Below are positions 1 through 64,000 of a stretch of 64,000 bases of DNA, piece after piece. The translations under genes and the position numbers were made by a program. Within the stretch, counting starts at the first letter, position 1, and every line of letters begins with the position of its first letter. The DNA is from Clostridia bacterium. GTDB taxonomy: Bacteria > Bacillota > Peptococcia > DRI-13 > UBA5745. The notes beneath the pieces are model-generated. The model searched no databases. It was given only the letters and a program-made list of their open reading frames with translations, and was not told where the DNA came from. The stretch covers positions 47 to 64,046 of the forward strand of contig JAHDMJ010000023.1 in the NCBI GenBank assembly GCA_018436095.1, read 5' to 3'.

Positions 1-23
1 TTGTTTACATAGTTATGGCCTTT

Positions 24-287
24 TGTGCAAAATTGCAGCTTTGTAGTATGTGATTTGGCCTAAAAATAGGTTTTCACCCCATTTTCGGATCAAATTTGTT
101 CCAAAAGGAAGATTTACGGGTTACAAACCTGCATTTTTGCTCAGTTAGCCTATGCGAATGATAACAAACCTGCATTTTTGCTCAGTTAGCCCAAGCGAAC
201 GACGACAAACCTGCAATTTTGAGCAGTTAGCGCTGCAAAACAGTTTTAAAACGGTCAAAGTCAGCGCACAACCTCGTTTTTTGAGCA
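24..287. repeat. Dispersed repeat module A (converging array of ~21-bp motifs)
   Basis: TGTGCAAAATTGCAGCTTTGT at 24-44 (+); inverted copies at 123-143, 164-184, 205-225 (41-bp period, each followed by GTTAGC) and a variant at 268-287; may extend beyond the window start. Confidence 0.85.
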
Positions 288-358
288 GCCGGTTTTCAAC
301 CAACCACGGGCCCTCTTATTTTGCAGGACAGGATAAAATGCATCCGGTCCTTTACATT

Positions 359-3004
359 TTAAAGCCATTCTTTGTAGCGCTTAATATAGACGGTTTTGAT
401 AAGCTGGGCAGACAGAAAGTAGCCGGCCAGGATCAGCAGGAGCCAGGGTGCAAAAGAGGCAGGCAAAGGCATCATATCCAAGCCCACGGCAAAATCACTG
501 AATCCCATGATGAGTGCCGCTGCCGCTACAATCAGGGTGGAAAGCAATAAGGGGGCCGAAGGCCGGCCTTGCAGGAAGGGGATTTTCGCCGTGCGGATCA
601 TATAAATAACCAAGACCTGAGACACGGTGCCGAAAACAAACCAGCCGCATTGAAACAACGGAGCCAGCTCCGCCTTATTTGCGCCTACCACCCACCACAT
701 GACCGCAAAGCACAAAAGGTCAAAAACAGAGCTGAGGGGTCCCAGAAAGGCCATAAAAGTCTTAATTGATCCCGTTTCCCATTTCCGGGGTTTTTTAATG
801 TACTCCTTATCCACACTGTCAAAGGGTATGCTTAATTGGGAAAAATCGCAGAGCAAGTTTTGAGTGAGTATCTGCACCGGCAGCATAGGCAAAAAGGGTA
901 GAAAAATACTGGCGGCAATCACTGAGATAATGTTGCCGAAGTTGCCGCTGGCCGCCATTTTGATGTATTTAATGATATTGCCGAAGGTGCGGCGGCCTTC
1001 GATTACCCCTTCTTCCAGCACCATCAGATCCTTCTTCAGCAGAATAATATCGGCGGTTTCTTTGGCAATATCCACTGCGCTGTCTACGGAAATTCCCACA
1101 TCCGCCTGGCGCAGGGGCGGCGCGTCATTGATGCCGTCGCCCATATAACCTACGGTATGGCCTGCCTGCTGAAAGGCTTTGACCACCCGTTCCTTTTGGG
1201 AAGGCGACAATTTCGCAAATAAATCGCAGGTCCTGACCGCTTCCAGCAAGGCTTTATCATCCATGGCTTCCACGTCCCGGCCGGTCAGCAAATAGCCGGT
1301 ATTGACCCCAACCTTGCCGCAAACCTTGACGGCCACCCCTTCGCTGTCGCCGGTCAGCACCACTGTCCGTACCCCGTGTTCTTTCAGGGCAGCAATGGCG
1401 GCCTTGGCGCTTTCCTTGGGCGGGTCGAGAAAACCGATGAAACCGATTAAAACCACATCTTTTTCGTCGGCCACGCTAAAAACGCCGGTATCGGGCACGT
1501 GATTTTTTTGGGCCACGGCAATCATGCGCAGGCCCTCGTTGTTGTGAGCCTCATAGGTGGCCATGGCAATCCGCCGGGTTTCCTCATCCAGCGGTAAAAT
1601 CTGTCCGCCTATTTCCACAAAGGCTGAAATAGCCAGAATTTCCTCTACGGCGCCTTTGGTAATAAGCTGCCTTTTGCCGGACTTATCCGTTAGCACCACG
1701 CTCATACGGCGGCGGGAGAAATCAAAGGGTATTTCATCGATGAGGCTATAAGCCTGCAGAAGATCCTCAAGACCGTTTTCCGCCGCTCTGTTAATAATGG
1801 CAAGGTCGATCAGGTTTTTCAAACCCGTTTGAAAGTGGCTGTTCAGATAAGCGTGGCGCAGAATCCGGGTATCGTCTTCGCCGTGAAGATTCATGTATTT
1901 TTCCAGTACAATTTTGTCCTCGGTCAGCGTCCCGGTTTTATCGGTGCAGAGCACATCCATCTCCCCAAAGGTCTGAATGGCCCCCAGGGTACGGACAATG
2001 ACCTGGTGCTTAGCCATGGATACGGCGCCTTTGGCCAGCGTAGAGGTCATAATCACCGGCAGCATTTCCGGCGTCAGCCCCACGGCAATGCTGATGGCAA
2101 AAAGCAAAGCGCCGGCCCAGTCTCCTTTGGCCCAGCCATTAATCAGAAAGACCACGGGCACCATTACAAACATCATGCGGATCAGCAACCGGCTCACCGA
2201 ATCCACGCCCCGTTCAAAACTGGTTTTGGCCCTGTCGCCGGAGAGGGATTTGGCCATGGAGCCGAAGTGGGTGGCATTGCCGGTAGCCAGCACCAAGGCA
2301 GTGGCGCTGCCGCTGACGATATTGGAGCCCATAAAGCCGATGTGGTGCAGGTCCGTCAGACTATCTCCCTGCTGATTTTTTATATCGCTGAATTTCTCAA
2401 CGGGATTGGATTCGCCTGTAAGCGCCGCCTGGGCCACAAAGGTGTCCTTCGTCGTCAAAAAACGCACATCCGCAGGCAGCATATCACCGGCAGACAGGCG
2501 TACGATATCACCGGGCACCACTTCATCCATAGCAATTTCAACCAGCTTGCCATCCCGCCAGATATCAGCCTTATTAGAAATCATTTTGGCCAGTTTTTCA
2601 GCGGCGGCATTGGAGCGCTGGCCCTGTACGAAAGCCACCAGACTAGACAGAATCACCAGGGACAAAATAATCAGAATGGTAAAGTAGTCGGGTTTTGAAG
2701 AAAACACCACGTCCGTAAAATAAGTAATAGCGGCAATCAGCAGCAAAATCAGGTTAAAGGGGTTAATCACCGCTTCCCTTAACCTGTGCAGCACCGTCTC
2801 CTTATTTCCTATGGTAATTACGTTTTTGCCATACTCGTCCTGCCTGTCCGCCGCACCTTGGCTGGTTAAGCCTCCCGCATCCGCCGTCAGCCGGCTAAAC
2901 ACCTCCTCAATAGGTAAGAAAGCAAACAAACGGATCTTCTTTTCGCTGTCATGCTTATTTTTTTGGATCTGGCTGCTGTAATTTTTTTTGTTTAAGAACT
3001 TCAC
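359..3004 (-). CDS. mgtA: Magnesium-translocating P-type ATPase
   Basis: TGES, DKTGTLT, TGD, GDGIND motifs; PEMLP; KMAASGNFGN. Start moved to GTG at 3004 behind SD AAAGGA because the longer ORF runs through the leader region. Confidence 0.95.
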   Translation of the reverse strand: MKFLNKKNYSSQIQKNKHDSEKKIRLFAFLPIEEVFSRLTADAGGLTSQGAADRQDEYGKNVITIGNKETVLHRLREAVINPFNLILLLIAAITYFTDVVFSSKPDYFTILIILSLVILSSLVAFVQGQRSNAAAEKLAKMISNKADIWRDGKLVEIAMDEVVPGDIVRLSAGDMLPADVRFLTTKDTFVAQAALTGESNPVEKFSDIKNQQGDSLTDLHHIGFMGSNIVSGSATALVLATGNATHFGSMAKSLSGDRAKTSFERGVDSVSRLLIRMMFVMVPVVFLINGWAKGDWAGALLFAISIAVGLTPEMLPVIMTSTLAKGAVSMAKHQVIVRTLGAIQTFGEMDVLCTDKTGTLTEDKIVLEKYMNLHGEDDTRILRHAYLNSHFQTGLKNLIDLAIINRAAENGLEDLLQAYSLIDEIPFDFSRRRMSVVLTDKSGKRQLITKGAVEEILAISAFVEIGGQILPLDEETRRIAMATYEAHNNEGLRMIAVAQKNHVPDTGVFSVADEKDVVLIGFIGFLDPPKESAKAAIAALKEHGVRTVVLTGDSEGVAVKVCGKVGVNTGYLLTGRDVEAMDDKALLEAVRTCDLFAKLSPSQKERVVKAFQQAGHTVGYMGDGINDAPPLRQADVGISVDSAVDIAKETADIILLKKDLMVLEEGVIEGRRTFGNIIKYIKMAASGNFGNIISVIAASIFLPFLPMLPVQILTQNLLCDFSQLSIPFDSVDKEYIKKPRKWETGSIKTFMAFLGPLSSVFDLLCFAVMWWVVGANKAELAPLFQCGWFVFGTVSQVLVIYMIRTAKIPFLQGRPSAPLLLSTLIVAAAALIMGFSDFAVGLDMMPLPASFAPWLLLILAGYFLSAQLIKTVYIKRYKEWL

Positions 3005-3055
3005 TGGAATCATTCCTTTCTGTTGGGATTCCCCGGCGAAACGGCAAAAAGGCAT

Positions 3056-3082
3056 AAAAAAATGCCGTCCCAACAGACGGCA
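3056..3082 (-). terminator. Intrinsic terminator/attenuator in the mgtA leader
   Basis: Minus strand TGCCGTC-TGTTGG-GACGGCA followed by T7, between the leader ORF and the mgtA start. Confidence 0.8.
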
Positions 3083-3104
3083 AAAATATAGGCAGATTAA
3101 GCCA

Positions 3105-3215
3105 TTAGCATAAAAGCGCAATGGAAAACAGCCCGCAATAAGTGCCGACACATTGGTTACCCGTTTTACTCTGGGGTGTGGGTTCATAAAAAAGACTTCG
3201 AGGGTTGCCGTCCAT
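3105..3215 (-). CDS. Putative mgtA leader peptide, 36 aa (MDGNPRSLFYEPTPQSKTGNQCVGTYCGLFSIALLC)
   Basis: ATG at 3215 preceded by SD-like GAAAGGAAGTGA; TAA at 3105-3107; directly upstream of the terminator; below the ORF-track length cut-off. Confidence 0.65.
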   Translation of the reverse strand: MDGNPRSLFYEPTPQSKTGNQCVGTYCGLFSIALLC

Positions 3216-3264
3216 TGGCTCACTTCCTTTCGCTAATATCTATTATGCCAATCTATGCTTTATC

Positions 3265-3459
3265 TTATGCCAAAACATCCAGCTTGTGCCCAAAAGAAGG
3301 GAGCGGTGTGGGTACAGCCGATTCCAGGCTTTCAATCAGGTTGGCAGCCATGGTCTCCTGCAAATCCATAACTTTTTTTGTCATGGCAATATCTACCGCT
3401 GCGGCAGTCTTGCCCAGGCTCATCCCTATGCTGGCGGCTGCAATAGCTTCTATCTCCAT
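3265..3459 (-). CDS. YjfB-family small protein (putative motility protein)
   Basis: MEIEAIAAASIGMS...AVDIAMTKKVMDLQE...FGHKLDVLA pattern; SD AAGGTGA before ATG at 3459. Confidence 0.75.
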   Translation of the reverse strand: MEIEAIAAASIGMSLGKTAAAVDIAMTKKVMDLQETMAANLIESLESAVPTPLPSFGHKLDVLA

Positions 3460-3665
3460 AAAATCACCTTTTTCCTCATAAATCTCTAAAAACCACTCTG
3501 CCAAAATTATACTATGCTTTGCTATAAGAATGCAAGCCCGGGGAGACGATATATATCAGGACAAGAGTATTATCCTGATATCCGGCTCAGGCCAAGCCCA
3601 TGAGCAATCGGTGAACATCGAGGGAGGGAATCCGGAGAAAAGGCCATGTCGGCTATAGCCAAGGA

Positions 3666-3704
3666 TTCGCAGAGATGAAAATCGAGGATTTTCATCTCTG
3701 CGAA
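3666..3704. repeat. Perfect 18-bp inverted repeat upstream of the methyltransferase gene
   Basis: TTCGCAGAGATGAAAATC-gag-GATTTTCATCTCTGCGAA, immediately before TTGACA (3708-3713). Confidence 0.85.
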
Positions 3705-3764
3705 ATCTTGACATATCCTTAAAAGGATGGTATTGATGGATAGGAAAGGGGTGCAGCCAACAAA

Positions 3765-4769
3765 GTGATAGAAAAAAGACAACGGGCAGAGCGCAATAGA
3801 ACTATCGTTTTGGCTCCTGAGGAAGAGCAGTTGTATTTAAGCCGCTGCCTTGCTGAAGAAGCAATGACCTCAAGCAGCAACATTGCCAAAGATGGAAGTA
3901 TTGCCGGGGTCAGCGGTATCCTTGATCAGGTCATTTACGGCGATTGTTTTAAAGCCCTCTCCCGGCTGCCAAGCCAATTCGTGGATCTGCTGATTGTGGA
4001 CCCGCCCTACAATCTGGATAAAACCTTCAGCACCAGTAAGTTTCGGAAAATGGCCGCCGCCGATTACGAGGCCTTTACCCGGCAATGGTTGAACAGCCTT
4101 GTTCATACACTGAAAGACACAGCCTCCATCTATGTATGCTGTGATTGGAAAAGCAGCCTGATTATCGGCCCTGTCCTCAGCGATTTTTTTCTTGTGCAAA
4201 ACCGTATCACCTGGCAGCGGGAGAAAGGCCGGGGCTCTTTGTCTAACTGGAAAAATGCCATGGAGGACATCTGGTTTGCAACGGTATCCAAAAAATATAC
4301 CTTTAATGCGGAAGCCGTTAAACAGCGCCGGAAGGTCATAGCTCCTTACCGTATTAACGGCCAGCCGAAGGATTGGCAGGAAACGGCAGAGGGCAAATAC
4401 CGGGACACCTACCCCTCTAATTTCTGGGAGGATATTTCTATTCCTTATTGGTCCATGGCAGAAAACACCGATCATCCTACGCAAAAGCCGGAAAAGCTTT
4501 ATGCCAAGCTGATCCTGGCTAGTTCAAATAAAGATGGTATGATCCTCGACCCTTTTGCCGGCGTGGGCACAGCCTGCGTTGTGGCCAAGAAGCTGGGCCG
4601 GCATTATATCGGCATCGAAAAAGAGTCTCAATACTGTGCTTTGGCGGCAAAAAGGCTGGAAATGGCAGAGAAGGATGCCTCCATTCAAGGCTACGCCAAT
4701 AATGTTTTTTGGGACCGCAATTCTCTGGCAGAACAGAAGAAAGAGGCTAAACGGCCCTCTTGCCATTAA
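3765..4769 (+). CDS. Orphan N4/N6 DNA methyltransferase (beta class)
   Basis: DPPY catalytic motif precedes HPTQKP and DPFAGVG SAM-binding motif; no restriction endonuclease gene adjacent. Confidence 0.9.
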   Translation: MIEKRQRAERNRTIVLAPEEEQLYLSRCLAEEAMTSSSNIAKDGSIAGVSGILDQVIYGDCFKALSRLPSQFVDLLIVDPPYNLDKTFSTSKFRKMAAADYEAFTRQWLNSLVHTLKDTASIYVCCDWKSSLIIGPVLSDFFLVQNRITWQREKGRGSLSNWKNAMEDIWFATVSKKYTFNAEAVKQRRKVIAPYRINGQPKDWQETAEGKYRDTYPSNFWEDISIPYWSMAENTDHPTQKPEKLYAKLILASSNKDGMILDPFAGVGTACVVAKKLGRHYIGIEKESQYCALAAKRLEMAEKDASIQGYANNVFWDRNSLAEQKKEAKRPSCH

Positions 4770-4803
4770 GCTTCGTTCTACCCGCAACTCATTTTAAGAA
4801 AGC

Positions 4804-4841
4804 AGCAAGCCCTGGGATTAATCCTATGGGCTTGTTTTTTT
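4804..4841 (+). terminator. Intrinsic terminator after the methyltransferase gene
   Basis: CAAGCCC...GGGCTTG stem followed by a T-run. Confidence 0.7.
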
Positions 4842-4886
4842 GTTTTTATATTAGAGGTTAAGCTTATATAGCTTTATTTATGCATT

Positions 4887-4915
4887 ACACTTATCTACCC
4901 GTCCATGCATATGCT
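4887..4915 (+). promoter_or_regulatory. Putative sigma-K (mother-cell) promoter
   Basis: AC-17 bp-CATATGCT matches the AC-N16/17-CATANNNT consensus, upstream of a spore-surface-type gene. Confidence 0.55.
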
Positions 4916-4960
4916 GGAATGGGTTACTATTATCAATTAATTTAGAAGGAACGTGATATA

Positions 4961-7054
4961 GTGAATGATTTTGAAACCGACAAAAAAAGGCTAACCGCCT
5001 CGCAACATCCCCTTTACGCTGATAATAACCGATCCTGTTATGGAAAACCACCCTCCTGCCGTCCACCCTGCCCTCCCGATCCCTCTTGCTCTTTATGCCC
5101 TCCGGGGCCCCGGGGTCCAAGGGGCCCGAAAGGCGACCCCGGCTGCCCGGGACCGCCGGGTCCAAGGGGTCCCCAAGGCGCTCCCGGTCCTCAAGGTCCA
5201 ATAGGGCCTCAAGGGCCCCAGGGACCTCAAGGACCTCAAGGAATAGCAGGTCCTCCCGGCGCAACTGGAGTTACCGGAGCTACCGGTGCAACGGGTGCAA
5301 CCGGCCCCGCCGGACCTGCCGGTGCAACAGGGGCAACCGGGCCTGCCGGACCCGCCGGAGCAACAGGGGCAACCGGACCTGCCGGACCTGCCGGAGCTAC
5401 CGGTGCAACAGGGGCAACCGGACCTGCCGGAGCTACCGGTGCAACAGGGGCAACCGGACCTGCCGGAGCTACCGGTGCAACAGGGGCAACCGGTCCCACT
5501 GGCGCAACGGGTGCTGACGGAGCAACCGGTCCCACTGGTCCTACTGGCGCAACGGGTGCTGATGGGGCAACCGGCCCAACTGGCCCCACTGGCGCAACAG
5601 GCCCCACTGGCGCAACCGGCCCTACCGGCCCCACAGGGCCAACGGGAGTATTCGAGCCTGACCAATTCCTATTTAATGTTATTGGAGAAACCGGTAGTGC
5701 AACAGTTGGGCTCGGAGAAAATCTTATTTTTGAATCCTCTACGCTGGATATAACGGTTACGCCGGGTTCTGCAATAGTAACGATTGAAGACCCTAACCCG
5801 ACAGGTCCTACCGGCCCCACTGGTCCTACTGGCGCAACCGGTGCTGACGGAGCAACCGGCCCCACTGGCCCTACCGGCGCAACCGGTGCTGACGGAGCAA
5901 CCGGCCCCACTGGCCCTACCGGTGCAACAGGCGCTGACGGTCCTACCGGCCCCACTGGTCCTACTGGCGCAACAGGCGCTGACGGGGCAACCGGACCCAC
6001 TGGTCCTACCGGCGCAACGGGCGCTGACGGGGCAACCGGACCCACTGGTCCTACCGGCGCAACAGGCGCTGACGGGGCAACCGGCCCCGCTGGCCCTACC
6101 GGCGCAACAGGCGCTGATGGGGCAACCGGCCCCACTGGCCTTACCGGTGCAACAGGCGCTGACGGAGCAACCGGCCCCACTGGTCCTACCGGCGCAACAG
6201 GCGCTGACGGGGCAACCGGCCCCACCGGCCCCACTGGCGCTGACGGGGCAACTGGTCCCACTGGTCCTACCGGCGCAACGGGTGCTGATGGGGTAACCGG
6301 CCCCACCGGCCCTACCGGCGCAACGGGTGCTGATGGGGTAACCGGCCCCACTGGCCCTACCGGCGCAACGGGCGCTGACGGGGCAACTGGTCCCACCGGC
6401 CCTACCGGCGCAACGGGCGCTGACGGAGCAACCGGCCCCACTGGTCCTACCGGCGCAACGGGCGCTGACGGAGCAACCGGTCCCACTGGTCCTACTGGCG
6501 CAACGGGCGCTGACGGAGCAACCGGTCCCACTGGTCCTACTGGCGCAACGGGTCCTACCGGCCCCACTGGCGCAGATGGCATAGATGGCGCAACTGGCCC
6601 TACCGGACCCACCGGTCCCACTGGCCCCGAAGCAATACTGGCTTATGGTGGTCTATACAATGATACGACCCAGCTCATTACCATTCCTGCGGACGGTGAG
6701 GAAACCGTTGCGCTGCCAGAAAGTATGGCAAATACTAACGTGGCGTTAGGGACTGACAGTATCACTATTAATATTGCCGGAGACTACCGTGTGGAATATT
6801 TTATTCAGCTACAGTCCACCAGTGGTGATTTCGGCTTGCTTGCCGGTGTACAAATCAATGGGTTGTTTTTGCAGTCATCTTTGATTAGTACTATCGTATT
6901 AACCTCTGCTTTTGAGACGGTCACGCTCAGCGGTATTGTTCCCTTAGCCGCAGGCGATGTGCTAACCTTAGTATTGTCAAGCCTTACCGGAGGAAGTGTT
7001 TTGTTTGGCGGAGGTACAAGTGCCAACCTGAGCGTAATGAGGTTAGGCACCTGA
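4961..7054 (+). CDS. Collagen-like (BclA-type) exosporium glycoprotein
   Basis: Cys/Pro-rich N-terminus, two long Gly-X-Y tracts ([12 protein letters not shown]) split by a ~50-aa globular linker, C-terminal beta-rich domain (AYGGLYN...ANLSVMRL); no signal peptide. Confidence 0.88.
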
Positions 7055-7241
7055 TCTTTCCTTTCCTAAAACAACCGGGCCTGCCGGGCCTTAAGGTTTG
7101 GCAGCATAGGGCAGTTTTTGCAACGACGCGGTCCAAACCATTATGCTTGCTATGGGCGGCAGCCTTTTGTTTGGTCCCGGTTTAAATGCCAACTTGAAGG
7201 TTACGCAGATAAGCAACTAATTCCGGCGCCTAAACAATGAT

Positions 7242-7280
7242 TGGGAGGCAATAGCTTTTAGCTTTCGCCTCCCTTTTTTT
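7242..7280 (+). terminator. Intrinsic terminator
   Basis: GGGAGGC...GCCTCCC followed by a T-run. Confidence 0.7.
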
Positions 7281-7543
7281 ATAGCTAACGTTTTAGGCCG
7301 TTGCCAATAGAGGAACAAGTCAACAGATAGACCGGCAACCGATTACCGCCGCCGTTTCGATGTATACAAGCCAGCGTTTAGTAACTATTGAAGCCAATTA
7401 TCTTTCGATTGTTTGCATACGCTTTCAGCAGCATAATAAAAAACTCCGGTATCTTCCAAAGGCTTAGATCTACATTATGGCCCGGGACAAATTCGAGATA
7501 TGGCTGCCGCCTATTTTTGATCTATTCTTTCCTCTTGCCGCAT

Positions 7544-9325
7544 CTAGATTGAAAACCCCTCCGCCGCTATGGACGCCATATCAGGGACTTTGCCGCGTGG
7601 CTCCGGCAAAGCCCTCGATACGGGTCTGAGGGGGGTTTTCTTATCTCCTAAACGGAATCGGGAAACCAGGGTTTGCATTTGACTGGACTGCCTGCTCAAA
7701 ATCTCGCTGGAAGCTGCGCTCTCCTGAGCAGTAGCTGAATTTTGCTGTACAATTTCCGCCAACTGGCTGATGCCCAAATGGATATGGTTGATTACTGTGC
7801 TCTGTTCCTGAGAGGCGGCAGGGATCTCTCCGACAATCTTGCTGCTCTCGTTTATACCCTCTACAATGCCGCTAAAAGAAGCGGCGGTCTCTTGAGCAAT
7901 TTGTACGCCCAGCTTTGATTTACCCAAAGAATTCTCAACTAACTGCCGGATGTTTTCGGCAGCCTCCGCACTTTGCAGGGCCAGGCTGCGCACTTCATCG
8001 GCCACCACCGCAAAGCCTTTACCTTGCTGGCCGGCCCGGGCAGCTTCAATGGAGGCATTCAATGCTAAAATGTTGGTTTGGAAAGCAATATCCTGGGTCA
8101 CTTTAATAACCTTATGAATTGAATGGCCGGCCTGCTCAATATCTTGTACGGCTTGTATCATTCGCTTCATCTGCCGGGAGCCCATTTCCGCACTATCCCT
8201 GATAGCGTGGGCCACCGTTGCTGCCTGCTCCGCCAACTCTGCATTATGCTTCGTCTTTTCCGCCACTTGGGAAATCTCAGCAGAAAGCTCCTCAATCCCG
8301 GAAGACTGCTCCACTGAGCTATGGGCCAATATCTGAGCTCCATTGGCGATTTGTGCAGCCCCTAAGGATACCTGGTCGGCACTCCAGCGGATTTGAGCCA
8401 ACATGGCGCTAAGAGTTTCAATGGTGCTCTGCATGGCAATGCCCATAGAATCCTTCTCGCTTCGAGGGGTCACATGAACGGTCAGATCGCCGCCGGCAAT
8501 AGTCCCCAAGGTATGGATTTGGTTTTGAGTGCTTTCCACCATTTGCTGAAAGGCGTTGGTCAGCGCACCGATTTCATCCTCAAAGTCACTGGTTAATTTA
8601 ATCTCCATGTCGCCCCGGGCAATCTGCTCCGAAGCGCCGATCAGCTTGCCAATAGGCCGGCCAATGATACGGCGGGTCAGCAATATTGAAAACATACAGT
8701 AAATGACCGTGGTGCCCAGGCCAATTGCCAGGAGAATAGCGGCAAAGCCATTGCTGTTGCGCAGCACGCCGTCTACCCCCAAATCAACGCCCACAACGCC
8801 AATTACTTTTTTATCGGCGTCCAGAATGGGCGAAAATCCGGAGACCATATAGCCAAAACCTTCCGAATCATAAATAGAGGTAAATGAAGGAAGGCCGTTG
8901 CCGATGGTTTCAAACATCTCGTCGGCAAATGCGCTGGCCGGCTCTTGTGCCAATAAACCCAGGGCCTCTTCTCCGGGAGTGTCAGCGTCGGCAAAGTAAT
9001 AAACGCTCTGGTCGTAGCGGCTGTCCAAAACATAAAGGTAGGTAACTCCCGCGGAGGCCGCGGTTTCACTGACGAATCCTTGTACCCTGTGCCAATAATC
9101 ATTTTCCTTGCCGGCCTCTAAAATCAGGGCAAACTGCTCTTCATCGATACCGGCAGCTACCGTATCGGCAATGGTCATGGCCCGCTGGGCACTGGCTTCA
9201 ATAGAGTTCATCCGAAAGAATATATAGCTGAATATACCCATAAACATCGTGCTAAACAATGCAATAGCAATGGCCATACAGGAAATTTTACCCGTAATAC
9301 TTTTCAAAAAACCATTCTTTTTCAT
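7544..9325 (-). CDS. Methyl-accepting chemotaxis protein
   Basis: Two TM helices, HAMP, hairpin tip [34 protein letters not shown]. Confidence 0.95.
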
Positions 9326-9676
9326 GGATGCCTACACACCTCTTATACTTAAAATCAGCGGACTTCTCCCATCCCTTGGGCATAATCAGGGTACAAATTG
9401 CCGGATGCATAATACCAAATATTTCCCAACAGCAGGCCATGAATGTAATGAATACCCTTTTTAATCACTTCAATAAATTTATCGCTATTCTATTCTTTAG
9501 CCCCTACCTCCTTTGTTTTGTTGTCAGGCCGGAAACCAGATGTTAGAATACATTATAAATGATTTTTGACCGTTAATAAACATGATGTCATCACGGTTCG
9601 GCCTCGCTTTTTCGGGCATTAAAAGAGAGGAAAACCGCAGGCAAAACCGCTATCCTAACCTTAGGAGCTGATATAT

Positions 9677-10528
9677 ATGGAATGGATCAAGAGGCTAAAT
9701 AACGCAGTTAACTATATCGAGGAGCATCTGGCGTCAGAAATCGATTATGAGGCATTAGGCAGGATTGCCTGCTGCTCCTCCTATCACTTTCAGCGGATGT
9801 TTGGCTACATGGCAGGTATTCCTCTCTCGGAATATATCCGCCGCCGCAAAATGAGCCGGGCGGCTGCCGACCTGCAAAAAGGCGAGAATAAAATCATCGA
9901 TATTGCCCTTAAGTATGGCTATGATTCGCCCACCGCCTTTAACCGGGCCTTCCAAAGCATTCACGGCTTGCCGCCTTCCCAGGCTAAGACCGGCGGCGTC
10001 ACCCTTAAATCCTTTCCGCCCATCAGCTTCCAAATCACGATTAAAGGAGCGGAGCAAATGGATTATCGCATTGAGACAAAAGAGGCCTTTCGTATTATCG
10101 GTATAAACGCCCCCCTGGACAAGGATATCGAAAAAAACTTTGAGGCTGTGCCCCTTTTATGGCAAAAGGCGGCCATGGACGGCACTATCCCCCGCCTGGT
10201 TACCATGATGAACAGTAAGCCAATGGGCATTTTAGGCGTCAGCGCCTGCCCCGAAGGCTTGGAAAACTGGCGTTACTACATTGCTGCTGCCAGCACCTTG
10301 CCTGCCGACGGTTTTGAAGAATACACGGTTCCCGCCGCTACCTGGGCCATCTTCAGCGGCCAGGGCACCGGTCAATCTATCCAGGAGCTGGAGCGCCGCA
10401 TCGTCAGCGAATGGCTGCCTACTTCCGGCTACGAATACGCCAATGCCCCGGATGTAGAGGTTTATCTGGATCCCGATCCCAAAAACACCAAATATGAAGT
10501 TTGGATTCCGGTAGCGGAAAAACAGTAG
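9677..10528 (+). CDS. AraC-family regulator with GyrI-like effector domain
   Basis: N-terminal AraC HTH (YHFQRMF...IALKYGYDSPTAFNRAF), C-terminal EWLPTSGYE...YEVWIPV. Confidence 0.92.
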   Translation: MEWIKRLNNAVNYIEEHLASEIDYEALGRIACCSSYHFQRMFGYMAGIPLSEYIRRRKMSRAAADLQKGENKIIDIALKYGYDSPTAFNRAFQSIHGLPPSQAKTGGVTLKSFPPISFQITIKGAEQMDYRIETKEAFRIIGINAPLDKDIEKNFEAVPLLWQKAAMDGTIPRLVTMMNSKPMGILGVSACPEGLENWRYYIAAASTLPADGFEEYTVPAATWAIFSGQGTGQSIQELERRIVSEWLPTSGYEYANAPDVEVYLDPDPKNTKYEVWIPVAEKQ

Positions 10529-10632
10529 AAAAATAGAAGGCGGCGTCTCAGCAAAGGGACGTCGCCTTGTCTTATTTTTGGTGAAAAACCTTTTATAATT
10601 GAGGTCACTTAAAAAGCCGCTCAAGTCCTATT

Positions 10633-12063
10633 TTATTCTCCCTCCGCCTGCCGCAAAAAATCCACCTGTTGAGCAGCCGGCTTTTTCGTTAATAAGGAAA
10701 CCGCAACCAAAACGATTATGCTTACAGAGGCAGCTAATATATTCGAGGGCAGCCCCAGAATGCCGGCGGCCTTGCCCGATAAGAAGAATTCGGCAATGAG
10801 GCCGGCAGCCACTGAAGCCAGGATCGAGCAAAATGCAGCGGCAGCCGTGGCTCTTTTCCAGATAAGGCCCACCACCAGCGGGAAAAAAACCGCCGTTGAG
10901 TAGAAAAGGCCGCCTAAGTACATGATACGGATAATGTTATCCAGGAAGAAAGAAATCGTAATGGAAAATACGCAGACTAAAACGGTAATAATACGTATGG
11001 CTCTTAGGGATTGCTTATCGCTGGCCGCCTTGTTTTTGTGCATAATGGGCCCATAAATATCATTAATGAATAAGACCGAGGCAGCCAGCAGCATGGAGGA
11101 AGCCGTTGACATGGAAGCGGCAAAGATTCCGCCTAAAACCAAGCCGGCAATGCCTACGGGTATGTAGTTCCTGATAAACATGGCATAGCCTACATTGGGG
11201 TCCTCCAAGCCGGGCAGCAGCACCACGATACAAATGCCGATAATCGCTATGGCTAAACCGTAGACGAAATAGGAAGCGCCGGTAAAAATAAAGGCAAAGC
11301 GGGCCGTGGCCTTATCCTTGGCGGCAAAGATTCTTTGGATATAGTGCTGGTTTGTGGCATAGGTGAAAATACAAAACAGACTCCAGGAAAGAACGGTTTT
11401 CAGCTCTATATTGCCGAAGCTCAAAAACTCGGGGGGCAGGCTGGCCACCAACCCGCTGTAGCCGCCAACCTTTACTAAGGAAATAGGCAGCGCAATAGCC
11501 AGGGTAGCCATAATCATTACAAACTGAACGATATCCGTATTGACCACAGCAATCATGCCGCCGCCCATGGTATAAAGAAGAACGAAGAGCACCGTTGCGA
11601 TTAAGCCCACGTTTTGGGGCACGCCCAAAACACCGTGGAGGGCTACAGCGCCTACCAGGAATTGAGTAGACAACTGGGTGATGATGGCCAAAAGATGCAT
11701 TACAGAAGCTACCACCTTCGTACTTCTGCTATACCTTTTTTCCAGAAAGTCGGTTATGGTAACCATGCCCGGCAGCTTCATCTTGCCTGCAAAAAAAATG
11801 CCTAAAAGAATAAAGGCCGGTACTGCCGACCAATCCCACCAGGCGCCGGCAATGCCCACCGTATAGCCAAAGGCCATGGCTCCGATCAAGCTGCTGCCGC
11901 CAAACTCCGTGGCCGCCATACTGAGGCCCGCTTCCAGCTTGCTTAATTTATTGCCGGCTAAAGTGAAATCATTAAAGCTCTTGACCTTTTTCGTTGAAAA
12001 ATATCCTACATAAGCTGTGACGATAAAGATAACGGCAACGCCCAATATATCTAAAAACCTCAT
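10633..12063 (-). CDS. Sodium:solute symporter family protein
   Basis: DFTLAG, SMAATEFGG, YTMGGGMIAVVNTDIVQ, QRIFAAKD, AASMSTASS motifs; ~13 TM helices. Confidence 0.9.
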   Translation of the reverse strand: MRFLDILGVAVIFIVTAYVGYFSTKKVKSFNDFTLAGNKLSKLEAGLSMAATEFGGSSLIGAMAFGYTVGIAGAWWDWSAVPAFILLGIFFAGKMKLPGMVTITDFLEKRYSRSTKVVASVMHLLAIITQLSTQFLVGAVALHGVLGVPQNVGLIATVLFVLLYTMGGGMIAVVNTDIVQFVMIMATLAIALPISLVKVGGYSGLVASLPPEFLSFGNIELKTVLSWSLFCIFTYATNQHYIQRIFAAKDKATARFAFIFTGASYFVYGLAIAIIGICIVVLLPGLEDPNVGYAMFIRNYIPVGIAGLVLGGIFAASMSTASSMLLAASVLFINDIYGPIMHKNKAASDKQSLRAIRIITVLVCVFSITISFFLDNIIRIMYLGGLFYSTAVFFPLVVGLIWKRATAAAAFCSILASVAAGLIAEFFLSGKAAGILGLPSNILAASVSIIVLVAVSLLTKKPAAQQVDFLRQAEGE

Positions 12064-12158
12064 GTTATATTGCTCCTCCTACAACATCAACGATGGTTTC
12101 ACCCGATTAATTTTAATCAAAAATCCAGAAAAAACAATAGCCCGTCAAATATGCGAAA

Positions 12159-12198
12159 ATGCAGATGATCCCTCCGCAAAGAGAAAGATCATCTGCAT
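12159..12198 (-). terminator. 12-bp stem-loop between the MFS and SSS genes
   Basis: ATGCAGATGATC...GATCATCTGCAT inverted repeat. Confidence 0.6.
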
Positions 12199-12220
12199 AG
12201 CTTTTTAAGGCTATGGTCTA

Positions 12221-13465
12221 TTAATTTACCGCCGGCTTCACCAAAGCTTTTTCTTTTTCATTCATGCTATGAAGTACTTTAGAGCAGATAAATCCTAAAA
12301 CGGAACAGACCAGACAAAGGATAAACAGATAGGTATAACCTGATTCGCCTTTATCAAGCCAGCCTCCTACCAAGGTATAAAAGAAAGCATCGGGAGAAAA
12401 GCCGACAAAGGAAGCCAAGCCAATTACGGCGCCGGTTTGCTCCAGGGGTATATTTGATTCGGCCACCGTTGCAAAATAGATGCCCCGGAAGCCAAACAAT
12501 ACGGTGCTGAGAAGAACCATATTGATCACCGCCAGGATTACCAAATTAGAAGATCTGGGCAGCAGCAAATAAAAAATCTCGCAAGCAGCAATGACGATGA
12601 AGCCCAGAGAAAGAATTTTTAAGGAAGATCCCACTTTGTCCACAAGGATTCCCGCTAAGGGCGAGGCCCCCATTTTAATGGCATAGGTCCGGATAATAGC
12701 CAAGCTGGAAATGACGGCCATGGAGATTTTGAAAACATCCTTCAGATAAGGATTCAAATAGGTCAGCGAAGAAAAAGTCATATAAGTAGAGAAAATAATA
12801 CCGCCGATCAGCCAGGCTTTGGGCATTTTGACGGCGCTGGCAATTTGCCGGAAGGAGATCTTGTCAACACCGGCCACAGACTTTTCTTTGACCAGGAAAT
12901 AAAGGATAATACCGCAGAGAATGGAAAGACCGGAATAAAGCCACACTACGTATTTGAAACCGATGGTAACGTCGTCAAAAACCTCAAACAGGTATAAACC
13001 GATAAAGGAAACCACCACGCCGGCGATGCCGGAAAGGCCTTCGTTAAAGCCGAACATTTTGCCTTGCTCATCCTCATCGCCCAGCATGCGGATCACTTTA
13101 ATGGAAGCGGCCCAGAAGGTGAGAATGGTGGTTACGCCCCAAGCGGCAAAGATAATCAGCAGTCCCGTGTAGGAAGGAAAGCTGGCAAAATAAAAACCCA
13201 GCAAACCGGAGGAAATCAGGGAGAAAGAGAGCAGTTTTTTGGCAGAAATCTTATCGGCTAAAAAACCGCCGGGGAAATATAAGATGGTGGCAAGAATACC
13301 GTACATGCTGATGAGATTGCCCAATTGCTGATGGTCCAAGCCCAAGGCTTCCCGCATAGGATCATAAAAAGTGGATTTCAGATAAGGCAGACTGTACATT
13401 ACCGTGGTACCGCTGGCAATAATGAATATGATAAGATATTTTTTCCAATCAATAGTACTTTTCAT
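12221..13465 (-). CDS. MFS transporter
   Basis: 12 hydrophobic segments, GGFLADKISAK and GILVDKVGS loop motifs. Confidence 0.9.
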   Translation of the reverse strand: MKSTIDWKKYLIIFIIASGTTVMYSLPYLKSTFYDPMREALGLDHQQLGNLISMYGILATILYFPGGFLADKISAKKLLSFSLISSGLLGFYFASFPSYTGLLIIFAAWGVTTILTFWAASIKVIRMLGDEDEQGKMFGFNEGLSGIAGVVVSFIGLYLFEVFDDVTIGFKYVVWLYSGLSILCGIILYFLVKEKSVAGVDKISFRQIASAVKMPKAWLIGGIIFSTYMTFSSLTYLNPYLKDVFKISMAVISSLAIIRTYAIKMGASPLAGILVDKVGSSLKILSLGFIVIAACEIFYLLLPRSSNLVILAVINMVLLSTVLFGFRGIYFATVAESNIPLEQTGAVIGLASFVGFSPDAFFYTLVGGWLDKGESGYTYLFILCLVCSVLGFICSKVLHSMNEKEKALVKPAVN

Positions 13466-13477
13466 TGGATTCCCTCT

Positions 13478-14650
13478 CTATTCTTTTGTAATTTGCAATT
13501 GATCGAAAGCCTGCTTAAGATCGGTGATAAGATCCTCCGCCCGTTCCAGCCCTACGGCAATTCTGATCATGCTGCTGTTTTCCACCTGGATCAAAGTGAG
13601 ACCTTCTCCCAGGCTGGTAGCTATGGTCAACAGCTTAGTGGCGTTAAGCAGCTTGTAATCTGCCTCCCGCACCGTCATGCCGTTAATGTTGTTTTTAAGC
13701 CAGAACGAGACAATTCCACCTCCTTTGCCGCCCATCTGTTTTTGGCAGAGATTGTGCTGGGGATGAGATGCCAGGGCCGGATAGATTACCCTGTCCACGT
13801 AGGGACAGGATTCTAAGTACTCAGCGATAGCCAGGGCATTTTGGCAATGCTTTTCGATGCGCATTTCCAGGGTCATCATTCCCCGCATAATCAGCCAGGC
13901 ATTAAAGGGGGACAGAGCCGCTCCGGTGAAGCAAGGCATGCCGGGATAACGGATTTTATCGATGAGCTCTTTTTTGCCGATAACAGCGCCGCCTAAGGTG
14001 TCGCCATGGCCGTTAATGTATTTGGTAAGGCTGTGGATGACTAAGTCGGCTCCCCACTGCAAGGGCCTTTGGATAGGTGGCGGTGCAAAGGTGCTGTCCA
14101 CGATAAACAGGCAGTCGTTGGATTTGGCAATTGCGGCGATGGCTTCGATATCCACCACACCCAAAGTCGGATTGGCGGGAGTTTCAATAAAAATGATGCG
14201 GGTATTCTGGCGGATGCTTTGATTGACGTTTTCCGTATCTTTGAAATTGGCAAAGCTGACTTCCACATTCAACTTCTGCAGCAAATCCCGCATAAAAATA
14301 TCGCTGTGAAAAAACAAGCCTTCCGAGCAAAGGAGATGATCGCCGTGAGACAGTAAGGTAAGCAAGGTCGAGCATACGGCCCCCATACCGGAGCCCGCCG
14401 CTAAAGCGGCTTCGCCGGCTTCCAAAATTGCCAGCTTTTCCTCCAAGGCCAGTACCGTGGGATTACCCTCCCTGGTGTAGAGATAACCCAGCTTACCCCA
14501 GGCAGCGTCCATTTCCTCAACGGTATTAAAACCATAGGTAGCCGTTTGAAAAATGGGGGCAGCCAAGGCATGGGTAGCCGGATCAAAATGATGGCCTGCG
14601 TGGATTAGCTGGGTATCCAACCCCAGGCCGGCCAAATCCTTCTTTGACAT
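13478..14650 (-). CDS. PLP-dependent Cys/Met-metabolism family lyase (MGL-like, atypical active site)
   Basis: YTREGNPT, ETPANPT, DSTFA, SLTKYINGHGD (PLP lysine), SLG...RIAVGLE. Confidence 0.88.
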   Translation of the reverse strand: MSKKDLAGLGLDTQLIHAGHHFDPATHALAAPIFQTATYGFNTVEEMDAAWGKLGYLYTREGNPTVLALEEKLAILEAGEAALAAGSGMGAVCSTLLTLLSHGDHLLCSEGLFFHSDIFMRDLLQKLNVEVSFANFKDTENVNQSIRQNTRIIFIETPANPTLGVVDIEAIAAIAKSNDCLFIVDSTFAPPPIQRPLQWGADLVIHSLTKYINGHGDTLGGAVIGKKELIDKIRYPGMPCFTGAALSPFNAWLIMRGMMTLEMRIEKHCQNALAIAEYLESCPYVDRVIYPALASHPQHNLCQKQMGGKGGGIVSFWLKNNINGMTVREADYKLLNATKLLTIATSLGEGLTLIQVENSSMIRIAVGLERAEDLITDLKQAFDQLQITKE

Positions 14651-14738
14651 AGTAAGCTCTCTCCTTATATAATCTGAATTAGAATATTTAGACGGAAAAT
14701 AAGCTGGAAAATAAAATAGAAACCCTCTGATGACCCTG

Positions 14739-14769
14739 AGTCTAAACCCTGCCCCTAGGGGACAGTCAA
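14739..14769 (-). promoter_or_regulatory. MerR-type promoter with 19-bp spacer and dyad operator
   Basis: -35 TTGACT (14769-14764), 19-bp spacer, -10 TAGACT (14744-14739); dyad CCCCTAGGGG lies in the spacer. Confidence 0.85.
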
Positions 14770-14845
14770 GCAGGGAAATCGCAAAAGGAGAAAAATATTT
14801 TAAATGCTCGAAAAAGGGATTAAAAACGATAGAGGCGAATGAGGA

Positions 14846-15646
14846 ATGGACAAGCTTTATACCATCGGCGAAACGGCCAAACTAAACGATATTTCGATCA
14901 AAAGTCTGCGGCATTATGATGAAATAGGCTTGCTGAAGCCTTTTTATATTGATGATCAGTCAGGCTACCGCTATTACACTTATAGCCAGTTTGCTTTCAT
15001 TGACAAAATCAAGCGTTATAAAAACGTGGGTATGCAATTGAAGGATTTGAAGGAGATTTTTGAATCCCAAAACTTGGAGAGCATTGAGCTTTTGCTGAAA
15101 GAACGCCGGCAGGCCATCGATGAGCAGGCCCGGCTGCTGGAGGACATGAAAGAGAATGTCCGTTGGCTGATGGATTTCTTTGAATATTCCAAAAGTATGC
15201 AGGTTGAAAGCTCCATTACGATTAAAGAGTTGCCGGAGCGTTATGTCATCAGCGCACCCTGCAATGAGGGGGATTCCATTTACGATATGGATTTGGCCCT
15301 CCGCAAGCTCCTGTCTTTGCCGGTATTTAAGAATACCCAGATTCTGAATCCCTACGGTTATATTTTGGATTTTGACAAGCTCATGGAAAACAAAATGCTG
15401 GCCCGTTATTCAACGGTCAGCATTCGTGATCTGCCAGCAGAAAGGAATCCTTATACCCGTACTATTCCCGCCGGTACTTATCTCTGTTATAAAGCCAACA
15501 TCCTTTCGGATGATTGGGATATTTCCCCTTTGATCCGCTATTGTCAGCAGCACTCGGTCCGCAAGCCTTTTGCGGTGGCTTTCGAATATTTGACCAAGCT
15601 TCATGATCCCCAGCAATCACCTTATGAGATAACGATTTTGCTGTAG
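14846..15646 (+). CDS. MerR-family regulator (BmrR/BltR-like, C-terminal effector domain)
   Basis: YTIGETAK...SLRHYDEIGLLKP...SGYRYY; divergent from the lyase gene. Confidence 0.92.
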   Translation: MDKLYTIGETAKLNDISIKSLRHYDEIGLLKPFYIDDQSGYRYYTYSQFAFIDKIKRYKNVGMQLKDLKEIFESQNLESIELLLKERRQAIDEQARLLEDMKENVRWLMDFFEYSKSMQVESSITIKELPERYVISAPCNEGDSIYDMDLALRKLLSLPVFKNTQILNPYGYILDFDKLMENKMLARYSTVSIRDLPAERNPYTRTIPAGTYLCYKANILSDDWDISPLIRYCQQHSVRKPFAVAFEYLTKLHDPQQSPYEITILL

Positions 15647-15760
15647 GCTGGGCCTTAACGCCAACATGTCAGCCAATGTCTCTTCTCTTTCTGCTATGAT
15701 AAATTCAGGAGCCTGGCCAGGCTGAATTTATCATTCTATAAAAGGAAGAGAGGTTTAGAA

Positions 15761-17518
15761 ATGGATTACCAATGGGAAAAGGTAGAAACTACGCTGACTC
15801 AAGTGTTAGATTCAGATAAACGATTAGCACAATATAACAACAGAATTTATCTTCTTGGCGGCTATAAAAGTCCCAGTCTTGACTCCAAAACCGTGTTTAT
15901 GTTTGATCCTGCAACAGGAATTTGGGAGAGCAAGGCTCCTGTTCCAAGAGACGTAGCGGCTATCGCCATCTGCCTAAATAATAAAATTTATCTGGTAGCC
16001 GGTCAGAGCCGCAATCAAAGCATCAAGGATGTATATGCCTACACACCGGAAACGGATATGTGGGAACAGAAAAATGATTATCCCTTAGATGTTGCCGGAA
16101 ATGCGGTTATTACGCACAAAAATAGACTATACTCCTTCGGCGGTTTTAAATATGTGTCAGGTTCGATGGCAGCTACCGCCAACTGTTATGTTTACCTGGA
16201 AGAAGAAGACTCTTGGCTACGTTTGAAAGATATGCCGGCTGCCTTGATTTTTCTAGACTCCATAAGTTACAAGGATCATATCTATATCATAGGTGGCGCT
16301 AAAGCTACATCAGGCGGTGGAGGTAACCCCACCAATATTTTCTGGCGCTATGATATCAATGCTGATATCTGGGAAGATTATGGCGTCTTACCCGATAAAT
16401 TAAAAGGTGCATTCTTTGTCGGTTCTGGAGATAAAATATTTTCCATAGGCGGTCAAGACCCTTATACCGCCCATATCTACTCCTTTACTATGGGTCAATG
16501 GGAGCAAATTGCCAATAAAAACTTTAATAGAGGCAGGCCAATTATTGTCAACAATGAATTATATACTTTTAGTGGTTATTATGGCATACCCTTCGCAATC
16601 GAAAAATTAATCATCGGCCCACCAACAAATAAATTTACCATTAGCCAACAATATCAACTTGGAGACGGCACTCCGATCCAAGCCGACGACTCTGTGACCT
16701 TGGATGCCGGGGAAGCTTATAACCAAACGGCTCCTAAACTGGCAGGATTCAGTCGTATAGGTCACAAGCTTGACGATGGTGCTCTTAACTCTCATTGGAT
16801 TGCCAAGATTGACAACGTTAGCGCTGACCACACCGTTACTTTCGTCTATGCCTTGGGAGATGAACCGATACCACCCATCGAATATACTATCACTCAAGAA
16901 TATCAGGATGTAAACGGGGTTAGCCGCCGCCCTGATGATACTATCCAGGCGATACAAGGCACCTCTTACACATACAATGCTCCTGGCATCAACGGTTATG
17001 TTTGTGCCGGCTATAAGATAGATGGCGGCTCCCTATATTTAGGCTCCCTTGCTAAAATTTTAGAGGTACAGGATAACCATACGGTGACCTTTATTTATGT
17101 TCCGGAAACCCCTGAAGGCGATGAGGAATTTATTATTACTCAAGAGTATCGCACCAATGATGGGACCACCATCTACACCACCGATTATGAAAAGGCTAAG
17201 AGAGGCAACACTTACCGTAAGGTTGCTCCGATCTTTTCCGGTTATAGCCGGGTCGGTTACAAAATTGACAGTGGTGACCTAATTTTCGGAGGAACTGCAA
17301 TCATCCCTAATGTGGGGCAGGATTATACCGTTACATTTGTCTATGCCAGCGGCAACGAAGGTGGCGGCACAGGGGAGAATTGCGGTCGCTGCAACTGCGT
17401 CAAGAGCTCTTGCTGTCACAAAGGCAAACATTTCGCTATGAACATTGAAGTTTGTGGTTATGAGGAGCCTGAGGAAATTACCGCTGCTATTAATGCTGCT
17501 TTTGATGCAAGGAAATAG
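15761..17518 (+). CDS. Kelch-repeat beta-propeller protein with three MucBP-like repeats and a Cys-rich tail
   Basis: Repeated IYxxGG...Y/W Kelch motifs (aa ~25-285), three 'ITQEY...APxxxGY..GYKIDxG...HTVTFxY' repeats, CGRCNCVKSSCC; no signal peptide. Confidence 0.8.
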   Translation: MDYQWEKVETTLTQVLDSDKRLAQYNNRIYLLGGYKSPSLDSKTVFMFDPATGIWESKAPVPRDVAAIAICLNNKIYLVAGQSRNQSIKDVYAYTPETDMWEQKNDYPLDVAGNAVITHKNRLYSFGGFKYVSGSMAATANCYVYLEEEDSWLRLKDMPAALIFLDSISYKDHIYIIGGAKATSGGGGNPTNIFWRYDINADIWEDYGVLPDKLKGAFFVGSGDKIFSIGGQDPYTAHIYSFTMGQWEQIANKNFNRGRPIIVNNELYTFSGYYGIPFAIEKLIIGPPTNKFTISQQYQLGDGTPIQADDSVTLDAGEAYNQTAPKLAGFSRIGHKLDDGALNSHWIAKIDNVSADHTVTFVYALGDEPIPPIEYTITQEYQDVNGVSRRPDDTIQAIQGTSYTYNAPGINGYVCAGYKIDGGSLYLGSLAKILEVQDNHTVTFIYVPETPEGDEEFIITQEYRTNDGTTIYTTDYEKAKRGNTYRKVAPIFSGYSRVGYKIDSGDLIFGGTAIIPNVGQDYTVTFVYASGNEGGGTGENCGRCNCVKSSCCHKGKHFAMNIEVCGYEEPEEITAAINAAFDARK

Positions 17519-17888
17519 TTAAATGCTAAATAAACTCCCGTGTGTAGCAAAGACGCTGCCAATATTAAAATGGTCACTGTGTCAAGGGCAATTTAAAAAG
17601 AATCTATAAAAATCTCCGCAGATCTGTTTAAACAGGTTTTACGGAGAGGTATGTAAGCAAACGCTGGCAGTGATATCACTTCGATAAAGCTGCCAGCGTT
17701 TAATATATCCGTATATCTATAAGTATTATGAAAGCTTTAATAAAAAGATTTTGTTTCAAAATAAAACTGCTGAAAGAAATACGGGCATACTCATAGGGCA
17801 TGTCTTTGCCGTTTAACAGCTTTTTTTCAAACCTGCAAAATGCTATAATCAACTTAAAGTGATTTGCTTGGAAGGGGTTAAAAGAATA

Positions 17889-18926
17889 ATGTATCAGGGT
17901 TGCTCGATGATAAGGGCTTTTGCTCTCAACTTTAATGGAAGAATTAATACAGGTAGAAAATGCCTGACCTTATGCTGCGAGCCTATTGATGATTTACCGG
18001 CCTCTACGCTTGAGGATACACCGCAGGAAACGATAGAGCGTTTTATTGAAATGTGTAGCAACGTAATCAAAGAAAGCAAAGAGCATGCTGCCCACGCAAA
18101 CGCCGGCAAAAGGCTGCATACGGCAGGCTGCGCCAATTGCGCCAACTATATTCCCGGTCAGTGGGATGGGGATGGTCTTATTCACTACATCAATTTATCA
18201 ATGTACCCTGCACCTTGCCAGTCTAAATGTATTTATTGTGGTGTCCATAGCGGTGAATCCGGTAGATTCACAAAAGAGACTTGCAGCGCCGCTTATGAAC
18301 AGATGTTTGATGCTCTGGATTATGCCCGTAAGAAAGGGCTGATAGCACCAGGAGCTTTCTGGCAGGTTTCCAGTGGTGAGATAGCCATTCATCCTTATAG
18401 GGAGAGAATTTTTAATTTGGTGGCAGATCAGCGTGCCACGTTCTTCACAAACTGTTTCATTTTCGACGAAAAAGTTGCAGAGAATTTAAGTAAGAATCCC
18501 AACTCAGCAATTAATTTTTCTATTGATGCAGGCACACCCCAAACCTGGCTGAAAGTTAAAGGCGTTGATAATTTTAAAGAAGTAACTGAAAACTTAGCAA
18601 GATACTTTGGGGCTAGTTCTGGGCCAGGACAAATAACATTAAAATATATTATTCTTCCGGGTATTAATGATAATATGGTGGATTTCCTGTCAGTGATTGG
18701 CATAATGAAGGTTTTACGTATTAAGCATCTAACGATTGCCCGGGATACTTCAAAAAAATACGAGGTCGCTTCAGAAGAATCAAATAAGCTGTTAAACGCA
18801 GCGGCTTATCTGCTGGCCATGCTTTATAGGAAAGACATAAGTGCTGATATGTTTACTTACACGCCAAATGAGCGGGAAAAAGTAGTGGCTATAGCCAATG
18901 AACTGCTGCATACAGGTAAAGTGTAA
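17889..18926 (+). CDS. Radical SAM protein
   Basis: CQSKCIYC motif, SSGE, FTN, SIDAGT; extra N-terminal Cys (CLTLCC, CANC). Start may be GTG at 17859. Confidence 0.85.
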   Translation: MYQGCSMIRAFALNFNGRINTGRKCLTLCCEPIDDLPASTLEDTPQETIERFIEMCSNVIKESKEHAAHANAGKRLHTAGCANCANYIPGQWDGDGLIHYINLSMYPAPCQSKCIYCGVHSGESGRFTKETCSAAYEQMFDALDYARKKGLIAPGAFWQVSSGEIAIHPYRERIFNLVADQRATFFTNCFIFDEKVAENLSKNPNSAINFSIDAGTPQTWLKVKGVDNFKEVTENLARYFGASSGPGQITLKYIILPGINDNMVDFLSVIGIMKVLRIKHLTIARDTSKKYEVASEESNKLLNAAAYLLAMLYRKDISADMFTYTPNEREKVVAIANELLHTGKV

Positions 18927-18983
18927 GAACAGTTAAAATATGAGGAAAATCATCCGCAAATATGATATTACAAATGAGTTGAA

Positions 18984-20123
18984 TTATATATAATCGCTAT
19001 ACCGCTCCGCCTGCAATTTATATTGCCGGCTTTTTTGCTTAAGAAGGCCCCTTAAGTGATCCTCTTTATTATAAAGCAACTTAAATCTATCTATAATCTC
19101 ACGTGATGATTTAATTGCGGCAACATCAAGCACAAATTGGCTCAACCCCAAATCCTCTGCAATACCTACCGCCTTCACGGAGTAGCCAATAACTAAAGTA
19201 GGGATGCCTGATGAATATGCCGCAATAGAAGCATGAGTTCTAGAACAAACAAGGAAACTGCATCTTGAAATGACAAACTTCAGTTCAGCAGCAGAAAAAT
19301 TCTGGTCTGTCAGCCATATCCGGGAATGCAGATCTGGGGCAAGCAATTGCTTAATCTCGGACAAAATGTCATAATCATTATCCATCGGCATTAGTACATG
19401 AGGGATTAACGCGATTTTCATATCTGTCTCAGAAAGTATGTAATCAATCAGGTTTCGGATATTTTCAAGCAATATACCTGACATAGTTTCTCTGCGCATA
19501 ACCAGCGGGCTAACATTTATCCCCACTATATTTCCTGTCTGAAAATCATCGGGTAACGGGATTTGCTTAGCCTCTAACAAAAAAGCAGGATCAGGCAGCA
19601 ATTGGATATCGGTGTTTATAGCTGATTGCTGCAAAGCACTATATGTTTTACTTTCACGGGCCAATAGGTGCGTATATGTATTCAAAATGTCTAAAATATG
19701 GGGTGTAATCATAGCCGGCTCCACAGAACAGCCCCAAAGAATGGATTCAGCATTTTTTTCTGTAGCCTGCTGTTGAAACACCGCCAATCTATGCCAATTG
19801 GGGTAGCAAAAATTATCTCCGCCAACGGAAAGACAGGTAGTGTCTTTGTCAATGAAGCCAAGAGCCTCAGCATACATTTTCCGGGCAAGACCCTCCTTTT
19901 TAATAATAGAGCCGCTTTGTCTCTCCTGCCGCCAGATTTCCGGAATAGGTGAAAAAAACTTGTCAGCCTCTATATCATACTCTCTATCCTGTTCAGGGAA
20001 ATGAGATGAAATGGCAATATAAGCATTCTTGTATTTTTTACGTATTAGCCTTATTGTGGTTTGGACAATTGCCTCCGCACCATGATTGTAAGCGCCACCA
20101 TGGCCGTATAAAAGGAATTTCAT
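18984..20123 (-). CDS. Polysaccharide pyruvyl transferase family protein
   Basis: NHGAEAI, SVGGDNFCY, ARES, PDPAF, RTHASIAA, YSVKA motifs. Confidence 0.88.
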   Translation of the reverse strand: MKFLLYGHGGAYNHGAEAIVQTTIRLIRKKYKNAYIAISSHFPEQDREYDIEADKFFSPIPEIWRQERQSGSIIKKEGLARKMYAEALGFIDKDTTCLSVGGDNFCYPNWHRLAVFQQQATEKNAESILWGCSVEPAMITPHILDILNTYTHLLARESKTYSALQQSAINTDIQLLPDPAFLLEAKQIPLPDDFQTGNIVGINVSPLVMRRETMSGILLENIRNLIDYILSETDMKIALIPHVLMPMDNDYDILSEIKQLLAPDLHSRIWLTDQNFSAAELKFVISRCSFLVCSRTHASIAAYSSGIPTLVIGYSVKAVGIAEDLGLSQFVLDVAAIKSSREIIDRFKLLYNKEDHLRGLLKQKSRQYKLQAERYSDYI

Positions 20124-20140
20124 AAGCTATCTGTCTCCGT

Positions 20141-21808
20141 TCAAATAATCAGCCTTTGGCATAATGCGGCAATATCCGCATCCTCAGGTAAAAGCTGTTT
20201 GAGCTCATCCAACTCCTTGCCGGCTTCTTCTTTCCGGGAACAATCAAGCAGGTAGGATATCCATATTTTTTTGAAATACAAATACGCATCTGCATTTTCA
20301 GCTGCCGCAGAAAGATTCTGCCCCAGCAGTATATAAGCTTCTGCATCATCTTCATCTATTTCCACATTGTCAACGGAGATAAACTTATCAAGGGCCTTCT
20401 GGTAGTCTCCCCTGATCACCCAGCGGATTGACTGTGAAAACGCTGCCGCCAAATTGGCGTTTATGCCTCTAAGCAAGGGATGCTTAGCAAGAAGGGTACA
20501 AATCTGTGCGTTAATATTTAACATCTTTGCAGATTGGGGCCGTTTTTTTCGTATGTCTATAAGTAGTGCAAAAACTTCATTCTCCGGTTTGTTTAGTGCA
20601 AAAAAGGCGGCAATCTCCAGTTCTGTCAGCGGTACGGTATCGGCATTATTTTTTTTAAACCATTTATGAAGCTGATCCATTATACGGTTATAATCACCTT
20701 GCAGTAGATATTGGCTTATCCAGGGCAGCTCCCAAATAATATAAGCTAAACTTTTTTGACTTATAGGGAGATCTTCATGAATAGCCACAAAAATTTCTGC
20801 GGCTATATCTGCACCTTTTTCTGTCCGGCAGATATCTTGCAAAAGAATCCAATGGGATATTGTGCCTATAATAGATTGATAATCACTCGAAGCTGTTGAG
20901 GGCAGTTTTTTCAATTCAACTGTGGTTTCATAAGTAAAGATGTCCCGCATGGCCGCCAATTTTTCCAACGACGACAACGCTGCATGAATCACAACATTTA
21001 ACGTATCTTTGATTGCATTCATGTAAATCAGTAATAAAAAATGTTCATTCCTAGGGGTGATACTACCACATCTGTTTAGAAGAAAATTTCGGGTTGCCTC
21101 ATGAAGAATGCGGTCCGATCGCATTCGTTTGGAATCAAATAGATAAGAGGCAGACTTGGGCGAAAGGTAATATTTGTGATCAGTCCCGGCCAGAATGCCA
21201 ATGCGTGTTGCACAACTGAAAGATTCCAGACAACCTAAGGTATCGGCGCCATAGCCAAATGCTCTTCCTTGAGGAAACCATTTTTCTGTTTGGCGAGCTT
21301 TTAGAACGGAAAGTTTATAAAGCTTCCCCCATTCCGTTCTCATGAACTGGTGGTATAGAGAGAAAAAATCACTAAAGTGCTGCGGGTCGCATAATACCAT
21401 GTTTTTTTCAAGGGCACGTTTCCCCAACAATTGCTCGGTTTCTGTACTGATAAAATCACTACCGCAGGCTACAATGTCCAGATTCCATTCTTTCAAAAAA
21501 TCCATACAGTTGCTTAGAAAATATTTTGAATATTCATCATCGGCATCCAACTGGCAATAGTAGTCTTCCTCTCGCTCTGCAGCAATAATATTTAATGAAT
21601 TTATTCCTACATTATTAGTTTCGTTGCGAAGAGGAACTATGCGCGTATCCTTATAGGCATATTCAGCAATAATAGTACCAGTTTGGTCTGTGCTTCCATT
21701 ATCCAGCACGTAATATTTAATATCATGGTAGGTTTGGTTCAGAACGCTCTCTATCGCTCGTCGGATTGTTTTTTCGGCATTGTATGCCCTTGTCCAAACA
21801 ACAATCAT
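20141..21808 (-). CDS. GT2 glycosyltransferase with long helical C-terminal extension
   Basis: AYNAEKTI..SVLNQT, DNGSTD, LDADD, WGKLY. Confidence 0.88.
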   Translation of the reverse strand: MIVVWTRAYNAEKTIRRAIESVLNQTYHDIKYYVLDNGSTDQTGTIIAEYAYKDTRIVPLRNETNNVGINSLNIIAAEREEDYYCQLDADDEYSKYFLSNCMDFLKEWNLDIVACGSDFISTETEQLLGKRALEKNMVLCDPQHFSDFFSLYHQFMRTEWGKLYKLSVLKARQTEKWFPQGRAFGYGADTLGCLESFSCATRIGILAGTDHKYYLSPKSASYLFDSKRMRSDRILHEATRNFLLNRCGSITPRNEHFLLLIYMNAIKDTLNVVIHAALSSLEKLAAMRDIFTYETTVELKKLPSTASSDYQSIIGTISHWILLQDICRTEKGADIAAEIFVAIHEDLPISQKSLAYIIWELPWISQYLLQGDYNRIMDQLHKWFKKNNADTVPLTELEIAAFFALNKPENEVFALLIDIRKKRPQSAKMLNINAQICTLLAKHPLLRGINANLAAAFSQSIRWVIRGDYQKALDKFISVDNVEIDEDDAEAYILLGQNLSAAAENADAYLYFKKIWISYLLDCSRKEEAGKELDELKQLLPEDADIAALCQRLII

Positions 21809-21833
21809 ATTATCCTCATTGCTAAAGTTTTAT

Positions 21834-22691
21834 TTAACGCTTTGAAAATAAAAAGCCTATCCCTTCCCGGGCATATATCCTTCTGTATAAGACTCGCTCA
21901 GTCATTTCCCACCCCAATTTGGACAATATGCTCACCAACTTTTCCTCTTGCACTGAGTTTTTATATCCGGCTAATCTCCCCAGAGCTGTATTTTTAGTGA
22001 AAGTATAGTAGATGATTATTTTTTTCTTTGTGCATTCACTTATTTGCGATAAACATTTTGATAAATCATGCACATACATTAAAGCAGCACAGATAAAGCT
22101 TACATTGCATTGTGAAGGAATTATGATATCTTGGTTTAAATCACAAAAAACAACCTCATCGTATCGCTGGATATAGTCATAAGGAGTATATTTAATTGAT
22201 TCCGAGATACAAGTTTTCAGATGCATTGATCCTGCGCCAAACTCAAACACTGATTCATCGGCCTCCTCAATCCATCGTTTTGCCATATCCTCCACAATCC
22301 AATCATTTAATGAAAAATCAAAGAACATTTCCCTGTCATCCCAAGAAACATTTTCCAGCGCTAACTGAGCAATGAATTCTTCTAGCTCAAATACATTTTG
22401 ATATCCCTGATTTTTTAGCTGCGCATACACCTCCTTAGACTTCGCGGGATCAGCAATAGTAATTAAAACCTGAACCCGGCTTTTCTCAGCCGCAGCAGAA
22501 TATGATAGGTTCATCTGTTGAAAGCTCCAAATAGTGCAACCTGTACCTTTTTGTATACCAGAAATATAGTTATCGGCAAAGGCCGTTATATTAATTGCCA
22601 GTGACTTCAAACTCGAATACACGCTTTCTCCTATGGCCCCCGCGCCAAACAAAATAATGGGCTCCCCTCTTATTTCTTCTATAGAAAACAT
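21834..22691 (-). CDS. Rossmann-like N-terminal domain plus putative SAM-dependent methyltransferase domain
   Basis: ILFGAGAIG...AFADN N-terminus; VFEFGAG...YDY...CDLN C-terminal class I methyltransferase-like motifs. Confidence 0.6.
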   Translation of the reverse strand: MFSIEEIRGEPIILFGAGAIGESVYSSLKSLAINITAFADNYISGIQKGTGCTIWSFQQMNLSYSAAAEKSRVQVLITIADPAKSKEVYAQLKNQGYQNVFELEEFIAQLALENVSWDDREMFFDFSLNDWIVEDMAKRWIEEADESVFEFGAGSMHLKTCISESIKYTPYDYIQRYDEVVFCDLNQDIIIPSQCNVSFICAALMYVHDLSKCLSQISECTKKKIIIYYTFTKNTALGRLAGYKNSVQEEKLVSILSKLGWEMTERVLYRRIYAREGIGFLFSKR

Positions 22692-22695
22692 TGCT

Positions 22696-23952
22696 TTAGT
22701 CCTCTCTCACCATAACAGCAACTTCACCTGTCTGAAGTTGTTCTGCTACAGGAACTTCTTCATTGGTATAGCCACGTCCATAACAATATTGGCAAACATT
22801 AGTAATGCTTGGATGCATTAGGTAATCATCGATACGTTTCTGCAAATCAAGTCCGTGGTCTGACATTAAATCAATACTATCAGCAAATGTTTTCGAGAGA
22901 ATGCCCAAGTTCTCTATATTAGCTTGAAATGGACAACGATAAAGTGTGCCCGACTGGAAATATGCAACTCCCTTGCCATAGCATTTACAACAGTCATCGA
23001 CTACCGCCTGCAGGGCCTTACCTGTTCTGGGCTCTTTAGTCATATGAGAAAAGCGTCTCCATTTTTGCAGTGCTACTGTATATTTAATTTTATGGTTTTC
23101 TAACAACCTTTTTAGTTGCTCTATTTTTGTGGAATGCTCTCCATAATCAGAAAGACGAACTGTAAACTTTTCGTGACGTAAAGCAGCCAGCATATCTTTA
23201 TTCGGCAGAATAGTGCCATTTGTGATGGGATAAACAGATTCCACGGTGGGGCATTGGGCCAGATATTCAAGCAAAAGGGGCAGGGGCTGCCATAAGAATA
23301 TCTCCCCCCCTTCAATTGTTATATATTCAAAATTGCGATAGGGCAATAATTTATCCAGAGAGACCTTTACATCATTCCAGTCCGAGTCAACGGGATTTTT
23401 GTAATAGGGCATTAGACTAGTGCAATTTTTACAACGCAATGTACAGCGCTCGGTAACTGCAATATCAAGGGCATATTTTTGTTTTTCCTTTTCACCGTCA
23501 TAAAAATTAGCTAATTTACGCATATACCGGTCAATATAAAAACTCAGGGTTTCCTGACGGTACCAATCCGGATGATACAACTCCTCGAATCCAGTTCCGT
23601 CAAATTCCATAAATAAAGAAGCACAGGTATATACCCGATCAAAGCCAAGAGTATTCTTTACAAATTGATACGCCGGCTCATGATTATAAGGTGTAACCAA
23701 AATAGCAGCGTCGGGGAATTGCACTTTAGTCTCTCTGGGCGAATAAATATTTTTACCCATGAACAGAGTGCCCCATCTGGTTTGATCACTGTCACAAAAA
23801 CCCAAGATATCAATTTTCATTTTATCAAATAAAAATTTAGCCAAAGCACCTTGCAACCCCGCACCGTATATTAGGATTGTCCCGCTCATTTCATTAAAAT
23901 CAGGAATCTCCATATTTTCAAACCATTCTGGGTGTTTATATTGATATCTCAT
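22696..23952 (-). CDS. Radical SAM protein with N-terminal Rossmann-like domain and C-terminal Cys cluster
   Basis: ILIYGAG..GFCDSD; CTLRCKNC; EGGE; ITNGT; CCKC..YRC..CQYC (SPASM/twitch-like). Confidence 0.85.
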   Translation of the reverse strand: MRYQYKHPEWFENMEIPDFNEMSGTILIYGAGLQGALAKFLFDKMKIDILGFCDSDQTRWGTLFMGKNIYSPRETKVQFPDAAILVTPYNHEPAYQFVKNTLGFDRVYTCASLFMEFDGTGFEELYHPDWYRQETLSFYIDRYMRKLANFYDGEKEKQKYALDIAVTERCTLRCKNCTSLMPYYKNPVDSDWNDVKVSLDKLLPYRNFEYITIEGGEIFLWQPLPLLLEYLAQCPTVESVYPITNGTILPNKDMLAALRHEKFTVRLSDYGEHSTKIEQLKRLLENHKIKYTVALQKWRRFSHMTKEPRTGKALQAVVDDCCKCYGKGVAYFQSGTLYRCPFQANIENLGILSKTFADSIDLMSDHGLDLQKRIDDYLMHPSITNVCQYCYGRGYTNEEVPVAEQLQTGEVAVMVRED

Positions 23953-23972
23953 CGTTATTCTCCTTTATTCAA

Positions 23973-24884
23973 TTATATATATCTACTCATCCATTCCTTC
24001 TCAAAATCCAACATATATTCACAGCCTAAAAAATTCGCTTGATTCGCTGCCAACTCCCGCTTCATTGCCGCCGCCTGGTTTTCACAGCCGCTAATCCCTA
24101 GCCGCTCCACCTTCTCCACCATGCTGATCATAAACGACCACTCAAAATACCGCCAAGCTTCCGCTTTGGCAGGGAATAGCCCGCACAACCATTCCGTACG
24201 TTCCCGATAAGCCCGTAGATATTCTTCCAGTGTCTCCGGCGTCAACAGGCTATGATTGGTTGTCCATGCCGAGTTATTTCCCTCGTGCCTGTTAAACGTA
24301 TATTTAGGTAGTCCGTGATAAGCCACCCGCTGAGGCAAAGCCAGCAGGCGATACATCAGAGCAATATCATCATAAGCCCCTTCCTCGGGGAAACGCAGTT
24401 TTTCTGCAATATCGCGCCGGAATATCTTGGTAGGAAAGGCCATGTTATATTTTTTCCGCCACATCAGCTCAATCAAAGCTTCCTCAGGAGCCATTATACG
24501 TTTTTCGGCAAACGCTTTATCGGCAGCGCCGCAGATAGCCACCTCTGCGGCGTTTTCTGTTGCCAAGCTGTACAGGAACTCCAGAAAATCCGGCTCTGCC
24601 CAGTCGTCATCGTCAACAAAAGCGATCCACTGACCTTTCGCAGCATCCAGGCCGGCATTGCGGCCGGAGCCGATGTTGCCCCGCTGCCGGTGGATCACAC
24701 GAATCCGGGAATCCCGGGCAGCATACTCATCGGCAATGGCGCCGCTGCGGTCAGTGGAACCATTGTTTACAATAATAAACTCAAAATCCTTTAAGGTCTG
24801 TCCTAGGATGCATTCAATCATATTGCCTACAAGCTTTTCCCGATTGTAGGTCAACATGATTACACTGATTTTAGGTATTGCCAT
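23973..24884 (-). CDS. GT2 glycosyltransferase
   Basis: ISVIMLTYNRE, NNGSTD, RNAGLD, FVDDDD; ATG overlaps the rfbF stop (TGATG). Confidence 0.9.
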   Translation of the reverse strand: MAIPKISVIMLTYNREKLVGNMIECILGQTLKDFEFIIVNNGSTDRSGAIADEYAARDSRIRVIHRQRGNIGSGRNAGLDAAKGQWIAFVDDDDWAEPDFLEFLYSLATENAAEVAICGAADKAFAEKRIMAPEEALIELMWRKKYNMAFPTKIFRRDIAEKLRFPEEGAYDDIALMYRLLALPQRVAYHGLPKYTFNRHEGNNSAWTTNHSLLTPETLEEYLRAYRERTEWLCGLFPAKAEAWRYFEWSFMISMVEKVERLGISGCENQAAAMKRELAANQANFLGCEYMLDFEKEWMSRYI

Positions 24885-25657
24885 CAATCCCACACTTTCC
24901 AGGGCGCGTTGCCGCTGCTCCAATAATGCTCCAGGGCCCCTTTATCTCTCTGGGTATCCATACACTGCCAATAGCCGTAATGCTTGTACACCCCAAGCTT
25001 CTTCTCTGCACTTAGGCGCTCAAGGGGCGTACGTTCCAACACCGTCTTATCGTTATCGATGTAGCCGAAAAGCGCCGGCTGGGCTACCATAAACCCGCCG
25101 TTGATCCAGCCGCCATCCTCTATGGCCTTCTCCTTGAAGGCGGTGACCGTATTTCCCTCTATATCAAGCACGCCAAAACGCCCTCCCGGCTGGATTGCCG
25201 TGAGGGTCACTGTGCTGCCTGTGCTTTCATGCTGGCGAAGCAAGGCATTTAAATCAACATCGCTTACGCCGTCGCCGTAAGTGAGCAGGAAAGGCTCATT
25301 GCCCACATAGGGCTGGATCCGCTTGATACGTCCGCCTGTCTGTACATCGGCGCCGGTGTCCACAAGGGTCACCTTCCAAGGCTCCGACACATTGGCATGG
25401 ACGATCATCTTGCCGCCGTCGGCAAAATCAAAAGTGACGTCGGATCGATGGAGGTAGTAGTCGGCAAAATACTCCTTGATCATGTATCCTTTATAGCCGC
25501 AGCAAATAATAAATTCTTTGAACCCGAAGTGGGAGTAATACTTCATAATATGCCAAAGAATAGGCGAGCCGCCGATTTCAATCATCGGCTTGGGACGCAG
25601 GTGGGATTCTTCCGAGATGCGGGTACCATAGCCCCCCGCAAGTATGACTACCTTCAT
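24884..25657 (-). CDS. rfbF: Glucose-1-phosphate cytidylyltransferase
   Basis: MKVVILAGGYGTRISEESHLRPKPMIEIGG, TYGDGVSDV, WINGGF, WQCMDTQRD. Confidence 0.95.
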   Translation of the reverse strand: MKVVILAGGYGTRISEESHLRPKPMIEIGGSPILWHIMKYYSHFGFKEFIICCGYKGYMIKEYFADYYLHRSDVTFDFADGGKMIVHANVSEPWKVTLVDTGADVQTGGRIKRIQPYVGNEPFLLTYGDGVSDVDLNALLRQHESTGSTVTLTAIQPGGRFGVLDIEGNTVTAFKEKAIEDGGWINGGFMVAQPALFGYIDNDKTVLERTPLERLSAEKKLGVYKHYGYWQCMDTQRDKGALEHYWSSGNAPWKVWD

Positions 25658-25865
25658 TTGCAAACCTTCTTTATTCTATAGATATTTTATTCTGTCTTTA
25701 TCACGGGTATTATATCAGATCGTGCATTATTTTGCCAATTAATATCAGGGTATAAGCAGAAACTTAAACAAAGTATCGCCTCATAAAACTTCCGCAGGAG
25801 AAATACATGCGAGAGCCCAGGCTTAGTGACCCTTTGCGGCAGTAACCTAACGACGGACAGCGCTT

Positions 25866-26106
25866 TGAGCAAAATTGCAAGTTTGTCATCCTATTGGCCC
25901 CCAAATGTGCAAAATTGCAAGTTTGTACCATGCAAACAGTGTTTTTGGCCCATTTTTCTTCTGAAAGTGACTAAGAAATGGGTTTTCATGCAACAAACAC
26001 ATCTTAACCTGCATATCCCGAATAAAAATACGGCAGTCGTCCCTACAAAGCTGCAATTTTGCACAGTTAGCTACATCAAACAGCAACAAAGCTGCAATTT
26101 TGCACA
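25866..26106. repeat. Dispersed repeat module B
   Basis: + copies at 25866-25886 and 25906-25926; inverted copies at 26045-26065 and 26086-26106, identical to the motif at 24-44. Confidence 0.88.
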
Positions 26107-26153
26107 AAAATGCCGCTAGGGAGAACCTGCCCCATTGGAGGATCACTACCGTC

Positions 26154-26199
26154 CTGCCCAAGTGAGGCTCACTGCCCAAGTGAGGCTCACTGTCCAAGT
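26154..26199. repeat. 18-bp tandem repeat (~2.5 copies)
   Basis: CTGCCCAAGTGAGGCTCA x2 plus CTGTCCAAGT. Confidence 0.85.
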
Positions 26200-26353
26200 A
26201 GACGGTCACATTCAACTCTTCTCCTAAGAAATTAAACAGAAATGTTGAAGATAATTGTCATAAATTGATACTATTACTTTACTATTTATGCTATTTATTA
26301 TATTATAAAAATCGAAAGTATATTTTCAAGAATAAAATTGCGGAGGGATCCGG

Positions 26354-28300
26354 ATGCTACAGCTCATCAGAAAATCCATCAAGGTTCAGGTCACGCTTCT
26401 TTTTGCCATTATCTTTATATTTAACGCCATCGCTGTAGCAGTTTTACTTAGCGGCTGGTCCCACAACAGGGAATGTGCCGCCGACCTGGAGCATAAGCTT
26501 GATCAAAGCCGGCAGATATCCGCCATCACCACAGCCCATACGGACTGGGTGGACGATTTAAGGCTTCATTTGCAGAAAGGCCAGGATTTCACCGGCAGCC
26601 TTAATCCCGATACCTGTTCCTTCGGCCAATGGGTCAGCACCTTAGACGAAGATTTAGCCAAGGATTCCATTATCGCCGGAGCCATAGAAAGCATCATGGA
26701 GCCCCACCGGCTAATCCACTCCCGGGCCCAAGAGGTTATGGATCTCAAGAAAAGCAGTTCCAAAGCAGCCATGGATGTTTTTCAGAGTTCAATTCTGCCC
26801 AACGTCCTGACCATCATCCAGGGGCTTAACACCATCGCCGACCGGTGCAACACTTTAGCTGTTGAGAGCATGAGCATCTCCGCTGCGACCCTTCAATTCA
26901 ATTCCATTGTCCAGCTTGTTATCATCGTTCTGGTTTTGCTGATATCCGTGGTCATAGCCTTTTTCATTATCAGCATAACCGTCAAGCCGGCCATCATGAT
27001 CACCGGCGCAGCAGAAAAGCTGGCTAAAGGCGATTTGGATGCTGAAATTCACATTAAAGGCCACAACGAAATGGCCAGAATGGCCGCCGCCCTTAATGCC
27101 GCCATCAGCTTAATCGGCCGCTATATTCAGGATATCTCTCATAAGCTGGAGCTGATGTCCCAGGGCGATATGCGCATCAACGTGGATATCGATTACATCG
27201 GCGATTTTGCCGCCATCAAAGAGGCTATGATTAATACCAGCGCCGCCCTCAATCACACCTTGCTGACCATCAATTCCGCCGCCCAGCAAGTCAGTCTTGG
27301 CGCCGATCAAGTCTCCGGCGGCGCTCAGGCTTTAGCATCGGGCTCCAGCGAGCAGGCTTCCTCTGTGGAAGAGCTTAGTGCCTCCATTACCATGATTGCG
27401 GGGCAGGCTGAGGAAAACTCCGCCAACGTCAAAATGGCGGCCAGCTATGTAGAGCAGGCTGTGGCAGGCGTAGGCGCCGGCAATGAGCATATGGCCCAGC
27501 TAACGGCGGCAATGGAAGATATCCGCACTGCCTCCGCCCAGATAAACAATATTACGAAGGTCATCGAAGACATCGCTTTCCAGACAAATATTCTGGCCTT
27601 AAACGCCGCTATTGAGGCTGCCCGGGCCGGCAATGCCGGCAAAGGTTTTGCCGTGGTGGCCGACGAGGTGCGCAATTTGGCGGCAAAATCCGGGGAAGCA
27701 GCCAAACAGACTGCAGCCCTAATCCAGGCCTCCGTGGCCACCGTAGGCAAGGGCAACCAGACAACTGCACAAACGGCGGAGATTCTGAAGGATGTCGGTA
27801 TCAAAGCAAAAATGGTCAACGAAAGCATCATAAAGATCAATGAATCCTCCAGTATGCAAGCCGGTGCCATCGAGCAGATCAAAGACGGCCTTACTCAGGT
27901 TTCTGCCGTAGTGCAGAAAAATGCCGCCACCGCCGAAGAAAACTCCGCTATCAGTGAGGAAATGTCAGGCCAGGCCGCCACACTGCGGGGAGAGGTGGCC
28001 AAGTTCCAGCTTGATCACCAATATCAGGTCAATACTCAATATCAGGCCGCTACTCAACATCAGGCTAATGTTCAACATCAGGTGAATACCCGATATCAGA
28101 TGAATACCAATTACGAAGCCAAGCTGGATTTGCCGGCGGGGGCAGGAGCAGACTATAAGGCAGAAGCAGGCTTTGTTCCGGCGGGACAAGACGACTTTGT
28201 AGAATCAGACCATACTCCAGCCGACTTTGCATCAACAGACCTGACACCGGCAGAATCAACGGCCACCAATCTGGACCTGCCACCGCTAAATCTCTCCTAA
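26354..28300 (+). CDS. Methyl-accepting chemotaxis protein with CZB zinc-binding sensor domain
   Basis: TM1, AHTDW...CSFGQW...HRLIH (CZB His/Cys ligands), TM2, [24 protein letters not shown] tip; low-complexity C-terminal tail. Confidence 0.92.
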
Positions 28301-28356
28301 TCTTTACCTTACAATGTTATTTAGTTGGGGGCATAATCGTAACCCTTGGGCGAATC

Positions 28357-28567
28357 TGCTCAATTTTTTCGCTTGTATGTGGTTCAAGGCTTCTTCCTGT
28401 TCAATTTTTTCGTTTGTAGGTGAATTGCAGAGGCCATTAAGTGAAATTCTGGCCGGTTTTGTTCAATTTTTACGGTTGTCCGTAAATATTCGGTTGCATT
28501 TCACATACAAACGTAATTTTTGCTCAGCTAACCTGGGGCAATCGATCACAATCGCAATTTTTGCACC
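28357..28567. repeat. Dispersed repeat module C
   Basis: + copies at 28357, 28398, 28460 (TGYTCAATTTTTWCGnTTGT; spacings 41 and 62); inverted copies at 28507-28526 and 28548-28567 (spacing 41). Confidence 0.75.
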
Positions 28568-28625
28568 CCTGGCCGGGGTCACTGCCGCCCCGACAGCGCC
28601 TCCAAAGATTCATCCCATTACTTTC

Positions 28626-28655
28626 AACCCTGCACATTCACCGTGCAGGGTTTTT
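28626..28655 (+). terminator. Intrinsic terminator after the CZB chemoreceptor gene
   Basis: AACCCTGCAC-attcacc-GTGCAGGGTT followed by Ts. Confidence 0.7.
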
Positions 28656-28742
28656 CAATTCATCCGCCTCTCACTCCGATGGATCCTCCCTTGTCCGCCT
28701 CCTCCAATAGGCAAAAATCAGACGCCCCTTTAACTCCGAAAA

Positions 28743-28771
28743 TTGACTATGAATTCAACCTCCTCTATAAT
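28743..28771 (+). promoter_or_regulatory. Sigma-A promoter of the DUF1538 operon
   Basis: TTGACT-17 bp-TATAAT. Confidence 0.75.
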
Positions 28772-29092
28772 GATATTATAAATAGTATTAAATCCTATTG
28801 TCGATACTAATACTCTGTAACCCTAAAAGTTTACATCGGCTTGCCTATTTTCCACAATACATCCGCGCCCTTAGTATCTTAGGATAGCGGATACATCTGT
28901 GCCCAATATCTAAGGATAGCGAATTGTATCCGCAGGATTGGGTTTACAGAACCGGCGTTGAGGCTCTCGCCATAGCTACCGGCCATGCCTCACTTCTCCG
29001 CCTTGCACCTGGAAAAATATTCGGCGCATCCATGACAACTTTTAGGAGTCACCAAGTACTACAATAGGGCCAAAAAACGCCGGGGAGGTTAT

Positions 29093-30607
29093 ATGAATTC
29101 AATTACGGAAAAATTTAAAGAAATTATTGCATCAGTTTTGCCCTTCATTGTCATTGTGGTGCTGCTGAGCTTGTTTGTGGTCCCTCTTGACCGGGAAACC
29201 CTGGTCAAATTTTTGCTGGGCTCATTATTTATCATGATCGGCATGCCTATATTTTTGCAAGGAATCGATTTAAGCATCAGCCCTATGGGAGAGATGATGA
29301 GCCAGGCCCTGATTAAAAAAGGCAGCCTGCAGTTGCTTTTGATCGGCAGCTATATTTTCGGGTTTATCGTTACCGTGGCCGAACCCGACATGCATATCTT
29401 AGTGGGTCAAATTAATGCCGTGACGATGGGTCAAGCCAGCAAAACCCTGCTGCTGGTGGTGGTTTCCGGCGGTGTGGGTTTAATGGTATCCTTCGGCATT
29501 TTGCGCATGTTGAAGGCCATGTCTTTGCCTTTAGCCTTTACCTGTATTTATATCGTTATCTTCGTCTTAGCCTTTTTCGTCAACGGCGACTACCTGGCTC
29601 TGGCTTTTGATGCCAGCGGCTCCACAACCGGCTCCATCACCGTCCCCTTTTTGCTGGCTTTGTCAAGCGGTATCACCGTAATCACCCGCACAGACAGCAG
29701 CGAGGATATCGATAGCTTTGGCCTGCTGGGCATTGCTTCCGCCGGCGCCATCGTAGCCGTGCTGCTCTTGGGCATTTTGTCCGGCAATCCTCAATTAGAA
29801 GGCAGTCTGCCTGTGGCCGAGGTATCAGCCAGCGGTGTGGTAGGCAGCTTCCTTTCCGAAACGGCAAAAATGGCCCGGGAATCCATTATTGTTATTTTGC
29901 CTGTGGTTGTACTGTTTTTTATTATGAATATAGTCACCATTAAGCTGAAGGGCAGGCAAATAAAGAAACTGGTGGTAGGTTTGCTGTACACCTGGCTGGG
30001 CCTTACCTTCTTTCTTGCCGGAGTCAATGCCGGTTTTATGGATGCCGCCCGGCAGCTTGGCTATCAGATTGCCGGCCTGGATAAATACTGGCTCCTGATT
30101 TTGGTGGGAGCAGTTTTTGGCATTGTTACTATTCCGGCGGAACCTTCCGTTCACGTGCTGACCCAGCAAATCGAAGAAGAAACGGCAGGCTCCATCAAGG
30201 GCAACACGGTGATGCTGACCCTTTGCATCGGCGTAGCCGTAGCCGTAGGCCTTTCCATATTGCGCATCATCATACCCGGCCTGCAACTGTGGCATATTCT
30301 ATTGCCCGGCATGGCTCTGGCCTTGCTGCTTTCCTTTTATATCCCTTCCATATTCGTCGGCATTGCTTTTGACTCCGGCGGCGTTGCCTCCGGCACAATG
30401 ACGGCCACCTTTATCCTACCCTTTGCCCAGGGAGCCGCTGAACGCATTCCTTTAGCCAACGTGGTCACCGACGGCTTCGGTGTAATTTCCCTTGTTGCCA
30501 TGACGCCTTTAATCGCTTTGCAGATTCTGGGCCTTATCTATAAGCTCAAGATCAAAAAAGCCGAGCGTATGGCGCAGCTAAAAAAAGCAGAAGGAGACAA
30601 AGCATGA
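29093..30607 (+). CDS. DUF1538 family membrane protein (duplicated domain)
   Basis: Two repeats of AEP(D/S)xHxL and AFDxxGxxxG; SD GGGGAGG. Confidence 0.88.
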   Translation: MNSITEKFKEIIASVLPFIVIVVLLSLFVVPLDRETLVKFLLGSLFIMIGMPIFLQGIDLSISPMGEMMSQALIKKGSLQLLLIGSYIFGFIVTVAEPDMHILVGQINAVTMGQASKTLLLVVVSGGVGLMVSFGILRMLKAMSLPLAFTCIYIVIFVLAFFVNGDYLALAFDASGSTTGSITVPFLLALSSGITVITRTDSSEDIDSFGLLGIASAGAIVAVLLLGILSGNPQLEGSLPVAEVSASGVVGSFLSETAKMARESIIVILPVVVLFFIMNIVTIKLKGRQIKKLVVGLLYTWLGLTFFLAGVNAGFMDAARQLGYQIAGLDKYWLLILVGAVFGIVTIPAEPSVHVLTQQIEEETAGSIKGNTVMLTLCIGVAVAVGLSILRIIIPGLQLWHILLPGMALALLLSFYIPSIFVGIAFDSGGVASGTMTATFILPFAQGAAERIPLANVVTDGFGVISLVAMTPLIALQILGLIYKLKIKKAERMAQLKKAEGDKA

Positions 30608-31641
30608 TGATGAAAAATAATGATAATCCGCAAGGCTACAGCTTAATGTTTGTTATTGTTAATCAAGGCAAGGGCAGCAAAATTCTCCAGGCTATCTCCG
30701 AAATGGGCATCTGCGGGGCGGCTGCGTTTTATGGCCGGGGTACGGTACCCAATCATATCTTAAAGTTTCTCGAGTTGGCCGACGTTCGCAAAGAAGTGGT
30801 TATGGTAGCTATGTCCTCCAGTGATGAACAAAAAATAGTGAATGCCCTTATCGATAAGTTTTCCTTGAACCGCCCTAACAAAGGCATTATATTCACTCTT
30901 CCCCTCTCCGCTGTTTATGGCCGTGGTCATCATTACCAGGGGCCGGCCTTTTGCCCCAGGGAAGGCACCCCCTGGCAGGCTGTAATGACGATTGTGGATA
31001 AAGGCAATACCGATAAAATCCTGGATTATGTTGACGATCACGGCTTTCCCCGGGGTACCGTCATTGACGCCCATGGCTCCGCCGATAAATCCAATAAGTT
31101 CTTCAATTTAATGTTTGAATCGGAAAAAGACCTGCTGCTGATGATTACCCCCCGGGAGCAAGCTTCTCCCCTGGCCGATCTTCTTACGGACCATCTTAAC
31201 TTAAACCAGCCCAACAGCGGCATCCTTGCTTTATTTAATCTGCATCAAGCTGCCGGCATCACCTTGCCCTCACAAGAAGAAAGGAGCTTTACCCCGGGCC
31301 CCATCAAAGGCTGCGGCGGTTACTCCGCCATTTTTATCATTATTGAAAACGACAAAGACGAGGCCGTCATCCAAAGCGCCGAGAGGGCCGGTTCTACCGG
31401 CGGCACCATCATCCATGCCCGCAGTATTTGCTCCTATTACGGGAAAAATTTCCTCTCCCACGGCGTTGAGGAGGAGCGGGAAATTATCTTCATTATCGCC
31501 GAGGATGAGAAAACTCAAGCCATCTCTCAGAGGGTCAGCGATGATTTAGGATTGGGTCCTGAGGGAACGGGAAAAGGCATCATTTTGGTAGCCCCCCTGT
31601 GCAGTGTCATCGGCCTGGCCCCCGAAATCATTGACAAATAA
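30604..31641 (+). CDS. P-II-like protein with three tandem domains
   Basis: Three repeats of 'IVxxG...G(GT)xxxxxG...E(K/R)E...GI(I/L)'; overlaps the DUF1538 stop. Confidence 0.8.
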   Translation: MMMKNNDNPQGYSLMFVIVNQGKGSKILQAISEMGICGAAAFYGRGTVPNHILKFLELADVRKEVVMVAMSSSDEQKIVNALIDKFSLNRPNKGIIFTLPLSAVYGRGHHYQGPAFCPREGTPWQAVMTIVDKGNTDKILDYVDDHGFPRGTVIDAHGSADKSNKFFNLMFESEKDLLLMITPREQASPLADLLTDHLNLNQPNSGILALFNLHQAAGITLPSQEERSFTPGPIKGCGGYSAIFIIIENDKDEAVIQSAERAGSTGGTIIHARSICSYYGKNFLSHGVEEEREIIFIIAEDEKTQAISQRVSDDLGLGPEGTGKGIILVAPLCSVIGLAPEIIDK

Positions 31642-31686
31642 CCAGCCATAGGATATAGTTTATTTATTAGCACTGAATCCTAATAA
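31631..31686 (+). promoter_or_regulatory. Sigma-A promoter with downstream inverted repeat
   Basis: TTGACA-17 bp-TATAGT, then TTATTAG-N9-CTAATAA over the predicted +1 region. Confidence 0.6.
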
Positions 31687-31705
31687 GAAAAAAAGAGGTA
31701 CATTT

Positions 31706-31996
31706 ATGCATTGGTCCGGACTCCTGATAGGTCTGCTTTCTTTCCTTATTATCGGTATATTTCATCCCATCGTCATCAAATGTGAATATTACTTTACCTG
31801 GCGTATCTGGCCGGTTTTTCTTATTGGCGGTTTGATCTTTTGTATTGCCTCCCTGTTTGTCGCCCATACCGTTTTATCCGGCGCCCTTGCCGTGCTAGGC
31901 TTTACCATGCTTTGGTCGATTCATGAACTGAAAGAGCAGGATCAGCGGGTGAAGAAAGGCTGGTTTCCTGCCAACCCCAACCGCAAAAAACAATGA
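31706..31996 (+). CDS. DUF4491 family membrane protein
   Basis: IGIFHPIVIKCEYYF...WSIHELKEQ..RVKKGWFPANP. Confidence 0.85.
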   Translation: MHWSGLLIGLLSFLIIGIFHPIVIKCEYYFTWRIWPVFLIGGLIFCIASLFVAHTVLSGALAVLGFTMLWSIHELKEQDQRVKKGWFPANPNRKKQ

Positions 31997-32011
31997 GGTG
32001 AGATCGTTTTT

Positions 32012-32389
32012 ATGCGTATACGTGTAATCTTCCTGACTGCCGCCGGCTTGCTCCTTTTTGCCTTGGGTTTTATCGGTATATTTCTGCCGGTCTGGCCCAC
32101 CACCCCCTTCGTGCTGGCAGGAGCCGCCTGCCTGACGGGCACCCCAAAGCTGCGGGCCAGAATCCTGCGTATTTCCTTTTTTCGGGAGTATATCGAAAAC
32201 TACGAAAGCCGCCAGGGTCTCTCCCGCAAAACAGTGATCAAAAGCCTGACTTTCTTATGGGCGATGCTTATTTTCTCTATGGTCAGAATGAACCGCCTGC
32301 CTTTAACGCTCCTTCTGACTTTGATCGGTATTTGCGTGACAGCACATATCTTATGGATCGCCAGACCCAAAGAGGGCTCTGCAAAATGA
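32012..32389 (+). CDS. YbaN/DUF454 family membrane protein
   Basis: LGFIGIFLPVWPTTPF motif. Confidence 0.88.
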   Translation: MRIRVIFLTAAGLLLFALGFIGIFLPVWPTTPFVLAGAACLTGTPKLRARILRISFFREYIENYESRQGLSRKTVIKSLTFLWAMLIFSMVRMNRLPLTLLLTLIGICVTAHILWIARPKEGSAK

Positions 32390-33075
32390 AGCAACAAAAA
32401 CGTGTCTTTGGCTGGATCGAAGCAATCTTTGATATTCTTTATCTGTTGACCGCCGCTGCTATCGGACTTTGGCTTATGTTTGGGCCCGAAGCCGGCGGGG
32501 CAGTATCAGCGGCGCCCTCACCTCCGGCAGTACGCCTGCTGGCCGGCAGCGCAGCTCTGGTGCTGGCCATCGGCGACGCCTTTCATCTGCTGCCCCGGAT
32601 CGCCGCCATCCTGACCCGGCGGGAGCAGACCCTGGCCAAGGCTATGGGCTTTGGCAAACTGGTCACTTCCATTACCATGACCTTTTTCTATCTGCTCTTG
32701 TGGCAACTGGGCTTGAGGCTATTTTCCCCAGACTTGCAGCCCGGCTGGTCTCTTTTGATTTACGGTCTTGGAGCCCTGCGTATTCTGCTTTGTCTTTTCC
32801 CTCAAAACCGCTGGCTGGACCGCCATCCTCCCCTCCGCTGGGGCATTTACCGCAATATTCCTTTTCTTCTTATCGGCCTGGGGGTAGCGGCTCTCTTTGC
32901 TGCCCACAGAGGCTTGGTACCAGCCGCAGACGGCATGGGGCCAGCCATCCTCCTGAGCTTCATCTTCTACCTTCCCGTAGTGCTCTGGGCCGATAAAAAA
33001 CCAAAGCTGGGCATGCTGATGCTGCCCAAGACCTGTGCTTATCTCTGGATATTGTTTATGTTCCTGTCCTTTTAA
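32386..33075 (+). CDS. Conserved hypothetical multi-pass membrane protein
   Basis: GDAFHLLPRI, GKLVTSITMT, RNIPF, MLMLPKT; ATGA overlap with the upstream gene. Confidence 0.7.
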   Translation: MKQQKRVFGWIEAIFDILYLLTAAAIGLWLMFGPEAGGAVSAAPSPPAVRLLAGSAALVLAIGDAFHLLPRIAAILTRREQTLAKAMGFGKLVTSITMTFFYLLLWQLGLRLFSPDLQPGWSLLIYGLGALRILLCLFPQNRWLDRHPPLRWGIYRNIPFLLIGLGVAALFAAHRGLVPAADGMGPAILLSFIFYLPVVLWADKKPKLGMLMLPKTCAYLWILFMFLSF

Positions 33076-33132
33076 ATCAAGAGCGTATAAATACGCCATT
33101 GATCATATACGAAAACAGAAAGGAGCGAAGCT

Positions 33133-34647
33133 ATGGAAAATTACAAAAAATTAACAAACGAAGTAGGCGCACCGGTTCCCGATAATGAAAACGCCATTAC
33201 TGCCGGCCCCCGGGGTCCCGTGGTGATGCAGGATGTCTGGCTTTTAGAAAAAATGGCCCATTTCAACCGGGAGGTCATCCCCGAACGCCGTATGCATGCT
33301 AAAGGCTGGGGCGCCTACGGTAATTTCACCGTTACCGGCGACATCTCCCAATATACTAAGGCGAAGGTTTTACAACCCGGCGCTAAAACCGACATTTTCG
33401 TCCGCTTCTCCACCGTTGCCGGCGAAAGAGGCGCTGCCGACTGCGAGCGGGATATCCGGGGCTTTGCCTGCAAATTCTACACCGAAGAGGGCAACTGGGA
33501 TTTAGTAGGCAACAACACCCCCACCTTCTTCATTCGGGACGTCCATAACTTCTCCGATTTAAACAGGGCTGTTAAGCGGGATCCCCACACGGGCCGCCGC
33601 TCTGCCCAAAACAACTGGGACTTCTGGACCCTCTTGCCCGAAACCTTCCATCAGCGGACCATCGTCATGTCCGACCGGGGCATTCCCGCCTCCTTCCGCC
33701 ACATGCATGTCTTCGGCGAGCATACCTTCAGCTTTTATAATGCCAAGAATGAACGGGTATGGTGCAAATTCCATCTGCATACCCAGCAGGGTATTAAAAA
33801 CCTGACCAATGAAGAGGCCGCCAAAATCAACGGCATGGACCGGGAATACCACGGCAAGGATCTCTTTGAAGCCATTGAGCGCAAGGAATATCCCCGCTGG
33901 ACCATGTACGTACAGATCATGACCGAGGAACAGGCGAAGAATCATTATGAAAATCCCTTTGATATTACGAAGATTTGGCGCCATAAAGAATTCCCCCTCA
34001 TCGAAGTGGGCGTGCTGGAACTGAACCGCAATCCCGGGAACTACTTTGCCGAGGTAGAGCAATCCGCTTTCACTCCCGCTCATGTGGTACCCGGCATCGG
34101 CTTTTCTCCCGACCGTTTCCTTCAGGGCCGGCTCTTTGCCTATGGCGATGCCCAGCGCTACCGTTTGGGTGTAAATCATAACCACATTCCGGTGAACCGG
34201 GCCAAGGTAGAGGTCAACGAATACCACCGGGACGGCGCCATGCGCACAGACGGCAACTACGGCGCTGCACCGGCCTATTCCCCCAACAGCTACGGCTATT
34301 GGACTGCTCAGCCGGAAGTGGCGGAGCCTCCTCTGGAAATCGAAGGGGCCATGTGGCGCTACGATCCCAAGGATGATCCTACGGATGATAATTTCCGGGC
34401 CGGCGGCGATCTCTGGCGGATTTTGGCCGAGGATAAAAAGCAGCTGCTCATCGAAAACACTGCCGCCGATATTGCTCCCGTCACCAAAAACATTAAATAC
34501 CGCCATGCAGTCCATTGCTATCTGGCCGACGAAGAATACGGCCGCCGGATGATTGAGGCTTTGGATCTTTGTCCGGACAAAGTAAAAGAGCTGGCCAAAC
34601 TGGACAATAAAGGCCTGATTGAAGCCACCCTTTCTCACGATATGTAA
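33133..34647 (+). CDS. katA: Monofunctional heme catalase
   Basis: [48 protein letters not shown]. Confidence 0.96.
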
Positions 34648-34665
34648 TAAGCCCTGGTTATCGGA

Positions 34666-34699
34666 GGCTGCCGCACCAATTGATTGCGGCAGCCTTTTT
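34666..34699 (+). terminator. Catalase operon terminator
   Basis: AGGCTGCCGCA...TGCGGCAGCCT followed by Ts. Confidence 0.8.
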
Positions 34700-34815
34700 G
34701 TTTGTTTTTCCCATAAACTTATTGATTATGATAGGCATATTGCTTCTGTAATTTGTAAAAAGTATAGGGAAATAAGCATTTGGTTTCCCTAATTTTATAA
34801 AAAGGAAGTGCCGCT

Positions 34816-36750
34816 ATGGAATTCTCTATGCTCTGTTCCCCTTTTAACATTGGCCAACTGCCAATAAAAAACCGTTTTATTGTACCTCCCATGGGAACGA
34901 ATTACGCCAACGCCGACGGTACGGTGTCACAACAGCTTATCGATTATTATGTTGCCCGGGCCAAAGGCGGCTTTGGCCTGATTATTGTGGAGGTTACGGC
35001 AGTTGACCCTTTAGGCAAAGCGATTATTTACGAAGCCGGCCTATGGGAAGACAACCAGATCGAGGGCTGGACAAAATTAGTCAAAGCCGTTCACGATGCG
35101 GGAGCTAAAATTTTTATGCAGCTCCATCATGCCGGCCGTCAAACATCTCCTCCTTATATTGGCGGCAAGCAGCCCGTTGCCCCTTCCCCTATAGCTTGCC
35201 CCCTTTTGGGTTCCATGCCTCATGAGCTGACCAATGATGAAGCATGGCGGATCATTGGCCAGTTTGGCGACGCAGCCTTCAGAGCCCAAAAAGCCGGCTT
35301 TGACGGTGTGGAAATCCATGGCGCCCACGGTTATCTGATTGCCCAATTTATGTCTCCCCATGCTAACAAACGGCTGGATGAGTTTGGCGGCGATTTTGCA
35401 GGCAGAATGAAATTTCCTTTGGAGATATTTAAGGATGTCAGGAAAAAATGCGGCTACAATTTCCCCATGACCTTCCGGTTTTCTTATGACGAAAAAGTCA
35501 ACGGCGGATTAACCACGGAGGATTCCACGGTTATTGCCAGGCTGGCAGAAGAGGCCGGCGTTGACGCTTTAAGCGTCTCCCTGGTAACTTATGCAAATAT
35601 GCAATGGCTGATTGCCCCTGCCGCCGTACCGCCGGGCTATAACCAATATGCCACAGAAATCATTAAAAAATCGGTAAATATTCCGGTATTCTGCGTAGGA
35701 CGTTTTAACAATTTCCCTATGGCCGAAGATGTGCTGAAAAATCAAAGGGCCGACGCTATTTGTTTTGGCCGGGAATCCTTAGCCGATCCGGAAATCCCTA
35801 ATAAAGTGAAAGAAGGCCGGCTTGAGGAAATCAGCCCTTGCATAGCCTGCCTGCAATCCTGTGTGGGCTATCTCTTTGATCCCAAAGTAAACAAAGTTTC
35901 CTGCCTGGTAAATCCCATAACGGGTCACGAAGGCCGTTATGATCTTAGTGAAACAGCAAATAAAAAGAAAGTCCTGATCATAGGAGCCGGGCCCGCCGGG
36001 CTGGAAGCGGCCTGGGTAGCGGCTAAACGTGGTCATCAAGTTACGGTTTACGAAAAAGAAAAGGCCGCCGGCGGCCAGTTTAGACTGGCGGCCATACCGC
36101 CTACAAAGCAGGAAATCCTGTATATGCTCAAATATTACATGACCATGGGAAAAAAATACGGCGTGGAATATAAGTTTGATACGGAAGCTGCAGAGGATGA
36201 TATCATCAAAGAAAAGCCCGACGTTGTGATTTTGGCTACGGGCAGTATACCCCAGTTGCCGGATATTCCGGGCATACACGAAAAGTCCTTTGTTTCCGTC
36301 CCGCAAATCCTGGACGGTCTTGTTTCTCCGGGCAAAAACGTGTTGATTGTGGGCGGCGGTATGTCCGGTGCGGAAACGGCGGATTTTCTGGGCGAGCATA
36401 ACCATGCGGTAACCATCGTCGATATGCTGCCCGAAATTGCTCAGGATGTGGAAAGCGGCGTCAGGGTATTTTTAATGGAACGTTTGGAAAAACACCGCAC
36501 CCGGATGATCACCAAGGCCAAAGTAAAACGCTTCTATACCGACGGCGTGCTGGTCAGCCAGGATGGAGCAGAAAAAGAGCTGCGGGGCTTTGACACCGTC
36601 GTATTATCTTTAGGCGTAAAATCTTATAATCCTCTTGAAGAGAAACTTCGCTCCAAAGTCAAAGAGCTATATGTCATCGGTGACGCCAAAGAAGCGGGAA
36701 AGGCAAATCAGGCCACAGAGGAAGGCCTTGCCATAGCTTTAAAAATATAG
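34816..36750 (+). CDS. NADH:flavin oxidoreductase (OYE TIM barrel + 4Fe-4S + FAD domains)
   Basis: QLHHAGRQ, EIHGAHGYL, CIACLQSC...C, GAGPAG, GGGMSG; substrate unknown. Confidence 0.9.
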   Translation: MEFSMLCSPFNIGQLPIKNRFIVPPMGTNYANADGTVSQQLIDYYVARAKGGFGLIIVEVTAVDPLGKAIIYEAGLWEDNQIEGWTKLVKAVHDAGAKIFMQLHHAGRQTSPPYIGGKQPVAPSPIACPLLGSMPHELTNDEAWRIIGQFGDAAFRAQKAGFDGVEIHGAHGYLIAQFMSPHANKRLDEFGGDFAGRMKFPLEIFKDVRKKCGYNFPMTFRFSYDEKVNGGLTTEDSTVIARLAEEAGVDALSVSLVTYANMQWLIAPAAVPPGYNQYATEIIKKSVNIPVFCVGRFNNFPMAEDVLKNQRADAICFGRESLADPEIPNKVKEGRLEEISPCIACLQSCVGYLFDPKVNKVSCLVNPITGHEGRYDLSETANKKKVLIIGAGPAGLEAAWVAAKRGHQVTVYEKEKAAGGQFRLAAIPPTKQEILYMLKYYMTMGKKYGVEYKFDTEAAEDDIIKEKPDVVILATGSIPQLPDIPGIHEKSFVSVPQILDGLVSPGKNVLIVGGGMSGAETADFLGEHNHAVTIVDMLPEIAQDVESGVRVFLMERLEKHRTRMITKAKVKRFYTDGVLVSQDGAEKELRGFDTVVLSLGVKSYNPLEEKLRSKVKELYVIGDAKEAGKANQATEEGLAIALKI

Positions 36751-36779
36751 GCGGAGGGGTAAATTCTAATAAATCCTGT

Positions 36780-36814
36780 GCAGGGTGGATAATTAAGCTG
36801 TCCACCCTGCTTTT
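36780..36814 (+). terminator. Intrinsic terminator
   Basis: GCAGGGTGGA...TCCACCCTGC followed by TTTT. Confidence 0.75.
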
Positions 36815-36938
36815 ATTATGCGGTCAAGTCTGTCCTTGGGTAGAACGCCTGATTGTTTATTACCTCCCTTGATCTATGTATAAAAATTTTATAATATATA
36901 TTAAAAGCAAATAAAAAAATGCTGAAAAGAGGAACATT

Positions 36939-37637
36939 ATGACCAAGGGTGCAACTATCCTCATTGTGGATGATGATCCGGAAATTAGAGAAATCGTTCA
37001 TATTTTGCTGTATCGCAAAGGCTTTATTGTAAGGGAAGCACCTGATGCAGATAGGGCTCTGATCATGCTCAAAGAGCCTGTGGATTTGATTATATTGGAT
37101 ATTATGATGCCGGGCCGATCCGGTTTGGAGTTGTGTACGGAAATTCGGAAAGCTGCAACGACTCCGATTCTGTTTTTATCGGCCAAAACACAGGATCGGG
37201 ATAAAGCGGAAAGCTTTTTGCGAGGCGGAGATGATTATCTGGTTAAGCCCTTTTCCTCTATTGAGCTGGTGTCAAGAGTACATGCGCTTCTTCGCAGGTG
37301 CCTGATCTATCAAAAAAAACCGGATACCGTCGTAAAGAATGTCATCAAAACAAGAGAACTGCATGTGGATTTTGATACTGGAGCTGTTTTTCTTAGAGGG
37401 CAAAAGATCATTTTGACCAGTATCGAATATCAGGTTCTGCAACTACTCCTGCAAAACCGCAAAAAGATATTCTCTGCCCGTGAGATTTATGAGCATGTTT
37501 GGCAAGAACCCTTTCTGCCCCTGTCTAATAACACAGTTATGGTACATATTAAAAACCTTAGAAAAAAGCTGGAAGAGGATTTAGGACATCCCCAGTATAT
37601 CCGCACAGCCTGGGGAAAGGGGTATTACATTGAGTAG
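36939..37637 (+). CDS. OmpR-family response regulator
   Basis: IVDDD, LDIMMP, KPF receiver; VMVHIKNLRKK, WGKGY winged helix. Confidence 0.93.
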   Translation: MTKGATILIVDDDPEIREIVHILLYRKGFIVREAPDADRALIMLKEPVDLIILDIMMPGRSGLELCTEIRKAATTPILFLSAKTQDRDKAESFLRGGDDYLVKPFSSIELVSRVHALLRRCLIYQKKPDTVVKNVIKTRELHVDFDTGAVFLRGQKIILTSIEYQVLQLLLQNRKKIFSAREIYEHVWQEPFLPLSNNTVMVHIKNLRKKLEEDLGHPQYIRTAWGKGYYIE

Positions 37638-38937
37638 TATAAAGAATGAGCATCGGCTCGCCCATAAACTGATTCTTTCCGTCATTGCCGCCTTTCTTGT
37701 TTCCGCCGCTTTTTTCCTGGTCCTGCAGAACACAGCTCGCAATATGATCCGCAGCTATTGTGCAAGACCTGAAGTAATTGCGGCGCATCTTGAAAAAAAA
37801 GCGGACAGTCTACAGCATTACATTAAAGACCACAACATATCCATTTCAGGGATTCTTGAGCTGGATGGCTGGGTAGCAAGAGAAGATTTGACTACGGTTG
37901 CGGTTTATTACGATGATAAGCTGTTATACAGCTCCTATATGGTATTTCCAAATTTTTCGCTTAAAAGCAAAACCCCATATGAAAGCTTATCTCTGAATAA
38001 CAGCTACACGCTGACTTTTTGCGATGGAGAAGCTCTGGTTTTCATTAGTGATTTATTTGCTCATCGATATACGGACTATGCAACTTACCTTAATCTGGTT
38101 ATATTTTTCCTGTGCTTTATTATCATTATGATTTTATTGATCAGCAAAAAGGTGGCATACATCAATACCCTGGAGCAGGAAATCCAGGTCTTGGAAGGCG
38201 GAAATTTGAATTACGCAATCACCATAAAAGGAAACGATGAGCTGGCTTCTTTAGCTCTGGAAATAGATGAAATGCGCAGAGCTTTTATCGCAAGAGAACA
38301 ATATGCCGACCGCATGAGAGCTGCCGGCAACGAACTGATGACCGGGATCTCTCACGATTTGCGAACGCCGCTCACGGCTTTGATCGGATATCTGGAGGTA
38401 ATGGAAGGCGAAGAGGTGCCAACGAAGCAAAGCCCTTTTTTGCAAAAATGCAAAAATCGGGCTTTCCAAATTAACGGTTTGATCAATGATCTGTTCGAAT
38501 ATTTTTTTGTATCCACAAGCGGAGACGAACAGCTGCAGCTCGGTACTTATGCGGCCCGGGAAGCGCTAAACGAGATTATCAGAGATTATGCGTTTTTAAT
38601 GGAGCGGAGTGGCTTTACGGTTATCAACCATATTGAGCTGCCACCCGGCTCCATAAAAGTTGACGGTGATATGATCCAGCGGGTATTTGATAACCTGCTT
38701 TCCAACATTCGAAGGTATGCTGATCCTGCCCATCCAGTCCGATTGGAAAGCATTTTTCAATGCCATGAGCTGCTGCTTATCATACATAATCGCATTCTGG
38801 ATTATCCTGAAACTGTACGGCATACCGGCCTGGGGTTGAAAACTTGCGAGAAAATGATGTCGTTGCAAGGAGGGCGGTTTATTTACGGGCATCAGGATGG
38901 TTGCTATACCGTACAGCTTGGCTTTACCCTTATTTGA
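37630..38937 (+). CDS. Sensor histidine kinase (HAMP-HisKA-HATPase)
   Basis: Two TM helices, GNDEL, ISHDLRTPLT, NLLSNI, GLGL. Confidence 0.9.
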   Translation: MSSIKNEHRLAHKLILSVIAAFLVSAAFFLVLQNTARNMIRSYCARPEVIAAHLEKKADSLQHYIKDHNISISGILELDGWVAREDLTTVAVYYDDKLLYSSYMVFPNFSLKSKTPYESLSLNNSYTLTFCDGEALVFISDLFAHRYTDYATYLNLVIFFLCFIIIMILLISKKVAYINTLEQEIQVLEGGNLNYAITIKGNDELASLALEIDEMRRAFIAREQYADRMRAAGNELMTGISHDLRTPLTALIGYLEVMEGEEVPTKQSPFLQKCKNRAFQINGLINDLFEYFFVSTSGDEQLQLGTYAAREALNEIIRDYAFLMERSGFTVINHIELPPGSIKVDGDMIQRVFDNLLSNIRRYADPAHPVRLESIFQCHELLLIIHNRILDYPETVRHTGLGLKTCEKMMSLQGGRFIYGHQDGCYTVQLGFTLI

Positions 38938-38961
38938 TTCTCCAGTGAAAAACATTCTTTT

Positions 38962-39564
38962 TCAGCTCTGGCCTACTGCATATATTCGGTCACAAATACG
39001 GTGCAGCAGGCTCTTTTCGTGGCTGACCACGATCAATCCAAGATTTCGGCCTTGGCATATTTTGAGGAGGCTGTGCCAAATCTTGGCCTGTGTTATGGCA
39101 TCAAGCATCGTCGTCATCTCGTCGGCTATCAGATACTTTGTTTCGGGGTTCAGGGCTCGGGCAATGCAGAATCTTTGCAGTTCCCCACCCGAAAGCTCAA
39201 TTGGCCATCGATTCATCCATTCCTCCCGAATTTCAAAGGCATCTAAAATATCTTGGGAGGGGATATACGATTCTGTCAGTATCTCGTACATACGCCACTT
39301 AGGATCAACAGCTTTTTCCGGATGCTGGTAAATAAGCTGTACCGGACGGAATTTACGCTGCCGGAAAACGTTGTTATCCAGTAGGACACGCCCCTCAAGG
39401 GGAGGCATATACCCTGCCAATATTCGGGCTAGGGTGGTTTTTCCGCAGCCGCTATAACCGGACAGACCCAGCACCTCGCCGGGTTCCACTGAAATATTGA
39501 TATCTTTAAAGACCCACTGTTCTTTCTGGTAATAGAAACCTAGGCCTTCACCAATCAAGGGCAT
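38962..39564 (-). CDS. Peptide/nickel ABC transporter ATPase
   Basis: GYSGCGKTT, LSGGE, LIADE. Confidence 0.9.
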   Translation of the reverse strand: MPLIGEGLGFYYQKEQWVFKDINISVEPGEVLGLSGYSGCGKTTLARILAGYMPPLEGRVLLDNNVFRQRKFRPVQLIYQHPEKAVDPKWRMYEILTESYIPSQDILDAFEIREEWMNRWPIELSGGELQRFCIARALNPETKYLIADEMTTMLDAITQAKIWHSLLKICQGRNLGLIVVSHEKSLLHRICDRIYAVGQS

Positions 39565-40388
39565 AATTCGGTTCCTCCTTCCGCTCTAAACTCCAAATCA
39601 AAATCATTTTGTGGCAGGGCTCTCCATAATCTGCGGGTATAATCGGTTTGCAGGCCTTCACCCTTTCCCTCAAATGCCGAAGCCTCGGATATTTCAACAG
39701 TACGCCCGTCTTTAATTACGGCCATGCGATCTGCGATTTCCAACGCCGACATGATATCATGAGTGATCAGCATAACTCCCGCCCCCGCATCAGCGAATTT
39801 TTTAAGCTGTTTCAAAATTTCCGATAACGCCTGGGGATGGATGCCGGGCGTAGGCTCGTCAGCGATGACCAAGCGCACGCCTTCACGTACGCTGGTGGCG
39901 AATAGTACACGGCGCAGCATACCTCCGGAAAGTTCATAAGGAAATAGGTTGCTGGTATTTTCCTGCAAATCGTACTGGCAAAACAGTTCCTGCTGTTTTT
40001 TCTTAGCCTGACTTTTTTCCAGTCCAATCTGTACCTGCTTACCTACAGGCATAAGCGGATCCAAATAGTTGACGGACTGCGGAATGAAAGAGATTTCCTT
40101 GCCGCGCAGTTGAATTTTACGTTCATCAGTCAGTTCCTCTCCGCAGTACATAATTTGTCCCTTGCAGATGGCATTTCCAGGCAGTATGCCAAGTACCGCA
40201 TGGGCAAGCAGGCTTTTACCTGAACCGCTTGCGCCTACTACAGCCACGATTTCCCCTTCGTGTATATCTACGTGCAGATCTGCAATCGGTTTAATCGTAC
40301 GTTTCTGTGTTCCTTTAAAATATTGTGTAAAACCGATCTCCAGTTTTTTCACCTCTAAAAGCGGTGTTTTTTCTGTCCGATTCATCAT
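39555..40388 (-). CDS. Peptide/nickel ABC transporter ATPase
   Basis: GASGSGKS, LSGGM, IADEPT. Confidence 0.9.
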   Translation of the reverse strand: MMNRTEKTPLLEVKKLEIGFTQYFKGTQKRTIKPIADLHVDIHEGEIVAVVGASGSGKSLLAHAVLGILPGNAICKGQIMYCGEELTDERKIQLRGKEISFIPQSVNYLDPLMPVGKQVQIGLEKSQAKKKQQELFCQYDLQENTSNLFPYELSGGMLRRVLFATSVREGVRLVIADEPTPGIHPQALSEILKQLKKFADAGAGVMLITHDIMSALEIADRMAVIKDGRTVEISEASAFEGKGEGLQTDYTRRLWRALPQNDFDLEFRAEGGTELCP

Positions 40389-40395
40389 AATCCCC

Positions 40396-41232
40396 CTATT
40401 CATTGGAACTCGTAGGCTCCATCATGATACGGAGCTGCTCGCCGATATTATCAAAGCTCTTGATTACGATTACCAGTAAAAGCCCGGGAAAGAGGACCAG
40501 CCACCACTTTCCTGTAGAAATATGGTTCATTGCCTCCGAAAGAATGATGCCGATGGCCGGAGTCTGGGGAGACAGGCCGAACCCCAAAAAAGTCAGCGCC
40601 GCTTCATGCAGAATCACATGAGGAAACATTAGCAAAAACCCGATCATGATTTGCGGAAACACAGACGGCAAAATATGCTTACTGGCAATAAACCAGGCAG
40701 ATTTCCCATAGCTTCTGGAAATATGGATATATTCTGCATTTTGAAGCTGCAAAACCTCGGCCCGAACCACCCTTGCCAAAGACATCCAATGTGTGAAAGA
40801 GACGCCGAGAACGATGCCCCGGATGCCGCCTCCCGCAATAAAGGATATTAGAATCATAAACACAAGATGGGGCATTCCAATAAATAAATCTATAACCCAT
40901 GAGATTGCGTTGTCTACTTTCTTCCCGAAGATAGCCGCTCCGGTTCCCATTACCGTAGCGACAACTACGCTCATCATAGACGCAAATGCTCCAACTGCCA
41001 AAGACAGGCGCAGCCCTTTGATCGTTCTTGTCAGCATATCCCGCCCTAACCAGTCTGTTCCGAACAGGTGCTTTGAGCTTGGCGGCAGGTTTTTGCTTCC
41101 CGCGTTCAACCGAAGATTTGTGTCGCCGAGTATAAAACTAAGTATTAAAATGCTCAATAAAAGAATGGTAGAAAATGCCAGCATCCTGACCATTTTCTTT
41201 CTTGTATTCTGCTCCGGTTTCTTCTTGTCCAT
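40396..41232 (-). CDS. Peptide/nickel ABC permease (OppC/NikC-like)
   Basis: HLFGTDWLGRD, ARVVRAEV, HEAALTFLGFG. Confidence 0.9.
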   Translation of the reverse strand: MDKKKPEQNTRKKMVRMLAFSTILLLSILILSFILGDTNLRLNAGSKNLPPSSKHLFGTDWLGRDMLTRTIKGLRLSLAVGAFASMMSVVVATVMGTGAAIFGKKVDNAISWVIDLFIGMPHLVFMILISFIAGGGIRGIVLGVSFTHWMSLARVVRAEVLQLQNAEYIHISRSYGKSAWFIASKHILPSVFPQIMIGFLLMFPHVILHEAALTFLGFGLSPQTPAIGIILSEAMNHISTGKWWLVLFPGLLLVIVIKSFDNIGEQLRIMMEPTSSNE

Positions 41233-41233
41233 T

Positions 41234-42202
41234 TTAACCGTCCCCCTTTATACGCGGATCGACGACCATATTCAGGATATCCGCAATAAAATTTCCCATA
41301 AAGACAAATAGAGAGCTGATTAAAATGATCCCCATCAGCAAGGGGATATCTCCTTTCAGTCCGGCGGTGGTCAGAGTGCTTCCCAATCCTGGATAAGCAA
41401 ATACCTGTTCAGCAAGTACGGAGCCGCCAAACAGCTCACCGAAGTAAGCAAATTGCAGGGAAATGGCAGGGATGATGGAGTTGCGAAAACCATGGTTTAT
41501 AAAAATCTGCCATTTGCTTTCGCCTCTTGCCTTAGCAAATAGCACATATTCAGTATTAAGGATATCAATCATCTTTTCCCGGGTATGCATCGCAATGTTT
41601 GCGACTCCTAAAATACTAAGTGTCAGTGCAGGCAGCACAAAATGCCTCACCCGGTCGATAAAAAGCACTTCACTGTCCAGTACGCCGGCCGGCGCGGCAA
41701 GACCTACAGGAAACCATCTGAGCCATACTGCAAAAACGATAAGAAGAATAAGCCCCAGCCAGAAGATGGGAGTGGAAACCAACGTATAGCTGTACCACTT
41801 TATAACTTTATCAAGGGGTTTGCCCCGATTCATAGCGGAAACAACACCAAGCAAGTATCCTAAGGACCCAGATAAAACCCATGCGGTTCCCATCAAAGCG
41901 AACGAGGTCATTGCGCGGCTCTTGATAATGCTGATTACGGGACTGCGGTACAGCTTGGATATTCCGAAATTTCCTTGGAGTAAAGAGCGCGCCCATGAAA
42001 AGTATTGCTCTGCGGGGCTTTTATCTATTCCCCAGTACTCCCTGATTTTTTCAATCTGTTCAGGGGATGCGGAGCTGTCACCTCCCACATAAGCGTTCAC
42101 AGGATCCATGGGAGATATATGGATCAGCCAAAATGTCAGAATCGATAAGCCGATGATCAGCGTAACCATACGAACTATACGAATCAAAATTGTTTTTGCC
42201 AA
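41234..42202 (-). CDS. Peptide/nickel ABC permease (OppB/NikB-like)
   Basis: GNFGIS, LPALTL, FAKARG, EQVFAYPGLG; TTG start after AAGGAGG. Confidence 0.9.
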   Translation of the reverse strand: MAKTILIRIVRMVTLIIGLSILTFWLIHISPMDPVNAYVGGDSSASPEQIEKIREYWGIDKSPAEQYFSWARSLLQGNFGISKLYRSPVISIIKSRAMTSFALMGTAWVLSGSLGYLLGVVSAMNRGKPLDKVIKWYSYTLVSTPIFWLGLILLIVFAVWLRWFPVGLAAPAGVLDSEVLFIDRVRHFVLPALTLSILGVANIAMHTREKMIDILNTEYVLFAKARGESKWQIFINHGFRNSIIPAISLQFAYFGELFGGSVLAEQVFAYPGLGSTLTTAGLKGDIPLLMGIILISSLFVFMGNFIADILNMVVDPRIKGDG

Positions 42203-42300
42203 TGTGCTTCCTCCTTGCATCATCAAGAAAAGGAAGCTTGCGGGAAGCGGCGGCTTCCGGCAAACTCCCGATTTCTAATGTCTTTGTAAGTAGCAGCAGA

Positions 42301-43986
42301 TCAATCTGCCCACGTCCATTCCGTAATATTTCCAAACAGCGCCCATTCGTGACCGTGAGAATGAATCGGCTGCTTGCCCACATCGAGCTTCTCGTTTGCC
42401 AGATATAGATGATCCACCCGGGCCAGCCAGATGATGGGGATATCGCCAAGTGTGCCGAAGCCGGTTTGGCCATCCCACTGTGCAAGCTTCCAGTATTTAT
42501 TGGCTTCATCCTGGGTAGGCGCCTGCATAGCTTTGTCCAGATACTCGTCCACAATAGGATTAGTATAGTGGGTCAAATTCTCATAGCCCCGATTGATAAC
42601 CGAGGAATGGTACATGGTATAAAGCTGATGAGGATGGTGGCGTCCGCCGCCCCACATCACCGCATTTTCTTTACCTTTGACGTAAATCTCATCCCAGGTC
42701 ATTCCTATGGCGTTGATTTTGATGCCAAAAGCCTGGGCCAGATCAGCTGCCGCCAAAGACATATCGCTTCGAAGTTGATCGCTGGAGCTAAAGAGCAAGT
42801 TGAATTCTGCTTTTAGGCCATCCTTTTCAACAACACCGTCATTGTCGGTATCTACCCATCCGCCTTCGGCAAGAATTCTTTTAGCTTCCTCAATATTTCC
42901 GTCCTGAATGACGGTTTCCGTATTAAACCAAGGCAGGTAATCGCAAAGAGAGAAGGCTTTCTGGCCATAGCCATCCAGCGCAATATCAATAATTGAATCG
43001 CGGCTTAATCCTGCACTCAATGCCTTGCGGATGGCAAGGTCAGAGGTGACGTCATTACCGACATTGACATCGTTTTCGTTGATCTTTCCTTTGCCGCCGC
43101 TTCTTTGCGTAGGCATGGAAATTCCCCGGGAATCGATGCTCTCAAAATTAAGAAGAGTCATGCCTTCAATGTTTTGATCGGCAAACGTGGGAGGAACATA
43201 AACGATATCGGCTTCCCCGGCTTTGGCGGCTGCCAGCGCCGCATCCTCCGCCAACAGAAGAAGCGTCAGTCTCTTGAACTGCGGTACTGTTCCATACCAA
43301 TACTCATTGTATTCCATGATGATCTGCTGACCGTCATTGTACTGAATTACCTTATAAGGACCCGAACCGACAGGATTGTTTGAGTAATTATCGTCATACA
43401 AATCCTTCGGAACTATCCCTATTTCGGTAAGCTGGCTGACAAAGGTAGAGCGAGGTTCTTTAAGTGTAATAACAATAGTGGATTTATCTTTAGCGTCTAT
43501 GGATTGCATAAAGGATAAATCAAATTTAACACCGTCTTCTTTAAGCATTTCGTATGTAAATTTCACATCCTCCGCCGTAACTGGATTGCCGTCGGAGAAC
43601 TTCACATCATCCCGGAGCGGAAAGGTCCATGTCAGAGCATCTTCACTGACTTCGTAAGATTTGGCTAAATCAGGCACAAAGTTCATGTCCGAATCGATTC
43701 TTAGCAGAGAGCTGTGCGTCAAACGAATTTGTGCATGGGTTCCCCAGCCTTTTTTGGGGTCAAATACGCCGGTATCGGTTTTACCTACGGCAAGTATAAG
43801 TTCTTCCTTCTTGGGGGCGGCTTGCGAAGGCGTATTTGGCTCATCAAGGGGCTGAGCTGAGGACGGAGATGGGGTTTGTGCAGAAGAAGAACTGCAGCCG
43901 GCCACTGCAAACCCGACCGATGCTATCATAACCATGCATAGTGACATAGCCCGCTTCCACGGCATATATTTCTTTGTCTTATCCAT
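42301..43986 (-). CDS. Family 5 solute-binding lipoprotein, His-rich (candidate metal/metallophore binding)
   Basis: Lipobox AVAGC, PDLAKSY, FSDG.PVTAEDVKFT, GSGPY; RHHPHQ and HSHGHEW. Confidence 0.88.
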   Translation of the reverse strand: MDKTKKYMPWKRAMSLCMVMIASVGFAVAGCSSSSAQTPSPSSAQPLDEPNTPSQAAPKKEELILAVGKTDTGVFDPKKGWGTHAQIRLTHSSLLRIDSDMNFVPDLAKSYEVSEDALTWTFPLRDDVKFSDGNPVTAEDVKFTYEMLKEDGVKFDLSFMQSIDAKDKSTIVITLKEPRSTFVSQLTEIGIVPKDLYDDNYSNNPVGSGPYKVIQYNDGQQIIMEYNEYWYGTVPQFKRLTLLLLAEDAALAAAKAGEADIVYVPPTFADQNIEGMTLLNFESIDSRGISMPTQRSGGKGKINENDVNVGNDVTSDLAIRKALSAGLSRDSIIDIALDGYGQKAFSLCDYLPWFNTETVIQDGNIEEAKRILAEGGWVDTDNDGVVEKDGLKAEFNLLFSSSDQLRSDMSLAAADLAQAFGIKINAIGMTWDEIYVKGKENAVMWGGGRHHPHQLYTMYHSSVINRGYENLTHYTNPIVDEYLDKAMQAPTQDEANKYWKLAQWDGQTGFGTLGDIPIIWLARVDHLYLANEKLDVGKQPIHSHGHEWALFGNITEWTWAD

Positions 43987-44117
43987 TTTATTCCCTCCAT
44001 ATAAAATAAAAATCGTCTTATCATATAGCTATATTGGGCTATATGACATAAACAACAGCTTGGTTAGCCACTTCTAACTATAATGCAAGATATACTTCAA
44101 TTCAATCAGTAAGGGGG

Positions 44118-44140
44118 ATTCTTCAGAATTCTTCAGAATT
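44118..44140 (-). promoter_or_regulatory. 10-bp direct repeat, candidate OmpR-family site upstream of the ABC operon promoter
   Basis: (CTTCAGAATT)x2 just upstream of minus-strand TTGAAT-17 bp-TATAGT. Confidence 0.55.
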
Positions 44141-44294
44141 TAAACATAAGATTTGCTAATTATCAAATATGCTATTTTAAGAGCTATCCAAATGATCAAA
44201 TAATTTATTTAGACGCCAAAAAACCCCTTATTCCCAAAGAAACTCTTAGAGAATAAGGGGTTTTTACTTGCGAATCCCGTCTTGCCCGCTCCTA

Positions 44295-45077
44295 TTACCT
44301 AATACAATAGTTATGCTCTATGGGTCCGGCGCCCTGGCCAAGGTCAAGCATTGCCCGCAAAGCCCCCGTCAGATAGGCCTTAGCCTGGCCGATACTTTCC
44401 TGCAGGTTCATGCCGGCAGCTAAGTTGCAGGCTATGGCTGAAGAAAGGGTGCAGCCGGTGCCATGGGCATTGGGATTATTGATATACTCCCCTTTATACC
44501 AGTGCTGGCTGCCCTTTTCGTAAAGCAGATCTGTGGCTCTGTTGCCCAGATGGCCACCCTTGATCAGAATGCCGCCGCCGTAATTCCGCGCTATTTTTTC
44601 GGCGGCTTTAACCATTCCCGCCTCATCCTTGATTTCAAAGCCGCATAAAACCTGGGCCTCCGGAATATTGGGCGTAATGACAGTCCCCAAGGGCAATAGC
44701 TGAGTCAGCAAAGCTGACCTGGCCTCATCACTAAGGAGCTTGCCGCCGCTGGTGGATATCATAACCGGGTCCACCACTATATTTTTGGCCCCATACTGCC
44801 GCAGCTTGACCACAATCACCTCAATGATCTTGCTGTTTGAGACCATGCCAATCTTTACGGCGTCAGGATAAATATCGGTGAAAATACAGTCCAGCTGCTG
44901 GGCTACAAATTCCGGCGTTGCATCCATAATACCGTAGACCCCGGTGGTGTTCTGCGCCGTCAAGGCGGTGATTACGCTCATGGCGTACATTTTATGAACG
45001 GCAATAGTCTTGATATCCGCCTGTATCCCGGCGCCGCCGCTGCAATCGGAACCGGCTATGGTAAGCACTTTTTTCAT
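44295..45077 (-). CDS. thiD: Hydroxymethylpyrimidine/phosphomethylpyrimidine kinase
   Basis: LTIAGSDCSGGAGIQADIKT, VKIGM, DPVM, TPNIPEA, HGTGCTLS. Confidence 0.95.
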   Translation of the reverse strand: MKKVLTIAGSDCSGGAGIQADIKTIAVHKMYAMSVITALTAQNTTGVYGIMDATPEFVAQQLDCIFTDIYPDAVKIGMVSNSKIIEVIVVKLRQYGAKNIVVDPVMISTSGGKLLSDEARSALLTQLLPLGTVITPNIPEAQVLCGFEIKDEAGMVKAAEKIARNYGGGILIKGGHLGNRATDLLYEKGSQHWYKGEYINNPNAHGTGCTLSSAIACNLAAGMNLQESIGQAKAYLTGALRAMLDLGQGAGPIEHNYCIR

Positions 45078-45088
45078 CGGGCTGTCCT

Positions 45089-45772
45089 TCACGGCTCTAA
45101 GTCCTCCTTTACCGTTTTCTCCGCCAGCACTCTCAAATGGCGGCATTCTGCCTCGATATCCTCAGCTTTAAAAATCGCCGATACCAGGGCTACGCCGGCA
45201 ATGCCCGTACCGGCCAGCCGGCTCATATTTTCCTTATCTATGCCGCCAATGGCTACTACCGGTATGGATACGGCTTGACAAATGGCTTTAAGGGTTTCCC
45301 GGCTGACGCTATCGGCATCGGTCTTTGTAGCGGTGGGAAAAACTGCGCCTACGCCCAGGTAATCGGCACCCTCTGCCTGGGCCAGCAGGGCCTGCTCTAC
45401 GGTACGGACCGAAACCCCCAGGATCATCTTTTCTCCTATCAGCTTCCGCACCCGGGCGGCCCCCATATCCTCCTGGCCCACATGGATGCCGTCGGCGCCG
45501 GATTTTACAGCTATTGCCACATTATCATTGACGATGAAGGGCACCCCGTATTGGCGGCACAGGGCCTTCACCGCCACAGCCTCTGCCAGAAAGGCTGCCT
45601 CATCCAGCCCTTTTTCCCGCAACTGGATGCAGGTTGCGCCGCCCCCCAGGGCTGCCTCCACTTGCTCAAAAAGGCTTTGCCTGCCTGTCCAGGCCCTGTC
45701 GGTAACGCCATAAAGCAGCAAGGAATCTTTATCCCACTTCAGTTTATCGGATTTCAGTTTATCGCACTTCAT
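45089..45772 (-). CDS. thiE: Thiamine-phosphate synthase
   Basis: IQLREK, IVNDN, GIHVGQED, FPTATK, AIGGI. Confidence 0.95.
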   Translation of the reverse strand: MKCDKLKSDKLKWDKDSLLLYGVTDRAWTGRQSLFEQVEAALGGGATCIQLREKGLDEAAFLAEAVAVKALCRQYGVPFIVNDNVAIAVKSGADGIHVGQEDMGAARVRKLIGEKMILGVSVRTVEQALLAQAEGADYLGVGAVFPTATKTDADSVSRETLKAICQAVSIPVVAIGGIDKENMSRLAGTGIAGVALVSAIFKAEDIEAECRHLRVLAEKTVKEDLEP

Positions 45773-46610
45773 ATTTTGCTCCCACTTCCAATCCCTTACC
45801 GTTAAGGTGGTAGATTTCATCGATGATATGGTTGCGGTAAGCGGCATTGCCTTCTCTGGCCGCCAGCCTGGCAAAAGCCTGCTCACCGCAAAGGCCCATG
45901 GCGCAGACGGCAGCCGCCGCTGCCTCCAGGGGATGATGAGGATTAGCGGCCAGATAAGCCGCCGTCATCGCCGACAGCATACAGCCGGTGCCTGTGATTC
46001 TGCTCATCATCGGGTGACCGTTGCGGATGCAGAAAGCTTTTTCGCTGTCGGCAACAATATCAATAGCGCCGGTGATAACGATAACGGCGCCGCTGGCCTC
46101 AGCAAACTTTTTGGCAAAAGCGACGACTGAATCCAGATTTTCTTCAGTGGAGCTATCGGCAGCATTGGCATCCACCCCTTTAGTCCCCCCTACAATGCCT
46201 GCCATGGTACTGTTTGTCAAGAAAGCAATTGCCAGGGTTTTGATCTCCGAGGCATTGCCCCGAATAACGGTAAAGCGCAGAGCCTTCATTAGCTGCAGCG
46301 CCGTTTCCGTGCGCAGCTTTGAGGCCCCCGCTCCCACGGGATCAAGGATCACGGGATGACCTAGCTGATTAGCTTCTTTCCCGGCAGCCAGCATAGCCGG
46401 TATTGTAGCGGCAGTCAAGGTGCCGATATTGATGTTGAGGCTATTGCAAATAGAGGTGATCTCCTCCACTTCGCCGATATCCTCCGCCATGATGGGCGAA
46501 GCGCCGCAGGCCAGCAGGACATTGGCACAGTCATTAACGGTAACATAATTCGTAATATTATGGACGAGGGGTCCCATCCGCCTGACGTTTTCCAGAAACT
46601 CATTAAACAT
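45759..46610 (-). CDS. thiM: Hydroxyethylthiazole kinase
   Basis: LVHNITNYVTVNDCAN, GASPIMA, LDPVG, RGNASEI, TGTGC. Confidence 0.95.
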   Translation of the reverse strand: MFNEFLENVRRMGPLVHNITNYVTVNDCANVLLACGASPIMAEDIGEVEEITSICNSLNINIGTLTAATIPAMLAAGKEANQLGHPVILDPVGAGASKLRTETALQLMKALRFTVIRGNASEIKTLAIAFLTNSTMAGIVGGTKGVDANAADSSTEENLDSVVAFAKKFAEASGAVIVITGAIDIVADSEKAFCIRNGHPMMSRITGTGCMLSAMTAAYLAANPHHPLEAAAAAVCAMGLCGEQAFARLAAREGNAAYRNHIIDEIYHLNGKGLEVGAKYEVR

Positions 46611-47853
46611 GTTTGTCCAGACTCCTTTCTCTTTGGCTTTTATTTGCAGGGTTTCCTTTGATCAGCAGATTACCAAAAATACAAAGCAGGCTTGTAATTA
46701 TCATTACCGGCAAAGTATTACCTACCGGCGTATCGATACTGATAAATCCCCTGTAGATGATAAAGCCCGCCAGCCATATTACGATATTCAGCCAATCCAC
46801 TCTTTTCCCGGAATTATCCTTTTTCAAAATAAAATAATCGGTAATTAGAATAGCGGCCATAGGGGCAAACACAGAACCAATCAAATAGAGAAAATCCGTC
46901 ATTTCGGTGATTGGCGTTAGTATGGCAAGAGCTGTACCAAAAATACAGACGGCAATAGCCACCGGCTTCTCTTTAATTTGCCCGGATAGGGCTTTTGAGC
47001 TTACGCCGGCGGAGTAAGCGTCCAGGTAAGTGGTGGTAACCGTAGAAAATAAGACGATGATTAATCCGACCACACCCAGTCCGGCCTTTATCATGATAGG
47101 GGCCACATCGCTTTCTCCCGTGAAAAGTGCCGCTCCCAGTCCGATAATATACATCCAGCAGCTGGCAAAGCTATAAGTCAAGGCGCTGGACACAGTGGCG
47201 GCAAAAGGCTTTTGAGCCTGACTGGTGTAATCGGAAATCAGCGGCAGCCAGGAAAGAGGCATGGCTACCGCCAACTCAACGGCGGCGCCAAAGCTGAGAG
47301 CCGGGCCCGTCAAATCCTGTCCCTGGCCTATACTGCCCTGCCCAACAAGATTCTGGCCGCCTCCTTTGAAAACTACCCCGCTTAAAACTAAGGTCAGCAG
47401 AAACAAACCGCTCATCGTAATAATATTAACCGTCGTAAGTTCCTTAATACCGATGAGCAGCCAGACAATGATCAGCCCGCCGATGATCAGGCTCCAAAGC
47501 CAGTTGCCGCCTATATCGATAATGGCTCCGGCTGCCGCCGCGCCGCTGACAATCATCACTGCCGTCCAGCCCACCAACTGCAATACGTTCAGGGAGGAAA
47601 AAAGCCGGGAGCCTTTTTCACCAAAGGATATTTTCACCGTTTCCATGGCGCTGCGGCCCGTTTGGCCGCCGATCAATCCTGCCAGGAAAAATAAAAAGCC
47701 GCCGATAAGGTGTCCCGCAAGAATGGCAGCCACACCCTTGGCAAAGCCAAGAGGGGCCAGTAAGGTACCCGTCAGGATTTCGGCGATGGATACGGCGGCG
47801 CCAAACCAAATTAGGCTATTGGCAAAAGTAGTGGTTTTCTTTTCTGTGATCAT
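46603..47853 (-). CDS. cytX: Hydroxymethylpyrimidine transporter
   Basis: IWFGAAVSIAEILTG, QLVGWTAVM, AMPLSWLPLISDY, STVTTTYLDAYSAG. Confidence 0.9.
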   Translation of the reverse strand: MITEKKTTTFANSLIWFGAAVSIAEILTGTLLAPLGFAKGVAAILAGHLIGGFLFFLAGLIGGQTGRSAMETVKISFGEKGSRLFSSLNVLQLVGWTAVMIVSGAAAAGAIIDIGGNWLWSLIIGGLIIVWLLIGIKELTTVNIITMSGLFLLTLVLSGVVFKGGGQNLVGQGSIGQGQDLTGPALSFGAAVELAVAMPLSWLPLISDYTSQAQKPFAATVSSALTYSFASCWMYIIGLGAALFTGESDVAPIMIKAGLGVVGLIIVLFSTVTTTYLDAYSAGVSSKALSGQIKEKPVAIAVCIFGTALAILTPITEMTDFLYLIGSVFAPMAAILITDYFILKKDNSGKRVDWLNIVIWLAGFIIYRGFISIDTPVGNTLPVMIITSLLCIFGNLLIKGNPANKSQRERSLDKHV

Positions 47854-47945
47854 TGTTTCCTTCTTTCTCCAGGGTTCCCTCTTTTGCAGATCATGCCCCT
47901 TCAGGGAGAATCCCCCTTCTGGGGAATCCCCCTTCGGGGGGATGC

Positions 47946-47978
47946 AAAAACGGAGAACACCAGTGTGGTGTTCTCCGC
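47946..47978 (-). terminator. TPP riboswitch expression-platform terminator
   Basis: CGGAGAACACCA-cac-TGGTGTTCTCCG followed by TTTTT on the minus strand. Confidence 0.85.
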
Positions 47979-47987
47979 ATAAAGCAA

Positions 47988-48085
47988 GTCAATATCTGCT
48001 CCCTACGTTGGCATTACCCACATCAGGTTTAAGGGTCGAAGCTTTTCGCTTCCTCTCAGCCCGTCTCACGAGCTCCCCTGATTCT
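47988..48085 (-). ncRNA. TPP riboswitch
   Basis: Minus strand CAGGGGAGC...GGCTGAGA...GACCCTTAAACCTGATGTGGGTAATGCCAACGTAGGGA upstream of cytX-thiMED. Confidence 0.95.
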
Positions 48086-48156
48086 TTTTTACGCCCTTAA
48101 CCGCTATCGTTTCGGTTGCGGCGCTTCGTTATTATACTGCAATTCTTTTCCCTTTG

Positions 48157-51100
48157 TCAATGGCTGCTGACTACGGGCAGCTTGGCCGCTGCATCGTAAT
48201 CCACGTTAAAGCCAAGATGCTCCCCTAAAAACCTGAGCTTTACATAATTGCTGCCGTCCACATTATACATGGGCGCCTCCAGCATCTGGCCGTTGACCAT
48301 CAGCGTCAGCCGGCCCAGGCCTTCTCCGGCAGAAGGATCAATCGTGAAATCATCTCCCAAGAGCTTGGAATAGATGGCATTGGTCACATAACGGTAATCG
48401 TCCTGCTGATGGGCCTTATTGGTCATGGTATTGGCAAATAAGGTGATGTTGTAGCCGTCCTGTACATACTCAATAGCCGTAACCTGGTTCTGGTATTGGG
48501 GAATGTAATCGGCTGCCATGAAGCCTTCGATGGGATAATCGCTGCCGGTCTTAATCAGAACCTTAGCTCCTTCCGGCACCTGGGTAATGAAGTTGCCGCC
48601 ATAGCCGTACATGATATCGTCCCCTGCCGCCGCATAGCCGGCGGTAATCAGGCTGTCATCCACATAGGATACTGTAGTAAGGGCGTCAAAGTTGCCGCCT
48701 TTTTGGTAATCCAGGCCGATACCCAGCTCCTTCACCAGCTCTAAAGCTGTGGCGGTATAACCGATATAAGGCTTGCCCATCTCCACATAAGCTTTTTCGC
48801 CATCGCTAAGAGCCCTGCTGCCTACGATAACGTCGGCGGCTTCCAGACTGTCCGTCAGCTCAAAGCCCAACTGCCGGCTGTAAGCAAAGAGATCCCAGCC
48901 CAGGTTGGTATTTAGCCGGTCGCTGTAATTAGCCACGCCGTAAGCCTGACCGTCCATCAACTCAAAGGCATTGGCGGTTTTGCCCGGCACATACAGCTTA
49001 GGCGCTTTGACAATTTTCTTGGCAGTGGGCAAAGTATCACCGGCCGCCCCTTCCAGAATGTACTGATCCTTGACTAGGGCAAAATCAGCAGCGGCGGTTA
49101 CAAAGCCGCCCTTATGCTCACCTGCCGTGATATAGCCTACGGTTTTGCCGGCTTGCAGCAAGCTATTGACGGCTTTTACCGCATCCAGGCTGTTGTTGGC
49201 GATAATTACGGCATTGCCCTGGCCTGTCACAATGGTCTTGATAGCAGGAACCTTATCCAGGGCTTCCAAATCGGCTGCCTTGAAGGCCCCTGCCTTCGTA
49301 ATAACCTCAGCGTCAAAACCCCGCAATTGAGGGAACGCTGTCAAGGGCTCGGAGTAGAGGTCCGTCCAGTCCGTAATAACAATATTGGAATACAAGGCCG
49401 CATTGGCCATGTTCCTTTTGGCCTGACGCATATCCACAATGACGGCGCCTTTTTTATACTCTACACCGCCTACCGTAACATCCTTATTCAACTGCTGCAG
49501 CCTTACGTCATTGCGCAGCAGATATTCAATCATCTCCTTGGCGGCCTGGCGATTGCGCTGGCTGCCGGAGTCAATGGGAATGGCATAATATTCGGGGAAG
49601 AAATTCTGGTTTTCTTCATACTTCTGCCGGAACACACCGGCTTCGGCGCCAATTTCGTCACTTTGACTGACGTAGTAGGGGCGAACCGTGTCGGCGTCAA
49701 TATTGTTCAGGCCCCGGCGGAAAAACTCCAACTGGTTCGTAAAGATTCTGTCTTTATTGGCAGCTACGAAATCCGCATTGCCGATGAAGCCGTATTTAAT
49801 AGCATCCACCGCCTCCTGGCTGCCATAGGGCACCTCGACAGTATAGGCGCTGGTGCCGTGGAGGAAGGAGTATTGGGGCGTGTAGCTGGTGGACATATCG
49901 TCAAAGGGTATCCAGCTTTTATGGCCATTTTCATCAACGGTTAAATAATCCCGCATAGGCATTTGGAAGCTGTTTAATTTGCTGTTGTTGGCAATAGCGG
50001 CGCTGCCAAAATACTCACCCTGGGCTAAAGCCGTATCCATAAACAGATCGTACTCTGCATTGGGCTCATGGGTGGGAGAGCAGGGCTCAATCTGAAATTG
50101 AGTATAAAAACCGTGGATTTCATAGAAGGCAACGGGATTCCATTTGGCAATCAACCGGGTCATGGCTTGAGTCTCCGGCTGAGTCTGGAAAGTATTATCC
50201 CGGTTCAAGTCAAAATAATTGCCGTTGGTACGGGTGAGAGCCCTTTTGCCGTCGGCATTTTGAGAAGGCACCAGGATGAAGAAAACATCCTCCAGCACCT
50301 TGGCCACATCCAGCTCTTTTTGTTCGATATTATAATATTGATTCATCTCTTCGGCAGTCAGAGTCACCGATGCGTCGGCGCTGGGCTTCAGGTCAGTGGG
50401 CTCAAAAACTCCATTGCCCTGAATATAGCCTACGCCGGTGACTTTATCTTTAATAAGCTCCGGCCAAACCTTACCGTCGGCGGCCATTTCTTTTTCTAAC
50501 CGGGCCCGGCCTTCTGCCGTCAGACCGGCGATCATATCATAGGAAATCCTTTGCTTTTGCTCCGCCGCCGCAATGATGGCTTCCAGGAAGTCCATGCAAG
50601 AGTCGGAGCCGGGGATTTCATCGGCATGGATGTTGCTGTACATAATAGGCACTTTATAAGATAGGGCTTTTTTCTCAATCTCAGCCTGCAGGGCTGCCGG
50701 CTGGGTTTCTGCCCGCTCCGTCAAGGCCAGGTGATTGGTCAAGTCCTTTTCCGCGGCGGCCAGAAAAATAGCTTTGATGTCCTGGCCTTCGGCGGTCTGG
50801 CCAATGACCTCTACCTTGGCATAGAGGCCGGCCTGGTTAGCCCTGGCTGCTAAAGCCTCCAGCTCCGCGTCGATCTGGCTCTGGGTTTTGAAGGAATCGT
50901 AAGGCCGAACCTGGACCGCAGCCTCCCCCTTCACCTGACCGTTAACGGCGCAGCTTAAAACGTATTCGCCGGTATAATCCAGGATGCTGTTTCTGACCAG
51001 CCGGCGGTCCCGGTTGTCAACGCCGTTATAACCAAACATAGGGGCGGCGTCAAAAGTAAGCTGCAGATAAAGGCCGTCTTTTTGAACAACGCTGTTTTTA

Positions 51101-51489
51101 ATGTTGGTAAACAAGGGCTGTTTTGGCTGGGCTGCCGTCTCCACCGTCTGCCAGGCCTCCAAGGGTCCCCCTAAGAACTGGTAAGGAAACATCGCTTCGT
51201 CCTGCAGTCCCTTTTGGCGGCTTAAGCTCCAGGAAACCCGGTTACTGCCGACGGCTTCCTCCAGGGCTGCTTTTTCCATATCCGTGATCTTTACCTGGAC
51301 TTGGAAAGACCGCCCCTCCATCAACGCTATGGCCTGGGCCCCTTGGCCTGTATTTTCAAACACTGCCTGCTGTACTGCCGCTGCAGCCAAAGCCGGTCCG
51401 GCGGCGGTCATTGTAGACAGAATTAAGGCCAAACAAAGCAGAGATGCAAGAAAAACGCGACTAAATCCATTAATCTTTTTGTACACCAC
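48157..51489 (-). CDS. Secreted M14 zinc metallopeptidase with C-terminal copper-amine-oxidase-N-like cell-surface domain
   Basis: Signal peptide; HADE, RTNG..DLNRD, EIHG, TVE motifs; C-terminal YNVDGSNYVKLRFLGEHLGFNVDYD. Confidence 0.85.
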   Translation of the reverse strand: MVYKKINGFSRVFLASLLCLALILSTMTAAGPALAAAAVQQAVFENTGQGAQAIALMEGRSFQVQVKITDMEKAALEEAVGSNRVSWSLSRQKGLQDEAMFPYQFLGGPLEAWQTVETAAQPKQPLFTNIKNSVVQKDGLYLQLTFDAAPMFGYNGVDNRDRRLVRNSILDYTGEYVLSCAVNGQVKGEAAVQVRPYDSFKTQSQIDAELEALAARANQAGLYAKVEVIGQTAEGQDIKAIFLAAAEKDLTNHLALTERAETQPAALQAEIEKKALSYKVPIMYSNIHADEIPGSDSCMDFLEAIIAAAEQKQRISYDMIAGLTAEGRARLEKEMAADGKVWPELIKDKVTGVGYIQGNGVFEPTDLKPSADASVTLTAEEMNQYYNIEQKELDVAKVLEDVFFILVPSQNADGKRALTRTNGNYFDLNRDNTFQTQPETQAMTRLIAKWNPVAFYEIHGFYTQFQIEPCSPTHEPNAEYDLFMDTALAQGEYFGSAAIANNSKLNSFQMPMRDYLTVDENGHKSWIPFDDMSTSYTPQYSFLHGTSAYTVEVPYGSQEAVDAIKYGFIGNADFVAANKDRIFTNQLEFFRRGLNNIDADTVRPYYVSQSDEIGAEAGVFRQKYEENQNFFPEYYAIPIDSGSQRNRQAAKEMIEYLLRNDVRLQQLNKDVTVGGVEYKKGAVIVDMRQAKRNMANAALYSNIVITDWTDLYSEPLTAFPQLRGFDAEVITKAGAFKAADLEALDKVPAIKTIVTGQGNAVIIANNSLDAVKAVNSLLQAGKTVGYITAGEHKGGFVTAAADFALVKDQYILEGAAGDTLPTAKKIVKAPKLYVPGKTANAFELMDGQAYGVANYSDRLNTNLGWDLFAYSRQLGFELTDSLEAADVIVGSRALSDGEKAYVEMGKPYIGYTATALELVKELGIGLDYQKGGNFDALTTVSYVDDSLITAGYAAAGDDIMYGYGGNFITQVPEGAKVLIKTGSDYPIEGFMAADYIPQYQNQVTAIEYVQDGYNITLFANTMTNKAHQQDDYRYVTNAIYSKLLGDDFTIDPSAGEGLGRLTLMVNGQMLEAPMYNVDGSNYVKLRFLGEHLGFNVDYDAAAKLPVVSSH

Positions 51490-51620
51490 GATAATATTCC
51501 TCCTCTCGAATTTAACTAATTATACATCCGAATTTATTAATATGCAAAGGAAAATTTAAAATTTTCCTGCGGTTTTTCCCTGAAGAACAACGGCGTTAAT
51601 TTGTGCTTCCTGTAAAAACG

Positions 51621-51717
51621 AGGCTGTCACAAAAAGTGATATGCTCCCTTCCAGGCAAACAAGTGAAAGAATAAATCACTTGATACTGAGAAGGGAGCAT
51701 ATTATTTGCGACAGCCT
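51621..51717. mobile_element. ~97-bp hairpin-forming MITE-like / IS-end remnant
   Basis: AGGCTGTCACAAA...TTTGCGACAGCCT outer arms enclosing ATATGCTCCCTTC...GAAGGGAGCATAT; no transposase gene. Confidence 0.55.
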
Positions 51718-51843
51718 TGAATGTCCTTATTAAATTGTACATTTCAATTCTGCGATTAGGTCTGCTTCCCCGACTTTTTCAATGAGCCCGGTTTGTCGAG
51801 GGCTTAATACGGTTATTTTTTAGTCCTTTTTTGCCTCGCCTTC

Positions 51844-53067
51844 CTAGGGCCGCCTCTGCAGCAGCACCAAAATAAAGGCTATAATACAGGTAGCAGCCGC
51901 CAGGATAAAGGAAGTGGTGTAGGAACCGCTTTTGACAAGATGATTTGAAATAATCGGAAACAATAAGGCGGAAATACCAAAGCCCACCATGACGCAACCG
52001 TAATTAAGCCCCATATGCTTCGTGCCGAAATTGTCCGCCGTGATGGCCGGATACACGCCGGCAGCGCCGCCAAAGCCGAAGGCAATGGCCGCAATGCAAA
52101 TGAGAAACAAAGAGCCCCGGGCCACAATCATGGTCAGAATCGCCAGCATGGTAATCAAAATAATCGCATACACCGCCTGCTTGCGGCCGATTAAATCGGA
52201 TACCCAAGAGGTAAGCAGACGGCCGGAGGCGCTGGCTATTCCCGTGATCATTACCCCTAAAACCGCTAATTCCTGGGACAAGCCCCTTTCCGCCCCCAGA
52301 GTCATAAAAAGAGGATTAAGAATGAAATAGGCCGGCAAAATGCAGAGCAAGGATAAGCTGATTAAGTAAAACTGGCGGGTTTTCAGCATCTCCCCGGTGG
52401 AATACTGCTTTTTGGTCACATTCATCTTGGAGGCCACAAAACCGGGAGGCGCGTAACCGGCGGGCGGATTATCGATATTCAGGGAACAGCCCACACAAAC
52501 AACCAGAAAGATAGCCCCGAAGGCCAGCAGGGTTTTGGGAACGCCGGCGCCGGCCAAAAGGGTGTTGGTAATGGGCGCAAAGATCACCAAAGAAAAGCCG
52601 AAAGCCGCCACCATAAAGCCCGTGGCAAAGCCCCGCTTATCGGGGAACCATTTTTGAACTACGGACACCGTGGCCGTATAAACGATACCGGTGCCTAAGC
52701 CGCCGATAATGCCGTAGGTGATATAAACAAGCCAGGGGGCAGCCTTGGTGACGAAAGCTGTCAGAATCATACCCAGGCTGATCAGAACGCTGCCAAAGAC
52801 CGTCACCGGTTTGGGACCGATTTTATCCTGGGCCTTGCCGCCCAAGATGATACCCAAAACGAATACGGCCAGCATAATCGATGAGGTATAGCCGGCCTTA
52901 GAGGCCTCCCATTCCAAATGCTGAGCTACAGGACCCCTAAACACGCTCCACATATAGATGATGCCGGCGCATAGCTGGATCAGCATGCCGGCGATCAATA
53001 GCCCGTAGCGGCTTTTTACTTGATTCTCCATTCTTTTCCTCGCTTCCTGTAAATACTTGTCCATCAT
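51844..53067 (-). CDS. OFA-family MFS transporter (oxalate/formate antiporter-like)
   Basis: GIIYMWSVF, QDKIGPK, KWFPDKRGFATG, FGTKHMGLNYG. Confidence 0.9.
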   Translation of the reverse strand: MMDKYLQEARKRMENQVKSRYGLLIAGMLIQLCAGIIYMWSVFRGPVAQHLEWEASKAGYTSSIMLAVFVLGIILGGKAQDKIGPKPVTVFGSVLISLGMILTAFVTKAAPWLVYITYGIIGGLGTGIVYTATVSVVQKWFPDKRGFATGFMVAAFGFSLVIFAPITNTLLAGAGVPKTLLAFGAIFLVVCVGCSLNIDNPPAGYAPPGFVASKMNVTKKQYSTGEMLKTRQFYLISLSLLCILPAYFILNPLFMTLGAERGLSQELAVLGVMITGIASASGRLLTSWVSDLIGRKQAVYAIILITMLAILTMIVARGSLFLICIAAIAFGFGGAAGVYPAITADNFGTKHMGLNYGCVMVGFGISALLFPIISNHLVKSGSYTTSFILAAATCIIAFILVLLQRRP

Positions 53068-53113
53068 TATACAGTAGAACGCTAAGCAAGGAAAGCAATT
53101 TTTTATCAGATTA

Positions 53114-54208
53114 TCAGATATTCCTTTCCTGCTTCTGCCTTCTCAGATAAAGCTCGCCGCAGCCCCAGATAAACAGCGGCAGAATCACCTGAAAGGGGAA
53201 AGCATAATAAGGATAGTATTTCAGGAAAGCAAACATCTCCATAGTATTTTTATATAAGATGCAGCAAAGGGCCATAGCAAACATCCCCAGGGGCAAAACG
53301 AGGATCCGGTAATCCTTCAGCCCGAAAAGGCTGGCTAACCCCTTACTGGCAACTAAAAGACAGACGGTAATTTTAACAATGCCGGCAAATAGAAAATTCG
53401 AGGAAATGGTGCTCTCGATTCTGGCTAAAAAATCACTGATTCCGATGATCCGGGCCGTTACATAAGAGGGGAAGTAGTTGGCCCGCATCATGGTAGGACC
53501 GAGCAAAGTCAAATTTCTAAAAAACACCAGAAGGAAAACAACTAATATGATGGCAAGAGCATATAAAAACAGCTTATACGGGCTGTCGTTCTTCTTAAAA
53601 GAGCCGGCCAGTCCTAAGAATATCACAGTTTCCGCATAGGGGAAGGAAAAGATTTGGAAGGTGCTTTCGGCAAACTGGGCCCCGGTATGTTCTCCGATGG
53701 GCAGCAGGTCGTCAACCTTGGCCTGGGGTATAGAGGTGACGAACGTAAACAGCACCACGAATACTACAAAGAAAAAGACGGCTATCGACCATTTGCCCAG
53801 GGTTCGCACACCGCTTCTGGCCATATAGATAGTGGTAAGAATCATCAATATCATAATCGGCAGCTGGGGTGTTTCCGGCATGGCGGATATCTGGGTAAAT
53901 TCCGAGAAATTCCGCAGCACCAAAGCGCAAAGATGTATGGCATACCACGTGAATAAAGCGATGCATATTTTACCGCAGATCTTTCCGAACAAGATATCTG
54001 TAATGTCAAATATGTCTTTTTCAGGAAACATGGTTATGATTCGTCCGTAAATCAAAAACATGGGTATGGCGGCCAAGGTAGCCAATAATATAGGTATCCA
54101 GGCCTCCTGGCCTACGCTGGTGCTGACCCCCATTACTACGCTGCTGCCAAAGTTGAACAGTACTATGCTGAACATTACCTGGTTAAAGGTAACTTTCCCC
54201 TTTTTCAT
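53114..54208 (-). CDS. gerKB: Spore germination receptor B subunit
   Basis: 10-TM GerAB-type protein, MPETP, RIE motifs. Confidence 0.85.
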   Translation of the reverse strand: MKKGKVTFNQVMFSIVLFNFGSSVVMGVSTSVGQEAWIPILLATLAAIPMFLIYGRIITMFPEKDIFDITDILFGKICGKICIALFTWYAIHLCALVLRNFSEFTQISAMPETPQLPIMILMILTTIYMARSGVRTLGKWSIAVFFFVVFVVLFTFVTSIPQAKVDDLLPIGEHTGAQFAESTFQIFSFPYAETVIFLGLAGSFKKNDSPYKLFLYALAIILVVFLLVFFRNLTLLGPTMMRANYFPSYVTARIIGISDFLARIESTISSNFLFAGIVKITVCLLVASKGLASLFGLKDYRILVLPLGMFAMALCCILYKNTMEMFAFLKYYPYYAFPFQVILPLFIWGCGELYLRRQKQERNI

Positions 54209-54211
54209 CGC

Positions 54212-54436
54212 CTATCCCCTCCCCTGTACGTTGAAAAGAGCATCAATAGCCTTTGTAATCAAGATGTTGGGCGAGGGAATTGAGATTTGCAAACTGTCGA
54301 GGATCAAGATGATGAAGCTGATAAGCATAATCACCGTATAAATCCTTTTTATCCCTTTCTCTGCCTGCTTTAAAGCCGTTTTGTAATCATAAATTATCAC
54401 CGTCAGGAATAAGAACAAGATTATGGCCGTCAGCAT
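54212..54436 (-). CDS. Small two-TM germination receptor D-type subunit
   Basis: 74 aa, two TM helices, IPSP motif, inside the ger operon. Confidence 0.7.
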   Translation of the reverse strand: MLTAIILFLFLTVIIYDYKTALKQAEKGIKRIYTVIMLISFIILILDSLQISIPSPNILITKAIDALFNVQGRG

Positions 54437-54449
54437 TTTGCCCTCCTGA

Positions 54450-55586
54450 TCATTTAATAAAGCCGGAATTAACGATATGCACCTTTGATGATACTTCTAT
54501 CTCAATGTTGGAGAACACTTCATCCCAATGGGGTTCTAACTCCTCCCACAGCTTTAAGTCCCTCTTATACACCATATCGCTGAAGTTGAAGATATCGGCT
54601 TGGTATTCCTGTTGGACTTTTGCCACCACAGCCTTAATCTTCTCCTCAATCATCACTTCTGCGGCTTCCTCGATTCGTTTGATGACCTCTTCATTGGTTA
54701 AGTCCAGCTCTTCATGATTTTCCGCAACGGACACATCAATACTGCTTTCAATTTTCACCTTTAACCGTTCTTGCTGATAACTGAAGGATTTTTTGGTGTC
54801 GCTCCGGAAGATTTCCAAAGAAATATCATCGGTTTCGCGGCCGAGCATATCCAGGGTCAGGATACCGCCTTCCAGCTTATCCTCCGCAAACAAAACATAC
54901 CGGGATTCTTCCGGCGTCAGAAAACCTGCCAGCTTGTCTCCTTTAAAAACAGCGCTGCCGTTGGCCTCGGTGACTTCCCGGTCGCCATTTTTTGTTTTGC
55001 GCAAGGCCGGCAGAATCGCCGCATTGCCCTTGGATTTAAGCATGTTGTATATATCGTAAAGCTGCATGTGGATGGTGCTGGCGGTAACGCTTTTATCCTT
55101 TGTAATAATTTCATGAATAATTGACGACATGATGCCGCTCATCTTTTCGTCTTTTTTCAAGATCACGGCGGCAGTATCTTCCTGGGACAAAGCCACGCAC
55201 ATGGTTTCCCGGCATTCGCCGTCCCGCAAAAACCATTCGATGGCGTCGAATATCCCCTCTTTCTCTGCAAATTGCTGGCTGATTACCAAAACATAACTGC
55301 TGCCGAAATACAGCCGGTTCAGCTCTTTCTTTTTGGCGTTTCTGGCTGCATCAAACAGGTTTTTGCCTTCAGAAGTAATAATCCTGCTGCCAATATTGCT
55401 TCGCTTTTCCGCCGTCAGCAGGTCGGCAACCTCATAGCTCATCTTATATTCGTTATTTTCCTTATCGAAATCCACGGCGATGCCTACCACGATATTCACT
55501 TGGTCCAGGCCCCGGTAATTCCAGCAGCCGCAGAGGCCCAAAGCCACCAGTATATACAGCAGACAAACCAGCAAGCGTTTAGCCAT
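54450..55586 (-). CDS. gerKC: Spore germination receptor C subunit (lipoprotein)
   Basis: LCGCWNYRGLDQ lipobox, GIAVD, GSAVFKGDKLAG, ADIFNF. Confidence 0.88.
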   Translation of the reverse strand: MAKRLLVCLLYILVALGLCGCWNYRGLDQVNIVVGIAVDFDKENNEYKMSYEVADLLTAEKRSNIGSRIITSEGKNLFDAARNAKKKELNRLYFGSSYVLVISQQFAEKEGIFDAIEWFLRDGECRETMCVALSQEDTAAVILKKDEKMSGIMSSIIHEIITKDKSVTASTIHMQLYDIYNMLKSKGNAAILPALRKTKNGDREVTEANGSAVFKGDKLAGFLTPEESRYVLFAEDKLEGGILTLDMLGRETDDISLEIFRSDTKKSFSYQQERLKVKIESSIDVSVAENHEELDLTNEEVIKRIEEAAEVMIEEKIKAVVAKVQQEYQADIFNFSDMVYKRDLKLWEELEPHWDEVFSNIEIEVSSKVHIVNSGFIK

Positions 55587-57132
55587 TATTGCCACCTCCC
55601 TGCTGCCTGACTTCGTTTTCACTCAGCTCTTCGGGGCGTTCAATCATATCAGGCCAGGGAGAGCGGATGAAAATATCCTTGTTTTTTTGGAAGCTGAAGC
55701 TGCCCTCCAAGGATAGGTGGTCTACGCCAAAAGATTTCAGGTTGTTGAGGTGAATGAACAGCAGGGAAAGGCCTATGGTCAGGCCAAAGAAGCCGAAGCT
55801 TGAAGCCAGCAGCAGCAATAGCAGCCGCCAGAAAATAATTGGCGCATTCAACTTCGGCACCAAAAGGCTGGTAATGCCTGTAGCCGCCACCATGATGATC
55901 ATCGGCGCCGCCACCAGGCTGGCCTCAACGGCGGCCTGGCCGATAACCAGAGCCCCCACAATGCTTAAAGCCTGGCCGATATTGGAGGGCATGCGGACAC
56001 CTGTTTCCCGTAAAATGTCAAAAACGATCAGCATGATTACAGCCTCCACAGCAGCAGGCAAAGGCACGTTTTGGCGTTCCAGGGCAATCCTCATCAATAG
56101 CTGCAAAGGCAATATCTCCTGATGGAAGGCCACTACGGCGATATACAGTCCCGGCACCGCCAGAGTCAAAAAGAAACCCATAATACGCAGCATTCTGGAA
56201 AAGGAAGAATAATAGAAGTTAAAGTAATAGTCCTCATTGACTTGAAAATTTTCAATAAAAAGATAAGGCACAGTCAGAGCTACGGGGGTGTTGTCCACCA
56301 AAACAGCAATGCGGCCTTCCAGAAGCTTAGCCAGCACAACATCAGGCCGTTCGGTGCTGCCTACGGTACGAAAAGGCGAATTAGGAAAGTCGTGGATCTG
56401 CTCGGTGATATAGTTGGAATCCAGTATCCCGTCAATATCGATTTTGTTTAGCCGCCGCAAAAGTTCCTCTAAAACGTCCTTGTTCACCAAGCTGTCGAGA
56501 TAGCAAATACAAACCGTAGTTTGGGTGCGTTTGCCCAAAGTCATGGTTTTCGTTTTTAATTCATTTGTACGGGCTCGCCGCAGGATTTGGGAAAGGTTCT
56601 GAATCAGGGATTCCGTAAAGCCGTCCCGGGGGCCGCTGAGAACTTTTTCATTATCCGGCTCCGCTATGGAGCGAACGGCAAACTGCTTCGTATTTAAAAC
56701 GGCGGCCTGATCACAGCCCTCTACGAAAAGCACGGTATCGCCGTGGGTCACACTTTCAATCAGGGCTTTAAAGGTGTTGATTTTTTTTGATTCCCCCACC
56801 TGTACTACAGTGGCCAGCAGGCTTTCCAGCAGCGGTTCGCCCCCCTCCGGCCTTTTGGTCATCAGGGGCTCCACAATATTGTTGTTGACAATTTCCGAAT
56901 GGACTACGCCGTCAATAAAGATCAGGAAATAACGGATAGGGTCTTTCCCCGGACTTTGAATCATCTTATATTGGACAATATCCACGTTGTTAAACAGCTT
57001 TTTAATCACTGCAACATTTTCGTCCAATGACCGGCTGAATTTATGCTCTTCAAGAGGATAGTTCAAGCGGGCAATTTTTTCATCAAGATCCGTAGCTTTT
57101 CCGGCGCACAATTTTTTCAAAAACCGCAGCAT
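55579..57132 (-). CDS. gerKA: Spore germination receptor A subunit
   Basis: GPRDGFTE, TERPD, LEGRIA, RMPSNIGQALSIVGALVIGQAAV. Confidence 0.92.
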   Translation of the reverse strand: MLRFLKKLCAGKATDLDEKIARLNYPLEEHKFSRSLDENVAVIKKLFNNVDIVQYKMIQSPGKDPIRYFLIFIDGVVHSEIVNNNIVEPLMTKRPEGGEPLLESLLATVVQVGESKKINTFKALIESVTHGDTVLFVEGCDQAAVLNTKQFAVRSIAEPDNEKVLSGPRDGFTESLIQNLSQILRRARTNELKTKTMTLGKRTQTTVCICYLDSLVNKDVLEELLRRLNKIDIDGILDSNYITEQIHDFPNSPFRTVGSTERPDVVLAKLLEGRIAVLVDNTPVALTVPYLFIENFQVNEDYYFNFYYSSFSRMLRIMGFFLTLAVPGLYIAVVAFHQEILPLQLLMRIALERQNVPLPAAVEAVIMLIVFDILRETGVRMPSNIGQALSIVGALVIGQAAVEASLVAAPMIIMVAATGITSLLVPKLNAPIIFWRLLLLLLASSFGFFGLTIGLSLLFIHLNNLKSFGVDHLSLEGSFSFQKNKDIFIRSPWPDMIERPEELSENEVRQQGGGNNG

Positions 57133-57162
57133 AGCTTCTCCTTTGATGAGCAGTATTCTTTT

Positions 57163-57191
57163 TAGTATAAAAAAAGCAGGGATTTTTATGC
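57163..57191 (-). promoter_or_regulatory. Putative sigma-G promoter overlapping the pil-cluster terminator
   Basis: GCATA-17 bp-TATACTA on the minus strand, overlapping the AGCAGGGAT...ATCCCTGCT-T7 hairpin. Confidence 0.55.
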
Positions 57192-57297
57192 ATCCCTGCT
57201 AATGTAAACACCATTTCCGCTGAATCAACATGGTCATTGAACAAGCAATTCAAGAAAGGATTGATCGTATGAGCCGAACTGAGCTTGTGATTGTGTC

Positions 57298-57849
57298 TTA
57301 AAGCTTCTCGTAAAGAAGCAGTGTCAGCCGTACCGAAACAGGCTGGGCGGCAATATCCCCCTGAGGTGAGGCGGCAGCTGGCTGAACAGTGATGTTTTGC
57401 AGCTCGCAGCGGTAAGGAAAGTCATATAAGGCGCTTAGAATTTCCTTGGCCTGGGCGTAGCTTTCTGCGGCAAAAGTCAGCTCAACGCTCCGTTGGGCCA
57501 GATGTTCATCTAAACGCGGCTGAACAAAGGTTAGCCCATAGTCCCGGGCATTAAGTAAAATGCTGTCAAACTCCAGCATAACCAGATTGATATTATCGTA
57601 TTCCGGCACGGCTACAGGACGAAAATCCGGTGAAAGCTCCGCTTCCTTCAGGGCCTTTTCCATCTGCCGCAACCGGATCAACTGGGACTGTCCAAGGGCC
57701 AGTTCCTCTTCGGCAATGACCAGCCGCTGCTGGGCTGCCGCAAGCCGGCGCCCTACAGGCAGGTAAAAAAACTGCATATAGGATACGGCAACCAGCAGGA
57801 ATATCAATAGAATAAGCAGTACTCTTTCGCGTTTTGATAGCTTTCTCAT
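57298..57849 (-). CDS. pilO: Type IV pilus PilO-like protein
   Basis: LSKRERVLL N-terminal TM, coiled coil, SYAQAKEIL; follows pilM/pilN. Confidence 0.65.
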   Translation of the reverse strand: MRKLSKRERVLLILLIFLLVAVSYMQFFYLPVGRRLAAAQQRLVIAEEELALGQSQLIRLRQMEKALKEAELSPDFRPVAVPEYDNINLVMLEFDSILLNARDYGLTFVQPRLDEHLAQRSVELTFAAESYAQAKEILSALYDFPYRCELQNITVQPAAASPQGDIAAQPVSVRLTLLLYEKL

Positions 57850-58472
57850 GATTTCTGATCCTCCCCGGCTGCCGTCGTCGGAGCTTGGTCTGCGTCGCCT
57901 CCGGCTATTTGGCCTTCCCGGCTGCCGGGAACCGCCAAAGTAATGGTCATGGCGGCAGTAGCCCGCTTATCGGCCTTTTGCCCGGCGGCGGCATTATATA
58001 TCTGTACAGCGTCCACCAGCTCCCTGGCCATCAGCCGCTGGTAAATGCCAGACATCTCATTTAATGTTACCCCGGCCAGCCGCACCGTAATCTGCTGCTC
58101 ACTTATGGTAAAAGAATGGACCTGAGCCCAAGGCAAAAGCTCCTCTTCAATGAGCTTAAAGCAGTCCATAACATTCACCTTGCCGGATAAAGCGGGCTGG
58201 GTTTGCTGCTCAATTTCATAAGTCTCCCGAAGCGGGGCCAAATCCTTTAACGCTTCACGGGTTTTCTGCAGCAAAGCCTCCTGCTGCAGAGCCTGAGCCT
58301 CTGTTTTCTGGGTCAGCCGCCAGGGATCGGCAATGTTCAGCTTTACCAGCACCAGCAGCATCAGCAGAGCCGCCGGCACAAACAGGGTATTGCGGCTGAA
58401 TCGATAGGATTTTTTTGCCCGTTGAGCTAAATTGATGGCGGTCTTAGCAGTGATATCTTTTGCTTCTGCCAT
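57846..58472 (-). CDS. pilN: Type IV pilus PilN-like protein
   Basis: INL motif, TM, coiled coil; directly after pilM. Confidence 0.65.
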   Translation of the reverse strand: MAEAKDITAKTAINLAQRAKKSYRFSRNTLFVPAALLMLLVLVKLNIADPWRLTQKTEAQALQQEALLQKTREALKDLAPLRETYEIEQQTQPALSGKVNVMDCFKLIEEELLPWAQVHSFTISEQQITVRLAGVTLNEMSGIYQRLMARELVDAVQIYNAAAGQKADKRATAAMTITLAVPGSREGQIAGGDADQAPTTAAGEDQKS

Positions 58473-58479
58473 TTTCCTT

Positions 58480-59430
58480 CTACCTCCCCATTAATTCCAG
58501 AGCCGCACCCACAGCCGTACCGTAGCGCCTCTCCCGGCCGATAGCCGGCATTAAATCATCCAGCGTATGAATGTGCAGAGGGATATTATTCCGGATGATT
58601 TCCGCCAATACCGGGTTGGCCGTGACGCCCGCCGTCAGATAGACATCCTGCAGGTCGGAGTCCGGCGTATTAAAGCCATAAAAATTGATGGAACGCAAAC
58701 TTTCAATGGCAATGGTGCTGCAGAGCTCCCGCAAGGGTTCCTCCTCAGGCCCTCCGTCAGCCTTCCGGGGCACTTCCGCCAGCTGCCGGCCCCCCAGTTC
58801 AATAACCTGGGTAGTCTCATATACGCTGCTGCGATACATATGCACCCGGGTGGCGCTGTCGCCCAGGTCGATGATGCAGTATTCTGCCGGCTGGCTCTGG
58901 GGATTATCCTTTTCGTAGAAGCGAATCAAATTGCGGTAGGTCAGGTATTCCGGCACCGCCACAGCAAGCTTCAACCCTGCTTTAGCCAGGGCGGTACGGC
59001 ACTGGGCAATGGTCTCCCTGGCTGCCACGGCAGCCAAGAACTGCATTTGTACCGGCTTGCCCTCCTGATCGTTGATTTGCCTCACAAAAGCATAGTCGAA
59101 GAAGTAGTTATCCTGGTTACCCTTGATATAGTCCTGAAACTCATAGGGCAGATTAAGCTGCAACTGCTTTTCCGTCATCCAGGGCAGGGTGATGGAGCGC
59201 ACAAAGGCAGTCTGCAGAGGCAAAACCAGGGCGCAGTGGCGCTGGGTAATCCGCTCCCGTTTAAGCAGAGCCCGCAGCTCTTTAGCCAGGGCATCAGGCA
59301 GGATTTCCTTCGCCTGCTGCTGGGCAGCAGGGATATCCAGGGCAGCCAGCCGTTCTACCGCCCCATCCTTCACCAGAGCCAGACGGATCGCAGCGGAACC
59401 GATATCTATGCCGAGATAAGTGTGTGCCAT
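58480..59430 (-). CDS. pilM: Type IV pilus assembly protein PilM
   Basis: LGIDIGSAAIR, LPWMTEKQL..NLPYEF, IIDLGDSAT actin-like motifs. Confidence 0.85.
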   Translation of the reverse strand: MAHTYLGIDIGSAAIRLALVKDGAVERLAALDIPAAQQQAKEILPDALAKELRALLKRERITQRHCALVLPLQTAFVRSITLPWMTEKQLQLNLPYEFQDYIKGNQDNYFFDYAFVRQINDQEGKPVQMQFLAAVAARETIAQCRTALAKAGLKLAVAVPEYLTYRNLIRFYEKDNPQSQPAEYCIIDLGDSATRVHMYRSSVYETTQVIELGGRQLAEVPRKADGGPEEEPLRELCSTIAIESLRSINFYGFNTPDSDLQDVYLTAGVTANPVLAEIIRNNIPLHIHTLDDLMPAIGRERRYGTAVGAALELMGR

Positions 59431-59482
59431 ATTTCCTCCACTTTTATAAACGATTACGCAAATATTTCCGGCTAGGCATGAC

Positions 59483-59529
59483 CCAAGCAAGCTCCCGGCT
59501 TGGGCCAAGCAAGCTCCCGGCTTGGGCCA
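59483..59529. repeat. Tandem repeat of a small hairpin unit (~22 bp)
   Basis: CCAAGCAAGCTCCCGGCTTGGG x2. Confidence 0.8.
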
Positions 59530-59618
59530 TGCCCGGCGACGGCACATCGACCGGTCAAGCCGTATGCGGCGGCCCTTGAAAAGCCTTTAGGCCTATGCGG
59601 CCTGCCCAGCCGGCATTT

Positions 59619-60461
59619 TGCTCAAAATTGCAGGTTTGCAGAAGGAATGAAAAATTTGCCTTAGTCTCAGCCGGGTGTACAAAATTTGAAGTATTATGTG
59701 GTTTGCTTTGTTGAAATAGGTATTTCAATCCTACTCATACACTAAATGCAGGTAAAGGACGGTGCGCAGGGCGGCAAAAATTGAAATTCCGAGCAGTTAG
59801 CTGAGGCAAATACACATAATACCTGGTTTTTTGTACAACGGCTGGATGGGAAGCGACTTTTTCAGTGCCCTCGGTTTGTTGAAGGTACTGCAAAAGCCGG
59901 ACAAGCTGACCTTCGTGGGGCTGAAATCGGATTCACTGTTGCCAACTGCACAAAAATCGAAGTTGTGTGACGGCAAGCAGGGGGTTTTCCCTGTTTTCGG
60001 TTCCAGATGCACAAAAATTGAGGTTGTGTGACGATTATAGGGCAGTTCTTAGTAATCTGAGCCCATTTGAAGGACATGGTGCAGCACAACTTCGCTTCTT
60101 GTGCAGTTAGCCTCTGCTTTTAGCCTAAATTTGATGTCCGCTGCAACACAACTTCGATTTTTGAGCACCCCGCCCGATTTGCCGGTCAAGTTTTCTCAGT
60201 GCTCTTGGTTTGTTGAAGGCACTGAAAAACCGGGCAAGCTAACCTTCGTGGAGCTAAAATGTACAAAATTTGAGGTTTTATGTTTATTTGCCATGGCTAG
60301 CTGTACAAAATCTTCAGTTTTATGTTGGTAAGCACTGTTTTCTCTGTATTTAGTGTCAACGATAATTTGAATCCACTATCTTAAAGGAGGCACCCACCCA
60401 AAACCTCAAATTTTGTACAGGCGGCTGGATGGGAAGCGACTTTTTCAGTGTCCTCGGTTTG
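59619..60461. repeat. Composite array of repeat modules D, E, F separated by a conserved linker
   Basis: + motifs start at 59619, 59676, 59947, 60008, 60260, 60302; inverted motifs end at 59795, 59837, 60105, 60167, 60419; linker starts (CAGTG) at 59863, 60197, 60446. Confidence 0.85.
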
Positions 60462-60556
60462 TGAGCCCTACCGATAGCATTTTTGCATATTAAGAATCAG
60501 CGCCCTGCAGCGGCCCTGCAGCGGCACTATACCGGGACCCGCCTTTTTGCGGATGT

Positions 60557-61369
60557 TTACGAAAACAGGCTGAGCCAGGCGCTCACTGCCGGGGAAGCGG
60601 CAAACAGCGACAGATATACAGCCGCCGCAATAGCCGGCCCAAAGGGAAAGGCTGCGGGATTGGCAGGGTTGCCGGCTGTCTTGCCACTAAGGAGACCAAA
60701 CAAAATCCCCAGGATACAGGATAAAATCAGCAGAAACAGGCTTTCCGCCGGCCTAAAGAACCAACCCGCCGCAAAAAACAGCTTGATATCGCCGCCGCCC
60801 AAGCTTTCCCGGCCCAGCAGCCGGTCCATAAGCAGAGACAGGGCCAAAAGCGGCAGCGAGGCAGTCAGAGCTCCTAAGAAGCCGCTGAGAGCGGCGGCGG
60901 CCAGGTCACCGCCGGAGGTAAAGGGTAGAAAGATCAGCCATATAATGAAAATTGCCAGGTTCAGGCCGTCGGGTATGATTGAAGTATCGAAATCCACCAA
61001 GGCCAGAACCAGCAATATTGTAGTCAAAATCAGGTATTGCAGGGTTTGGATTGTGAGATCAAAATAAAGCACCAGAGCCGCAAAAAGTCCGGCGCAAAGC
61101 ACTTCGGTCAAGAGGCAGCGCAGCGGAATAACGGCGCCGCAACGGCGGCAGCGGCCCCGCTGCCAAAGCCAGGACAGTATAGGAATCAGCTCAAGAGCGC
61201 TCAAGGTCTCACCGCAGACATCGCAGCGGCTGCGGCCCTTGAGAAAGGAAGTACCCTCAGCCAGGCGCTGGGCCAGACAAGCGGCAAAGCTGCCTGCTGA
61301 GGCCCCCAGCAGCAAAGTCAGAGCCAGGGTATAGATGGTGAGAAACGGACTTAAATAGAGGGAAAGCAA
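60557..61369 (-). CDS. pilD: Prepilin peptidase
   Basis: RSRCDVC, LIPILSW..RGRCRRC, VD..IIPD, LGGGDIKL, FPFGPAI. Confidence 0.93.
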   Translation of the reverse strand: MLSLYLSPFLTIYTLALTLLLGASAGSFAACLAQRLAEGTSFLKGRSRCDVCGETLSALELIPILSWLWQRGRCRRCGAVIPLRCLLTEVLCAGLFAALVLYFDLTIQTLQYLILTTILLVLALVDFDTSIIPDGLNLAIFIIWLIFLPFTSGGDLAAAALSGFLGALTASLPLLALSLLMDRLLGRESLGGGDIKLFFAAGWFFRPAESLFLLILSCILGILFGLLSGKTAGNPANPAAFPFGPAIAAAVYLSLFAASPAVSAWLSLFS

Positions 61370-61483
61370 AGGGCTCCTCCTGATGAAAGAAATCGGGGAA
61401 TCCGGGTAGGCTGCCCGCAGCCGCTGAGGGATGCGGGCAGGGCCCGGGTTGGGGTTGAGTTGAAATTAGTAAAAATGCTTGTG

Positions 61484-61891
61484 TTACGGAGCAGTAATAC
61501 CAAGAAGCGGGCTATCCCAGGTCGTGCTGGTAACTGCCCCACCTGTCACAGTTACTCTAAGGGGCTCCTCATCTACTTTGTCTGATTGGCCGACCATGCC
61601 GCCAGTGTCACCAACTGCAGCCTTCATATTTTCCTTGTTATCAACGGTAATAACGTAAGTTTTTTCATCTGTTTCATTGTTTAACAGATATTCAGTTACG
61701 GCTTGGGATTTAGCTGCCCGCAGATTTGCCTTGTCTACGGCTTCGCGGGCACTTTCCATCTGTGAGGTGAAAATTGGAATGGCAATGGCAACCAATACGG
61801 CAATAATGGCGATGACGATCAGCATTTCAGGCAGCGTGAAGCCTTTTCTTGAGGTTCCCTTGTGACGGATTCTTTGAATCATGTTGTTCAT
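61484..61891 (-). CDS. pilA: Type IV major pilin
   Basis: Class III signal RKG|FTLPEMLIVIAIIAVLVAIAIP; strong SD AAGGAGG. Confidence 0.92.
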   Translation of the reverse strand: MNNMIQRIRHKGTSRKGFTLPEMLIVIAIIAVLVAIAIPIFTSQMESAREAVDKANLRAAKSQAVTEYLLNNETDEKTYVITVDNKENMKAAVGDTGGMVGQSDKVDEEPLRVTVTGGAVTSTTWDSPLLGITAP

Positions 61892-62021
61892 ACTTTTATA
61901 TCTCCTCCTTTTGTATTATGCCGTGTATGCTCACGGCCGCTTGGTATTTATATCAGCCGGACCCAAAGCGTAAATGCCCCAAGGCCCGGCGAGATACCGG
62001 TGAAATTGAAATCCTTATTCT

Positions 62022-63221
62022 TCAGAACCCTTGATACATCGATAAAATTGGCAGATAAACCGCCAGCAGAATAAGGCCTACAATCAAGCCGAGAACCAGG
62101 GTGATGATCGGCTCCATCAAAGTGAGAGCCCGCTGGGTGGCTACCTGGGTTTCGTTTTCGTAGTATTCACCCACCACTTTCAGCACCTCCTCCAGGGTTC
62201 CCGTTTCCTCCCCCACCTGGATCATTTCCCGCAATAGCTCGGGAAAGGCCTCCGAAAGGCTCAGGCAACGGCTAAGGGTACTGCCGCTGTTCAGCCCCAT
62301 CAACTGCTGCTGCACGGTATCGCTGATCCAGGCATTGTCCAGCACCGTGGCCGCCACCGCCGCCGAACGCAGCATCGGCAAACCGGAGGCCAGCAGGGTG
62401 GTGAGGGAATTAGCAAACTGGGCCGCTCCATTCATGTAGGCGATTTTGCCCAAGACCGGTATGGCAAGCACCAAACGGCTATGCAGCAGCCTGCCCCGGG
62501 GCGTCCGCTTAAAATACCGGTAGCTCAGGAGGGCTGCCAAGGCAACTGCCGCCAAAAGTGGCCAAAAGCGTTCAAAAAAGCTGCTGATAGCAATGAGGGC
62601 CCGGGTAATCCCGGGGAGCTCTACGCCCATGGCGGCGAAATTGCCGGTAAAGGCCGGCACAGCCATCACCATGATGATGACGATAACCGCTGCCGCCACT
62701 GCCAAGGTAAAGGCTGGATAGATCATGGCGGACCGCACCTTGCTTTTCGTCTTGGCGGCCTTGTCATAATGGCGCTCCAGCCGCCGGAAAGCGGCAGGCA
62801 GGTTAGCCGACGCCTCCCCCGAGGCTACCGTCTCGATAAAGGTAGCCGGCAAGGCGGGCCCGCTGTCCCGCAGAGCCTGAGCCAGCGTAAAACCGCCGGC
62901 CACATCGGCAGCCGCCTGGCGCAGAATCTTTTGCAGAGCCTTATCCTCAGTCTGGCTGGCAATCAGCTCAATAGTCCGGATCATGGGCAAACCGGAAGAC
63001 AAAATGATTGAGAACTGGGAGCAGAGGACGGCCAGGGCTTTCTCCTGGATTTTGCCGGCGGGCCTTTTAATGTTCAGGACCTCCGGCACCTGGGAAAGCT
63101 TGATGACAACAGGATGGTTTTCCTTGATATTGCCTACGGCCTCTTGCTTTGATGCGGCCTGAACAGTGCCGCTGACCTGTTTACCGCCCTCGGTTAAGGC
63201 TTTATAACGAAAAGTTGGCAG
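62022..63221 (-). CDS. pilC: Type IV pilus platform protein (T2SS F family), CTG start
   Basis: GEASANL, AMIYP, VGEETGTL, LMEP; ORF extends in frame to CTG at 63221 behind SD GAGGTGA, giving (M)PTFRYKA. Confidence 0.9.
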   Translation of the reverse strand: MPTFRYKALTEGGKQVSGTVQAASKQEAVGNIKENHPVVIKLSQVPEVLNIKRPAGKIQEKALAVLCSQFSIILSSGLPMIRTIELIASQTEDKALQKILRQAAADVAGGFTLAQALRDSGPALPATFIETVASGEASANLPAAFRRLERHYDKAAKTKSKVRSAMIYPAFTLAVAAAVIVIIMVMAVPAFTGNFAAMGVELPGITRALIAISSFFERFWPLLAAVALAALLSYRYFKRTPRGRLLHSRLVLAIPVLGKIAYMNGAAQFANSLTTLLASGLPMLRSAAVAATVLDNAWISDTVQQQLMGLNSGSTLSRCLSLSEAFPELLREMIQVGEETGTLEEVLKVVGEYYENETQVATQRALTLMEPIITLVLGLIVGLILLAVYLPILSMYQGF

Positions 63222-63261
63222 GGTAGATCACCTCGGCTTTATTGAACAAGTTTGGTATTTC

Positions 63262-64000
63262 TCATAGTTCCCCGGCAACGAAAACCGTGCGCCGGGCCTC
63301 CTCCACCGTGGTAACGCCGGCCAGCACCAGCTCCCTGACCCGGTTAGCCATGGGAATAAAGCGGCCCTCGCGACGGATAATCTCCTCCATTTCCTCACGG
63401 TTGTAGCCGCCGCTGATGGCCAGGCGCAAAGCATGGCTGAGAATCAAAATCTCAAAGACGCCGGTGCGGCCAAGATAGCCGGTGCCGGCGCAAGCCGGGC
63501 AGCCGGTGCCCCGGTAGACTTGAGGCACTGCCTGTTGGTCCAGGCCCAGGCTTAGGAGCTCTTCGGGACCGGGTTTGCAGGCCATGCGGCAATCAGGGCA
63601 AATACGCCGCACCAGCCGCTGGGAAATGATACCGTTGAGGGCGCCGGCAATGATATAAGGCTCAACACCGATATCAACCAGGCGGTCCAGGGTGGCAAAG
63701 GCGTCGTTGGTATGGAGGGTGGAAAGCACCAGATGGCCGGTGATGGCAGCCCGCATGGCGATCTGGGCCGTTTCACTGTCCCGGATCTCGCCGACGGCGA
63801 TGATATCGGGGTCCTGGCGCAAAATCGAGCGCAACCCGCCGGCAAAGGTCAGACCGGTCTTCTCATTGATCTGCACCTGGCTGATGCCGCTGACATTGTA
63901 CTCAACAGGGTCCTCCAGCGTAACCAGGTTGATTTGCTGGCTGTTTAACTCATTAATCATGGTGTACATGGTAGAGGATTTACCGCTGCCGGTGGGGCCT
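63262..64000 (-). CDS. pilB: Type IV pilus assembly ATPase (5'-truncated by the window edge)
   Basis: [48 protein letters not shown]. Confidence 0.93.

Follow-up and report, generated by a model that had tools for sequence, protein, structure and literature searches.

It was found that four intergenic loci in a 64,000-nucleotide stretch of DNA from a Clostridia bacterium (hereafter the window) carry converging arrays of a short site. On balance, the loci are probably copies of a foldback-type element that is non-autonomous and has, in each arm, a helically phased array of putative binding sites for a protein acting in trans. The preliminary description had offered either phased binding sites or a REPIN/BIME-like element with a trans-acting enzyme; a combination of the two fits, while REPIN/BIME proper does not. 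The combined reading is supported by the high copy number, the restriction to one genus, the differential amplification of subfamilies, the gains at orthologous sites, and the strict phasing. I infer the protein binding and the insertion chemistry as follows. A sequence-specific protein would bind one site per subunit or dimer, would polymerise along each arm, and would then pair both arms, like transposases on arrays of subterminal sites. Such an arm-pairing complex may have spread the elements into intergenic DNA without target-site duplication.

Repeats at such a density are rarely tolerated by bacterial genomes. The well-understood cases are REP/REPIN sequences with RAYT and MITEs with a parent IS. 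Here, about 1,000 sites take up 1.6% of the genome and neither a RAYT nor a parent IS was found in the searches described below, yet a strict helical register is kept across subfamilies that are otherwise unrelated. A register of this kind is characteristic of a cooperative DNA-binding machine. Identification of the protein reading the sites would define a new mode of DNA mobilisation or of nucleoid organisation, and would also account for the homing of other insertion sequences to the modules.

Anatomy and phasing of the modules

The window's own genome (G000; 3.7 Mb, 98.5% complete) was scanned with a PWM at a score of at least 12, and the reversed genome served as the control. About 978 copies were found, against 9 in the control; they fall into 262 clusters and 229 converging modules, and cover about 1.6% of the genome. 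The four loci were correctly placed in the preliminary description, but the motif is not confined to them. The phasing holds in the genome-wide scan and spacing histogram that had been proposed: the 435 adjacent same-strand pairs include 291 at 40-42 bp and 66 at 61-62 bp, and the inner-arm distances have their peaks at 90, 111, 132, 152, and 173, which form a lattice with steps of about 20.7 bp. Of the 978 copies, 205 fall within crude ORF calls, which make up 88% of the genome. Random spacings, confinement of the motif to its first loci, and matches to known IS ends had been listed as contrary outcomes; each was looked for and none was found, the comparison of IS ends covering the IS256-like family, whose ends abut arrays.

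Each module consists of an L arm and an R arm facing each other with fixed polarity around a palindromic conserved core, which is about 90 bp in length or has other lengths in other subfamilies. An arm is a head-to-tail array of one to six units of 41 bp (62 bp in one subfamily), and each unit has one 21-bp site, TGnnCAAAAwTnnArGTTkkT. Since the period equals four or six helical turns, all sites of one arm lie on the same face of the DNA. In the PWM built from 938 copies (iteration 2), the site has a TG head, and its only inverted repeat is weak, A/T-rich, and 4-5 bp in length (CAAA..TTTG); the conservation of the motif is partly an ascertainment artefact because only PWM-matching copies were counted. 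The commonest strand patterns in G000 are +-, ++--, +--, ++-, ++---, and +++---, all of which are one-orientation blocks that converge, and the outermost sites of a module are separated by a median of about 214 bp. Module copies are about 76-83% identical to each other, with arm-specific spacers. The intervening sequence, previously regarded as not conserved, is instead conserved within an arm type (e.g., ..CATCGTTCGCATAG-GCTAAC). The sharing of a motif subtype by both arms of a module was borne out, L and R copies differing at 5.2 of 23 positions within a module and at 7.5 between modules. Since neither 41 nor 62 is a multiple of 3, the arrays could not encode a repeat protein in one frame.

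In the window, 25 of the 25 copies reported at the four loci were read at their positions with the reported same-strand spacings, and identical 24-mers do occur 26 kb apart. With up to three mismatches allowed, a 17-mer has 11 matches in the window against 1.18 expected, a number reached by none of 100 shuffles. Module A (24-287; type 1, flipped polarity) has a + copy at 24-44, a palindromic core, and - copies at 123-143, 164-184, 205-225, and 267-287 (spacings 41/41/62); an additional + copy lies on the contig 12 nt ahead of the window start. Module B (25866-26106; type 1) has + copies at 25866-86 and 25906-26 and - copies at 26045-65 and 26086-106 (40/41). Module C (type 3) lies inside a 286-nt segment (28301-28586) and has + copies at 28357-77, 28398-418, and 28460-80 and - copies at 28508-28 and 28548-68 (41/62/40).

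A mosaic of 1,097 nt (59460-60556), from the stop of the prepilin peptidase gene to the start of pilM, holds modules D, E, and F together with three copies of a hairpin element. Module D (59619-59836) is composite: a type-1 + copy at 59619-39 and a D/F-type + copy at 59676-96 face - copies at 59775-95 and 59816-36 (57 + 41), and the exceptional 57-bp spacing is the gap between the two types of + copy. Module E (59946-60167; type 2, 62-bp unit) has + copies at 59946-66 and 60008-28 and - copies at 60085-105 and 60147-67 (62/62), and module F (60260-60419; D/F type) has + copies at 60260-80 and 60302-22, 42 bp apart, and a - copy at 60399-419. The hairpin element (CGGCTGGATGGGAAGCGACTTTTTCAGTGCC...GGTACTG...) adjoins the modules at 59839-59927 (+ strand), with more copies at 60192-60260 and 60422-60462 and a related piece at 51771-51802; it is over-represented in module flanks genome-wide. 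The array modules behave differently from a classical MITE that also lies in the window (28805-29056), which has a 5-bp duplication, TACTA, and is cleanly missing in related strains.

Over its full length, a module forms an imperfect palindrome that can fold to a long hairpin, and many modules lie at the 3′ ends of genes. These features would suit structured-RNA genes or cis-elements (sRNA, terminator/attenuator, or CRISPR-like array), a reading which is nevertheless very improbable. The window's sole match in Rfam 15 (gathering score) is a TPP riboswitch that lies away from the modules, and no E-value on the modules is meaningful. In the 20 alignable of 57 cores with an inner distance of 109-113, the predicted core/arm pairs vary mostly one-sidedly, with almost no compensatory changes. 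The orientation of modules relative to flanking genes is random (34 vs 23), and the D-F mosaic has no promoter-like site and two terminator-like sites, no more than in shuffled controls. A CRISPR array was rejected because different modules share conserved spacers and have converging arrays, at 229 loci.

Distribution among relatives and changes at orthologous sites

The double-site pattern was found in 3 of the 88 genomes of the class, all belonging to one genus: G000 has 86 matches, and its congeners G005 and G004 have 75 and 9. The pattern is missing from the other 85 genomes, including three congeners that are 80-85% complete. The type-1 17-mer has 318 matches in G000, 273 in G005, and 2 in G004, with none in the other 38 genomes searched; G004 has about 97 type-3 sites instead. 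The amplification of each subfamily differs from species to species.

In both G005 and G004, the orthologous intergenic region lacks the segment 28301-28586 with module C, while this segment is present in the related strains X4 and X8; it has no flanking target duplication. The D-E-F mosaic corresponds to about 5 nt at the same place in G004. These two window loci are gains with respect to a congener, and neither has a target duplication. Module B is found at the orthologous site of G005, shorter by one 41-bp unit, and the gap lengths of orthologous G000 and G005 modules differ by +40 and +82 bp, or about one and two units. In 9 of 12 syntenic comparisons between G005 and G000 the site is filled in both, and in the other 3 the intergenic DNA is truncated or replaced rather than being plainly filled or plainly empty. 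A clean excision footprint was not observed. There is no sign of current activity, given that G000 and G005 share most modules and that related strains carry modules B and C. The proposed comparison of filled and empty orthologous sites yielded no target duplication, and in 144 modules, at lengths of 3-9 bp and all offsets, none rose above the shuffled-pair control except for internal palindrome artefacts.

The change of arms by whole units, the palindromic form of the entire module, and the failure of the searches to find a cognate protein are consistent with hairpin or slippage DNA dynamics (such as the amplification of palindromes and gene conversion among copies at different loci), of which the modules would be by-products without a dedicated binding protein. 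This is improbable, since such dynamics would account for changes in unit number and not for modules at new loci. They would also leave unaccounted for the 21-bp block kept across subfamilies with unrelated spacers and cores, and the 62-bp unit in the same helical phase.

It is possible, if somewhat unlikely, that the modules are protein-binding platforms maintained by the host for a nucleoid-associated or domesticated protein, serving chromosome structure or transcription-unit insulation and kept by selection rather than transposition; a mobile origin is compatible with this. In a similar way, REP and BIME sequences bind IHF, gyrase, and Pol I. The modules are spread through G000 (mean gap 14 kb, CV 0.83), they are stable at the 9 filled syntenic sites and in related strains, and their strict same-face phasing suits cooperative binding. 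They are also enriched between convergent genes (58/207, vs 271/1,712 of all intergenic regions). In seven well-aligned orthologous pairs, the motif and the core diverge less (4.6%, 36/790 sites, and 4.3%, 24/558) than the spacers and the flanks (8.8%, 33/377, and 7.9%, 243/3,084), although this selection test covers only seven modules, two misaligned pairs having been dropped after inspection, and its motif positions are ascertained. On the other hand, the family is missing in 85 of the 88 class genomes, so any such function would be dispensable and young. The dominant subfamily differs between species, and the 1.1-kb pile-up in the pilD-pilM junction looks like tolerated junk rather than a placed element.

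Search for an enzyme or an autonomous copy

The foldback-type element would depend on a protein encoded elsewhere. The preliminary description had noted that no transposase is in the window; the seven transposase/recombinase Pfam families searched have no match on the window's contig. A transposase, recombinase, or endonuclease gene flanked by the arrays, which it had suggested looking for, was not found in G000. In this genome, no gene is enclosed by a + array and a - array in the configuration of an element, and where neighbouring modules bracket genes, these are housekeeping genes. Y1/RAYT (PF01797) has no match in G000, while the control genomes were positive. The single G000 matches to rve, DDE_Tnp_1, and TnpB and the five tyrosine recombinases are not next to arrays; the rve match belongs to an IS3-type orfAB at C38:226 kb, which has no array closer than 10 kb. 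PF00239 (serine recombinase) has three matches in G000 (C1:27117, C1:46631, and C34:244596), of which the two on C1 were compared with the array positions; their nearest arrays are 2.6 and 4 kb off and do not bracket them. No related autonomous IS sharing the ends of the modules was found in G000, in 24 G005 loci, in viral contigs, or in metagenome loci.

IS256- and IS3-like elements occur inside or beside modules, and the only IS256-family (Mutator-like) transposase of G000 sits inside modules. The IS256-like family is the one IS family with ends that abut arrays; its own inverted repeats are unrelated, and it is an insertion into modules.

Comparison with known systems

In literature searches, no published description of the family was found. 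The ends of Tn7, Mu, Tn552, and IS21 have several sites of about 20-22 bp per end, which start with 5′-TG and are inverted between ends. The elements flanked by these ends carry genes, extend over several kilobases, and make duplications whose length, 4 to 8 bp, differs from element to element. The modules share the multiple TG-headed sites in inverted ends and lack both genes and duplication. This type was rejected, since the single rve gene is of the IS3 type without an array nearby and there is no duplication. Classical MITEs resemble the modules in being small and intergenic with inverted ends, many copies, and subfamilies; they were rejected because the modules lack both a fixed-length target duplication and a fixed terminal inverted repeat, and because the searches gave no autonomous IS related to the modules. 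Eukaryotic Foldback, MULE, and hAT elements have long inverted arms of tandem sub-repeats with variable unit number and middle, are mostly non-autonomous, and make target duplications. The likeness lies in the inverted arms of tandem units, in the variable unit number and middle, and in the non-autonomous copies, while the modules are bacterial and without target duplication. Subterminal repeats of MULE and hAT elements are mentioned in passages of PMC5499845 and PMC6188088.

IS607-family ends provide a functional precedent. According to passages of PMC6188088, helically phased subterminal direct repeats at these ends nucleate a transposase filament without target duplication: many dimers of the serine transposase TnpA form a cooperative filament that captures the other end. 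The motifs described there are 9 bp in length, are spaced 10-11 bp from one another, and lie in the outer 60 bp or so at either end of a gene-carrying 2-kb element. The modules likewise have several short phased direct repeats, no classical terminal inverted repeats, and no target duplication, but their sites are 21 bp in length and 41 or 62 bp apart in an element without genes. An IS607-type element was rejected because neither of the two C1 serine recombinase matches compared lies between phased-repeat ends.

REP, REPIN, and BIME repeats with RAYT, as treated in parts of PMC3116915, PMC3337134, PMC3333891, and PMC2817692, resemble the modules as high-copy, intergenic, lineage-specific short repeats with fold-back inverted pairs, mosaics with other small motifs, and no target duplication. 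Membership in REPIN/REP-RAYT was rejected since PF01797 is absent from G000. A REP unit is described in a passage of PMC3733652 as an imperfect palindrome of 20-40 nt with a conserved GTAG or CGTC head; the present site, with its TG head and weak inverted repeat of 4-5 bp, is not such a G+C-rich palindrome and was rejected as a REP unit. In BIMEs, REPs are regularly spaced with alternating orientation (a passage of PMC2817692), and membership was rejected because the same-orientation blocks of the modules converge. The modules also differ from REPs in their direct tandem arms, strict 41- or 62-bp period, L/R polarity, and conserved core.

REP-type repeats serve as IS insertion targets, as stated in a passage of PMC1525189, and IS insertion is common to REPs and the present modules. 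In a bolder reading, which is speculative and unlikely, the family would be a RAYT-independent counterpart of REPINs: a single-copy protein outside the seven Pfam families searched would read the 21-bp site, form filaments on the phased arrays, and pair the arms of about 230 modules; it would have spread them and would now use them as a chromosome-wide platform, with the modules being safe-haven targets for IS256- and IS3-type elements.

The repeats also break short-read assemblies of the genus, and many contig ends stop inside them.

Module anatomy and phasing across the genome

The 25 motif copies of the preliminary description were all located on reading the four loci, where they form six modules: A (24-287), B (25866-26106), C (28357-28568), D (59619-59836), E (59946-60167), and F (60260-60419). 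Each module consists of two arms (L and R) converging on a palindromic core, and in each of the six the forward (+) copies precede the inverted (-) copies, as had been described. The same-strand spacings of 41/41/62, 40/41, 41/62/40, 57 and 41, 62/62, and 42 agree with those claimed. A repeat search of the window, which recovered the same families, gave a perfect 24-mer common to two loci 26 kb apart, in line with the identical 21-mers described at this distance. With up to three mismatches, the 17-mer consensus has 11 matches in the window versus 1.18 expected, and none of 100 shuffles reached 11.

Is the motif confined to these loci? A PWM of 32 nt was built from the 25 window copies, refined in three rounds, and used to scan the window's own genome, G000 (3.7 Mb in 38 contigs; the window is C12:47-64046). 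At a score of 12 or more, it found 978 copies, and a control scan of the genome reversed without complementing gave 9. The information sits in 21 positions, TGnnCAAAAwTnnArGTTkkT (the site), and one arm type has a weaker GCTAAC directly upstream of the site. Together, the copies make up 262 clusters, most commonly with the strand patterns +-, ++--, +--, ++-, ++---, and +++---. Since the scan gave 229 converging modules, with a median distance of 214 bp between the outermost sites, the motif extends far beyond the four window loci. The genome-wide spacing is not random either: 291 of 435 adjacent same-strand pairs lie 40-42 bp apart and 66 lie 61-62 bp apart. Across the core, the innermost + and - sites are most often 90, 110-113, 130-133, 151-153, or 172-175 bp apart, a series with steps of about 20.7 bp; other subfamilies account for further peaks at 140 and 184-186. 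Multi-copy clusters span 58,379 bp (1.6%) of G000. Many contig ends fall within arrays; thus, the repeat family also limits the assembly.

An all-against-all grouping of the 229 modules gave one family of 156 and others of 18, 12, and 7, and family members are about 76-83% identical to the reference copy. In an oriented alignment of 14 members, out of the 99 matching the reference copy, the modules have a fixed polarity: the L arm unit is TGAGCAAAATTGCAGGTTTGT-CATCGTTCGCATAG-GCTAAC, the conserved core carries the palindrome GGCCCGAAAATGGGGT..ACCCTATTTTCGGGCC, and the R arm units have a spacer different from that of the L arm. It had been stated that the intervening sequence is not conserved, which is true between subfamilies but not within them, as the L and R arm spacers of this alignment are conserved. 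The subfamilies are distinguished by the variable middle of the site and by the unit length: type 1 (site ..AATTGCAGGTTTGT, unit 41 bp), type 2 (site ..AAATCGAGGTTGTG, unit 61/62 bp), type 3 (site ..(A/T)7 CGGTTGTG, unit 41 bp), and the D/F type (site ..AATTTGAGGTTTTATGT). The two arms of a module do share a subtype, as suspected from the window; their L and R sites differ at 5.2 of 23 positions, versus 7.5 between modules, and adjacent sites within one arm differ at 4.7 of 23. The 57-bp spacing in module D probably results from a type-1 copy adjoining a D/F-type module. A decayed repeat-protein gene is excluded, since neither period (41 or 62) is divisible by three.

The modules might instead be structured RNAs, which is very improbable. 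The Rfam search gave no family matching the modules. Among the 57 cores with an inner distance of 109-113, the 20 that share enough 7-mers with the reference were aligned, and their core pairs are invariant or show one-sided changes, with almost no compensatory ones. In the mosaic of modules D to F, no promoter-like site was found, and the two terminator-like sites there do not exceed the number in shuffled controls. The sigma-54 promoter and the Spo0A, CodY, and ComK boxes were rejected on inspection against their consensus sequences, because the spacing misfits or the match is not found in all subtypes.

The arrangement of the sites fits a non-autonomous foldback element, whose arms would be putative binding-site arrays on one helix face (4 or 6 turns), where a protein may bind.

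Search for a partner gene and insertion sequences at the modules

The enzyme supposed to act in trans was looked for as a transposase or recombinase gene flanked by arrays, and no such gene was found in G000, the viral contigs, or the metagenome loci. G000 has one Pfam match each to PF00665, PF01609, PF07282, and PF00872, three to PF00239, five to PF00589, and none to Y1/RAYT (PF01797). Its single rve gene (IS3-type orfAB) has no array within 10 kb, and none of the one DDE_Tnp_1 gene, the solo TnpB gene between cysS and ispF, and the three serine and five tyrosine recombinase matches is bracketed by arrays. No autonomous element was found in G000, where just three cases of a + array and a - array more than 300 bp apart exist, all around ordinary genes. 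By Pfam, the 15 genes bracketed by neighboring modules are housekeeping genes or have no match; of the two without a match, one resembles a membrane thioredoxin-like protein and the other a spurious ORF. An rve search of five congeners gave a 508-aa match in the congener G005, which is an IS3-like element that lies within a module and has no converging arrays around it. In viral contigs, one pattern gave no locus and the other gave seven single chance matches without arrays, with no array-flanked gene. In the metagenome scan, whose pattern was too loose, about three of 80 loci (L068-L147, out of at least 116) have two or three true-looking copies, with neither an autonomous element nor an array-flanked gene.

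In genomic behavior, the modules are closest to REP/REPIN/BIME elements with RAYT and also to REPs in their role as targets of IS elements (PMC1525189). In function, the closest documented mechanism is that of IS607-family ends, on whose phased subterminal repeats serine transposase dimers form a filament (PMC6188088). Membership in the IS607-type and REP/REPIN/BIME families fails on a defining feature each. The REPIN/BIME-like option of the preliminary description fits the data as regards a non-autonomous repeat element and fails as regards membership, the RAYT gene being absent from G000. No description of the foldback family was found in a search of the full-text literature.

The only transposase gene touching an array in G000 is an IS256-family (Mutator-like) gene (PF00872) at the start of contig C17. 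The element (C17:1-1337; junctions C4:141, C20:141, and C35:141; loci L042-L045) is collapsed in the assembly and carries inverted repeats of its own (GGTTATGTCCGTATAATGGTGTAAATT and partner), unrelated to the site. All four assembled junctions (C17, C4, C20, and C35) lie inside modules, and the C20/C17 pair has an 8-bp duplication, AGTTAGCC. Thus, the element is an insertion into modules, and the modules look like preferred insertion targets. The same IS256-like end occurs in G005 at 17 nt from an array. The IS3-like element of G005 (L011, 222-1960; fused OrfAB, 507 aa) is located within a module arm, with an identical 24-nt copy of the site in direct orientation on either side, and the last 9 nt at its right end resemble the start of the site; only a remnant of it exists in G000. 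These insertions fit modules being sites where other insertion sequences preferentially land or are tolerated.

A further repeat family (about 390-470 nt, roughly 30 copies; e.g., G000 C13:1-390, C20:65296-65652, and C5:73295-73650; loci L031-L034) has a single + site, a 185-nt core, a pair of - sites, and a tail of about 135 nt; sequence similar to the IS3-like inverted repeat borders the tail. Two copies lie immediately downstream of tRNA genes, many contigs end in this family, and it has no Rfam match. The window also has a classical MITE of about 247 nt (28805-29056) with inverted ends TGTAACCCTAAAAGTTTACA.../...TGACAACTTTTAGGAGTCA and a 5-bp duplication, TACTA. It is cleanly skipped in contigs of three related-strain runs and absent from the congener G004, and parts of it are multi-copy in G005.

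Distribution and turnover among related genomes

Over 185,579 species genomes, the exact two-site pattern was found in only one other genome, a 'Clostridiales bacterium' MAG with 24 loci. With a two-site pattern that is subtype-neutral, 3 of the 88 genomes in the class have matches (86 in G000, 75 in G005, and 9 in G004), and three other congeners, which are 80-85% complete, have none. A count of the type-1 17-mer (allowing one mismatch) in 41 relatives gave 318 copies in G000, 273 in G005, two in G004, and none in the other 38, and G004 has about 97 type-3 sites. These pattern counts indicate that the family is limited to one genus and that subfamily expansion differs by species. A unique type-1-like array on contig C33 of G004 turned out to be an ordinary module. 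At the end of the same contig (L067, 5880-6149), a long GC-rich repeat with a period of about 18-21 bp (GCGCCAGTGCCCGCGCCTGC...) lies beside a 5-unit module.

The flanking DNA of G005 is about 92-95% identical to that of G000. Twelve G005 modules have syntenic flanks in G000; nine are filled in both, one is truncated in G000, and two lie in intergenic DNA replaced in G000. No clean filled/empty junction was found among these 12 comparisons. In the filled pairs, gap lengths often differ by near-whole units (+40, +82), and module B has one extra 41-bp unit in G000 compared with G005. Module C lies on a 286-nt segment (28301-28586) that neither G005 nor G004 has in the orthologous spacer, which most simply suggests a gain. 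No duplication was seen at the borders of this segment, and no target duplication was found in 144 modules at any offset or length scanned. Related strains, represented by contigs of four metagenome runs, also have modules B and C, and these contigs gave no evidence of ongoing movement; the joints that metagenome contigs show within module B, with short sides of 21-25 nt, result from other modules cross-mapping there. The foldback element would have spread within one genus without target duplication, and the comparisons fit an element that is largely static at present and changes mainly by whole-unit gain and loss.

In seven well-aligned orthologous module pairs, the divergence between G000 and G005 is 4.6% in the site, 4.3% in the core, 8.8% in the spacers, and 7.9% in the flanks. 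The values for all nine pairs are 7.7, 14.7, 18.0, and 7.9%, respectively, because two pairs with unequal arm numbers are misaligned. Since the site positions were chosen by the PWM, these divergences are only a hint of constraint.

Genomic setting

The window modules lie among ordinary genes, which encode a P-type ATPase, a nucleotidyl transferase, a chemoreceptor, a DUF1538 protein, PilM, and a prepilin peptidase. The 1,097 nt from the prepilin peptidase stop to the pilM start (59460-60556) contain modules D, E, and F and three pieces of a hairpin element; the two genes are about 5 nt apart in G004. These 1.1-kb stacked repeats raise the question of how pilM and its downstream genes are expressed. 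Genome-wide, 58 of 207 modules lie between convergent genes, compared with 271 of all 1,712 intergenic regions over 50 bp, a mild enrichment, and module polarity is independent of gene direction (34 versus 23 in tandem contexts). Crude ORF calls, which cover 88% of G000 and include spurious ones laid over modules, overlap 205 of the 978 copies.

Short GG(T/C)CACTGCC motifs are 20- to 40-fold enriched within 120 nt outside modules genome-wide. They are in tandem at 26130-26200 of the window as repeated gaggctcactgcccaagt, and another is found where the gained module C segment ends. Other features of the window include a TPP riboswitch (47983-48089, - strand; Rfam RF00059, 64.8 bits) and a gene with a long repeat of 9-bp period (4961-7054; collagen-like, G-x-y), for which 84 overlapping copies were listed. 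An inverted match of 155 nt and 71% identity (7955-8109 and 27552-27706) results from two paralogous chemoreceptor genes; G004 and G005 likewise have several copies of the signalling domain.
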